Shown here piece after piece: positions 1-64,000 of a stretch of DNA of 64,000 nucleotides (within the stretch, counting starts at the first letter, position 1; every line of letters starts with the position of its first letter). Made by a program: the position numbers and the translations under genes. Under the pieces are notes generated by a model. That model had not been told where the DNA came from. It searched no databases and worked only from the letters and a program-made list of their open reading frames with translations. Source of the DNA: Phoronis australis (taxonomy: Eukaryota > Animalia > Phoronida); assembly GCA_002633005.1 (NCBI GenBank), contig NMRA01000129.1, positions 28,133-92,132 on the forward strand, in the 5' to 3' direction.

Positions 1-691
1 GAATCACTACTGGTTCCAGGAATTGCACGCTGTGGGAACGTTCGGAGGCACGGGTGACAGTAGATAAAGTGCCTCCACTGGCCCCAGTCACTTCAAAAAC
101 GCACTTCTCGGAGATAGCGACGGGGCACTGTCGGGAATCAACACAGACGGAATGGCATCCTTCTTCAGACGTTGTTTTGCAGGGACCTTCATCAGTTCAG
201 CGTACAAATCCCTTTCGTAATCGGACGGCAGAAAGTGCTTGCCACACACACGGTAATTCTCCACTGCTTTGTACGTTGCGTGGACGGGTAACGCTGCGTT
301 CTTCACACGAACGAGCCAAGTACGGCGAAGTGTGTCATCCATCGGAAAGCGATGCAAAAGTACTCATAAATCGCGCGCGAGCCGATAATTAGTACATCCT
401 GGTACGCAGCAACAGTGTGGTATGTTAACTGACTAGTAAATGAAAGCAAACGACGACGGAACTTAACACAACCGAGGTAGAACAATCATGACTGAGCCGG
501 CAGCTCTCACAGTCAGACTATATGAAAAGAAATTGGTGCGAAATGCTTGCCACCTAAAACGTCACTTCCGGAGTAGCGGACGAGTAATTAATAAAATTAC
601 GAAAAGCTGTAGTTAAGTGGAAAATATGTCTAGGATAACCAACCAACCTTATTTTAGCTCAAAATGACATGGAAAAAGGTTGCCTTCGCCT
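1..691 (-). mobile_element. End of a Kolobok-like DNA transposon, continuing beyond the left window edge
   Basis: Read on the minus strand, the element begins TTAA|AGGCGAAGGCAACC (TTAA at 692-695). This is the RR terminus plus TTAA target typical of Kolobok, and a THAP remnant follows it. The other end is outside the window. Confidence 0.5.
88..423 (-). pseudogene. THAP zinc-finger domain remnant (transposase N-terminus)
   Basis: Minus strand reads (ATA)-PHCCCVPGCTNYRLARDL*VLLHRFPMDDTLRRTWLVRVKN...YRVCGKHFLPSDY...RLKKDAIPSV, the full C2CH THAP signature. The start codon appears as ATA (421-423) and there is an in-frame TGA at 364-366. Confidence 0.85.
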
Positions 692-1041
692 TTAAACAAC
701 ATTCTACAGTGCTAACTTTCGTTTAGCACTGTGATATAGTGTAGGTAGTCTTTTGACCTCGTTTGCTTCCTGAGGCCACGTGTGAAAATTGTTACTTTGT
801 CTTTGAGAGTATGTTGGGCTGGGATGGAAACTGAAAGCACTCTCCCTAATTGTTAAGTGTAACCATTCGAGGAAACGCAGTAGGAAATAAGCTAAATTGC
901 ATGCTCTTATCTGAAGTTTCAGTACGCACTCTGCTAGGTCAAACAATCGTTATTTTTATCACAACAGCGTACGGTTCGGTCTAGTTGGTTTTTGTTCCCG
1001 AAATTGTTACAACTGCAAAATAATTTCGTGGTTTTCAACTT

Positions 1042-2886
1042 ATGATGACTCACGTTACAGCCACAAAAGGTAGGGATACCAGCGTGCTGTTGTTAATAAC
1101 TGCTAGTTGTGCAATCGCAGCACTGTTGGTCTGCAATCTACTCACGAAAGACAACAACATTGCGTTACCATCGGATGTAGTGTCGGTGACGTTGACTATT
1201 CTGCTACTCAGCGTCACCACCATGATGGTCGTCTTCTACTGCAAGCGTCATGACACGACGTTTGTTGTTTACATAACGGAAAACGACGGAAACTCGAATA
1301 CGCTACAGAAGATAAAAGAAATGTTTCCCGTGATTGGTCTCTATATATTTGGTACAGGAACCGTTATACTTGATGTGTTGTCTATTGCTTTTGAAATTGA
1401 ATGTGCTTCTTTCGTGGGCCGCAGCGGCAATGAATCCGGTTTGTTAAACTCCTGGGATGAAAATGCGGTGCTGTCGTGGAGATATTTCGTGTCTTCTCTG
1501 CTTTTTCACTTTTGTAAAGTAGTGTTTTTCGTAATTCAAATGGCATTCTTGCTTCAGTTTTCGTCAGCTATATTTTTACGCCCAGTGACTACTCGTCTCG
1601 TAACATCAATGTGTATGTGCGCGAACTGTGCAGTGTGGGTCGCCAGCTATTTTGAAGAAATGAAGGAGGTTAACAAAGGGTTTGATGATTTTGAAACCAA
1701 AAATGGCGCTTTATTTCGAGCTGGCAACTATACTCAGCGTGTCAGGCAACTTGACTACAGCAGTTGTTTAAACAAAAATACGACAATTGGCAAATCCGTT
1801 GAAAACGCCGCAAAATATCTTTATCCATTTAACATGGAATATTCACTGATCGCCATTGGAATTTTGTACCATTTGTGGGCAACCGCCAAAGCAGACGACG
1901 CACACCGGATACGTGCAGAATCTCCGCATGCAGTTGTTGAGGGTGCTAACAACGATCCTGAAGACGGAGGAGATCCGATTGCGGAATCGCCTGAAATCTG
2001 TGGTAACCGCGCGAATGATAACTCGATAGTTGAAATCACCCAGAATAACGATGGTGCAACTGGGATCAAAGAGGTAGGACTACCTGATGGTTTCCAAGAT
2101 CTTTCTGTTGACAATGCTAGTGTGAACACTAGTAACATACAAGGTGGGGGTTATGGCAGGAATTCGGAGACCAGCATGCTCTTAGGGATCGATACAACGC
2201 AACTACGACCAAACCGAACAGGCGTTCTCTTCAACCTCGGCTATGTGTACATTATTTTGAATTTCGTTGTTGAAATTCTTCTATACGATAAAGACATCTT
2301 CAGTACAATTTTTTACGTGCATTACGGGTTTCAGAGTTTGTTTTATCTGTTATTAATTTTGGTTTCTATTAAATGCTTTTCCATTATTCACAAATTGGAA
2401 GTAACGGAGCATGCGTATGACGAAAAGGACCTATTTCTGTTGTTTTCTGCTGGTGGAACTCTTATGTTTGGCACGCTAACTGCTGTAGCAGGTTGGAATA
2501 TGATTGCAGAAGGGTACAGTATTGAACATTTAAGTGACGAAATAACTGGCCCGGTAATATGGATTGTCACTTTTGACGCGATGACAAATGTCGTGCAAGT
2601 TATCGCCCAAAGTCGCCTTATCATCAGAATTATGCGCGTCAAACCTAGCGATGACATGTCAGACGGAGAGAAAGAGTTTCTGTTCAATGGTGGTATGTTT
2701 TTGTTAGTGTCTAACTTAGCATTGTGGGCATTAGATAGTTTTGTTGAGCTACAGTCTATCGACTCATTTCCCTTGCAGCACAATTACTATGGGACAAGCT
2801 GGAAGATCATAGTCTTACTCACATTTCCAGTTGCTTTCTTCTACCGCTTTCATAGCGTCGGTATACTTATCAATAACATCCATTGA
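1042..2886 (+). CDS. OTOP: Otopetrin-family proton channel, single coding exon, 614 aa
   Basis: About 12 hydrophobic segments in two halves. Hallmark motifs YLYPFNMEYSLIAIGILYHLW (TM6) and FPVAFFYRFHS (TM12). Q/N/Y triad residues are present in both halves (VIQMAF, CANCAVW, EYS; IAQSRL, VSNLALW, FYR). Confidence 0.93.
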   Translation: MMTHVTATKGRDTSVLLLITASCAIAALLVCNLLTKDNNIALPSDVVSVTLTILLLSVTTMMVVFYCKRHDTTFVVYITENDGNSNTLQKIKEMFPVIGLYIFGTGTVILDVLSIAFEIECASFVGRSGNESGLLNSWDENAVLSWRYFVSSLLFHFCKVVFFVIQMAFLLQFSSAIFLRPVTTRLVTSMCMCANCAVWVASYFEEMKEVNKGFDDFETKNGALFRAGNYTQRVRQLDYSSCLNKNTTIGKSVENAAKYLYPFNMEYSLIAIGILYHLWATAKADDAHRIRAESPHAVVEGANNDPEDGGDPIAESPEICGNRANDNSIVEITQNNDGATGIKEVGLPDGFQDLSVDNASVNTSNIQGGGYGRNSETSMLLGIDTTQLRPNRTGVLFNLGYVYIILNFVVEILLYDKDIFSTIFYVHYGFQSLFYLLLILVSIKCFSIIHKLEVTEHAYDEKDLFLLFSAGGTLMFGTLTAVAGWNMIAEGYSIEHLSDEITGPVIWIVTFDAMTNVVQVIAQSRLIIRIMRVKPSDDMSDGEKEFLFNGGMFLLVSNLALWALDSFVELQSIDSFPLQHNYYGTSWKIIVLLTFPVAFFYRFHSVGILINNIH

Positions 2887-3549
2887 TTATTAATAACCTG
2901 AGCATTGCTCCATTAATTGTTTACATTTGTATTTTAAATACTGAATTAAAAGTTTATGTTTCCACTCCGGCGACCAACAGTATATTATGTGCGCGACTAC
3001 TGATATACTTTATTTTGGAATCCGACACAATGTTTCAACTGAATAATCATAGTGTTTGCAACAGCACTGGTATTACTTGTAAAAATCGGACAAATTTGCG
3101 CATGCGCCACTTAAAATAAAATAACTCCTACCAACTAGACATAGTCTGAGCGGGGCGAGGAAATCGCGATAGGGAATAATACTAGAAGCCCAAATCCCTT
3201 GAACCAGGAAGAGATTACCATGAAAAGATAACCATGCTTTTCTCTTCCTGTTTAAACCAAAACGTAATTATCTGAAACAATGATAAATGATCTAACTCGG
3301 GTTAACTATGTTGTTTTTCCCGATCATATAGATGCGGAAACATTCGCAATTTTATTGTTTACTTTTTATTAAACGTGTTGCGTTACTGGCCTCGACAGTG
3401 CATTCTATGACATTCGGTCTATTAGTCCTTACCATGCTTAGAATTTCTATGAGTCAATTGACGTATTTTTTTTCTGCTACTCCTTTCATTGGTAATCAGT
3501 CACTACGTTGTATATCTTGTGTTTTCCACATTTCTGATTGATCGAAATT

Positions 3550-3870
3550 TCTAGACGGAGCTCATTCCATTATGACAATAGTGAGTACGAGTGACCCAGG
3601 ATTACTGTGGCCTTTATCAGTGACTATTAAGTGTCTCTTTTGTGGATATTGACCACCATTTGGTTCAGTTGATAGTGGCTCACATACATGTATGTCTGCA
3701 TCATTTGTCGTCCAAGTGGGTCGAGTTCATACGGCCTCAAAGCCGACGAATGTTCGAATTCATTGTCTGTTTCTTCAACTACTTGAGTGTGATACCCAGC
3801 AGTACCCTCTCTCCTCTCTATTGGCACAAGAATTGTCCAGTTCTCACTTAAAATTGTCCCCATCTTCTAA
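3550..3870. repeat. Dispersed repeat, copy 1 (inverted relative to 59030-59345)
   Basis: GAGCTCATTCCATTATGACAATAGTGAGTACGAGTGACCCAGG...GGGTCGAGTTCATACGGCCT matches the reverse complement of 59030-59345 with scattered mismatches. Confidence 0.8.
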
Positions 3871-5050
3871 TTTGCTGTATTACACCATTGCAATTGATTG
3901 TCAAGTGACCAAACGTATTCCACCGGGAAACTTGGAAATAACTATTTGTCTTTCAAAATTGAAAAATGCGACTTTTTGGCATAAAAAGTGCTTGTTTATT
4001 TAGATTTTACGGTATTTACATGTATTTCATATAACCCAACTGAAACTTCGGAAACTAAGAGAATGCAGTGTTGTACAAGAGATTGAATATTTGGTGATAT
4101 CATAATTAGTTTCAATGTGGATGACTGTGACATTTCATGGCAACGGAGAAAAGTGTATGCTCAAGCTTACTCTCTAGCTAAAAATATCATATGTGTAGTC
4201 TCCCTGTCAAATTCAGTTTCTTTTCTCTGTCCAGTCTGTGCTCCAATAAATACCGCCCACGTGTTGGTGGAATTTGAAAAAGTTTAACTTCTCATACCTT
4301 TATGTGTTCAAGAATTTCATAGATTTTTCTACATTTTAAAATATCAGTACTTTATGTCTTGTGATACTGAGCGTTTTACGTCGACTCTACGGAAACCTAT
4401 TTACCGATTTTGATGTAATCTGCGTGGCATTTCTAATGTTATTGTCTGTGGTATGATTACATCCGATATTAAGTTTTCTTCTACAATCCGTACATTGGAA
4501 TAAGTAACTGTGTATTGGTAACACGTACATGTAGTCGTATTAAAGTTTATATTTTAAAATCATAGCTGTACTATTAATTAACTTTTGTTAAATCTATCAT
4601 CATGTTTTGTTTTAAGCATTAGCTTAATGGTAATTTTTATGCTCTACTGTTACACGCATTCGAAGTACTTCAGCAATAAAGTTTTGTCACACCCAAATGT
4701 TTCTATCGAGTACCAAACAAGCAGTCGCCCGGGTACATGTTGCCATGTAGCATACATGTACATGTGGTTGACTTGATGTTGTCGGTTCAAGACGAGATGA
4801 TTGCCGTCGAAATCTTAAAAAATGGTTTGATTACTAAACAACAGTCAGGCGAAAAATATTCCACTGGATGACAAAGTAACCGATAACACGTTTGAGAACA
4901 TTCATCAAAAAGATTCACCGAACAGGCATTTCATTGCTGAATACACATGGAGTTCCATCGTGCTGCTAAAACGTAACAACATTTACAAATGCTCTATTTA
5001 TTTCCCAAACGGCAACTTCAGTGACATCGGCAGCGGCAGAGGCTCACGAG

Positions 5051-5211
5051 GCTTGGCCGCGCTACCTAGCTCCGGCAGCTTGGCCCATCCCACCCGCGTC
5101 GCCCGCGCGCCTTTGCCACGCTGCCTAGCTCCGGCGGCTTGACCCATACTTCCCGCGTGCCCCGCAGGCCTCGGCCGCGTTGCCTTCCGGCGGCTTGGCC
5201 CGTCCCGCCCT
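5051..5211. repeat. GC-rich degenerate tandem trimer (unit roughly 50-55 bp)
   Basis: Three copies of approximately GCC(G/A)CG(C/T)T(A/G)CCT...TCCGGC(A/G)GCTTG(G/A)CCC in an otherwise AT-rich context. Confidence 0.65.
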
Positions 5212-5947
5212 GAATAATGTCCACGTATACATAAGTACACTGTGACCTGCGAGAAACATGGAAATTAGTGATAGTCTCCCTAATAGTGTAACTATTTTGG
5301 ACCCCCTAACTACTTGACAACACAATTAGCAACAGTATCTTTTTCAAAATACACGTGAAACATTTCACAAATTAGTTTTTATCACATAGAGTCGTAACAA
5401 GAATAGTTTTCTTGCAATGCTAAAGCGACTGTAATCTGACATCCCAGGAAATCAATACTTACTGGGATCATGGATGTTGCTTCCAAGTCAGCAAAATGGG
5501 AAAAGAAAGTGTGTTGACGTTCTTAAGTTAACAGCAATCCAATGAGTGATCACCAACAATAGTGATGGTGAACGATCATGGGCGGCGCACCATAGGGGGG
5601 CTGGGGGGGGGCTATAGCCCCCACTTTTTTCAGTGCTACGCCGCACATGGTCTATAGGCGATGCACCACAGGGGGTTGAGGGGGCTTTAGCCCTCCCCCA
5701 CTTTTTTTAATGCTGCACCGCCCATGTCAATTCCAAAGGTCTTTCATGAACACTCCTAATGTCAAAAAACTGACTAGAACCGTAGTGATGGCATGGCAAA
5801 TTATACACCAACATTCTTACTACACTTTAAGCAATAGCTCCTGAGCACTGTATGGTGTGAAACGATCTAAATTCAAATAAAGGGGATTATATATCTTTTC
5901 TACTTCCATTTTTAAAGCCAAGCTTTACCAAAATTGTACACATTTGT

Positions 5948-7368
5948 ACGCCTAATTCACGCAGACAAGAAGCCGCGTTCCAAAACGAGGTTCGCGATTG
6001 CTCCGTTAAATGGATATTCGGCATACATGTAGTTGTGGTCGCGCGTTGCTCGAACGGCGATAGAAAAATTACGGATATTCAACTGTCTTTTTTACAATCC
6101 TTAAACACGTTGAGATTCAGAAGAGTTAGGTCGTTGCCATAAGCCGCGACGAAGGAAACTATTTCCGGGTAAAATTGATAAGTTTTTTTGAAAGTTTGAT
6201 CACATTTTGTCGCACCTCGGTGGTCGAGCATCATACAGTAGCAACGACTGGTGAATCTTCGGCCAGCCAGGCTGTATTTTCATGACTACGGGTTGAAACA
6301 TGATGCATTTCTTTTCTAAAAGGACAGGGTCCTCAATCCCTCGATTTTGGGGCCGAATATCGGCCCTATTCCCCTCTTAAAGTATTGAAAAATCACGCGA
6401 AATTCCCCCAGGAGGCCTAAAATTTCCCCTAAAGTGATTGAAAATTTCCCCTCGAAGTTCAACTCACCTATAACCACACAGGTGACAATTTGAAAGAGCA
6501 TAAAATGCTACTTGAGACAGAGCCTATGAGAGCTTGCAACAGGGCGGGGTGATCGGGAAAGAGAATTTCCCAATTACTCGGTGAAGAAAAAATCCCCTCA
6601 CAGACGGCACATGCACTTTTCCCCTCGGATGAACGAGGCCCCTGCTGAAGAAACACGATAACTACGCTTGCTCTGTCCAGTTAACTGAAATTGAGCTCTA
6701 ATGCGAAATGAGTTTTTCTGGTTATGCTTTGGACGAACGAACTAGGTGTTTTAATTTTAAAATTCACCTTGGTCCAAATTGGTATTTGAAACCCAACACA
6801 AGAAATAAATGTAAGAATTATTAAAACCAATAAAGCAGAATTGATGGTCAAGTAGTTTTTAGTTTCAATTACCAGCCTGTTTTTCAGTAAAAATACATTT
6901 AATAACATCAATCCCTCTTGCAGATCAATGACAAATCAACTGTTAGTCCCGGTAGTCCCTACCTCCGTACCAGGACCTAAGCTATGCTTGATGTTAATAT
7001 TCTTGATCAACAAATTAAACCACTGAGATTTTTAACTTCACATGACAGCAAAATGCGATGAGGCATTACTGTCAAATATATCTGCAACTCGTCAAAAATA
7101 CGATCAGACGACCTGGTTCGTGTAGAAAGCATTTTTATCAAAAATATTTACAAGAAGAAACGTAACCCTGCATCCTGCATGTACATGTACTTAATCCGTA
7201 AGACGATCACCGCAATTTGGTCACATTTACTTTTCATGTTTCGAACATAGTTTTCCGGTTGGACTTGAAAGACCAGCCATTTAACTCACTCAAAGTCAAC
7301 TTCTGCTTTTTTATCGCAGTGAGCCTCGCTTTTGATTTTTTTAAATATCCGCCGCGTGAATTAGATGT
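5948..7368 (+). mobile_element. Non-autonomous THAP-bearing TIR element, copy 1 (PIF/Harbinger-ISL2EU-like, inferred)
   Basis: Imperfect TIRs (CTAATTCACGC...CCAAAACGAGG versus GAGCCTCGCTTTTG...GCGTGAATTAG). Degenerate THAP at about 6010-6200 (…FFTI-KHVEIQKS…AI-RDEGNYFRV). Colinear with copy 2. Confidence 0.7.
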
Positions 7369-7927
7369 ATGAATTCGAGGCTGGAGTATAGACCCTATTC
7401 ACACCGACAGGAGGCGCGTTCCAAAACGAGGCTCGTTACGATAGCTCTGGTGGCTTATCCGCGTAGTTGTACTCCGCGGTGCTCGACAGCTAGAAAACTG
7501 AAAATACGGACACTCTGTTTTACAATCCCTAAGGAAGTTGGGATTCGGAAGCGTTGGGTCCATGCGCTGCGACGAAGGCAAATATGTCCGTGTAAAATTT
7601 ATAACTGTTTTCGAATCATAATTTGTCGCATCTCGGACTGGATGCCGCCATAGCATCGAGGACCGGAGAATCTTCGGCCAGCCAGGCTGTGTTTTCATGA
7701 CTATGGGTTAAAGCGCGATGCATTTTTCTTTACAAAAAGGACAGGACCCTCAATCCCTCGAATTTGGGGCCAAATATCGGCCCTATTCCCCTCTCAAAAA
7801 TATTGAAAAATCACGCAAATTTGGTCCCGGCCACGAGGCCTAAAAATCCCCTATGCGATTGAAATTTCTCTCCAACGGTTCAAATTACCTGTGACCACAG
7901 AGGTGACAATTTGAAAAAGTACAAAAT

Positions 7928-8249
7928 CATAGGCGGATTTAGGGGGGGCAGGGGTCCCGCCCCCCTCCTTGACTGCCACAAGCAAAATAAACCAGCAAAA
8001 CGTGAAGCGGGAGGAAACTTGTACTGAGTTCGAGCTAGGACTGGTAGCGGACGAGGGGGAAAACACGTACGTTCCGTTTTATTTTTTTTAGTCCAACGAC
8101 AGATTTCCTGAGTAGAAGGTATACATCCTCGGCGCCCGCAACTTCCGGACCGCCTACGTGCATACAGTACAATCGGGCTTAATTTGCCCGCTTCTCCGAG
8201 GATGTCCCCCCCAGTCACTAGGCCTAGTGCTATCCTAGATCAGCCACTG
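7928..8249. mobile_element. G-rich CA...TG MITE with 5-bp TSD AAAAT
   Basis: AAAAT|CATAGGCGGATTTAGGGGGGG ... CTAGATCAGCCACTG|AAAAT. The empty site (GCATAAAATGCTACTTGAG) is visible in the paralogous copy at about 6500. Confidence 0.88.
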
Positions 8250-8450
8250 AAAATGGTACTTGAGAGAGAGCTATGAGAGCTTAATTGCAAAAGGGCGGGG
8301 TGCTATTGATGGTGATCGGGAGGTCAGTAGAGTTTTCACTGACCCGTCACTCGGCGAAAGGTGGCCCCTCTCAGAAGGCCGCACACACATGAGTCACCTT
8401 TCCCCTCTATGAACGAGGCCTCTGAAGAAACATGATAACTATTCTTGTTC

Positions 8451-8616
8451 CACGGGGGATCCAGGACTTTGAGTTGGGCGGGGGGGAAGAGTATTAGCCA
8501 GGATTTTGCCAGTCAGAAATTCGCGCTCCTGAACTGCCAAATGCCGGCATTTGGGAGAATTTTAGGGGGGGAGGGCTGGGGCATAGCCCCTTGGCTCCCC
8601 TCTAAATCCGCCACTG
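8451..8616. mobile_element. G-rich CA...TG MITE with 5-bp TSD TGTTC
   Basis: TGTTC|CACGGGGGATCC ... AAATCCGCCACTG|TGTTC. Absent from the paralogous position at about 6670. Internal sequence is shared with 13278-13466 and about 37967-38115. Confidence 0.85.
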
Positions 8617-9899
8617 TGTTCTGTCCAGTTAACTGAAATTGAGCTCTAATACGAGGTTATGTTTTGGACGAAAGAATTAGGTGTTTTAATTTTAAAATTC
8701 AACTTGGTCGAGATTGATATTTGAAAAATATAACACATGAAATAGACAAAATTATTAAAACCAAGAAAGCAGAATTGATAGTCATATAATTTTTATTTTC
8801 AATAGCGAGCCTAGTTTTTTATCATAATCAAAATATATATTTAATAATATCAAGTATTATTTCAGATCAATGACAAATCAACTGTAAGGCCTGGCCGGTA
8901 GTGCCTACCTCACCAGGACTTAGGCTATGCTTGAAGCTAATAGGCCTACTCTTGATCAACAAATTAAACCAGATGAGACTTGCACATGACAGCAAAATGC
9001 TATGAGCCACCACTGTCGAATATACATGTATCTTCAATTCGTCAACAATACGACCAGATGACCCGGTTCGTGTAGAAAACATTTTTATCAAGAATTTATT
9101 AGAAGAAACGTAACCCTGCATTCAGCATGATACCTAATCCGTAACACTACGATCACTGCAATTTTTGTCATGTTTACTTTTTATGATTCGAACCTAGTTT
9201 TCCGAAAAAAAACTAAATCCTTTCGTCAGACAACTCTTTGGTGCATTGACTTGTTCTTTAACTGTATTTTTCTACGTCTCTGTGGTTAATTATTGACACA
9301 TTTTTTAAGATTTAATATTCAGGTTGGACTCCAAAGACTGGCCATTTAACTCACGCAATGTAACTTTCCGCTTTGTTTATCGTAGTGAGCCTCGCTTTGG
9401 ATTTTAATGTCCGCCGCGTGAATAGAGTCTATGACTTCGAAACGCTTGCACGAAAAATTCCGCAGCTATACGTGAGCAGTGTTCGGACTTAGCAAATATG
9501 TAAATGTTCTGGCCTGTCGGGCAAGTTTGTCTGAAAATTTACTGGCCCGGCTGCCAAGTTGCTGAACCTACTTTTAGCAGCCTACCTACGTTTTCTCAAT
9601 ATTTTCCTGTACACTAAATGCGCGTGTGCTTGAGAACCCTATTTGTTTTGCCATTAACTCTAGAAGAGGAGCTATTGGAAACTGAGATGTATATGTAAAC
9701 ACCGCGTGAGCTGTAATTACGAAATAAAAACCCGGAACTGGATTCAACCAATATATTTTTGCAAAACACGTACGTTTCATCAGTACACAGACCTCTAGGC
9801 TAGAGTTCAATAAACAAAGAGAATAGGACGATCGCGGACTATTGCTCACACGGTTCAAAGTCGTTAGCGAACAAAGGGTACATGTAGCTCCCAACTGAA

Positions 9900-10288
9900 T
9901 CGCTTGTTCCACACCGACATTCCACGCTCTCGTGCAGAGCTCAAACCGATACTATTTCTGTGCAACTTTCACGCATTTAAGAAATTTGAACACAGAGAAG
10001 TTCTCGGTAAAGTTGCTGTTACTATAGCCTCCAAAAACGCACATTTTCATGACTGAAAAGAGCGGCTCTCCCGTGGACTTTCATCACAACTCCTCAGTAT
10101 AACACACTGGTAAAAACAACAACGGCGGAGACGGTCCCATTACGTACAACCACGATAACAGAAAAATATTTTTTTAATTTTTGTTTTGTTTTGTTTTGTT
10201 TCTTAGCAGCAGGTATACTAATGGCTATTAAATCTTAAGAGATTTAATAATAAAATTCTTTTTGAGACACAGGGTCATGGTGGGAACA
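9900..10288 (-). mobile_element. THAP-encoding transposon end (Kolobok-like), degenerate; same family as 59480-59959
   Basis: Minus strand from ATG at 10050: MKMCVFGGYSNSNFTENFSVFKFLKCVKVAQK*YRF. Nucleotide match to about 59560-59959. Confidence 0.7.
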
Positions 10289-12748
10289 TGAAAAAAACAA
10301 AGCTACGTTTGTTTACAAAAACAAAACAAAAGTCTAAAATTCACTAATAATAACAAATACACACTGATTTAACCTACAAAATTGAGAAGCAACTTGCACC
10401 AACTCATGAGTAATTAATAAAAGTTTGACTGCAATGAAAGAAGTTTGACCTGGATTAACAGAACAAAAAGTCCATGACCTCTACCCCATTACAGCGTTCT
10501 GTCATTCAGTAACTTTTCCAGACGCGAGGGTTGCTGAACGTGCGATAAAATCTGACTCTTTTGTTAACTGCCCAGCTCAGTCTTTTGTCCCGTAAGATAA
10601 CAAGCAGGCCAATTATCTCCCAGTCTTCAAAGGAAACGTATAGTGGTTGCACGCTATTACCGAACGCGTATGAACACAGTCAAACCCAGTGCGTCCGTTT
10701 GGACAGAATAGATTGTCTTAACTTCCGTTGTAGTTGGGCGATTTTGGCGATTCAAAAACGGAGCGTTATCAACATTTGACGAGGAATTCAGAAATGCTAT
10801 TGGTTTAAGCACAAATGTGTTATAACTTAACTTTTTATCAGCCCAGCCCAGTCAGTCTAGATACGATCTGATCGGAGATTAGAAAAATTATCGAACAAAA
10901 GAGCGCAGGCCCTCCAACCATAAATGCCAGAATGGAGTTAATCAGTCGTGTAAGCTATTGGCTACGGGGGTAAACTTCCAAACTTGTTGTTGGGCTATAG
11001 AATCGAACAAGTTGGGAGCAACGGGATGTCGCCGTCATGAAGGACATACAGTGTACTGTGAAGGGTTCTCACGCAAAATGGCTTCCCACAAAATTCTGCA
11101 GACAACTGGGATTTCATTTTGTTAAATTTCTAGACAAAAATATTTCTGAAAAATTTGGCATTAACATACTTTGTTCCATATACCTATTGTGAAACCAAAC
11201 ATTCTTCATAAAATTTTGAACAATTTTACAGATATTTTTGTCCAAAAATTGAAGGGAGATTGCCATAAAAGGGAGAACTAAAAGACCAGTAAACTTGAAT
11301 TTGTTACACATTTAGTTAATTTCTTTGAAAAAGGAACTGAAATTAAACAGTACTCGCCATTACACACATATTTCAACACAGGACAGTCTCCCAGTTGTTG
11401 GGACCACGTTAGGTACTCATTAGATCACTAATACACAGCTGCTCCCAGAATGAGGGTCAAAAGTACAATACTTCTTTTAATTTAAAATTTACTTCTGCTT
11501 GGTGCATTCCAAAATGTTTACAGATTCAGATAACAGGCAGCTTCTGGCATTCCTTCATGCACCACGAGAGCACCTTGCAGGGGAGGGCTCAGGGGGCTCG
11601 AACAAGCCCCCAGTTGACGAAGTGGATAAAAAGGTCCACCTCAAAGAAACAACTAAGAAAAAAGTAGAAAACGAGATAAAAGGACTTGCGCTAAAAAGGC
11701 AGGAACCACCAAAATTTGGTGAATGCACAATTCATAGCTTTGAATGCACCCCATCAATCTTAGTAAAAGGTCCACATTCTCAAAAATCCGAGCCCCCCCA
11801 TTTTTAGGCTGGATGCACACATGTGCACAAGAGATGGGAAGCTATTCAAAGGGCTATGCAGTTAAGACAGAATCAGGGTTTTGACACCTATAAAATCTGA
11901 GGTGGGACTTTGAATGCTGGCTAGACCATCGAGTAACAATAATGCAAAATCAGGCATAGCAAAAACAAAACAGCTCAACTTGAGCAAAAATTGGTTCTTG
12001 TCCAATAGATGGCGTAGTTGTTGAACCATCAGTCATAATGGCTGATTAGAAGTCTTCCTCGATACCTGACATACTGTAAATACATTACATGCCAAAAACA
12101 ATCAGACTTAATGACCAGAAATTCTCAATCATGACTGCTGAACCCAAATCGAATTCCCCCATCATAATGCCTTAGTGCAAGACAAATTAAGAGAACCTTG
12201 AACGATGCCTAATGACGGTAAACAGCATTTGGCTATAATGTATGCATTCAGTGTTCTCCACAAGTTCGATTCGTCACTGCATCGGATTTGAATTTTGCCG
12301 TGAGAAGTTTGACTTGCTTGCATCGAATTTGAAAGGTATGCAAAGAGTTTGAGGTATTGAGGGATTTTAATTTCTTTTGACAAATTAGGAAATTTTGGAC
12401 GTTTGAACCAGTTCAATACATTTGCATTCCAATAAAAACTCTTCAAAGTGTGGACATGGACTTTTGAACATGTACATGTATTTTGCAATTCCAGTCAAGT
12501 TTGAATGTTATGTTGTGGGAAACACTGTGTATTCCTTTTCATCTCATTGACATGAGGATAATTTAGCTTTTCTACAATGCATTCATCTTCCAGAGGAAAA
12601 GCGAAATTAAACATCCAATACACAAATGAGTTGTTGCACACATATGATGAGAGATAAAGTGTGCCTACCTATGAAGTGCACGCCTGTCACAATTAACATA
12701 AATCTACAGCAAGCTATTTGCCTCCCGTTCCTGAATCCACATCTTCAA

Positions 12749-14039
12749 TCATTTAGTGGCTGTACCAATCAGTCGTCGGCTAATCAACCTTAGGAACAAA
12801 GGTTTTACGGAAAAAAAATCCTGTTGTACACTTGAGAAGCCCGCATCTTCAACATACTACCACGTTCTTCTGTTCACATGGCAGTTGTCACTTAGAAGTT
12901 TCCAAAATGGATTGAGTAGGTTTTGCATTGACTTTAACCAGCTGTTCTCCTCAGCCGCAACATGTTCATAGAAATAAAACCTCCCTCCCTGAAATGAGAA
13001 TTTCAAGGTCATTAAATGCTGCTCTGACAATTGAAATTATCAATGTGTTTTAAGATATGTCCAGTTGAAGTTAATTGAGCAACAGGCTATGTATATTGAA
13101 AGCAGGCACTCTGTGCAGTGTTTTTTCTAAGGGTGTGTGTTTCAGTGGTTTCTGATGCTTCTGTGATATAAACAGCTTTTGAACAAACATTGCATGCGAG
13201 ATGGAAAGTGGGAACTGTTATCAGTAAAATCAGGGAGTTCCTCCAGAGCAGGAACTCAGAAGTTATAAAGACTACAGCAGTGGCGGATCTAGGATATGAT
13301 AAGGGGGGCCCAACAATTTGTCTCGGGCAATCGCGCAGGGTATCAGGGCAGAGTATTTGCAGAGATTTTGCCATCAGACAATGCCACCTCCGAGTTGCCA
13401 AATGGAATCCGGGAGAATTTTGGGGGGGGCCATGGCCCCCTTGGCACCCCTCTAAATCTGCCACTGGTACATGCGTGTTGTGAGCGTCATTCAAGACCTT
13501 GAATAACGTACCGGCTTCAAAACTCTATGGACTTCACTCAGTACCTTGGCTGGCTCCTGCACACTACATAATACCAATGTACAGACCACTGCGTCTACAC
13601 TGTTACTAGCCACTGACAAACTCTCTCCACCACCCACTTCAAACTCATCTATGTTCAGATTGGGGAATTCATCCATTCTGCTCTGCACATAGGATTTGAA
13701 GTGGGGATTGGGATCCACACAAATAATCCGTGATCCACTGGGATAGTACTCAAAATTCGCAGCACTTCCAACTCCGATTTCGAGAATAGTTAGTGTTTGC
13801 ACATGCTTTTCCACCGGTGCTCGAACTCTCGTCATGCTCCCGATGTCCATCTGTTTTGTACTGCATTCTGAAACCAAATTCTGCGATGTCTGATGATCAT
13901 GTAAAGTTGAGAACAACTGTTTCTTCTTCGCTGTGATCTGTTCACTTTTAACCTCAGCGAGACGAATTCTTTCAATAACGACACAGTACGCACGCTGGTA
14001 CAGGCTGTGCAAACTCGTGATCAGACTGTGCAAACTCAT
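12749..14039 (-). CDS. METTL7A: METTL7/TMT1-like SAM-dependent (thiol) methyltransferase; exons 14039-13512 and 12988-12749; premature TAG at 12857-12859
   Basis: Motif I LEIGVGSAANF, then CVDPNPHF and SVDAVVCTLVLCSV..VLSEVHRVLKP|GGRFYFYEHV. Phase-0 GT-AG intron. Exon 2 continues QNLLNPFWKLLSDNCHVNRRTW*YVEDAGFS...IGTATK, matching the METTL7 C-terminus. May be a pseudogene or a null allele. Confidence 0.85.
13278..13466. mobile_element. G-rich MITE in the METTL7 intron
   Basis: TIRs CAGTGGCGGATCTAG ... CTAAATCTGCCACTG. Internal similarity to 8451-8616. Confidence 0.75.
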
Positions 14040-15495
14040 GATTTGTCAACTTCTAAGGATTCGAACGAGGACCTAAAATGCCATCTTGTACTTGCGGCTA
14101 CTTGTTTTGGCGACCATTTTAACTTATCACATGACTGCACAATGCGCCACCAAACGGAGCAATGTGAACCGCAGCCCGATCCCGTCGGCGGGCGACGCCG
14201 GAAAATTTATTTGCCGGCGGGTTCGCAGTGGACGGTCGGCAAACAGAATCTATCTCATAATTCAATAAAGTTGAGCCTCGGCAATCTTAGCAAAAAGCAA
14301 GAAACCTGTTCGGTTGAGCCAATATTGTCAAAAGATCGCAATGCCATTCCAAAAACAAGTCAAAACAAAAAACACTCAGTTCGGCCCGGCCGGGGGGGCA
14401 ACTAAACTGTAGATAATGTCTATTGGCCAACCGTTTCACGCAAGGTCCCGACCCAGTAGATCTAGTAAAGAATTAAGTTTCACGAATCCAGGGACAAGAA
14501 TTTCAACAGTGCTGATGTTGATAGCCGTCGATACAAAAACGTGAAACCGGCAAACATGAGTCCGATTTTGAAATTCAATCGCGATTTCAATTTCAAACTT
14601 GAATCATACACTTCGCCTCAATAAATCACCTGGATGATCACCGCGGACGAGCCAGATCCGAACAAAGACGGACACGGACGCTCTTCATCGGAATCCGTTA
14701 GTCCTGTGTCCGAGTCGACTGAGTTGTCGGCAGAAAAGTACACTCGTTAACTAAGGTACACTGGGCTTCATAGATTTGTGTTCTCAAGCTCTCTTTGAGA
14801 CATGCTTTGTATTGTAGTAACAATTAAACTTCCCTCCTCCGGGCCGGGCGGCGAAGGCCTCAGAGCACAATACAAAAATCGGATTCTGCTTCAAGTGTCC
14901 ATGGGGTCCGAGTTTTTTTCAGACGCCAAAGACAAAACCTGACTTTTCACCAGTGTTTGGGTACATCAATGCTTTTGTTGACTTCCATGTTAAGCGATTT
15001 GTGTCCAGTATTAGCTATGCGGTCCCTGCACGTCGGACCGGTGTGGCCGGCAAAAAGATATTTTACAAAAATGACATGTCTATAATTACCTCCAGGACGA
15101 ACACGCCATTAAGAAATTTTTTAGCGGGATAATGTTAATGTTTGTAAATCTGTTGATTACCTCGATGTTATTATGTATTATCGGAATAGGAAGTCCTCCA
15201 ACTTGGTCATGAAAAATAATATTTCTAAAGCGGAAGTCCGCCCCGTTGCACAGTGTAGTGTTGTTTATGGGTTTGCATGCCCTATGAACGAATGTCTTCG
15301 TTCAAACGTCAAACACTGTTACATTGGTCAAGCGGTTTGCAGGGTTTCCCGTCGGTTATCTATGCATCTTCAAAATGGCGCCATCCAAGATCATTTTCTG
15401 CAATGTCACGAACGTAAAATCACACGTCAAGAAATTGTGGAAAACACGTCAATTCGCTACGGGAGCCCGATGTGCTGCGACTGAAAGTATTAGAG

Positions 15496-16484
15496 CATAG
15501 GCGGATTTAGGGGGGGCAGGGGGCCCGCCGCCCCCCCCCCCCCTTGGCTGTGGGAAAATAATAAAACAGCAAGAGCGTAGGGAAATGTTGAGCTAATTAA
15601 TTAGCCCCGGTAATTAGCATTATACGGCGGAAACAAGATTTTAATGTGTGCAGTTTTAGTGTGTTTGGGGGGGGGCCTCAGATCCAATTTCAAGTGTCAA
15701 ATTCGGAACAGGGCTCAATCGTAACAAAATTATGGCTAGGTATAGGCTCTCCCGCGATATCCCAGGCGGCAGTGGCGCTGCGCACTACGACTCCGTTTCC
15801 GTCGTCTGCTTCACTGTGCAATGAAGAAAATTACTTCATTTTTTAAAGAAAATGGAATCTGAGTGACGATGAAAAAACAGAAGCTGCTGGTAAGATGTGA
15901 ATTTTAATCGAAGCCTCAGTGAATCACTCAGAAACTCATAATTATCTCTTTGTCAAACCTTAACTTAAGACGATTTCCAAAGCAATCGCCTCATTAGTGC
16001 CAACATAAAAAACGGATTTGGTCTTTTGGGCAATTGAAGACTATCTTAAATACAACAAACTCGTTACGAACTGATTGCACAAAGTATAAAAAGTGTAATA
16101 AGCATTACAAAAAGAAGTAGGTTTCGCGCGCAAACGCTGTGGACCATAAACAAGTAGGTCTCTTATCACCAAATTTTGAGTGAAGTCGTGGTGGTGTAGT
16201 GGTAAAGTACTCTCGCTCTTTCCGCCAGGTCGTGAGTTCGAGTCCGTAGAAATTGTAGTGTGTCATGTTTGACACGTTTTTTTTTTTGATAATACTTCAG
16301 GAATCAAGGAAAATGCTTGATTTTTAGAGGAAAAAACAGAAAAATTTTCCTGGGCGGAAGGGGGGCGAACCCCCCTCCCTACCTCCCCCCATTCGGTGCC
16401 ATGCGCATCTAATCGTGCTTTGCACAAATGTTTTCAGACAACATGTTGGGCCCCCCCCCTTGTGATATCCTAGATGCGCCACTG
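15496..16484. mobile_element. 989-bp CA...TG element with 5-bp TSD TAGAG
   Basis: TAGAG|CATAGGCGGATTTAGGGGGGG ... CCTAGATGCGCCACTG|TAGAG. Removing it restores the Penelope reading frame. Confidence 0.9.
16186..16248 (+). other. tRNA-derived Pol III promoter-like segment (SINE head or tRNA pseudogene)
   Basis: A-box-like TGGTGTAGTGG (16192-16202) and B-box GTTCGAGTCC (16237-16246). No convincing cloverleaf or anticodon arm. Confidence 0.5.
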
Positions 16485-18253
16485 TAGAGTCCCTTTTAAT
16501 TGGTTTTGAGAAGCCTGTTTTGAATGAGCAGCAAACAGGGTCGCGCCGAACGCAACACATGTTTGCGTGACTTTCCTGTCCCCCCCCCCCCTTCATTAGA
16601 CATTAAATTGCACTATTTCACACCCGCCGTGTCCCACTGCAGTTTGTGTGTCATCAGCTTAGTATGCTCTGTGGTGGCATAAATGCGTCATTTTATCTTC
16701 ACTTGAGAATGAAACAAGTATGTTTCGAAATATCGTGTGTCTTTTAATTATGTCGCTAGGTCAGTTACTTTATCTATGTTCAGTTGAGAGTACAGTTTTG
16801 TTCCGAAGGTATGAACGTAACGGAGTAAAGACTGTAAACAATGAAAAGTGTCGTGCATTTAACCAATTCTGTATATACCCTTGAGATTATACTTAGATTT
16901 GACTGTTTTTTCGAATAAACACCATCCTGGCTTTGTCTACAGAAAATTTTGGTGAGCTCAACCATACTATTACTTAAAAAGACATAAGGATGGAACGCGA
17001 AAGCTCATCAAAAATACCTTTTAAACAATTCCTGATGACAGTATCATCTCGCAACGTCTAATACCGCGACAATCATTTTCCCCAGTGTGAAAATTTCCAG
17101 AAAAGTCACAATTTTTTGAAATACGTGCGAAGGAAAAGTTCTGTGGTAACCACAGTTTCTAACGCGCATGAGCTCACACGGTTGGTTTCTTGAAGTCGCT
17201 TGAGGTCAAAGGTCACATTTTCCATATAAGGGGAATGTCTACGCCTATCTTGCCATACCAAACAAGGAGACGTGCTTCGCTTCAGGGTGGGATAAAAATC
17301 GACGAAGTGGGGAACAGCTGAGAGACCGAAATTTGAAACTAACAGAAAATGCTTCGATATCTGGTGAGCAGGTTGAATTCTGTTTCAGTGGCAGAGAACA
17401 ACTTTCAGTATTACAATTTAGCCTGTTTATCGCGCTCTTGGCCTCTTTAACGTACACGCTGATGTAACACGAGTGCCTATAAAGCAAAAAAAAACTCAAA
17501 CATTTAGAAATAGCATTGATTTAATAAAGCATGATCACCCACCCCCCATTATGTCACAGTCCTGTAACCGTTTGACAATTCTTGCTAGACGAGTCCTAAT
17601 TTCTGCTGATGACGGCTGTCTCTCTCTATAGTTATTGTCACATGTTAATTCGCACGGGAATGATTTATCTCGGACAGATAGCTCCTTACGTGGGATGTAT
17701 AAGCATTATCGTGGAAGGAGACGGGCAATATTTTTACTCAAACCACAGTGCACGTAGACACTAAATGCGACAAAATTCTGGATATACTTCATCGTGCGTC
17801 AAATACTCGCGCTTGGAAAACTTGAAATTAAACTTTTTAAAAAATTAACTATCGAAGATCTCGAAACCCTGGCTTTAATTTTAGTGAAGTATTGGCCCTT
17901 GAAAGATTGGTTGTTATGAAAGGTTCACCAACTACAAGCCGCGTGTTTGCTAATTCGCCATCATCATCAGTCGCAATCGTTCGTCAGTCTTCATTGTCAT
18001 CCCTGCAATCAAACAAATTTCCGTTAACAAAAGTCGTTGATGCTGCAGTTAGAGCTTCTGTCATCATCGGTGAGATGTTACATTTAATGCCGGACTTCTA
18101 GTGTCTGGCAGGTGACGTAGGGCGTTAACCTTTATCTTCAGTTCCCACGGTTAGTCTAGTGGCGTCATGAGAGTACACGTATGCTCCCTCAATCGGAGAG
18201 GATAAATACTAAATCCCTGACTCGCCGCTTCCACTTGCTAACGTAACGTCACC

Positions 18254-20076
18254 ATGAAGCTCTTGGTCGTGTTGTGCGCTGTAATTATAGCCGCTCAGGT
18301 AGGCAAGGGCAAAAATAACCGATCTGGTTGGTCGTCTTTTTTTGTTTCCTCTCACCCTTACTTCACCGCTGTGTGATAGATAGTTTAATAAGTTAGATAT
18401 GGAAACTTCCATGATTGTACATGTACAAGTAACAACAGCAATCACGATGCACAAATTGTAACTTCACCGATTGCCAGTAGAAGAAGCCAGGGTTGAGAGA
18501 AGTGTTTAATTCAAGAAGTTGATTAATAAATTGCACATGGTGTAGCGAATGGTAATTTCCATCATCTAAATCGTGGTGCAAAATACTGTTAATTGTCGTG
18601 ATTAAAAACAATTCTTTTGTCAAATTACCACGAGGCTTGAGAAGGTCATTTGAGAGAGCTAAGCATGGTTTCAACGAATGAGCTGTCAGTTCCTTGCAAA
18701 CTCTGAAGTCACAGCCTCATCCGAAAAAGGAACAAACGGAGATCAATTTTAGATTGGAAAGTGGTTTGCGTGATCTTAACAAGCCTAATGATGCAAGGCA
18801 ATGACAGATCTACGTTTCAGTAAGGGGGGGTTAGGATCCGCGCGAATCCGAGGCGCATAGCGCCGACCGGAGGGAAGGTCAGGAGGGGGTTTCCCTCTCC
18901 CGTGTAAGATTTTTTTAGGTTTTTAGTAGCTGATTTCTTTTTCTTGCTAGCAGTTTTTTTAATTATTATGTTTGATCCTGTCCCGAGGTGGGGGGGGGGT
19001 TGAACCCACTGAACACCCCTGTAGATCCGCCTCTGCAAGGAGTTACTTCAATTCTTAGCCGAGGAAACTGTACTCTGTAGGTCTACTTATATGACCATCA
19101 CAGATTCGAACATGCTCTTCTTAGGCTTTTGATCCGTGGGGTAAACCGAAAGGAACCGTGTGCAACTCGCAAGATGACTGCTCCGAGGGCGAGTGCTGCG
19201 TCATGAATTCTGGGATTGACGTCATTGGAAAACGTGGTATCATCGACCGGTTCTCAAAGGGTATTGACAATTTTTTTAGTTAATGATATAAAAATACTTT
19301 TATATTTCACATGAAGACAACTGTTGAAAACAAGTATATTGGGGTTTACCACGGGAACATGTCCAATAAGCGTTTGTTTTTTTGTTCTTTTTGTTTACTC
19401 TTACCTGCAAAATCTTCACGATAGCCCGTACATGTATACTCACTCGATCTAAGTGGAAATAATGTACGACGAGGTAAGAGCAATTAGACGTCGTGAATAC
19501 TCTGTTCAATGTACAAAATAAGATTAGCGCACACAACAATGCATGGGAAGCAGAACTGATGTCTCTGTGTACGTCAGAGCACACCACTGGATTGAACCAA
19601 CTTGCTTGGTCGCTAGTCCCGTACCCTAATTCTAAAGAAGCCCGGAGGTCTTACATTGTAGGCCCTACATTTTCAAAAACCAACTACAGTTGTACGGAAT
19701 GAATACGATTTCAGTTTGTTGTCCTACCTCAAACACATCCCAAAGCCCATAGTACACGGTGTTGTGCTGCTAACTTTCATATTTACAATGACGAAGTGTC
19801 AAAATACTCTTCCATCAGTGAAGGGTCTGTATGAGCTGCTGCCTTGTCTTTTCAGGAGTGTGCAAACCCTACAAGCAAGAAGGAGATGGCTGCTCACCAG
19901 TGAACCACAAGTCAGTTTTCAACAAGAACGTGCACGCCTTCTCCTGCCCTTGCGCCGATGGACTCGAATGCATCTCGACAAAGCACGTGATCAACAAGAA
20001 CGGGTTCAAGGGTGAAATTCACGTGAACCCAACTTGCACCGTGCCCAAACCCGGAAGTGGCGACGGTGAATTTTAA
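18254..20076 (+). CDS. Secreted 10-cysteine prokineticin/astakine/colipase-fold peptide precursor, 133 aa; exons 18254-18298, 19125-19260, 19856-20076
   Basis: Spliced product MKLLVVLCAVIIAAQ|AFDPWGKPKGTVCNSQDDCSEGECCVMNSGIDVIGKRGIIDRFSK|GVCKPYKQEGDGCSP...FSCPCADGLECIS...NPTCTVPKPGSGDGEF. Signal peptide, C-C-CC-C-C-CPC-C-C mature pattern, canonical splice sites in phases 0 and 1, AATAAA at 20108-20113. Confidence 0.88.
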
Positions 20077-21518
20077 GCATCTCGTTTTTGGAAACAAGCT
20101 TTTTGTGAATAAAACTGGCTTGACACGTATTCACATTGAAAATGAGTAAAATATATTCACTTCTGACCCAAATTATGAAAATAGAAACGAAAAGACGGAC
20201 AATATAATATTAATTGAGGAAAATTTATGAAGTCGCACAGACATGTTGGTTCTACAGTAGCCGCAGAGGTACTATGAGCTCCACCTTGTCAGTGTCCAAG
20301 ATCGTTTCACAGAAAATAGTCCTAATACTTAAGTGCGCGGGTATTTCTACACATCAAACCTTGAGCAAATCTTAAATCAATAATTCATAATGTGAAATTT
20401 ACATTGTGTATTCCGACTGAAGATCCATTAACATCTACAAATCCCCGAGGATCTCGGATCAATTTATTTTATATTTTTGTGATGTGGTTCAACATAATTT
20501 GACAAAAAGCCGTAAAGCAGTCGTTGTTTTACGACAGTGACTAACATATGAAATATTTGATTTGACTTATTATTTATAAAATATTATGATAATTTAAAAA
20601 AAGATGATTTATTGTTGATTTTTTGTTAATTTAAGGGTTTTACAAGTGCACTATACCAAACTTCACAATGACGTCATACTAATCAAAATGCAAAACAATT
20701 GTAGACATTTGCTTATTAAAATAGCAATTTTGATTTTAAGGAGAAACGACTCGCCTTATATTGTTCTCAAGAACTAAACTTATTTCAAGATCCTAACAGC
20801 GTAACATAATTGCCAATCTAGTGAAACGCAGCAGGATATGATTTTGAAATTGCCGCGTATTTGAGATGGTCAAAACCTGAATTTGAGCTACAATGAATCG
20901 GCGAGATCCTATTACTTTCTATTTGTTCATAGAAAATGTGATGGACATAAGAAATAAATCGTAAACTACGAATATTCCACTGTACGACATTTTGAGAAGA
21001 AGCCAAAACGTTAATATAACAAAATGAAGAAATGTCTAATCACCTCAAAAAAAGTGTTCGAGTGATAGTTTGGGCAAACGTTCATCAATGTCCGCGCACA
21101 GTGTACAAAACATGAATAGTGTTCATAACTACATGTATATACACACCGCGAAGCATCAATTTTCGTTCGTTCACCAGAAGCTCCACGGAATGATGTGATT
21201 TTTTTCATGAAGTCATGTCAGCTTCAGATAAAACACACACACATACAGGTGACTCAGGTAATATCTGTTTTCCTCACGAGTCAATTAAGCTAACAAAAGC
21301 AACAATTCAAAGCAAGGAAGCCTACACAAATATCGAGAGAACTCACTGAAACTTTGCGACAGTTCCAAAATGACAATTCGACACAGTCAAGGAAGCACCA
21401 GCAAGGTCAATTTAACCTGACGGTGACATTGACGATATGTATAATGTAGTTTACACCTTTCAAATTGTGACACGGCGGTCTGTAGGGTGAGCAAGTCACA
21501 GTTGCTTACAAACATACT

Positions 21519-22445
21519 TCACAGTTGTGCTGACGATGTATCACTCCGTGAGATTGCCGGCGAGAGTAGGTCTGCCTCAGGTTTCGCCTCAACACCCAAG
21601 CCAGATTTTGTTTGAACAGCAGGGTCTGAGAGGTCGACTGTTTTCTTGGCGATAAGCGCTCCCCCTCGCGGAGCGCGTGTATTGATTGTCCGGTAGCAAA
21701 TAAAGCACGAAGCAACACCAAGTAGAAGTTCGCTCATCGCTAGGAAAATTATGGCAATATATAAGCCGAGATATCCGGCCCAAACACAACCGTTGATGAA
21801 AAGTATGACAGACATCACAGTGGCACAGATTGATGCCGACATATGTGCGACAATCATCGAACTCAGTCGCTCGTTGGCGGCTTTATTTCCCAATATGCCA
21901 GCAACCACGAACGATATTGGGCACCAGATATCTATAATTGCTCGTGATACAAACGCACCACGTGATGTGTACCAGCGCGAATTCCCCATCCTCGCTTGAT
22001 TGTATAATATCATAGATGCGACTCCACACAACACACATATAAGTCCCACGATGAATTGCGAGACAGCGAGAGATCTAGCAATTGCAACAGGGAAGTTTTC
22101 AACTTGATCTCTATCAGCCACAGTGACACTTGAGAGGCAGTTTGTCGTTTCCGGTTTTAAGCACAGCTCATGCGGCTGAGTGGTTCGTTGAATATCAAGC
22201 ACAGTGGAAGCACATGAGTTTTGACTGAATTTAGGGTCACAGTCACTGGGCTGCAAAGCTATGCTCTCGCTGCCAGGTAGTTCTGACTTATGCTCAGAAG
22301 GTTTTGACATGACACGAGATAATTTTGTCTGTACATTTGCACCGGAATCTGAAACACGGGAGAAGAAAATGTCGGTAACCTCCAAAGACTTTCTCATCAT
22401 ATTCTGCGTTAGTGCGGAGAACTGCTTCCCCAGAGGAGTCTCCAT
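21519..22445 (-). CDS. MS4A/CD20-like four-transmembrane protein with long polar N-terminus (about 308 aa from Met at 22445)
   Basis: Four hydrophobic helices with CD20-family-like spacing: LAVSQFIVGLICVLCG, IWCPISFVVAGILG, MIVAHMSASICATV, IIFLAMSELLLGVASCFIC. The true start is uncertain, and the extended ORF to 22793 runs into a transposon. Confidence 0.72.
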   Translation of the reverse strand: METPLGKQFSALTQNMMRKSLEVTDIFFSRVSDSGANVQTKLSRVMSKPSEHKSELPGSESIALQPSDCDPKFSQNSCASTVLDIQRTTQPHELCLKPETTNCLSSVTVADRDQVENFPVAIARSLAVSQFIVGLICVLCGVASMILYNQARMGNSRWYTSRGAFVSRAIIDIWCPISFVVAGILGNKAANERLSSMIVAHMSASICATVMSVILFINGCVWAGYLGLYIAIIFLAMSELLLGVASCFICYRTINTRAPRGGALIAKKTVDLSDPAVQTKSGLGVEAKPEADLLSPAISRSDTSSAQL

Positions 22446-22721
22446 GAAAACCAGATTTGTCGAGAAAATGTATTTACAGTGAAGACCTGGTAGTCCAGCC
22501 TTGTTTTCAATTAGAAAAGTGCTTCGAAGCGCTTCGCGCGATTGTGCTATTGAACGACGCGCTCGCGGAAAGCGCCTTCGTTTTTGGCGAGCGCTTTCCA
22601 GAAGTTCAAGTTTACTTGGTACCAATATGGTACTTGTAGGTGACGGGAACAGGCCGTAGACCGAACAATCTAGATAAAACGTATTTTGCAGCGTCTCGGT
22701 CTGCGACTGTACCTTCCTTAA

Positions 22722-24582
22722 AGGAGAATGCCACCCAAAAAACAACCTAGTTCGTATCAAATTAGATCGAGTAGTTCCACTCGATATCAGCAAGTACAGC
22801 TCTGTTACCCCGCGACACCTGACGGCAGGCGGAAGTGTTGAAATTTACTAATGATGCCAGAGGTTCGAATGCATTCTTTTCAGCAGTTCATAAAACTGGT
22901 GTCAGCTAATCGCTTGAATTCATCGTTTTACTCAGATAAATCATCAAATTTCGATGTAAAACCCTTACAAATACATCGAGTTATTGAAAAAAACGTGTTA
23001 TTTCATTTCGCTGCTACGGATATTTAGGTACTTAAACGTACCATAACCTATAAAGTTCGGTAGGCCAATTTACCAAGGTCGGTTGCGGAAGTTTGGGTCT
23101 GTTTGGTGATGAATGGCAAATCATTCGTCCTAAAAATACAGACAGGAGAACATAGCTCTGTGTCGTAATTTTAGACTTGCGATTTTTTCAGTTCTAAACA
23201 AAGAAAACGCTTGTTATCCCGCCAGTGTCTCGGAACATGAGGCCCATCGCGGCCGACTGAAGACAAAACAAACAGAACCGTCACGGCAAAAGTTGTACAA
23301 TAACAATGGTTCGAATAATGTATATGAATATCTTTATAAAGATTCCCCTGACCATAGGATATAAATCGAGTTATTGTTTCACAACAGCTCTCTGTCAGCA
23401 AACACTGAATTATGCGCTCACACGGCTTCGGTGCCCGGGCAGTTAGTTTATTGCTTCTAAAGCCGGAAACGCAGTGATTTATTCATTGCAGGCTTCTCAA
23501 AACATTTGCACTCACCAACACTCCAACGCATTATAAATTGTATCTAATGAGACAGACTTTGACACTTTGTTTCAGTTTTATATAAGCATTCGGTTGGTTT
23601 GGGTGAGACTAATTCATTACTGAAACAGAACGCACAATATAATAAACGTCGACGTGATAACTGGCAATCGATCCCGACTTAGACGAGAGCTCATACGACG
23701 AAGACTTCACATTTCGATCGTTAGGTTTCACAGGCTATCAGTTCGAACCGGATTACATTGATCAAGAAAAAATAGAGAGGTTACGTGAACGTGCACAGAC
23801 AACGGAACATATGGATAGTTCCGAAAACCGTTTGAATGACTTGTCATGGTGTCAGTGAGCTACGTGCACGATTATGGAAACGACTGACGCTTGCGTTTGC
23901 TGCCACGAAATTCCGCAAGTGAAACGCCTTCTTGGAGAAGCGCAGATGTGTCTCACGGACCATCCTGATTTTGCACCACATCTAAACAGAGGTGTGCGGT
24001 AGGGCTGAGAAAAAGAACTGGCGAAAACATTCTACACCCAAAGGACCAAACAGAAGCCTCACGAACGAGTCGGTCATCACACAGGTGATATATAAATTTA
24101 TGTTCTCACGCCTTGATTTACTTGTAATTGTTTTCATGGCCAACTACAATTCTCCATAATCAAATTTAAAACTGATTTTAACTGATGTCAAAACAACCGA
24201 TCCGACGAAATGCAGGCCCGACTGACAGACACGGAGAAGTTTCGCGGCCTCATACTTGGTATTACTGAACTTTTCATTCTTCACTACCGCGAGCCACTTC
24301 CGAAGCTTCATGGACTCTCGAGTAAACCGAAAAATCTATATACTCGCTTCCCTCGCAGCTTCATACATGTAGTTCGCACCAGCGGGAACGATGCACTACA
24401 CCATAGCGGCCCTCACTCTGCAGAAGAACCACTGACGACGCTGCGTCGTTTCTCACCTTTCTCACTAGTTAACACGACACCTCTCGGCGAGGTAAGATCT
24501 ACCGTATACGAGGTGACGTGGATAAAGACCGATTACGACGGTAAAAAAGACTATTAGTAATTAAATCGGGTGATATTCTCCT
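22722..24582. mobile_element. Non-autonomous Kolobok DNA transposon carrying a KolX-like remnant
   Basis: TTAA|AGGAGAATGCCACCC ... GGGTGATATTCTCCT|TTAA: 15-bp imperfect TIRs starting AG, with TTAA TSDs at 22718-22721 and 24583-24586. Confidence 0.88.
23661..24002 (+). pseudogene. KolX / P2X7 cytoplasmic-ballast-like Cys-rich protein remnant
   Basis: …GYQFEPDY…RLNDLSWCQ*ATCTIMETTDACVCCHEIPQV…MCLTDHPDF. This is the WCxCxxC…CxCCxE…CxTxHPxF pattern, with a TGA replacing a Cys at 23856-23858. Confidence 0.82.
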
Positions 24583-24788
24583 TTAAAGTCTACCAAAAAG
24601 AGTTTGACCGATGCAGATTTCACAGGATTTTGGGTTCTTGAAACATGTTTGCAGCATCGCCACCACTTCGAGGCAAATAAACTCGCAAAAGTAATTGATC
24701 GGTCTCACCCACTAACTCGTGATATGGCAGTGTGCGATAAGCCTTTCACCGCGAGAACTCTAGACAGCTGCTAGCAAGTACGCGTAAT

Positions 24789-25475
24789 AGCGGATTTGCA
24801 GCGCAAACGAACTACGCATTGCGCATGTGCGAGTTACTTCCTGCGCGAAGGCTCATGGGATAGCTTGTTGTCAGGCCGTGTCTTGAGCAGCCTGGATAGT
24901 GTGTGCATTTGGAGTGATTTGCAAACTAAAAACCATGTTTCATTTTTTTTTGCTTTATAATACCAAGCAAGTCCTCTCTCTCGTTTGTAAACACAGCGTA
25001 GCTATGATCAGTGACCGTGTGACCGAGGGCACGACTGTCGTCATGTTCAGTATTGGGGCTATCGGCGTTGTTTTCCGTCCTCCGGTTTTAGACAAGTTGA
25101 GAGTTCTTGGGTTGCTTAACTGTTGTAGCTGAAGTAACGAAATGAGTACAGAAAGCGAATGGAAGTATTGTAGCCCCTAGATGGCCCCGCGTTGGTTTGA
25201 ATGCGCTAAATCTCCCCTTACTCCCAGCTCTCCTAATGTTGTTTATCCATTTTTCACGAAATTCTTGGTTTGCAGGGAACTCATAAAAATTCAGATTTTT
25301 ATCTCTCTTGTTTTTGAAGCAGCCAGGAACACAACAAGTGTATTCGCCGTAAGTTTTCTTCGCGCTCATACCGCTTATTATGCTTGTTACTATGGCCGCT
25401 TTCGGAATCCTGACCACAGCACCCACAATGCACCATTTTAACCTAATTTCAATATGGCGTCGCTGCAAATCCGCT
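24789..25475 (-). mobile_element. Internally deleted THAP-bearing TIR element (AT|AG...CT|AT type)
   Basis: Perfect inverted repeat AGCGGATTTGCAGCG ... CGCTGCAAATCCGCT flanked by AT. Minus-strand THAP from ATG 25369: MSAKKTYGEYTCCVPGC…FYEFPANQEFREKWINNIRR…FKPTRGH, truncated before CxxHF. Confidence 0.82.
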
Positions 25476-25689
25476 ATTAGTCGCATAATTCAGTGTATTA
25501 GTGGTGATTTTCCGGTCCCGCTTCTCCTCCGTCACGCATGACGGCTCCAATGAATGAAGGGGAAGGGAGAGAGGGTAACAGGAACGTCACACAAACAAGT
25601 GTAAAGTGCGGCGAGACCCTGTTAGTTGCTTATTCAAAACAGGTTTCTCAGATGCAATCAAAGGGGACTCTAACATTTTCAATCGCAGC

Positions 25690-25990
25690 ACATCGTGCTC
25701 TACGAACCGAATTGACGTGTTTTCCACAATTCCTTGACGTCGGGGGATTTAACATTAGTGACATTGCAGAAAATGTTCTTGGATGGCACTATTTTGAAGA
25801 TGCATCGATATCCGACGGAAAAACTGCAAATCATTTGACCAATGTAACATTGCTTGACATTTGAACGAAGATATTCGTTCATAGGGTGAATGTGAAAGTG
25901 TGTATAAATTGTGGTTGAATTGAGATTTTTGTTCACAAGGCTCATGAAATGACCACTGGCGTTAATCATAATTAAAAAGAGCGGAATAAG
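25690..25990 (-). mobile_element. Second, more decayed Penelope GIY-YIG fragment
   Basis: PMNEYLRSNVKQCYIGQ is nearly identical to PMNECLRSNVKHCYIGQ at about 15280-15330. The nucleotide match continues on either side with indels. Confidence 0.75.
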
Positions 25991-26683
25991 CAATTTTGAC
26001 TTAGAAAACTATTGTAGTCATGTTTATCGCTAATTGGTTTAAAAATCTAAAAAGGGTTCCTGGCGGCAAGTAGTATCGTTCGAAAGAGAAAAAACATACA
26101 TTCAAATGCAAAACTATACAATTAGACATTAAAAACTTAGAAAAATATTGACAACCCAACATCGATTTCGAACATTTTGAGAGCTTTAGATGATGATATG
26201 TGAGCCTGATTTCTCCAGTTTCTCTCACCTTTAATTCCACCCCACTCCTGTCCCTCAATACCATTGACTAATCTGATATGACCAACGGCCACTCCTTAAA
26301 CCATGCGAGGAAGTGCAGTGCTTCAAGACTGTTGAAAGAATGGAAGATTATATTTTTCATGACCACCTTTATAAAGAAAGACTACCGTATATGCGCACAT
26401 TTAGACAATACAAGCGAAACAGCCAAGGCCCGGGATTTAATCTCCAAACTTAAAATCGAAATTGCTTAAACATTTTCCATTCTACCCTTACGTAATTTGT
26501 GTTAACAAGGTAGGTACTAATATGGTTCACACAGGTGAGTGTCAAAGTTAGTACTTGATGATCCATAGACTTAAGCCATGAACGTCAAAGTAATTAAATT
26601 TATAAATTTCGAATGAAAACTCGATGCTGGGGTCATAAAGTGCAAACTAAGGTTAGACAGTCATTCAGGTAAACCATACGGTA

Positions 26684-26951
26684 CATGTGCGCAGCCAGAT
26701 AAAATATAGGGGGGGCTCGAATGTTTCGGTATGTGTACCTTTTACTGAAAAAAGAAAACGGGAACTAAAAAGTAAACGGGGTACTAAATTCAGACCTACG
26801 AGCTGTGCATTCGCGCCGAATTCCTGTGGACTTTTGTCTCGTTTGCTGGGACTTTTTGTTTCTCTGAGGCGGACCTTTTTGCCCTTTTGCCCACTTCGCC
26901 AAATGAAGGGGGCTCCTTCGAGTCTCCCCAGCCCCCCTGTGTGCGCGCATG
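26684..26951. mobile_element. CATG-ended MITE (same family as 58563-58807)
   Basis: CATGTGCGCAGCCAG ... GTGTGCGCGCATG. Flanks CGGTA/CAGTA (5 bp, one mismatch). Internal similarity to 58563-58807. Confidence 0.7.
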
Positions 26952-28022
26952 CAGTACTTTAGCACTGAACAATGGGCACAGCTTGATTTCATATTTGAAC
27001 AGAGCCGAAATTTTCAAAAAATCGAATTCGAGTTCGAGAACTAAAATTAGACTCCGAGCCGGAGCAAGTAAACTTGAAGCTCGACTTTCTGACTACAACA
27101 CGGTAGGAGCTGACGTTCTTCTTTAACATGAACTATTTAAAACGGCTACAAACCCAGCTTCGATCGCTACCTAAAACCTTTGTTTAGCGTTATGAAATAG
27201 GTCTCAAATTATTCCTTAATGAAATTAGAGGTCATTCCAGGTCATCCAATGAATTGACATTTCGCTACAGCTTGATACAACTGGTCTGGACACTGGGGGT
27301 CATTTTATGAACTTAGAACGGTCTCCAGGAGCAACAAACTGTCAGTTCTTTAGGCACCTTGAGTAAGGAACAAGTTGAGGCCAATATTAAATATGTGGGT
27401 GTTCCAAATCAAGAGCTCGCGTGACCGAACAGTGCCCTCTGTCGCTTTCAATGAAAAGTAACAAGAATGGACAACTGATACAAACACATTCTTACAGTCA
27501 TAAAAAGGGGTAGACCCTTCCGTCTGAAGGAGGGTATACATGTAGGTGCATGGGAATATTTGCGAAATAACTGCGCAAAAATTAATGTTGACAATTTCAG
27601 ATAGAGGCGCAGAAGGGCCTAAATATGCACATACATGTATACCGTACAGGAACAATGGGAAATAACATAACAAGAAGGTCGTCGGCTCCTAGTCAATTTC
27701 TGGGTCTGAGTCAAGGTTCGAGTACAGATTGAGGAGCAAAGAGCCCATAAATTAATACAAACGTTATGTTTGTAGACGGAAAACAATGAATTTTAAAATA
27801 ACAAGCATTGTGCAAATTAATTGTAAAATACAGGAAAACTGGCATCGTATGGTCACCGGGAAAGACTCGGTAGGATTCTTTGGAAGCATCAGGTTGAGTA
27901 TCTTAAAGGACTCGGATCAATCTGGCCTTACAGACTCTGGAGGCTTCAAGAATCGCTGGAGTCTCTTAAAGGCATTACATTAGGCACCGTGCCTGTAGTC
28001 CTTTTAAGGCTAACTAGGACTT

Positions 28023-31000
28023 CTATTCTTCTGTCAGTGTTCGTAATTGACCCAAAGTATCCATCAACTTTTTTACAACCTCAATACGAGTACTCGTCTT
28101 TTCAGGCTTGGCACACTCTCGGAGAAGACGCTCTAGCGGCCACTTGTCAGATACGTACTTCGGTATGTCATGAAGAAGTCCCCCGTCGTAACCAGGAAGT
28201 TGGGCGTAAGGGGAAATTAAGTTACGGCACGCGGCGTAGTAGTTGTGGTCGACATACAGTCGAGAACACATGAGATCTACTCTGAAGGTGAGACAGTTTC
28301 GTTCGCAATCATCGAACTTGCTCTGCGCCGAAACGTTCCAGTTGTCTGGCTTGGCTAAAATAAAAAACCCAAAAATACGGGTTAACGTAATTACAGACGT
28401 TCTCCAAGGAGCGAGACCACGAAGCTGGAATCGAAAGTGTACACGAAAACTTGGTAGGTTTGCCCAGGAACCGTGCGCTGAAGCACTGACCGAGATCTTT
28501 CTTTCGAGTCAAATATCCACTATATAATTTTGATGTAGGTCCCCAAATCTTTGTGACGTTAAGAACTGAGGGCATTTAACTGTTGCCGGCAAACATTTTC
28601 GCCGTGACTTCCACTAGGGTGGGCGGCCAAACGTCAAAAACAAACAAAACAAAAAATCGCAATCATACGGGAGGATTTAAAAGAGCTGCCTTTTAATTTC
28701 CTTTGGTCACAAATCAGTCATTATTCCAGTAACACGTCACGGGTAAACAATACTGTTTCCGGGGTTGCAATGCTCAGTTAGGACTTTTCCAACGTCAACG
28801 AAAAGTTGCCGGTTTTGTCGTGGCTCATCAGTATCTATTAAGGGCCAGTATCAACAAAGCGCATTTGAAATATGAAATCGGATCTCACAGCATCTTGAAC
28901 CCGGATCCTAAGGCCTTGCGAAGAAAAAAGGTCATACATAACTGTTTGGTTTCTGCCGAGATCAGTAAACACAGCGAATTTCAGGAAGATTCGAAGGATA
29001 AGGGAGTTTTACTCTGAAACCCGCCATTTGAAGATTGTGTGTGCAACAGACACCAGTTTCATTGTACACAATCAAAAACTTTCGTAAATAATGTCAAATA
29101 ACTCAAAAGAAAGAAACGACAGCGGCCGAAATCCGAAATATACGATCAACATGTCCATTCAACAACGAAGTGCGGTTAAATACGATTGACAAAATTTTGC
29201 TTGTCTTATTCAATTGAAGACAACACAATAGCGGCCATAGCCGCATTCTTGAATTTAAAGCTCATATGAAACGACTACAAGAAAATATTTACAAATTGCC
29301 ATCTTTATTCAAGACCATGTGCTTTGGGCAAAGGGATGCCTCGACAAAATGGCAGCCATATTCGCCATCTTGTTACAGATGAATATGAGGTCTCGCAAAA
29401 CAGTCAGTAGTACACGTGTGGTTCTAATGTAGGAGCCAATTTCGAGTGCAGTGCAATAACAATATGGGTTTTAGAAGCGATCAAGAGCAATTGAATCATT
29501 AAAGTGAACGCTATTCTTGCAATCTTGGATCTGATCACTCAGAACTTACAGCTTTTGTGTAAATCTCATATTAATCAAATAAGAAATGCTACCAGTAGCG
29601 TACTGACAAACACAATTCCTCACAAATGGCACTGGTAGAAAACATACTTGGCAATTTTTTTCGCCAAGTAAAGAACTAGAACTGATATTGTGGTAGGAAA
29701 AACGAAAGTGAGGTAACTATTCCTAAACAAGGCGAGAAGATAGTCTTCTTGTATGTATTATTCTCCATGTACCGGTACTTACAATTCTTAATCTCAGTCT
29801 TATCCACCACAACGATGTCCTCGGCATCAACAATGACTAAAGTGCCGTCCTCTTGTACGGCTAGGTTATCATAGTTCAGGTCTGTCCAGTACAGAGCAAA
29901 GTCTTCATCCTTGTTAGTCAGATCATTGGCAATCTTCATGATTTGCCAGGCTAAGTTCACCTGGAATGAATGCACTTGACTTTACACTTTTTTCCAGTGC
30001 GACGAGTTGTAGCACTACTTCTGTAGGTGGTGCTATGGCAGAGAGCAACTTCACTATGCAGCAGACACATGAGCAGTACAGGGCTATCAAGGGGAATACA
30101 TGTACATGTACGTCAAATTTGAACCCAATCAAAATCCAAATAATCGTAATGAGTATTCACAGCTGGTATGCACCCAGCCTTTAATTTTTACTACATAGCC
30201 TTAAAAGCCGAAGCGGTTCGGTGAAAGAACACAAAATACAGACTTTACCAGTAGTGTACTGGACTTCAAGAGCAAGTCCTAGAACAAACAATCTTTGGTA
30301 AATTTCTAGAATAACTGAGTTTAAATTGGCATCAGTATAAACCCGAACATTTGCACGAAACAATACCTAATCTATTGCGTACATGTATTTGTGGGCATCT
30401 GAAAACACTGATTGTCCTTTCTTAGGCTGCTTAAGTCTCATTATTAAGTCAATTTTGGCTTTGATACAAATCGAGAGTGAACTCTACGTTGAATTCTCAA
30501 TATTATTGAAAATAAGTAGGGATCATTTCAAGCAACGCCACATATTTAAAGATTAAGTCCCTAATTATTACGACTCGATTAAGGCTTAGTTTTTAGTCAA
30601 TTGCAAAATGTCATAAGTCAAAGAAGAGCTCATAATCAAGACAAGATGACAGAAAAATATAACATAATGTGCCTAAAGAAAGAAACAAATACGCAAAAGA
30701 TTTCGGGAACTTAGCTGAGTCCGTATTTGGGAGTGGTTCATACCACCGGGCACTGTAGTCTAAACAGATTCAGTGCCCAATTAACTGCAAGTTTTTGCAA
30801 ATTTAATCCAGTTACAAAACTCCCTTTTTCTCAATTTATCTGGGATAACTTGCTCTAATGCAGGTTTTTTGAAAGCGAAATATACTTTAGCACCTAATTT
30901 AGAATATTAATGTTTGAAAACTATCAAGATTTAGTGTCACCTCTTCCACAAATCGACGAATAGGGTACCACGGGAAGCATTTCGCAGTCACACTAGCCCA

Positions 31001-33666
31001 TGCGTCGGTACAAGATTACGCTTTAGAAGCTGTGACTGTGTTTCGTGTGGAGCGTTGATGTTAGTTTAACAACTGTATTATGCTCTGAAGGTAAGCAAAC
31101 CAAGATATTTGATGTGCTTCATGTGTGTTTCATGTGCTGCTTAAGTGACCAATGTTTATTTGTTTCTAGATGAAATCGTTATGGTCACAAAAGATTCATT
31201 ACTTCTCGTCTCTTCTTTGACAGAAGGCAGTGACCCATTCACGAATGCACTAACTTTACAGGGACTAAAGAACTCTTCCAAATGCCACTGGCACAGCAAG
31301 ATTTACAAACCCTGGTAAACCACGGGTCATCGTGGTAGTGATGGAGCTGCTTGCCGACGTATTCTTCGGCAATTACACGGCCACACGCTCCAAAGTACTC
31401 TGGGAATGGCCAGCCTTGTGACTTAGGAAATGCCTGCGTATATAGAAACGAACGATCTATCTTATTTTGTTAAAGGAACATTGATCAGGTGTTTATATGC
31501 AAATTTTTCACTGAAATATTATAACCTGGAGGACAAAACGTTCAACCGTTAAAACAAAAATCGCACCTTGCATTCTTTCATTCATTGTCATACATGTAGC
31601 ATACTGTAACGAATCAATTCTAGAAAGGATAGTTTTCGAAGTGACAAACATGTCCCATCAACAAAATATCAATGTACACTTCACCAAAAGGAATACTTTG
31701 TCAGCTTAGATATTTCCGAAGGCCATACAACTTTAATTTCAAGAGTACTTTTTCTCGGAGTTCGACCAAGAATCGAGAATGCCAATAAAATTTGACAGAA
31801 ACGAACATGTACATGTACACTGTAAACAGGTTGGCGCACTAAAGTTGGTGGCGCACTAAACTTAGTGGCGCGTTGAGGCAACTGAAAACAATCAAACTTT
31901 CTAACCAACATATCTTTTACTAACTGACACACAACTAATGTTGCAGTAAGCAATGTAGTTATCATTGGCTGGCTACGAAACCTCGAAGGGATCCTGAACG
32001 AGTACCTTTCTGCACATTGAAACGTGCTTAATCCACATACACCTTGCTTAATCAACGCTTAGTATCGGTTTTTCAACTTGCCGAGATGGTTATTAAACAA
32101 ATACCCTTCTATGCGTAGAGTTGCTTATGCAACGCGTACTATCGCTTATTCAACGCGTACTTTTAATTAGTTCATATAGCCTAATCTTGGAGTTCTCAAA
32201 TCTCCAAATGGCGAAAGATTTTTTACATGCGCGCAAGGTCAGTCTCGTGTGGGCCGTTCGGGTGAAAGTATCGCTCGTAATTACAGCCGAGACTTTGCTC
32301 GTGTTTTGCGATCGTAATAAATATATCCAATAAGAAATTGGTCTGTAGGTCACGTAAGCTATGAAGCAGTTGTACGCTCGTAATTTTACGCTCGTATTTT
32401 TCGCTCTAATTTTACGTTCGTAATTTTACGCTCGTAATTGTAGTAGAATTTCTAGATGTTGGTGGTAAATCCTTTATTCAAAACATTTGAATAACAAATA
32501 ATTTACACCCAAAAAACAATTAATAGTTTATTTCAGTTTCAAATAACGAGTGCGTACTATATAAAATTTTTATTGGTTTACGATTTTAAGTGCGGTGTTT
32601 TCTTTAAAACCACCATTCATTTACACTTTGTTTCTCTTTCTGGAAATACAGCTACACACAGTTCTCCAGGAAGTCAATAGCTTGCTACAAATTTAAATAT
32701 TCACGGTTTTAATTAGACATAGTATCCTTAAGCAACAAGAAATCACGTTGAATAAGAGCAGAAAAATATTACCAATTGAGCGCGTTAATCAACCAATTGT
32801 GCGCGTTAATCAACCAATTGAGCGCGTTAATCAGCCAATTCAGCGTGTTAATCAACCAATTCAGCGCGTTTATCAAACAATTCAGCGCGTTCATCAACCA
32901 CTTCAGCGCGTTGATAAAGCAATACTGCGAGTTGATTAAGCAAAAGTACTTGATGAATAAGCACATTTCAACGCGCAGAAAGCTTCTCCTTTAGGAACCC
33001 TTTGGCGCTTCATAGCACGCATACATGTACCTGCAGTAACACTGGTTCTGGGTTTATGACTAAAGTCGTGAGCAAGTGTGCCTCGTCAGTGGATGAAGTG
33101 CCAACCGCGTAACTCTTATAAGGCGAAGATATTTTCTCCATAAGTCTTCTGGTAGGGCACTCCGTTACGTCACATAGTCCCTTCACTACCTTCAGTAACT
33201 CTTGGTTCTTAATCACAGCCTGTATTGCTTCCGGTGCATTGCATTCTTGATTTTCGGTATTTACCATTTTGCAGATCTTTTCATTCGCATTTTGTAGTTC
33301 AACATTATGAGCCAGTTTTTTAAGAACAATCCTACGGTTCCTCCTGATCCGACCTTGCTTGACATTGACATAATCACCGTAAAATACATTTTTGAGGTTT
33401 AAAATGGGATATTGCATAAAAATTGAATCCCATCCTCTGAGTCTTACGTGATCGCGAAAATCTGAGCAATGTCGCTCTCCATAACAAGCCGGACACGAGT
33501 CAATTTCCAAGAATCGCGATGTTAAGGAAGAGTCTCTTGCGAAGAAAGTCGCCCAAACAATAACCAAGAAGACTAGCATCAAAATGACGAAGGGTTTTAC
33601 AAAAACACGCAACCGTCGAAAGAACCAACTGACAGGAATCCTCTTGAAGGATATCATTTTCTTCAT
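28023..33666 (-). CDS. DIPK2A: Divergent protein kinase domain 2A (C3orf58/DIA1) homolog, 422 aa; exons 33666-33031, 31433-31311, 29960-29783, 28354-28023
   Basis: N-terminal signal anchor, CPACYG..C, NLKNVFYG, VLKKLAH, CPTRRL, INPEPVLLQ|AFP..GWPFPEYFGACGR, FALYWTDLNYDNLAV, IVDAEDI, DHNYYAACRNL, GGLLHD. All three introns are GT-AG with matching phases (0,0,1). Confidence 0.95.
32374..32440. repeat. Short tandem array of about 14-bp TACGCTCGTAATTT units
   Basis: Four to five imperfect copies directly visible. Confidence 0.7.
32771..32915. repeat. 21-bp minisatellite (ACCAATTGAGCGCGTTAATCA)n, about 7 copies, in DIPK2A intron 1
   Basis: Directly visible tandem units. They produce spurious 7-aa-repeat ORFs in three frames. 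Confidence 0.9.
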
Positions 33667-36275
33667 AGTTCAATCTAAAACACGTAAAAAAAATTAAACC
33701 GCTTGTTGTAACTTGTCAACATGGTCAAATACGTCACGTCCAAGCAAATAAAAAAGCTTCATTTTTGCGACACCATCTTTTTACGCGGGTAGCATTGTTG
33801 TGACGTTCATGTACATCAAGTCGTTTCGAGCCAAATTCATGGATTATGTTAAAACAAACCACTTGTCTTAACGTCTCTACAGCGATGTCGTCCTAGGTCG
33901 CGTATTTAGGGGACAGGTGCCTGTTTCATTATCCTGGCACGACTAATAGAGGCGATCGCATACTGTTGTACGGATAATGCGAACGTTTGATATCGAGTTC
34001 GCCTTCCACCACCTTGCGAAATTCTAGATTTGCCAGTGCGCGTGGTCTTCAGTTACATGTAGTTTACCTGTATAAAGCAGCCAAAGTTAATTATGAGAGT
34101 CGAAATAGCGCTGTTCAAGGCGGCAACAGCCGTCTTAACAAGATGGTTACTTGGACAGGATAACAGTTGACTGACAAAACACGTCAAATAAATCATAAAT
34201 TGCCAATACTTTACCGATAAAGTTCACTTCAGTAGAATGGATGTCAAAGTTATCTACACATGGTAACCGCGTCAAAAGACGATACACGCAGCATAGCTGC
34301 TAGGTTCCCTTAGTCACTCGTGCGCTGCTGCTGATACTAATGTGGTGGATACAACATTCTGAAAACGTCGAGCAGTCTGGTTGAACCTGCAATGATCAGA
34401 ACGGCAATCTAAGTTGACAAATATCATCAAATTCTGTTGTTTAACAGCAATGTGAATGTTGGAATGACCTTATCATTTTATGGATGACAAATTTTGTTGA
34501 CAGGTACTCCCCAATGTAAACCACCGCCATTCGAGATAAAGAAGCCAATTACACAATACCTTAATCTTTACTTAAGGCCTCCGACGCACATCCGAGGAGT
34601 TTCCAGGTAAAGGCGATGATTTGGAGAATCACCCGGATGCCGGCCTCAAAAAGGTCAGCAACTGATTCACTATAGGGCAGAGATATTTTCCGACACCTGG
34701 CCGAACGAATCTCAATACATTGCAGGACGTCGCAGTAGCGAATCTAGGATATCATATGGGGGCCAATGGCATTTTGTCTCGGGGCAATCGCGCAAAGTAC
34801 GATTGCATGCGCGCACCCAACCTAAAAGATAGGGGGCCTCGAATTTCTAACGATGTGGACGTGCTAGTAAAAAAACGAAGGAGTAAAAAAACGACTGCGC
34901 TGGCGGTCTGTATGGGACACTTGCAATCGGGTCTGAGCCCCCACACCTCAGCCGCATGATGACTACCCAGATGAATTATTAACTCAATATTTCTTCACGC
35001 TCTTGCTGTTTTATTTTTTGCGGCAGCCAAGGACGGGGGCATCACGTAACTAGCGATCGACCGATGGTCAACAGAATGCCGGAGCATCCTGGCCGTATCT
35101 GCCAGGTGCTCGGTCGATCCCGTATACTAATTTTGTGGCGGTAAGTCGGAAAAGCATAGGTTCGACATCTGACTGCCGGTCTGGACCACGATAAAAAGCC
35201 TTGACGGTGTGGACTCTCAATAAAGTGTTTGCCATGAAATTTTTAGCACTTTGCAATTTATAAGTGTATAATTTCCTCACAGTCAGCGTCCCCTCAACAC
35301 CCACAGAGATAATAAACCTACGCCAGATTCACTCAACATTTCATTTAAGTCATCTTTTCCTTAGTCAGATTAAAAATGATTCAAGACTTTAGAAGTAGCT
35401 GAGAAGTGGATGCGATTTCAGACCACACTCATTGAGCTGCTTTTAATTGTCAAGGCGTGTTAGTTTCCGTCGCTAAGCGCCAGCAACCATATCACTTAGG
35501 GGAAACATGCAGGCGTTTTATAATGTATCCAATGTCGAGAATAAAAGCGCAGTGAAGAGCAAAGACGTTTGTGAACTTTGATGTTTTTAAACCAAAAGTT
35601 ATGAGTTTAGTAGCGGCTATGTTACGCGGTCCTCGAACCAGCCAGGCGTGTGAGCGTAATGAAAACTGTCAACATTGAGCGCAGATAGCTTGAGAAACGC
35701 ATTCGCAGGGCTTGTGCCTGCAGGCCCTCTAGTCACGAGATCGAAACATGAGGGAGTGAGATCAAGTACATTCACTCGTGGGGAAGGTCCACCGGGCCCC
35801 GGATCAGCCGCAAAATCAGCCACATGGCAATTCATCATTTGAGACTATGTGAACCTTAAATCATCTCACTTACTTGTCCTAGCCGGTCCCAAACAAGGAC
35901 CCAGAGATATCTCTCACATTCAGATACGGCGAGCTGCCAGCGCCGAGAACGAGCAGGGATAGAACAGGTGTCTGGCATACATGTTCACATGGTCACTGAA
36001 TTACACACAGAACTGTTTGCCTTCATGGAGCTTAATCATCGTTAGGCCTATGACATCCACAAAAGTTTAATGCTGCTCATAAGTTCAATGTTCAGCGTTT
36101 GAATCCGCGATACCGTTAATACAGGTAGACTGAAGTTCCGTGAACCGCACTCTCAGTATTGCTTTAATTAGGTCAGCTGGAGTTGAATGTTGCCCTACAC
36201 AACGAACATGAAATTGGGTCAAAGGACAACATAATCTGAACACGGCGCCTTCTGTTATCATTCAATGGTACCTGA

Positions 36276-36379
36276 GCCAATAGTATGATTGATCCAAGAG
36301 GCTCTCTTTCCAGGGGCCAACGGAGCTGCCAATAGTATGATTGATCCAAGAGGCTCTCTTTCCAGGGGCCAACGGAGCT
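36276..36379. repeat. Perfect 52-bp tandem duplication
   Basis: GCCAATAGTATGATTGATCCAAGAGGCTCTCTTTCCAGGGGCCAACGGAGCT x2. Confidence 0.9.
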
Positions 36380-37265
36380 ACTGAGCATTTAGCATGGAAT
36401 TATACAAGAAAAAAAAAATACGAAACACGAAAAATTAGGCAACATGACAAACAAAAATCAAAAGAGACGACCCGTTTTCTTCATTGTTATCAATTAAAGC
36501 CGGTTTCGGAAGTGCATGGTCGGTGTTCAGTCGATATACATGTAAGTATCGAAACCACCAAAAGTTAAGAACATTTAGCAAATAGCTGCATTTTTTAAAT
36601 GGCGTCAACACGAAAAGTCAGAAAATAATATGCCAGGCACACGAGGCATCGCAGAGATTTCAATACTGAGTTACGAGTTTTATAAAAATTTCAACTCCTC
36701 ACGGAACCGGCATGATATGAATGTCATATGATAAATAATTACTTGATTTGTGTTCATTATAGGCTCTATTCTATTGTGTTGTGTGGTGGTCCTCGTTGAA
36801 GCGGACTTTGCCTTCGAGGATAGTCCGGCTTATGTACACTGTACATACATATCCAAATGTGTTTTTACTTAGACCACTCGGTACAGGCCCTTGTACATGG
36901 TAGCTCCCACCAAATGAATAAAATGAGGTGGGTCGGGTTTGACGGCACTTTTGTGGACTACATGTACATGGGAAGTCATTGCCACAAATGGTATACAGTA
37001 GTTTCTTCAAAGTTGTTTTGAGTAAATCGAGTCAAGAAATTTGGTCTGTGCTCTGATAACGGACTTGTATAACCGATTTCAAGTTTTTTGCTTACGATGT
37101 GCCGGTAATTGAGCATAACTCTGTATGTGATTATTCCGGACTATTTTCGTCGGTGTACCTAATAAATTTTGAATAGACTTGAAAACCTTTTTAAAACTGT
37201 GTACCGGACCTGCTTCGTGAGGCAAAGTTTACTCTAACGTTTGGGGTTTTGTTACTCCAACGCTT

Positions 37266-37324
37266 GAGCCACTGAGCCAGATAGTGACTATCCCCGAGCC
37301 ACTGAGCCAGATAGTGACTATCCC
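37266..37324. repeat. Perfect tandem duplication of about 30 bp
   Basis: GAGCCACTGAGCCAGATAGTGACTATCCC x2. Confidence 0.9.
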
Positions 37325-39992
37325 GTTCTAATTGACTCACAAATTAATGCTTCCAGCTCAACCGCAATACTGAACAAAAAACTATTCGCTGATTTTTCTT
37401 ATAATTCATCGATTTCAAAGGCTGCTATTATTTACTTTTCAATGTAAAAAACAACCATGTTGGTCGTTCGCCTTATTTAGCATCCTTTTTTTCTTTTTTT
37501 ATCTCATCCAGCACATTCAGCCAAGCCTATTATCAGCGACTAGCTAACTCATCTAAATACGTGACGTCGTCATTGAAGCTTCGATGTGCATAGGACTTCG
37601 CGGGGGTAAACCGCCGGTGCACGCTTTTTCGCACACATCCTGTTAGCCTAAAGATTTGCCAGTCACGATTCACAAGTACAGAACGGGACCTTGCATTGAC
37701 AATGACAGGAACTCGAATAAACCTGAAAAACGAACGGAGTACGTGTATGAGCGTAATAATTTTGAACCCTTGAACAGGGCATTATCGGATTTACGCAGGC
37801 TTACTATATATTCAGTTCAGCCGCATTTTTACGGAAAAGTTGTCACATCGAGCAACTAACACCATGACTAAACAGTTAATCAGTCGCAAGTGTGTGCGTA
37901 AGGACGACTGATCATATGGGCAGCGCACCATTGCGGGCAGGGGGGGGGGGTCTCATCAGGGGCGGATCCATGATGATTTTGAGTTGGAGGGCCTAGGGCA
38001 GAGTATTAGCCAGGATTTTGCCGGTCAGACGTTCGTTCCCTCAAACTGCCAAATGGTATACGGGAGAATTTTAGGGGGTTATGGTCCCATTGACCCCCTC
38101 TCTAAATCCGCCACTGGCTCGTATAGCCCCCACTTACATGTATTTCACTACTGCACCGCCCATGCTGACACGAGGACGCCGCGGCGGCCATGATTTTTCA
38201 CTCCGGTTTCAGTGAGAGGGAAAGCAAGTGGCTCCACTGTTTCAACTACGTCTAAAAGCAATGGGGCAATTAAGGTGGAAGCCGCGGGATCATTTCTGTT
38301 AGGCTCCCGTTCGTAGTGTATAAACGAGTGATTGGCTAGCATTCCACATGCCGCCGTAGTTTGGATGATCCCTACTGTTCGTGACAGCATGTGCAGATAA
38401 TCCTTGTGCACGTGACTCATGCTGACCCAGTTTGCGGGATTTTAAGCTTTAATTAGAAATGTACGTAAAACAAGATAGTTGTTAGTGTTTGTCTGTTTTA
38501 TGTACGTATGCTATTGAAACCATGTGTCAGTTTTTCAACGCGGTGAGGGTATCGTACCAATTGAATCCCGAGTCACCCTGTATTTTCTACTGCTTATTTT
38601 TCTTTTTTTTTTTTGAAATGCAGGAGGCGGCATTTTTCACTTACCTCTTTTGCTTCGGCACCGCGGTGAAAGTGAACAACAAGGGCATTGCAGTGCCTAT
38701 TTATAGTCACTTATTGTCGTAAGGCAAGCTTACCGAGATTAAAACGTTAATATAGCTTTGTTAGGTCGCAATTGTAATCTTGGCAGCCCCCGAATACAGT
38801 GAACAATGATAGTTTTGGGTGACTGCGATATGTGTTGATTACTTCACTATCATCAATGACTTTGCCATCAAAATTTTATTTAAAAGTTTTGTCCCGGCTG
38901 ACTACACAATGCATACCCTGCCACTACTGTTGACCCGACAATTTTTGTAACCACGAACGTTCAGCAGGTACCTGTGACAGTACTGGTACAATGCGTTTTA
39001 ATAAAAACATTCATGGGTCAGTGAAATCTGAAGGTTGTTGAACGGGTGTGTACAGACCAATTACACAAAATATGTACAAGCTTAATTTGTATCATCTCGA
39101 TCTCAGACCACAGGTCTATGAAAAATCAGTGGGGATATAAAATTCCAAGAAACATAATTTTTATTGAAGAATTAAAATCTCTGCTGAACCAAGAAAAACA
39201 ACCCAAGGGGATCTATTGTTATTTATCACGTCATGACCAAAAAATTATCACACCGTCAGGTGCGAAAATTTATTGCGCCAGCATCTATGATTTATCAAGT
39301 CAGCACCAAAATAAAACTTGTCAGGACTAAAAATTTATCACGCCAGTAACAATATATAGAGTCCGCAGCCAGGACCTACAATCACTTCACGCAAAACGAC
39401 CACCTGACCACCTACTATCCGACAATGACGATTTGTGTCTGTAATACTCAGTCATGTTGAAGTCTAATACGCTCAAGTGTATATTGGTTTCTATTGTAAA
39501 GAAACAACAAGAATTCAATCTCATTGACAAGATAATATGATTGCCGTTGGCGAGGTATTTTTAAAAGCTTAGCCCGTGTGTACCTGTACCGACGCCATCA
39601 CCTTGGGGAATGATGCTTGTGGATGGTCAAGTGGTCACTCGGCTTGAAAATTTTCTGGGGTGACCTTTTTCTGTCCACGCTCATCACAGTTTTAGTCCCG
39701 GGGTGTTAAATTTTTTATCCTAAAGTGTTAAATTTTCGATCCTGACGTGATCATTAAATTCCGGTCACGAGTTATTTTTGTTCATGCAAAGTGAACATAA
39801 TACTTTGAACTGTTTTTTAGTCTTTCCTCAGTGAAAATATTGGTTTTGAAGTATTCGTCAGACAGAATAAAAATAATGTTTTGGTCTGTTTTTGTTTATT
39901 ATATCTTGCATAAAAATGTCTATCAAGAAATTTGTTCCGCTTTGGCTATATTGAGCAAATGACCAAACCGTAAGCTTTTGCCCCACTTCCCG

Positions 39993-40038
39993 TGACGTCA
40001 CAGTTTAGTCTCACATAATCTCGCGTTATTGTTATAAA
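39993..40038 (+). promoter_or_regulatory. CRE (TGACGTCA) plus TATA-like box upstream of GT4 gene 1
   Basis: TGACGTCA at 39993-40000 and TATAAA at 40033-40038, about 235 bp upstream of the ATG. The same arrangement precedes the paralog. Confidence 0.45.
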
Positions 40039-40272
40039 CTCGCAAAAGGCCTAATTACTGACACAAGCCAGGACATAACTACTGCCCGCCAAGCCACGTT
40101 CACATACAGTGTAGGCCGGGTTATAGCTGTTCTACGTAAAGTGTACACCTGTCTTTTACGTGTTGTTTAAATGCTCCCGCCAAGAAGAGTAGAACAGATT
40201 AAGGAGGTTTGAAACTAGTAATAACTTTTTGGTGTGAACTGAACATTTGATGAGAAGCCTCTTCTTATTAGC

Positions 40273-43200
40273 ATGAAACATATCTGCTTGCTCCATGGGT
40301 ACTTGTTGACGGGGTCAGGGTCTAATGTATACAACAGAAATTTGGCAAGAGAATGGAAGAGACAGGGATACGCGGTGACCATAATTTGTCAAGATCCAAA
40401 TGCAAAAGGTTACCCATGGGTTGACGAATACTTTGGACCCAAGGTTGGTAAGCGTTTTCTTTGTTTCAGGAGTATTCAGTTAAGTTATCGCCAATTTTTT
40501 ATTCAGGTGTGACAGCTTGTCGAGCCAAGCGATGTTGTATCGATCTCTAACACACGTGCATTATTTTCTTAAAAGCCTTCGTCCTGGTTTTTTTTTTTTT
40601 TTGGAATACGGCGGGATACAATTTCCGTGAACTTCCATGGCGTCCCTAAGTTACGTACATGATTATACTGTTTCATGACTATAAGGAATATCATGAACTG
40701 GAGGGAATACGGTAGCCCATTTGACTGGCCTGGCTGTAGCTCATCTCCCCACGTCCGCGCCCGTGCACATGAGCGGCGCAGCACTGAAAAAAGTGGGGCT
40801 ATAACCCTACCCCCCAGCCCCGTATGGTGCGCCGCCAATGTGCAGTCGCTATCTTTGATGTTTTTGATTCAGACTCAGAGGCACCGTTGTTGAAAAAGTA
40901 ACAATGCCTCTACCACTGCAAAATCCAATTTCTAATTACTGTAATTTACCATGGAAATGCAGGTCGTAAACATTCCCTCTAAGCGATCATCTACAATTGT
41001 CAGGCTCAGTTTCTACTGTGAGCTAGTGATTCAATATACAGTAAGTATATTATAAACCATGCTGGGAACTGCTTTTCAATGAATAGCTCAGCGCTTGGGC
41101 CATGCCTAACCTATGGTTACTGTCCACCACAGAATGACTGTAGTGAATATCTATAGGTAAATTTGGATTAGGTACTTTCACTCACTGTGTGAAGTTATCA
41201 AGTCACAGCTATCAACACTGTTTTAAGTTGTCTGCTGAGAAAAATCTTAGAGCCTTCTAAAGAAAACAAAACCAAGAAATGGTCATGCAAAACTTATTTA
41301 TTTACAACAAGAACTCTAAATAACGACAGTCCAGGGTAGAAAACTGTAAAATAGTCCACGAGCAAAAATAGTCCAATTAAATAGTGTGATCCGAAAAAAC
41401 AGACTAATAACAGACTTGAAAGTGCATAGGTTTTTAGCACCATACTTACTTACCATACTTATCTACAATAAATAAATCAATGAAAGGTCTGGTAATAGTT
41501 AGGAACAAAACTGAGTACAATAAATAAGTTATTTCCTGAACTAATTAAGACTAAATCATGTTTAATTTATATGACTGAAACTTAATCCAAAATATCTGCC
41601 AACTTCCAAAATCAATTATTAAAAGATACATGAGTGAGTGGACTCAGTCCATTCAAAGTGGTGAGGACCTCGCAGTCCGAATACATATATGATGATTATC
41701 ATATTCCACCCCCAATAATAAGTAGAGCTGAGTCGTAAACCATGTGCATAATTGCTTTTGGGGCAGATTAAGGACATCTCTGGACTGCTAATAAAATTTC
41801 CCTCCATCACGGTAACTGAAATTACCAGAAAGTGATAAAATAACTGTGCCTTTACTACAACAAAAAACAACCCCCACACGTGCAGAAAGTGTGGTACAAC
41901 CTCATAGACGCTGGCCATAGCACATTGTTGTAAGTTCTTCTTGGGGGGTAACGTAGTTTTTTGTATGTGACTAGCTAAGACACAAATAGATCAAATTCAA
42001 AAAAAGTTCCCACGTCTACACTGTCATGCAAATATTTTAAAAAGGGTGTTTTGTTGCAAGAATTATTATACACATTTCTGTCAATTGGTGACGTTTTTTT
42101 ATTAAATTGACCAATCAGAGAGCTAGTTTTTATTGTTGTTCTGAATGTTTGCACAGTTCATCCATAAAGTAAAGACGTTAACAAGACTATATTCACTTTG
42201 GCCGCCGCCATTATGCCATGGTCGGTTGCGACACCTAGCGGGTGTCTGTGCGTCGACGAAGTACGCAAGACGTTGACTATGGCCGATTTTCGTTTGTCAA
42301 ATTCAAAATTGTCAATGAAGTGTCTTCATTTAAAATATTGAAAGCAGAAAAGTGAGCAGTGTAGTGGAAAAATACACTTAGACAAAATATAGAGTGATTC
42401 AAGAAAAAATTTGGGCAGCAAAGGTAATATAAATCATTACAAGAAATACATCATAAGCAAGGGGATGACTCTGTAATGAGAAGTGAACAGGCTAAAATAG
42501 GTGATTGGAGGGTGGGCAGATACAGAACCTGTAGGATTTTGTCCAGAGGGATCAGGAATGTAATAAAAATAAGGTAGATTGGTTGAAGAAGAGATAGGAG
42601 CAAAAACGGGGGGGCGCTCCTCAACCAAGGGCTGTGGGCGGAGATAGCTTTTCCCCCCCAATGTTCCAGGTGTTAAAATCATTTAATTAACAATTAATTA
42701 TTAAAACTTTCAACGCACAAGCTTTATTTTAAAATAATATTGAAAAATTAACAGATTCTCCTCCCCCCCCCAAACATCAAATGTTTCCTACGCCAATGTC
42801 CAAAAACTGCCATATTACGCCATCCAAACACGGGTCCAGATATTTGTTTCGTTAAGTCACACCTTACGACATTCTAGATTCAAGGAGGTGGGTCTGTGAA
42901 CAGTTAAATGAAGCATTCCCCAATATCGACTCAACAGGGGCAGATCCAGGATTTTTTAAAAGAACGGATCGGATTAACAATTTTTAAGACGGGTGGCCCA
43001 AGTCAACAATTTGAAAATTGTAGCTTTGATATAGCTAAAACCAAGAGAAAATGGGGGTCCTCACCCCTATGAGCCCCCCCCCCCTCCCCCTGGATTCGCC
43101 TGAGTCCAACTGAGGTGCTAAATCTTTTGCATATTTTTTCGTTCTTACACTCACAGTTTTTACATTTTTCTATCATTTTATCTTACGAGCTCCTCTTTTA

Positions 43201-46200
43201 ACTTATAAGGTTTTCTAATAATAATAATAACTAAAATGAGCCCTTAATTCAGTCAAAATATTTAGGGACTTAATCCTTAAATTACGGGCGTTGCATGAAA
43301 ATTTTCAATGATATTGAGAATTCAACGTGGAAAACTCACAAATACGCAGTAGTTTTAGGGAATATAGTGGAGTCGCTGGACCCCTAGCATCCTTCCCTGA
43401 TGGTATCTGAAATGGGTAGCGAATTGGGGTAGGTTGTGGTGAATGAAACTACAAGCAAGAGGGGTAGGGGATTGAAAACCACCAAGAGATGGAATTTCTG
43501 CCTTGTGCAGTGCAGTGCAGTAAACCTGCCTTGTATGCCCCCCTAAAACAGCCAAGATGCCTATTGAATACACAGTCCATTTAGGGTAGTTTTTACGATG
43601 TTATCCAGCTCTCGTCAACCATTCACATTTTTAAAATCAACTATCACCAATTAGTTAAAGCGTATTCAGCCTACGTTGGCAGGCCAACCTCAAAGTGAAT
43701 AATATAAGGACGCCTTATTACCTGACTTGATGTTTTAAGACCCGTGTCAAAACAAAAATCTAAGCATACGACATCGTCACATACATGTAGTGTAACCGGG
43801 TTTTCAAGGTAGTACACGTACTACCGAAGTACCCACCGATGTAAGGCTCAATATGCTTTTAAAAAACACTTCCTTCACAACTTCCTATGGCAAATTATCA
43901 AGTAGGTTACTAAACTATACAATTAATATTTATTATGCACTGAAGTCCATACCAAGATCATATAATATAGATTATTGACCAACGACAGCCAGGATGTTGA
44001 GTGTATAGGATCACAAGAAATAATTTAAATAACTAATAGCGAATAAATCTGCTGCGTAACTTAGTTTAAGAAGTTATATAGTCACCTTAAAATATGTTAT
44101 ATCCCTACAAACCTGACAAACACTTGTGCTGTAATTTCAGGACAAGCTACCAGAAGAGCCTCCGAAGACAGGAATGTGCCGAGTGATCGTTCCGGACATT
44201 GCGGGGCTCCTGCTAGTTTATAACAACGATGAATATGATGGCTACAAAGTGAAAACAATCCCGCACTGCACAGAGGAGGAAATTGAGAGGCATATCGCCA
44301 TGACTGCCCGTGCTGTTAAGGCGGTGGCCAATCAAGGGCCTTGCCATACGTTCCTAGCAAATCATGCTCTTCTGTCGCCCGTCATTGCATCTCGCGGACT
44401 GAAGGACACGCACATTTCTTACGACGTAAAAATTCATGGGAGTGCGCTAAATGTAGTTGTTAAGCGTCACCCGCATTTCAAGAAGTATGCTATAGAGGGG
44501 TTTATGAATTGCAACAGAATTATTGCCGGAACACGTTACATTTATCAAAACGTCATGGACATTTTTGCACCAGAGAGAGACGTTCTGAAAATAGACAAGA
44601 AGCTGATTATCGTTCCTCCCGGAATGGACCCGAAGGTGTTTGGACTGTCCGATGACAGATTCCAGAATATAAGGTCTGCATTTATTGACAAAATATGCAC
44701 GCATATCTCTCAGGAGCAGAAGGCTGGTAGACAATCGACGAATTTCAACTTGGACGAGATTGCTCAAGAAGTTCTTCAGCGTAAGGTTGGCGTGGACAAG
44801 CATCTTGTAGACCTTGGCAATACATACAATCAAAGAGTTGTAGAGTTTGATCTCCCTAAAAGATTTCCTCGAATTTCTGAGGACGAGCCAGTGATTGTCT
44901 TTGTAGGGAAATTCATTAACTTTAAAGGCATTGCGGAGTTGATCTTATGCTTCCCAAAAATTGTTTCACTGATTCCCAAAGTGCGTTTAATTCTCGTTGG
45001 CTACGGGATCGTTCGTGAGCATATGGAATTAATGGTGTACGCGTTGAAAACAGGTGAGCTAGCAAAAACTTCAGTTGATAATTTGGTGTTGTGTCGATTT
45101 TTATAAAAATGAATCCTTCGAGTGCTGTAATTGCAAAATATTCGATTTTGTATCTAACTACTCAGTGTGTTACTCGATCTTCGACTTCTTTCCATTGTTA
45201 ACTCAGTAAAAGCCTGCAAAATTAAGATTTTTAACGTTTTACTAATATCCCATTCTTTGGGCCACAAGATGAAATCTTAAAAACACTGCTACGGTTTTCT
45301 GAATCGAAAATCATAAAAATCCTATGTTTGATAACCCCTCATGCTAAAGTGGACCATTTCAAAAAATGCAATTTTTAATAAGGTTTGAAGAATAGTGCAT
45401 AAGCATAAAGATTCATATGAACCCAGTCAGCCATTTTTAGGGTCTTGCATAACTTTAAGGAGCCATTATCTTCGAAAATAGAGATTTTCTGACATCAACC
45501 CCAGCGCCGTCATGAACGTGGAACTCTCTCTGTCGGTAGATCCAAGTCATTGGTTTCAAGAAGTTTATCCCAACAATAATCCCAAAATAGGGTTTTCAGC
45601 CTTAAAACCGACAATGCCCCTTATTGCATGGGGTGAGTTGCGTTAAGCGTCACGTCAGCATTAAGCGTTAAACGTTCTTTGCAATACTGATTAGGGCCTG
45701 TTTTTGTTAATTTTGTACTAGTTCTAATGACTTGCGCCAGTGGATAAACAAACACCAAAGTGCAGCGAAATATGTGACTACTGACATCAATCAAACGCAA
45801 ACATGTAATACAATGACGGTCGCAGCAGACGTCTCAACAGGGGTCGCACAACCGGATGTACCACAACAATAACAAACTAACTAATAACTGGCGTTGCTGT
45901 TTGTATGTATACCATTCAAACTGATTATATATTTGTATCTGACAGGCAATCTCAAACTACTTGAAGCTGTTTCAAAATGTACAGATCAAACCGGGCATTC
46001 TTTTCTAGAATCGGGCGTTGATGTCAAACATTATTTTCGTCGACTAAGTAAGTGTGGTCTTCATTCCTGGTCTACTATCACAGTATCTAAGGTGTGTATT
46101 ATTTTATCAAACAAATTAAAATATTTTATTTGTGGGAGGAAGGTAAGCTTAATACTTGTGTAAATTTAAGTTTAGCAAGTTTTCATTTCGTCTGTCTGAG

Positions 46201-47809
46201 TAAGGCCTCCATTTTCTTGTTACTATCTCATTGCTGTTCGACAGTGCGTCTGCTGTGCTTGTAGTTGAAAATCTGTTTAATCTCAACCGCGAATTACGTG
46301 AACTTGACCCTCGCAAACTCGGTCCACGCAAATAACCATGTGCACTTTGAGAAAAGTTGCACTGCACTAGCGAATCACACGTTAATAAAATGATGTAAAT
46401 TTTAACCAACCTTCAATTTTTGCGATCTTGTTCACCGAACAATAATTAATTAACCATTTGAAACATTTCTCCGATTTCGTGACTCAGGAAAAGGAGAAAA
46501 TTGGTTATCACGGGACAAGAATTAAACAGATTCTTTACTACAATGAATACAACTTTCATCTGATTACATTTTACGAATAATTAACTCCAAGTTCACGCAT
46601 ACGTGATCTTAATTAAGCGGAATTCCAAGTTCACGCACAGCAAGAACAGTCTGCCTAAGTACGTCGAACAAATGACCTAGCTTGGTTTAGTTACAGGTTT
46701 AGTTACAAAATAAGCACTTTATGCATTTACAATTTGTTCGAACAATTTTCCTAAATATTAGTTGCCCTATGTCTGTGGAGACTCTTTCCTTTGTTCCAAC
46801 ACCATTTCAAAATGCAGGAGAAAGTAGGAACATGCAGTTATATAGGTGCGTTTTCTACGGTAGCCTATTAGTTTACAAAAGTTAAAACTTCGTATCATTG
46901 GCTACCTCCAGAAATCCAACCTCAAAATTCTACATTAAGTTACCATCACTTTTACAAAATTATGTCATGTTGAAACAATAATGTTTTGTACCTAAGTTTA
47001 GCTAAATCAGTTTGCCTTAAAGTTTGTTTCATGAAACGGAAAGAGTAACTCAAAGTGATTTACACACGCCCATGTATTTTAGGCCAAGAAGAAGCCTCAC
47101 GTATTCTCATCACAGGGTTTCTCAATCACGAAGAGCTAGGATTGCTGCTTCATCTAGCAGCCTGCTCTTTAGTTGTGACTAAATGTTCTGAAGCGTTCGG
47201 AATGGTGTCTGTTGAGGCAATGGCAGCGGGCGTCCTGCCACTCTGCGTCCGTCACTCTGGCTTAATTGACGTTCTGGACGAGGTGGGGTGCCACAATGCG
47301 GAACTGGAAAGTGCTATGGCGATCAACGTGAAACCTGGCGGAGATTTTGGGGCTTGTGATGGCGTTGATATGATGAGGGTTAGTATTAGAAGTAGTTTGG
47401 CATTGTTTTTTTTTGTCTGAGCGATCGATGTCATCGATGATCGCGATACCAGCAAGTTTATCAAAACAACAATAACTGTATGATGATGTTATCAACTTCG
47501 TTGTCTTTGTTTGAGTAGTATTCTTCTAGACTGGAAAAAGACGCTAAAACTGAAAGTATTTTTGTTCTTTTATTTTATATGTTCTGCAGAAAGTTCAACG
47601 TCGTTAGAAAAAAATCATTAATACAGAGCCTTCTGTCGTTTTAGGTCCTCCCTGAAAAGCTCAAAGCGTCAATAGAATTCTTATTTCCAACTAAAAGTGG
47701 AGGGTTGAGCAATAATTGTAAACGACGGCAAATAGCCAGAGAGCTGAGGAGCATTTCTAAAAGCACTTGGTCCTGGGAAACAGTTTGCAACAAACTCGTT
47801 GATCTTTAA
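40273..47809 (+). CDS. Glycosyltransferase family 4 (GT-B, retaining), gene 1, 548 aa; exons 40273-40443, 44141-45053, 45946-46047, 47083-47378, 47645-47809
   Basis: N-terminal HGYLLTGSGSNVY..LAREW...G..VTIICQ; KIHGSAL; IVPPGMD; VFVGKFINFKGI; EX7E motif EAFGMVSVEAMAAG; C-terminal WSWETVCNKL. Four GT-AG introns with consistent phases (0,1,1,0). AATAAA at 47953-47958. Confidence 0.9.
42935..43105. repeat. G/C-rich MITE-like repeat related to about 56225-56390
   Basis: Shared core CCAAGTCAACAATT(T/C)GAAAATT…CTAAAA(C/T)CAAG(A/G)GAAAATGGG. Confidence 0.6.
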
Positions 47810-50800
47810 ATTGGCTAAGGGCCTTTCGCCCTACTTTCCTTGGCTTCAGAGGATCTAAACTGTGCTGAGTACTTGACGAAACAAGAGCTTAGCGCAAGAG
47901 TCGATCTGTCTTCCAGAGAAAACGACGCCAGTACTGAAAGGTTTAACTTTTCAATAAATTAAAGTTTGCTATGGAGTGGTCATCTTGGCTTGACCCGACT
48001 GGTATTTTTATGCACAGTCTCGATAATAACAATAACGAATTATCAGTTCACCCAAGCTTCACCTACTTGTGGTAGGAGTCAATTAGTTTACTCATTATCC
48101 ATCAGCAAAAATCTGTAAGTGGTTGATATAGTGAATTCGCAACCGCGAAAGGTCGTGACTTCTGAACAGTGCATTTTTAAGACATTAAGCAAGGTGTACT
48201 GTACATGAACTTTTGTACCACTTCCCTTGACATGACGGTGCTAGTGCCTCTCTAGAAAAGCAAGATATTCCGAGATTAGATGAGGTGTTCCCGACTCGCG
48301 ATATTTTGGCTAGATTTTTCTCTCCGCTAGACAGCTATTGAACACTATCCCGATTCTTCCCTCTGGAAATACGCCCAAGTTTTGTAAAACCCTAGATCAT
48401 GTTGGTTTTCAATGCGCATGATATCCCTTATGTGAGGTTGTGCGATAAGATGGCGATTTTGTCCCACACTTTTTGCAACGCTTTTAAACCCGCAAGTGGT
48501 CTATTCCAGGCTGCTGCAGCCATGACCTTGTATTGTGTCCTCGAAAAACTTAAGGACGGACATTTTACCGCTGTTTTGTTGTCAATGTTGAAAGCTTAAA
48601 CGAAGCAAAACACTACGCTCAATGGATATTGAATTGTTGTTGAATAAGCCCGTATCTGAAGTCAGACAATGCGTACATGCGGCATTTTCCGATTCAAAAT
48701 TTCATGATTGGGCAACCCCAATAAACTCTGAAATATTTTCTGCCGAATGTAGTTTCGAAGTTCTGGTTGGCACTGAACGAAAATAGATTCATATCTCGCT
48801 AAGGAATGTTATGAGGGCAATTTTCATAACGCTAAACCCTCGTGAGAGACCGCCCCGAGATGGATGCTGGAGCAACTCGGGGCGGTCTGGGATCAAGCGG
48901 AAAAACCACAGGGTAAATCTGTGGTCGACGAATCTATTCGGTCGATTACATTTTATTGCCCGTGAAGCCGCTAAGGGCTGCCTGAAGAAATATGACTCGC
49001 GCGTTTGTATTTTCGCCTTTTTCAATAACATGTAAAAGATTCATCAACAAATTCCTCGTAAAATTCTGAAAACAAGCGTTTTTCTCCCACGAAAATCGAT
49101 GAAGTTTTGGCCGAGATATTTCACTTTCAGTCCAGGCTAGCCCTGCACACTCAGAGAATCGTCACACAAGATTACTACGCGGTAATGCGGTTTCACTGTC
49201 AACAAAGGAAGACGTCAAAATCGACTTATAATTGTCATTTTTAAACTATTTGCATGGTAAATTATCAAAATGTAAGTAAAATCGTACTCTATATTTTAAC
49301 AAGAAAACAGCAGTTTCATTTTGGTGAACATGTCTATAAGGACCTAACTCGCGCATGGTGGTGAGTAGTGAGTCCGGCCAACACGTGAGGATGGCTGTGT
49401 TGTTGTTTTTGCTCTCAATTCAAAAGTAGCCGTTTCAAAATGGAAGATGGACAGAAAATGCAGGCAGTTGACGAAAACGGCCATTGGAAGGAAGCAATTG
49501 AGCGGGGAGTAAATGACAGCGCTGGGAATTCACGTCGGTTTTCCTGGATGGCCGTCTGAGTTTGACCAGCTCGTCGAGCCGTGATTCGTGAGAGGCTGAG
49601 CCGATCGACTACGTCGGGCTCGGTACCTGGACCTGGTGAAGAAAAACGTAAGTATTTTTTTGTCATCCCTTATGCTCGCATGATGCTGTTGGCTGTATAG
49701 ATAAAGTATACCGTGTTTGCGTGGGATTTTGTGTTCATGAAATTACAGACTATGTACATCTACCACATTTAAAGTCAGAGAAACATTGTTACTTAGTGAA
49801 AGATAAACGTCTGAGCGAATATACCATGGTGCCTTCAATGTTGTGTTTGTTCTTTGTGAAGTAGATTTACTGTAACAAGTCCGATGTTGTCGGATTGAAT
49901 TGGTATTCCGGGATTTTCAATGCCAGTGGCAGATCCAGAATTTTTGGAATGGTGTTCGCAAATGAAATAATGTCAAGCCATTGTTTTAAATTACCATTTA
50001 AGTTTTATTAATAAGAGGTGGAGACAGCAATCTTCAGCCGTGTCTTTGTTACCTTGTTCTCATTTCTTTACATTTGTTTATGTTTCATTTCATTGTTTTC
50101 TGTAGATCCCCCCAACCCCCTTGCCATAGTGCACTCTCTGTTGACTGAATTTGATGACATAATATATTGATAAGCCATTGTATTCTGCATACCAGTACTA
50201 GCTTAACCCTTAGTCCTGCACACCTGGCCCTATTGTTCACTCTTGACTTTTGTTTACAAAATAATCCAGTCCAGTCTACACCCTGATTGCTTAGTTTAAT
50301 ATTTACCAGTGAGTAAACTGTATTTCACTTGTTGAACCTTTTCTTACTATCATGCAGCTCTTGCTTGACAGTGCACATGTACTTTTATCTCCTCTTTTTC
50401 GAACCACTCATTAAAGCGTTTTATGGGGTTTGGTTTCTTTTCATGAATGTTTTCATCGTTGGTTTCTAATTCGTTCAACTGCTTCCCAAAACTCCTGAGT
50501 CCTGAGCATTGAGCAACACTCAACAATCCCTCTAAAAAATGATGCCCTTCCAAACAGTGATGTGACCTTCTGACTACATGAGTGTAAGCTGTGGTACACT
50601 ACTGCACGTGCACAAGGTCATCAGCACCAGAAGTTTTAAAATCACACCACCAAAACTGTGACTGTTTACATTTCAGAGAGCTTGCCGTGACAATTTCAAG
50701 AAGGTATACCGCTTGACAGTTGCATTTATGTACACGTTGAAGCCTGGAGAATACAGACTTGATCAGGGCTTGGGATTTCCGTCTTTTAAGAGGAATTCCT

Positions 50801-53800
50801 TTTTTGGTGTCGATTTTCTCTGATTGGATTTCCAGTTTCCTCTTTTTATGATTTTTTCGACTTCATTAAATGTTTAGTTCAGGTAAATTTTACATCCAAA
50901 AATGTCTATCACCCAAACCTATTTTTTGTGTATCATACATCAGCTGGAAATTTCTCCGCTGTTTTTGTTATTGCTCATTCCAAGCTCTGCTTATTTTTCG
51001 TGAAGTAACTAGAATGGATTTCATAACATACCAGTTTATTGTACTGGATTCTTCTTGGGTTTATCAACTGTAAACTAACACTAATAGGAGCATAGGATAA
51101 TAGCCACCTGTCTTAAGTTCGCACAAAAGTAGAGTACAAAATTCCAAACGTAATTTCGAGTTCCAATTCCTGTAAAAAGATCAATGACAGGGCCCAGGTA
51201 TCAATTCCGGTATTTTTGGCACTTAATCGTGTTTGAAAGTGTTGTACTGTGTTTGGAAATTTGTTTGAAAAGCTTTTTTTTTTCTGCTGAACAGCGTATG
51301 ACCTTACTGGATTTAAGGGCCCCACCAGAGCATTTATTAGTGTGCCCTCCACTCATTTCCAATGTTCTATGTATATCAAATGCTTTGAGATGCCAGCAGG
51401 GTAGTATTCTGCATGCAGCTTTGTTGACCATTGTGGTCAGTGAGAATGTCCTACTCACATGTGTATGAATGCATAGTGTGTGCACCTCATTCATGTACCA
51501 CACCAGTATTGCCTGTGTGGTTATGGAAATGTGTAAGCTGCTTGTGTTGTATGGGCATTGTTGAGCTTGAAATGCTAGTTTTACTCCTATAAAACTAGGG
51601 ATGTATTTATTGCGACATGTCTCCGTTATTGTTGTTACTAGTTTATTGCTTAACCAGTGTATCTATTTTGAATATTCTTCAAGCCTTGGATGACTGATCT
51701 TTTCAGTTTAGGATAGTTATTGTTTGCATCCCAAGAAATGAATTACATACTGTCTTTTTTAGTATTTTTATTCAGTGACTCCTGGTGTGGTTTTGAAAAT
51801 GGTTGTTTTTTAGGCTGAAATGCAGATTTTTTACCAAGTTCTGCAATGACCCTGTCATTTCCACATGGTTATCTTGAAAAGCAAATTCTTGTATACATAT
51901 TATTGTCATCTTGTGAGGTGTGCAATTTATTGCGGTTTTCAGTGACTGGTTCCACCAGGGATAGCAGTATTGTGCACCTACCGGTACTTTGCTCAAACCC
52001 ATGTTTCATATTATTATATTGATAACTTTTCCTCGTGAAGGTAGTGATCTCAGCAGTTATATCACTTATGGTGTTTTGTCAAGTAGTAGAACCTTGTACT
52101 GCTATGACACAAATTTTGAAGGTTTCTATGTTGTAGTTAAGTCCCACTTTAAATATTTTGCTCACCATGTGAGTTATTGTTTACATGGAGGGATTCATAC
52201 TTATGGATGATCTCATCAGGGATTGCATGTAACACTATTTGGGTGTGTATATTTGTTACATGTTCATTGTATAAAGTGTATTGTTTATATTGCAGAGTTT
52301 ATAATTGTTAGTTAAAAAGATTTCGGTAGGTTATCTCAACAGTGCTTAGTGCATGTTTTGCTCATCCTGTGAAATGTAATATTTATACTGAAGAGTTTAT
52401 CATCGCTAGTGCCTGTGTCCCTTATTGCTTTTCCCATAGTATGAACAACTAGTCATGTTAACGTTTGAAATTCTCATGTACAATATATATTACACTATTC
52501 CGAAATCTTACACTTATTTTCATTGCCCAAGCACTAATCTGAAGAGTGGCCTACTAGTTATGTGGAATGCGCACAATGCATTGTTAAAGCGAGGTGATCG
52601 TATGCCGCTGGGTTTTTGTTTTCTTACTCTTTGTGAACGCAGTGCCTGTAATTCGCATTTATTCCTAAGTTTATGCAATCATTTTAAATTACAAAACATG
52701 AAACCCTGGGAACCGGTGGGGCAGTTAAATTTTGACATCGACAATATATACGTGTCATTTGAAGTAGTAGCCCGTTGTAGGGTGCCACGACCAAAAATAT
52801 GGGTACACATCACATGTTTAACCACAAACAACAAGTGAAAGAGTTACTTTTTCAGGTAAGCGACGCGTTGCGCGCTTTGGTTGTTTTTGTCCGTTTTAGG
52901 TGGCAAGTGGCGCTTTTTTCTTTGACGATTTCGCTGAGGTACGTTTCAGAAAATCGTACTGTAGGCCTAAGTCATTTTTTCTGTGCCAGTTCATTTAGGT
53001 ACACAGCAACTGAAAAAATGGATAAATCACGTCATTTTAAATCTCCATATCGCTCCGTTATGGCCACTTCGACTTGGATGGATTTTGGCTCTTTCAAACA
53101 CTCCTCCATGCTCTATTTTTTGAAGTTCGTTAACGAAAACGCGTACCAGGATGTAAGGTTCGTGCCCTCCCCCTCGAGTTTTAGTTGGTAATTTTGACAT
53201 GAAGATGATGGTGATATTTATGCGTTCCTTGACGAGAATTCCAGCAAGTCAAGTTTTGCCTAATTCAGCTTTTCATTCATTTTTATACCGTGTATGGTCG
53301 CTGGCAAAATAAGATACCATCAAGATTTTAGTCTAGATGTTTCCTAACTCGATTTTTAGCCATAACACTGAGCGCGCAAGAGAAGACGGAACATATTTGC
53401 GACGTTTCGTTTACTCAAAGTTAATGAGCCTAAACGTCAGAAAATATTTGTTTTCTCTTTCTCGCTTATAATGATTTTCAAGGGTTTCCGTTATTCAATT
53501 TCGGCAAGGTCGTCGCTTTCTCGCAAAACTACCGATTGGATGATCAATTACGCACTTATTTACTCTCCGTTTTAACGTTGATCATCGTCAATACACCTCC
53601 AAAAATTGCACATCGTCTTTGCGCAAACTACATTGAGATTTAAGTCTCCCGAAAAAAGTTGACGATCGGATAGTGTTTAAAAGTCTAATTCTAAATTTCT
53701 CCAGTTAGTGCACAAATGAAGTAAAAGAAAGTAGTTCTGCTTGTCGCGTCAGCTGTTGGTATCATTATCTCGATTTATGACCCACAACGCGTGACTGGAC

Positions 53801-54076
53801 AAAGCCTTTTCAATTTAGCCGGTGGAGCGTGAGACCCCTGAGGTCCCAATCGAGTCCTCACGACAACTTCGCGTTATGATTTGAAGAAAGGTCTAGCCCT
53901 CTTTTCGTTTTAGCCACCTAAACACGGCAAGTGTAAACGGCATTAGTGGACTCAGTTCTACATGTACAATGTAAATTAGTGGAGTGCCATCTACTTTTTG
54001 TCTAAGAAGTAATCTACTACGGACTAGAGTCCAGGCGCTATGCCGCGGCTATGCATGTTTACATTACATGTTGCTA

Positions 54077-57000
54077 CATAGGCGGATTTAGGGGGGGGGC
54101 AGGTAGCCCCCCCCCCCCTGGCTGCCGTAAGCAAAAATGGAACGGCAACAGCGTGAAGCGCGAGGAAATATTTACTAAGCAACTAGGACGAGGAGAAGTG
54201 GGTTCCCCAGATCCGGTCCACATACCCGGCTCCCGCAACTTTGGGCCTGCGCTGCACATACAATCGCACTTTACATCACCAGAAATTCGTGAACTAGGCC
54301 ATCCGCAAGGTGGCGATCGTCGTGTGAGTGTTAGCCAATCACAGCCTAGGTCAGAGGTCAGTTCTCTTGTTTTGCTATTTACACTCACGAAGGAGGTGAT
54401 CGACAAGAATTGAAATTAACTTGAAAGTTTGGTGGAATGTGATATTGATATCACAGAATCTAAACTACCGAAGCACGTCGAGACTGTGGGCGAGGAATTT
54501 CGGCAAGGTGAACGTGTCAAAGCTTGAGGAAAATCGAAAACAGTGAGTATAAACATGCCAGGCGTAGCTGGTGTAGCGGCACAGCTCAGCTGATTCAGTG
54601 ACTGACCAGCCGAGTTGTTGCTGCACACAATTACTTAATGATTATACTGTCGATTTATTGTTAACTATTTTATAGTTGCAATGGTCTGTGATACACTGTA
54701 TGTGTTTCAATGTTTGCCTTTTTATGTCTGTTACACTTTCCCACTCAACGACTTCATTTCTGCACGTATGTACAATGTAGGCCTACTATTGAACTTGCAA
54801 AACAAGCACAGCTGTGTGACCTCAGTCCTCATGCAGGCTGTGTCATAAGGTCAGCATTATGGCATTGTGCAGCAAAACAACTTAATTTCCATTCAGACTA
54901 ACAAAATGCCGATGTGGTTGATTTAGTCTATAAATCTGGAGATTCTGCTGCTGATACGTTGCTTTTATTTTTAGGGTGGCTGGACATTTAGCTTACATAT
55001 ATTCGCCAGAGAGACCGCAGTTGGGAAACAGAGTGCCTTTAACACCAGACTTCACCCCTCTGTACACCAAGCTATTGCTCCCTCTCAAAATCAAGAGGCG
55101 GTGAAAAAGAGCACTTTTTGCAGTATTGTAGTGACCATTGGTAGATGATTCCAATCTTAGCCTTAGGGTAAAGTCGGTATTATCCCAACACTATATTCAT
55201 TGCATGCAGGGCTCGACATAATTAAGCGTGTACAAAAAGATGCTCGAAAATACAATAAAAAATTTAAGTATGAATGGGAAATTGACCTCACTTGTACAAT
55301 CTAACAGGCACGGAGGGGACGTTCAGCATTTTTTAGGTCGTCACTTTTTGCGAGTCCAAATACGGGAATACGAGTGCAGAATATGCGGTCACTCGTACGT
55401 ATTTTCGAGCAGGCATTTTCGTCTGTGTCGAGGGCTGGCATGAATATATTTGTGTTATTTTTTATTTTTTAGGTGCATCAGATGTCATCTATGACACCGT
55501 GCAAAAGTTAGAGTTGTATGGAAGTAGTGCTGATATATTTTAAACTAGATTTTATTTTGTTACTTGATCTCTTATGATTATTTTCACATGTGTTGAAATT
55601 CCGTTATTGCATGCTTGGTGTTGTTTTTTAGAAAAAATTATCATACGCCAACATTCAACTAGAAAACATAAAGGAAAGGGTTCCTCGTGGTAGAAATTTG
55701 TAACATTTGCATTTTTTGTATTCATTTATGATGTTCATTTCGTGCTAAGTGATGTTGCTGTTTTCACAACAATCTGTTATTGCATTCAAACGTGTCATAT
55801 GAACTAGCTAAATCTTCCATTCTAGTCATTTACTATTTAAATCTGAACTTAAACAGCTATTTAAAGCGGCATTGGTGGCATTTTGTATGTTTATCGTTAT
55901 AAAAAATAAAGTTTTAAACAAAAATTACTCATTTGTTTTTTTCTGGCTACTATATGAACTACTGTTTCTGTTGCTGGAAAGTGCATTCCATAATATTCAC
56001 TTGTACATTTACCGACGCAATCTGTTTTGAAACCAAACTTTACACTTCATAAGTGGATTTAGGCTTCCCTTTCGCACACGATAAAAATGTTAGCGACATG
56101 TCGTTTTCAGTTCCTGAAATCCTGAGCCATTTCTAATACCTACTACTGATTCAGGAATGATAAAATTTCGTAACATATTATTTATCTGTACACTCACCAG
56201 CACAATGTGTTTAGAAACCAAATGCAGGTGCGAATCCAGTTTTTTTAAAAAAGGGGGTCCAAGTCAACAATTCGAAAATTCTAGATTTTACATAACTAAA
56301 ATCAAGGGAAAATGGGATCCGGATCTGCCAATCGAACTGTGACGGTACGCTGCATCGGTGGATATAGGGGTCCAAGGGGGGCCAGGGCTCCCTCATTCTG
56401 CACATGATAAAAAACGGCACCGACATGTCGTTTTCAGGGATCTCACGAGGGTTTTCCTACAAAAATTGACGTCACGCCCCTTGCAAGGCTATTATGAAGG
56501 TTTATCCTTCGGAAATTGAGGTCGGGGGCCCCCATCATCATATAATTCCATGGCGGATATCCGTCTATGAGTTCCTTTTTTAATAAATGTGATACCTTCA
56601 ACACAGCATAAATTAATAAAAACAGCAATAAAATGTTAAAAAGAACTAGTACAACCTTAACCTAGCTGCGTCTCATGTAGTGCTCTACATGCAATAACTT
56701 CAGAATTCAATTTTTTTTTAGCAAAATACATGACCGACTGCTTCTTGTTGCACTACTGGGAATGNNNNNNNNNNNNNNNNNNNNNNNNNNNNNNNNNNNN
56801 NNNNNNNNNNNNNNNNNNNNNNNNNNNNNNNNNNNNNNNNNNNNNNNNNNNNNNNNNNNNNNNNNNNNNNNNNNNNNNNNNNNNNNNNNNNNNNNNNNNN
56901 NNNNNNNNNNNNNNNNNNNNNNNNNNNNNNNNNNNNNNNNNNNNNNNNNNNNNNNNNNNNNNNNNNNNNNNNNNNNNNNNNTGTATTTCTGTGGGGGAAT

Positions 57001-57114
57001 AGTTAGCTGCTGGCTGCGCATGCGCACTGCCTATGTCAGATATTTCTGGCGTTGACGACCCGATTCCGAGACAACTTGTTGGGCCCCCCTTATGGTATCC
57101 TAGATCCGCCACTG
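54077..57114. mobile_element. About 3-kb CA...TG element with 5-bp TSD TGCTA (spans the assembly gap)
   Basis: TGCTA|CATAGGCGGATTTAGGGGGGGG ... CCTAGATCCGCCACTG|TGCTA. Same termini as 7928-8249 and 15496-16484. Confidence 0.8.
56765..56981. other. Assembly gap (217 N)
   Basis: Run of N. Confidence 0.99.
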
Positions 57115-58562
57115 TGCTACCGGTCTCTTGAGCGTGGTTTCTCCAGGCATGGGTTTCGTAGATTTGCGGAGTGCGAGAACCTTGCGAAAACTCAAGATCA
57201 CTGACACAAGACTTCGCTGATATCGCTATGTAGGGCCTATAACAAGCGAGTATGAGACTAGCTTCTTTTGCGAGTCTTGACGTATGGGGAACTTATATCC
57301 CAGGGGCACGTTTCAAGGGACTGGCTTACAGTGTAAGTTCATTTTTACTTAAGACTAAAATTTGTTTTAACTTCCAAACTTTGAAACTTCCACGTCCGGT
57401 AAGTTAGTCAAACGCAAGATCTCATTCTTGAAATGGACTTGGAACAAATTTAAGTTTTATCGTAAAATTTCTGAAATTCAAGTTATTCTTAGCTAATCAG
57501 TTTTCTTGGATCTGGCCCCAGGAACACCTACCCTCACGGTGACAACGCCACCTAATATGTGGATGTGGAAAACAATAGTGAAGGATTGCAGTTTTGCTTC
57601 CGCTTATGTTAAGAGGTTAAATAAACATTTGCTGTAGATTCGTCCAATGAAAATTACATGCATGAATACTGATGTAGTTATCAAATCCCATGCCATTGTT
57701 GTATTCGGAATAAAAAAGTGGCTGAAGCTGGTGCTCGTATTTATAACTACTATGTAAGAAACTCGGCGCTTTTCATTCATTTTCTGGAAATTCAATGCGT
57801 CTATTTGAAATAGCTGTTGTTTGAATCACAAGGAAATAACATTTGGTATTTTTAGTGAATAACTCTGGCTTTGCTCGACACCTGAGACAACAGACGGCAA
57901 AGGAACATGCCAGCATCAATGTGCGTATGCTGGGTGCCAAGACTTGCGGCTCGCGAGTAACGACAATAAGGACCCGCGAAGATGATGTTCCAAATTCTCA
58001 GATCTTTGTTAATTGTTTTTTCCTTCTCCCAAAATCCCAAATCTTATTTTTTGAGAGTTAAGAGGTCTGGTGAATGAGAATTTTCAAGTCGCCTGTTTTT
58101 TGGGTTGTGATGGCAAACGAAATTGTTTTGAAAGTAATGTGAAAGTTGATTGCGTAAAAACTTGTAGTATATTTTCAAGAAGCATATACCAAGCGTGCCT
58201 CCAAGCAGAAGTATTTTTGAAATTTGCATGTTGTATTTGCAAAATATTGTGATTATTATTAAATACCCACTTCGTGATACATCAAGTACCTGAGTATAGA
58301 TCAAGAAGCAGTAAATCGTAGTGCGGCAGGGCAAATAAGGGCAGTTGTTTCTCGAGTACGTCACAGACTTGTGAAACTTTTGTTCCCATCACTGAGAATA
58401 CATGTATGTTCTGACCAGGATGAAGACTCGTTAAACGTTATGCCCAACTAGAGCTTTAATGTTTAATAAAAGTTACATTTTGACTTGTTATACTAAATAC
58501 CTTCAGCATTCATTTTTTTATTTTTTGGCAATGGGAATGGGGTTAGGATGTACATTAGATTT

Positions 58563-58807
58563 CATGTGCGCACCCAGCCTTCAATATGGGGGCTCGAATT
58601 TTTTACCTCGTGGACATTTTGGTAACAAAAAGGCCGGCGGACTAAAAAAATAAAAATCGGGGCCACTACTGTGAATTGCGCGTTTGTGCTTGTTTAGTGG
58701 ACTTTTGTCTCATTTTTGTTTCTCAGAGGCGGACCTTTTTGCCCACGTCGCCAAGTGGGGGGGGCTCGTTCGAGCCTCCCGAGCCCGGCCCCCTGGGTGC
58801 GCGCATG
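58563..58807. mobile_element. CATG-ended MITE (same family as 26684-26951)
   Basis: CATGTGCGCACCCAG ... CTGGGTGCGCGCATG. Flanks GATTT/GTTTT. Confidence 0.72.
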
Positions 58808-59029
58808 GTTTTGCATTTTCTTACTTTTTCAGGTTTCAGTTAGCTAATATGAATCGAATACCATAAAATCTTGCTAAATAGGCACTTTTTATGCCAAATA
58901 GTGGCAACTTTTTTAATTTTGAAGAAAAATTACTTATTTCTAAGTTTCCCGCCAAATGATTCAATGAGTGGAAGACGGCTGGCCGCTTGACAATCATTTG
59001 CAATGTCGTAACACTGCAGGTCAGAAGAC

Positions 59030-59345
59030 AATGACAATATTAGGCGAGAATTGGACAAGTATTATGCAGACAGAGAGGAGAGTGGATACGGGCACTTATA
59101 CTCAAGTACTTGAAGAATCACTGCAGACAATGAATTCGATTTCCCATTTAGCGAACTTTCGTCGGGTTTCAGGCCGTATGAACTCGACCCACTTGCACGA
59201 GAAATGGCATATGTGAGCCACAACCAACTCTACCAAGTGGTGGTCACTACTCACAAAATTGACACTTAATAATTACTGACAAAGGCCACAGCCAACCTGG
59301 GTTACTCGTATTCACTATTGCCGTGATGGAATGAGCACAGTCTAA
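59030..59345. repeat. Dispersed repeat, copy 2 (inverted relative to 3550-3870)
   Basis: AGGCCGTATGAACTCGACCCACTTG…CCTGGGTTACTCGTATTCACTATTG…GGAATGAGC. Confidence 0.8.
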
Positions 59346-59479
59346 ACACAATATGCATAAGCCTACTTGTAGTAGCACTCGATCTGGGTCGGGGTCCAGG
59401 GCCTGGCATCACTCGCTCTAGAATGGAAACAGTTTGTTCGTTATTTACAAAATTTGCAAATGCACTTACTTGGTCGGTG

Positions 59480-59959
59480 AGTCCTTCATTGTAACGCCGC
59501 TTATGTGTGTGGTCGAAACACGATTCTTTGAAATATGCCGATCAAAGTGTGGCTTACGCCAAACTGAATCTCATGTTCCACACTGACACTCCACACTCTT
59601 GTGCGCCGCCCATGACAAACCGATGCCATTTTTGTGCAACTTTCACGTATTTAGGAAATTTGAACACTAAGACGTTCACAGTCAAGTTGTTGTTACCACA
59701 GTTTCCACAAACGCACCTTTTCATGTCTGAAAAAGACGGCTCCACGCGGACTTTCTTCACAACTCCTCAGTATCGCACTGGTAAAACAACAACGGCTGAG
59801 GCGGTCTTCCATCCATTGCGTACAAACTCGACTACAGAAAAATATATTTTTAAAATTTTCAGATTGTTTCGTAGCAACAGGTGTATTAAAGGCTATTAAA
59901 TCTGTTAAGAGGTAATAATAAAATTCCTTTTTGAGACACAGGGTTATGGTGGGAACTCT
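59480..59959 (-). mobile_element. Kolobok-like transposon 5' end with THAP remnant
   Basis: Minus strand TTAA|AGAGTTCCCACC terminus. From ATG 59724: MKRCVCGNCGNNN…VFKFPKYVKVAQKWHRFV…ATL*SAYFKESCFD (decayed CxxHF). Confidence 0.72.
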
Positions 59960-60585
59960 TTAAGGACAATTCTAAAACAGTGTAACTGTGTCTGATGGCT
60001 TACATGATTTCGGTTTCGTTGTGACCGACAGATGGCTGCAGTCACGGAAGTATAGAATTTTCAGGTTGCGTAGCGGTCATCATTGTGTATATACTCGTAG
60101 TTTATTTCCTTGTTTGTCGAGAAATCTCCATTTACTTCAGCTGCAATTAATTTTAACACGACTTTTCAACGTTACTACACAACTGCAATTACTTCGATCG
60201 TCATCTTGAATTGTTATCGGCAACACGGTTTACTCCGTAGGTCATCTTCTCTCTGGGAATTCTCAAATATTTTTCGGTCGGCACTTCTGTTCATTTATTT
60301 TTAGTTTTTATCATTTTTTGTTATAAAAACATCGAAATGGAGCCTATATCACTGTTTACAATATAAACACATCCGTTTGTTACGCCACTCTATATACGTA
60401 CAAGTAGACGGGGTAAATCGTACAATTTGTTTTGGCAAAAGAGAGAAATAACTCAAAACATGAGCCACGTTTTTCATGCCCACATGCGCGAAAGTCTGAC
60501 TCTTGCTAAAAATCAGGTGCAGCCCGCTCTCAATGTTTGATAGAATCTTTATCAAACAAATGCACTACACTTGCACGATGAACTA

Positions 60586-60756
60586 TTCCCGGAAACGTAA
60601 GCTCAGTATCTTATCGCGAACATTAAAAATACTTGTGAACACTGTCACGGGTCAAGAAATTTTCGCTAGTGGCTGATCGAGAACGTTACTGACGTCACTG
60701 CTTAACAGCTTCACTTGAGTGACGGCAATTGACGTTGCCCGGAATCCACTATAAAT
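60586..60756 (+). promoter_or_regulatory. Core promoter of GT4 gene 2: STAT/GAS site, CRE and TATA box
   Basis: TTCCCGGAA at 60586-60594, TGACGTCA at 60690-60697, TATAAAT at 60750-60756, ATG at 60816. Confidence 0.55.
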
Positions 60757-60815
60757 AAACGAGCGTTTGAACAGTGGACACACTGTCGGCTTTGTGGGAT
60801 CAATAGGTTAACACT

Positions 60816-63629
60816 ATGGCCAAACATATTTGTGTGGTGCATGGATATTTGCTGTGTGGCACCGGGTCCAACATATATTCATGTAACTTAGCGTTGCAGT
60901 GGAAGAAACAGGGCCACGCCGTGACCATATTCTGCCAGGACCCCAAAGCTGGTTCGTATGATTGGGTTGACGAGTTTTTCGGACCAAAGGTAAGTAATCG
61001 GGCCGGGTCACGAGTACACTGTTGATACAAGTTAATGTTATCAACGGCAAGTTGGTTATCGGCCACGTATACGATGTTAGATTAGGCACGCAGGTACAGG
61101 GCGACTCCCGGACAACCTTTAAGTATTGCATGTCTCAGTGGTGTGAAGAAATTGCTGATGACGTGGATATGGCCGCCCCGCAGAGTATTCATGACCCTCA
61201 TGGGTCAAGCTACAGCTGGAAGGCGCGTTCAAATAAATGTTAATATGAGTGCTAGCTCTTGATCAGGCTTTTAACATGCCCTTAACGGGATGACAGTTTC
61301 GAGAAACACTAAACGGTTATATAATTATGTATCAGCATGCCTGTACAGCTGTAGGTTGTGAACACGGAAATTGTAACTCCACCGTACGTTACACCCTGTG
61401 TTCGGCAGGCAGCTTGCTGCTAACCTGCCCCCTGTCGCATATTTGTTGTAACTGACTCATTGCTGGCGATCCGGCGTGAAGGCATTTGCCTTACCCACTC
61501 TTTATTTCTGAATGAACTGTCGACACGATCCCGCCTCCGGAGGAGCAATTGAATCAGAGTATATCTTAACCAGCAAGTCACGTGTTGCGACTTTTTACCT
61601 CTAAAATCGTGTCTGAACACCAATGTACACTCCGCAATTAGTCGCCTATAGTAGGCCTACGCCAGTTGAATACGACCAGGCCTAATGCCGGCGTATGCAT
61701 GTAGGACTGGATCTTAAAAGTCTAAAGATAGCCAAATTAACCAACTATGGATTTCAAATAAACTGCTTATACCTCAAAATGTGTCTGCTGTGAGCTTCTG
61801 GCGAAATCTCATTGTCATATTTCATGAAGCGCGATTTACTGACACATCAGAGGCGGGCGCTGATCCTGGAGTGTCCGACCCACGCTCGATCACTTTATTG
61901 TCTAATGCTGCAAGCGTCCGTATATTCCTATAACCTCGTTGCCTATGTTCATGCATCCGACCCAGTGTTGTTGCTTTCTTATATACAGTATGTATAGTGA
62001 TAATGCGCTAAATTGGACAAACAAAACTTTTCAAAAACACTTATAGAGGTAACTACATGTATAGGCCTACCCTTTGAATAGGTAAGCAGATTTATTTTCT
62101 TTGCTTATTAAACGAATTAGGCTATGGAGTTATAGTACAGTTCACTTTGATTTGCAACCTTGTAAATCAATTGAATGTACTTTATTTATGTAGATGCCAT
62201 ATTAATGTTGACTACTTATTATTTTGAAAAATGTGTGGGTTTTCTGCGTCAGTTTACCGAAGCTATTGGCAAAGGTTATCTGGGTAACCCGGCGAGGCCC
62301 AAAAATCCTGGTTCTCATGTTTAAAACGTCCAACTCGGGGTATTTTAGGACACGTCGGCAGATAAAGCTGTCCAGATAAAGCTGCCTAGTCGAAGTGAAA
62401 ACTTGAACCGGGAAAGGTCATCCAAATGGATTGAAACGTCCTGGAATCTGAAGTTTCCCTAGAGAACTTCTATGAATCCAAACGCGTGAAACTCAACGGA
62501 AAACATTCCTGTCGGAGAGACTATGCATCTGAAAAGGATATATGTACTCTTACTCCCCCTTACGTCCCAAAAATTGACCCCTTCAGCCATTATTCCAGGG
62601 TTTTAGGTCGTGCACCCGCGCTAAAACAGCATAAACTGTTGTTTTACTACATGGCCTCATTTTGAAACATGCAATTAAAAGTTATACGTAACGACTTCCT
62701 AACACGGTCATTTTTTCAGGACACAATTCCCAAAGAAGCCCCCAAGAACGGCCGGTGCAGAGTCATCGTCCCGGACATTGGTGGCTTGCTACCCGTCTAC
62801 GTTTACGATGACTACGAAGGCTACACAACCAAAACCATTTTCAACTGCACGGACGAAGAGATAGAGAATCACATTTCTATGACATCACGCGCCATACGCA
62901 CCATGGTGAATCAGTGTGGCTGTGACAAAGTACTAGTCAACCACGCCTTGCTGTCTCCGGTAATAGCAAAGCGAGCCCTCGAGGGCACCAATATTCCCTT
63001 TGACGTAAAGATTCACGGAAGTGCCATGACTTTTATTGTTAAACCCTATCCTCAGTACAAGAAATACGCCGTCGAAGGGCTGCAAGCCTGCAATCGTATT
63101 ATAGCTGGCACGCGTCATGTAGTCGATCAGGTGAACGAAACCTTCGCTCAAGAACGTAATGCTCTTAAACTCGACCAGAGGTTGGTCATTGTTCCCCCTG
63201 GCATGGATCCATCTGTATTCACATTGTCAGCAGACGTGAACGCAAGCATTAAGGCGTTCTTGGAGGAAGCAAAACGACACATCTCTAAAGAAGACAACAA
63301 AGGCAGAAGAGCGAGCAAGATTGATTTGTCTGCAGTCGCAGAGAACATCAAGAGACCTGGCGTCAATGCACACAATGTTCTTGTGGATTTGGGCAAAACT
63401 TACAACCAAAGGGTGGTAGACTGCGACCTTCCTGAGCGTTTTTTCACAATGACTGAGAACGACCCGGTAGTGATTTATTTCGGAAAATTCCTCAACACCA
63501 AGGGCATTGCGGAAATACTTCTGCAATTTCCCTACGTGGTCTCAAAAATTCCAAATGTTCGATTCCTATTTGTTGGTTTCGGAACATTCCGTGAGCATCT
63601 AGAAATGATGGTTTACGCTCTAAAAACCG
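60816..63629 (+). CDS. Glycosyltransferase family 4, gene 2 (tandem paralog, 3'-partial); exons 60816-60989 and 62720-63629, remainder beyond the window
   Basis: HGYLLCGTGSNIY…GPK|DTIP…GLLPVYVYDDYEG…KIHGSAM…VPPGMD…FGKFLNTKGI…ALKTG|gtaagt. Intron positions are identical to gene 1. Exon 1 has 39 of 56 aligned residues identical by my count. Confidence 0.9.
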
Positions 63630-64000
63630 GTAAGTGATTGGACTATGTGTGATTGGTTGATCTTTAAGTCTGCATATTCCACATCTTTAGAAGCTACATA
63701 TAAACTCTCACGTGTTCAACCAAACCCACAGGGCTGAGACCTGGATTACTGTAGTACGTCAACCATGCAAGTGTTTCACTTGTAGAACGCTTTGTCGACT
63801 TTAGATGATCTACTCACCTCTAAATCAAAGTGTGCACTGTGTAAAATGGTGACTTTTGTTTTGTTTGTAATCTATATTTTCATATGTATATATATTCATT
63901 TATTATCGTGAAACATTCCTTCTTGTAAACGATAAAAAATTTCACAGGCTCAAATACATTCAAAAGACATAAAATCTACTTGGATATTACTCTCAACTTT

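What the first reader, a model, noticed from the sequence alone, without database searches (positions are those of the whole stretch)
40273..63629. Tandem pair of intron-containing, bacterial-looking GT4 glycosyltransferases: candidate domesticated horizontal transfer
Seen: two same-strand paralogs with full GT-B motifs (HGYLLxGxGSNxY, HGS, PPGMD, GKFxxxKG, and EX7E in gene 1). They have no signal peptide or TM anchor, and their first two spliceosomal introns lie at identical codon positions and phases. Known: the usual animal GT4 enzymes (ALG2, ALG11, PIGA, GTDC1, GLT1D1) do not resemble this sequence. From memory, unverified: the HGYLLxGTGSNxY / LPVYVxDxYEG signature belongs to a prokaryotic GT4 subfamily. 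Inference: an old bacterium-to-animal transfer that gained introns and then duplicated, giving a cytosolic retaining glycosyltransferase system of unknown product (compatible solute, glycolipid or small-molecule glycosylation). The introns and the animal neighbour genes argue against contamination.
Basis: partly seen in the sequence, partly recalled or inferred. Interest (0 to 1): 0.78.

Follow-up and report, generated by a model that had tools for sequence, protein, structure and literature searches.

The report
Marine bacterial sugar-transferase kept by animals
Two neighbouring intron-containing genes of an invertebrate animal, one of them seen spliced in RNA, encode an unstudied sugar-transferring enzyme also found in a lamp shell, a marine worm, hydroids, corals, anemones, probable protists and scattered marine bacteria, so it likely came from bacteria long ago rather than recently, and it likely makes a small sugar compound whose identity is untested.

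Summary
The genes are real. Gene 1 (40273-47809, five exons, 548 aa) is intact but had almost no reads in three RNA runs. Gene 2 (from 60816, cut by the window end) is expressed and its first intron is spliced. They are 58% identical and share both comparable introns.

The transfer is not specific to this animal. The closest relatives are Lingula, Owenia and hydrozoans (gene 2: 55-65%), and intron 1 appears at the same codon in two hydrozoan fragments. The family also occurs in corals, anemones, probable protists and rare marine bacteria. All eukaryote-type proteins form one clade (100/99) and share an 11-residue insert that the bacteria lack. That clade does not follow the species tree: cnidarian monophyly is rejected. 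The tree root is not settled, so the direction bacteria-to-eukaryote rests on the insert and the all-bacterial outgroups.

The fold and catalytic residues match retaining small-molecule GT4 enzymes (BshA, MshA, SPS), but it belongs to none of them, and no partner gene travels with it. The product is unknown; a small alpha-glucoside or GlcNAc glycoside is most likely.

The parts
40273..40443 (+). Gene 1 exon 1 (ATG; HGYLL and GSNxY motifs); phase-0 intron follows
   Evidence: no RNA support
44141..45053 (+). Gene 1 exon 2 (NH, HGS, PPGMD, family-specific helical insert, GKFxxxKG, GxGxxREH)
45946..46047 (+). Gene 1 exon 3
   Evidence: GT-AG, in frame; resembles the matching Lingula stretch by eye; full model aligns over 547 residues
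47083..47378 (+). Gene 1 exon 4 (EX7E at residues 432-440; eukaryote-type 11-residue insert near residue 480)
   Evidence: (PF00534 34.2 bits, cut-off 26.4)
47645..47809 (+). Gene 1 exon 5 with stop codon
48900..52800 (+). Abundant spliced transcript between the two genes (intron 49648-50676); ends not defined; longest ATG frame 115 aa; likely non-coding and probably not part of the system
56765..56981 (.). Assembly gap (run of N) between the two genes
60816..60989 (+). Gene 2 exon 1
60990..62719 (+). Gene 2 intron 1 (1730 nt, GT-AG, phase 0); same position as gene 1 intron 1 and, by protein read-through, a hydrozoan intron
   Evidence: 13, 3, 7 reads and 1 contig
62720..63629 (+). Gene 2 exon 2; the rest of the gene, including EX7E, lies beyond the window
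   Evidence: depth about 4-18

Best explanation
These two genes are intron-bearing animal members of an unstudied GT4 glycosyltransferase subfamily that likely entered eukaryotes once from marine bacteria, likely before hydrozoans and bilaterians split, and they are predicted to encode soluble enzymes that attach a glucose-type sugar to a small molecule.

Shown: gene structure; splicing and expression of gene 2; relatives in Lingula, Owenia, hydrozoans, anthozoans and bacteria; one eukaryote-type clade with its own insert; conserved catalytic motifs.

Inferred history: one bacterium-to-eukaryote entry; then either an ancient duplication with reciprocal losses or eukaryote-to-eukaryote movement, giving an intron-bearing lineage (this animal, Lingula, Owenia, hydrozoans) and an apparently intron-free lineage (anthozoans and an unnamed host-type group); loss in most animals; a later duplication in this lineage, with gene 1 diverging faster.

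Inferred chemistry: GT-B domain closure, retaining SNi-like transfer from UDP-Glc or UDP-GlcNAc, with His156, Lys319 and Glu432/Glu440 of gene 1 in the roles of BshA His118, Lys209 and Glu280/Glu288. The acceptor is most likely a small hydroxy acid or polyol, in one step without a dedicated partner enzyme, giving a protective or osmotic glycoside. My odds: active retaining GT4 0.9; small soluble acceptor 0.55; osmolyte or protectant role 0.3; bacterial origin with one entry 0.6.
For: Best BLASTP hits of the gene 1 model among 69 chosen relatives are Lingula (585 bits), Owenia (581) and hydrozoans (523-561), above the best bacterial-clade protein (481). IQ-TREE C20, 50 rows: eukaryote-type clade 100/99; window plus Lingula, Owenia and hydrozoans 100/99; gene 1 plus gene 2 99/92. 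FastTree on 209 rows gives the same split, 74 versus 77 sequences. The 11-residue insert is in 26 of 26 eukaryote-type rows with data and 0 of 22 bacterial rows with data, outgroups included. By motif spacing, 66 of 74 versus 62 of 77 fall in two non-overlapping classes; 8 and 15 rows could not be measured. Hydrozoan fragments P0185 and P0422 break from the spliced protein at the codon of intron 1. Named bacterial carriers span about eight phyla in 26 GTDB loci and are rare: close subfamily in 8 of 301 genomes of one order and 4 of 86 of one phylum. Models of a bacterial and the Lingula protein are GT-B (pLDDT 92 and 95). Top structural matches are BshA (Z 30-31.6, rmsd 3.2-3.6 over about 350-360 residues), SPS-like proteins and MshA. 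His, Gly-Ser, Lys and both Glu are kept in 206-209 of 209 sequences. The five BshA residues whose mutation kills activity, and the Gly that favours glucose over galactose, are described in PMC10361700 (passages).
Against: The root is not settled. A tree with the close bacteria as one clade was 4.6 log units better than the free quick tree (AU p 0.62). A root inside the eukaryotes, which would put the close bacteria within eukaryotes, is not rejected (p 0.40). With two long rows included the eukaryote groups were unresolved. Animal monophyly is only borderline rejected (p 0.049), and all tested groups were chosen after seeing trees. The protist and sponge-like labels are inferred; most sequences are unnamed. 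The shared intron is read from protein fragments, not DNA. Sequence identity to any solved enzyme is at most 21%, so the fold does not name the acceptor. No partner family co-occurs with the gene. Gene 1 shows no expression in the runs read and departs at 10 of 124 conserved positions against a median of 3.
Confidence: 0.55

Rival explanations
1. Old eukaryotic gene inherited vertically and lost many times, with the close bacterial clade derived from eukaryotes or merely sister to them. No transfer into animals needs to be invoked.
For: A root inside eukaryotes is not rejected; a monophyletic close-bacterial clade is as good or better; two separate probable-protist groups carry the gene; bacterial carriers are rare.
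Against: Every named more distant relative is bacterial, including Rubrobacter and a second subfamily in Desulfobacterales and Calditrichota. All of them lack the eukaryote insert, so this rival needs a gain and then an exact loss. No plant, fungal, vertebrate, arthropod or nematode name appears in the listed hits.
Confidence: 0.2
2. Animals got the gene twice or more from protist donors (eukaryote-to-eukaryote transfer): once into the ancestor of the intron-bearing group and once into the intron-free anthozoan and sponge-like group. This refines the best explanation rather than excluding it.
For: Cnidarian monophyly is rejected (p 3e-67). Probable protists branch between the two animal groups (88/79 and 89/91). 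The second group appears intron-free: L032 holds an unbroken 560-aa frame in gene-poor DNA with an LTR integrase and microsatellites.
Against: Support for the protist placements is below the starred level; animal monophyly is only borderline rejected; an ancient duplication with reciprocal loss gives the same tree.
Confidence: 0.3
3. The enzyme glycosylates a lipid, a protein or an invader molecule rather than a small solute, as PimA/PimB or the conflict-system GT4 domains do.
For: PimB' is also a close structural match (Z 29.2). One probable-protist group fuses the enzyme to a PH domain, a membrane-targeting module. Two of five homologs scanned as single-domain or near-full proteins pass the PF20706 cut-off narrowly. 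The roughly 80-residue helical insert could bind a membrane or a partner.
Against: The proteins are standalone, slowly evolving and low in copy number, with no TRADD-N, STAND or LRR fusion among the 100 hits of 532-2000 aa, unlike the systems in PMC8195603 (passages). Bacterial copies do not sit in polysaccharide or lipid operons.
Confidence: 0.3

Closest known systems
BshA (N-acetyl-alpha-D-glucosaminyl L-malate synthase; PDB 2jjm, 3mbo, 5d00, 6d9t)
   Same: Best structural match to the bacterial model (Z 30-31.6); His-Gly-Ser/Thr, Lys and EX7E with Gly correspond by motif to H118/T120, K209 and E280/E288 (PMC10361700, passages).
   Different: 14-19% identity; TIGR03999 29-46 bits against a cut-off of 273.7; about 150 extra residues; BshC absent from 8 of 8 Desulfobacterales carriers searched.
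Sucrose-phosphate synthase-like GT4 (Tll1590, PDB 6kih; Leishmania SPS-like, PDB 8vrf, 8uag) and MshA (PDB 3c4q)
   Same: Top Foldseek matches for both models and top profile hit in the PDB; soluble retaining GT-B enzymes acting on small acceptors (established knowledge).
   Different: 14-19% identity; MshA model at most 55 bits against 462.5; S6PP family in 4 of 15 carriers against 7 of 25 non-carriers.
GT4-conflict domains of bacteria and marine invertebrates (PF20706; Kaur et al. 2021, PMC8195603, passages read)
   Same: A bacterial-type GT4 proposed to have entered marine animals by lateral transfer, with a patchy distribution.
   Different: Those are fast-evolving, multi-domain and massively expanded. 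This subfamily is standalone, conserved (44-67% identity to the Lingula protein across alignment A4) and low-copy; PF20706 scores of 20-29 bits straddle the cut-off of 26.
msp130 genes (Chess et al. 2025, PMC11878542, abstract read)
   Same: Bacteria-derived gene, patchy in marine invertebrates, dated by conserved intron positions, with lineage-specific duplications.
   Different: A different protein. msp130 is reported as bilaterian-only, whereas this family includes cnidarians and probable protists.

Membership tests
GT4 (GT-B retaining glycosyltransferases) | Two Rossmann-like domains (GT-B fold) | tested here: met
   Models of homologs P0104 and Lingula P0001 match GT4 structures; the window's spliced protein itself was not folded
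GT4 (GT-B retaining glycosyltransferases) | EX7E motif plus conserved His and Lys | tested here: met
   Gene 1 His156, Lys319, Glu432/Glu440; in gene 2 the EX7E lies outside the window
GT4 (GT-B retaining glycosyltransferases) | Pfam PF00534 above the curated cut-off | tested here: met
   Gene 1 exon 4 frame 34.2 bits against 26.4; full homologs 49-67 bits
GT4 (GT-B retaining glycosyltransferases) | Retaining transfer from a nucleotide sugar | not testable with these tools
   Needs an assay
BshA (bacillithiol) | TIGR03999 score above 273.7 | tested here: not met
   29-46 bits for 7 of 7 homologs
BshA (bacillithiol) | Co-occurrence with BshC | tested here: not met
   5 of 15 carriers against 6 of 25 non-carriers; 0 of 8 Desulfobacterales carriers; genomes are incomplete
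MshA or sucrose-phosphate synthase | TIGR03449 or SPS model above cut-off; phosphatase partner | tested here: not met
   at most 55 against 462.5 bits; S6PP in 4 of 15 against 7 of 25
Glycosylglycerate-type compatible-solute synthase | Linked MGH1-like hydrolase | tested here: inconclusive
   In 18 of 28 loci of the distant actinobacterial-type subfamily with at least 7 kb upstream, on the opposite strand and within mostly one syntenic lineage; 5 of 15 against 4 of 25 genomes for the close subfamily
GT4-conflict (PF20706) | Score above cut-off | tested here: inconclusive
   Window exon 4 23.2, Lingula 19.9, Owenia 23.1, Exaiptasia 28.8, bacterial 28.5; cut-off 26
GT4-conflict (PF20706) | Fusion to TRADD-N, STAND, LRR or other conflict domains | tested here: not met
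   Gene 1 is a single-enzyme protein; among 100 hits of 532-2000 aa the only extra Pfam domain listed is PH
Horizontally acquired animal gene | Integration in the host genome (introns, splicing, host neighbours) | tested here: met
Horizontally acquired animal gene | Nested inside the donor group with a supported root | tested here: inconclusive
   Nested at 96/98, but alternative roots are not rejected
Horizontally acquired animal gene | Closest relatives are non-animal (positive alien index) | tested here: not met
   The best hits are other animals
Usual animal GT4 enzymes (ALG2, ALG11, PIGA, GTDC1, GLT1D1) | Orthology | not tested
   No direct comparison; none was named among the listed hits

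The most novel reading that the evidence does not exclude
An undescribed one-step synthase for a small glycoside (a glycosyl-hydroxy-acid or glycosyl-polyol protectant) passed from marine bacteria to eukaryotes and has then moved between protists and animals more than once, so that corals, anemones, hydroids, brachiopods, annelids and a likely mollusc make a bacterial-style compatible solute of their own that nobody has attributed to the host.
Probability: 0.2. Interest if true: 0.8.

Novelty: new variant of a known kind. Interest (0 to 1): 0.45.

Why it matters
Animals have few soluble GT4 enzymes acting on small molecules (my own knowledge). A conserved subfamily with intact catalytic motifs, kept by corals, anemones, hydroids, a brachiopod, an annelid and this animal, points to an unknown host-made glycoside. 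It can be tested directly, because the enzyme is predicted soluble and standalone and Hydractinia, Clytia and Exaiptasia are laboratory animals. Its split into an intron-bearing and an apparently intron-free animal lineage is also a clean test case for ancient paralogy against eukaryote-to-eukaryote transfer. Old bacteria-to-animal transfers are a known kind of event, and neither the product nor the direction is shown, which keeps the score moderate.

Tried and rejected
No whole genome is held for the window, so the rest of gene 2 and further paralogs could not be read; within the window no third copy was found.

The sequencing-run index listed no RNA holder for gene 1 exon 2; this is not used as evidence.

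A GTDB scan with the Lingula protein alone found nothing; an alignment query found 26 loci. A giant-virus or phage source was not found: 0 relatives in four scans of viral contigs and only 8-14% identity matches among predicted viral structures. No plasmid match.

Operon context of the close bacterial subfamily gave nothing: no neighbour family in more than 4 of 26 loci, and the 62 neighbours scanned were unrelated to each other. The conserved neighbourhood of the distant actinobacterial-type subfamily is mostly cytochrome oxidase, an amidase and an ABC-2 transporter, read as synteny of one lineage. Co-occurrence with MGH1-like hydrolase, BshC and S6PP was flat.

No Rfam match in 38000-64000. 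The VIA-align comparison was obtained only for the bacterial model; the Lingula model was compared by Foldseek. dS between the paralogs is saturated, so no dN/dS could be computed.

Literature: no paper held any of six accessions or gene ids of the family. Searches listed no paper on it. Table 1 of PMC4878875 (41 anthozoan transfers, passages read) names no glycosyltransferase but holds unnamed bacterial-origin proteins that I could not match. No supplements were read, and transfer lists in genome-paper supplements could include this gene.
Full report
OBSERVATION. Two same-strand genes are present. Gene 1 has five exons (40273-40443, 44141-45053, 45946-46047, 47083-47378, 47645-47809), four GT-AG introns and an open 548-residue product; gene 2 has exons 60816-60989 and 62720-63629 and continues beyond the window. 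They are identical at 209 of 358 aligned residues, and both comparable introns sit at the same aligned codon and phase. Identity by codon position is 68, 81 and 32%, so the duplication is old and the protein has been conserved. Exon pieces match Pfam GT4 models. Other genes in the window are animal-type: otopetrin, a methyltransferase, a prokineticin domain, a FAM69/DIPK kinase and THAP domains. The phylum is not determined; the otopetrin's best Atlas cluster is mostly molluscan and two unchecked notes on this genome call it a mollusc.

EXPRESSION. About 18-19% of each of three RNA runs and the contigs of a fourth were laid on the region. Gene 2 is covered at about 4-18 fold on exon 2 from one strand, and intron 1 is spliced in 13, 3 and 7 reads and one contig (likeness 90). 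Gene 1 has depth 0-0.6 and no junction (likeness 95), while a neighbouring transcript in the same call has hundreds of reads. Gene 1 is therefore silent or rare in these samples. It has the longer branch (0.61 against 0.19) and departs at 10 of 124 conserved positions, where the family median is 3 and the maximum 12, but it keeps the catalytic motifs. Between the genes lie an abundant spliced transcript without a long frame and an assembly gap.

RELATIVES. The best named hits to gene 2 exon 2 are Lingula anatina (63%) and Owenia fusiformis (60% and 49%). Searches and cluster look-ups add Hydractinia (two copies), Clytia, Exaiptasia, Actinostola, Porites and two Acropora species. Two further groups contain EukProt gene models without an organism name; one has PH-domain fusions, and its locus L028 looks eukaryotic. 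I read these as protists, which is inference. A group of 35 unnamed proteins includes the gene on L032, an unbroken 560-residue frame in gene-poor DNA with an LTR integrase and microsatellites; sponge is my guess. The close bacterial subfamily was found in 26 GTDB loci from Desulfobacterales, other deltaproteobacteria, Calditrichota, Melioribacteraceae, Victivallales, Acidobacteriota, Planctomycetota, Gemmatimonadota and Verrucomicrobiota. It is rare: 8 of 301 genomes of one order and 4 of 86 of one phylum, the centre genomes included. More distant subfamilies occur in the same groups and in actinobacteria, including Rubrobacter xylanophilus at 34% to Lingula.

HISTORY. FastTree on 209 sequences splits 74 eukaryote-type from 77 bacterial proteins. 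IQ-TREE with a C20 mixture on 50 chosen rows gives the eukaryote-type clade 100/99, nested among bacteria at 96/98; the window genes are sisters (99/92) inside a 100/99 clade with Lingula, Owenia and hydrozoans; anthozoans group with the unnamed host-type group (99/95). For that tree I dropped 21 rows of the 71-row set, among them a truncated frame with branch length 10 and an odd 380-residue protein; with them, the bacteria were one clade and the eukaryote groups unresolved. AU tests on the quick tree, with groups chosen after seeing trees: Cnidaria as one clade p 3e-67; animals as one clade p 0.049; close bacteria as one clade p 0.62 with a higher likelihood than the free tree; root inside eukaryotes p 0.40. 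So the tree does not fix the direction. An 11-residue insert after the EX7E region is present in 26 of 26 eukaryote-type rows with data and absent from 22 of 22 bacterial rows with data, outgroups included (wider count). One gain on the eukaryote stem is the simplest reading and favours a bacterial origin with one entry. Two hydrozoan fragments leave the spliced protein at the codon of intron 1: P0185, in the Hydractinia cluster, runs on for eight residues to a stop, and P0422 reads through 34 extra residues that start with Val and end with Gln, as a GT...CAG intron would. If the window is a bilaterian, this intron and the gene predate the cnidarian-bilaterian split. The DNA of those fragments was not seen.

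FUNCTION. AlphaFold models of a bacterial member and of the Lingula protein are confident GT-B folds with a helical insert of roughly 80 residues between the PPGMD and GKF motifs. The closest solved structures are BshA, PimB', GlgM, SPS-like proteins and MshA, at 12-21% identity. His-Gly-Ser, the Lys of GKFxxxKG and both Glu of EX7E are kept in 206-209 of 209 sequences. By motif they correspond to BshA H118/T120, K209 and E280/E288, whose mutation abolishes activity, and the Gly three places after the first Glu favours glucose over galactose donors in a related enzyme (PMC10361700, passages; matching GlgM donor-binding residues in PMC7137382, passages). No NCBIfam equivalog is approached. The bacterial genes stand alone, and MGH1-like hydrolase, BshC and S6PP do not track them (5, 5 and 4 of 15 carriers against 4, 6 and 7 of 25 non-carriers). 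A mannosylglycerate-hydrolase-like gene lies upstream in 18 of 28 long loci of the distant actinobacterial-type subfamily, a weak hint from mostly one lineage. I commit to a soluble, one-step, retaining transfer of glucose or GlcNAc to a small hydroxy acid or polyol, with a lipid or protein acceptor as the main rival.

COMPARISON AND NOVELTY. It is a GT4 by every feature I could test. It works like BshA, MshA or SPS but belongs to none of them. It differs from the conflict-system GT4 domains of marine invertebrates (PMC8195603, passages) in being standalone and conserved. Its history resembles msp130 (PMC11878542, abstract) but reaches wider. Eight literature searches listed no paper on this family; subscription papers and supplements were not covered.

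VERDICT. New variant of a known kind, interest 0.45.

Noticed in passing
window 48900-52800 (+): Highly expressed spliced transcript (intron 49648-50676, 95-260 junction reads per run) with no frame over 115 aa and no Rfam match; likely a long non-coding RNA, with much retained-intron signal in two runs.
   Followed up: partly
window 1045-2886 (+): Single-exon otopetrin of 613 aa; its best Atlas cluster is mostly molluscan.
   Followed up: partly
window 28023-33669 (-): Multi-exon FAM69/DIPK-type kinase gene; PF12260 matches at 29676-29981 and, more weakly, at 28023-28508, which may be a second copy or a fragment.
   Followed up: no
window 13491-14045 (-), 19822-20076 (+), 21519-22844 (-): A SAM methyltransferase exon, a prokineticin-domain exon, and a single-exon four-transmembrane protein without a Pfam match.
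   Followed up: no
window 88-363 (-) and 25088-25489 (-): Two THAP-domain frames, probably transposon-derived.
   Followed up: no
P0201, P0197, P0006, P0007: A probable-protist group carries the enzyme as a tandem double domain of about 1130 aa or fused to a C-terminal PH domain.
   Followed up: partly
P0374: Unnamed 380-aa relative that lacks the family's helical insert and has a long branch; possibly informative for rooting.
   Followed up: partly
alignment A2, columns 401-500: A second small insert of about 5 residues is shared by the Lingula/Owenia/hydrozoan group and the PH-fusion group but not by anthozoans or bacteria, which conflicts with the tree's placement of that group.
   Followed up: no
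window 62828, 62837, 63007, 63126, 63214: Read or contig variants in gene 2 exon 2: three change a residue conservatively and two are silent.
   Followed up: yes
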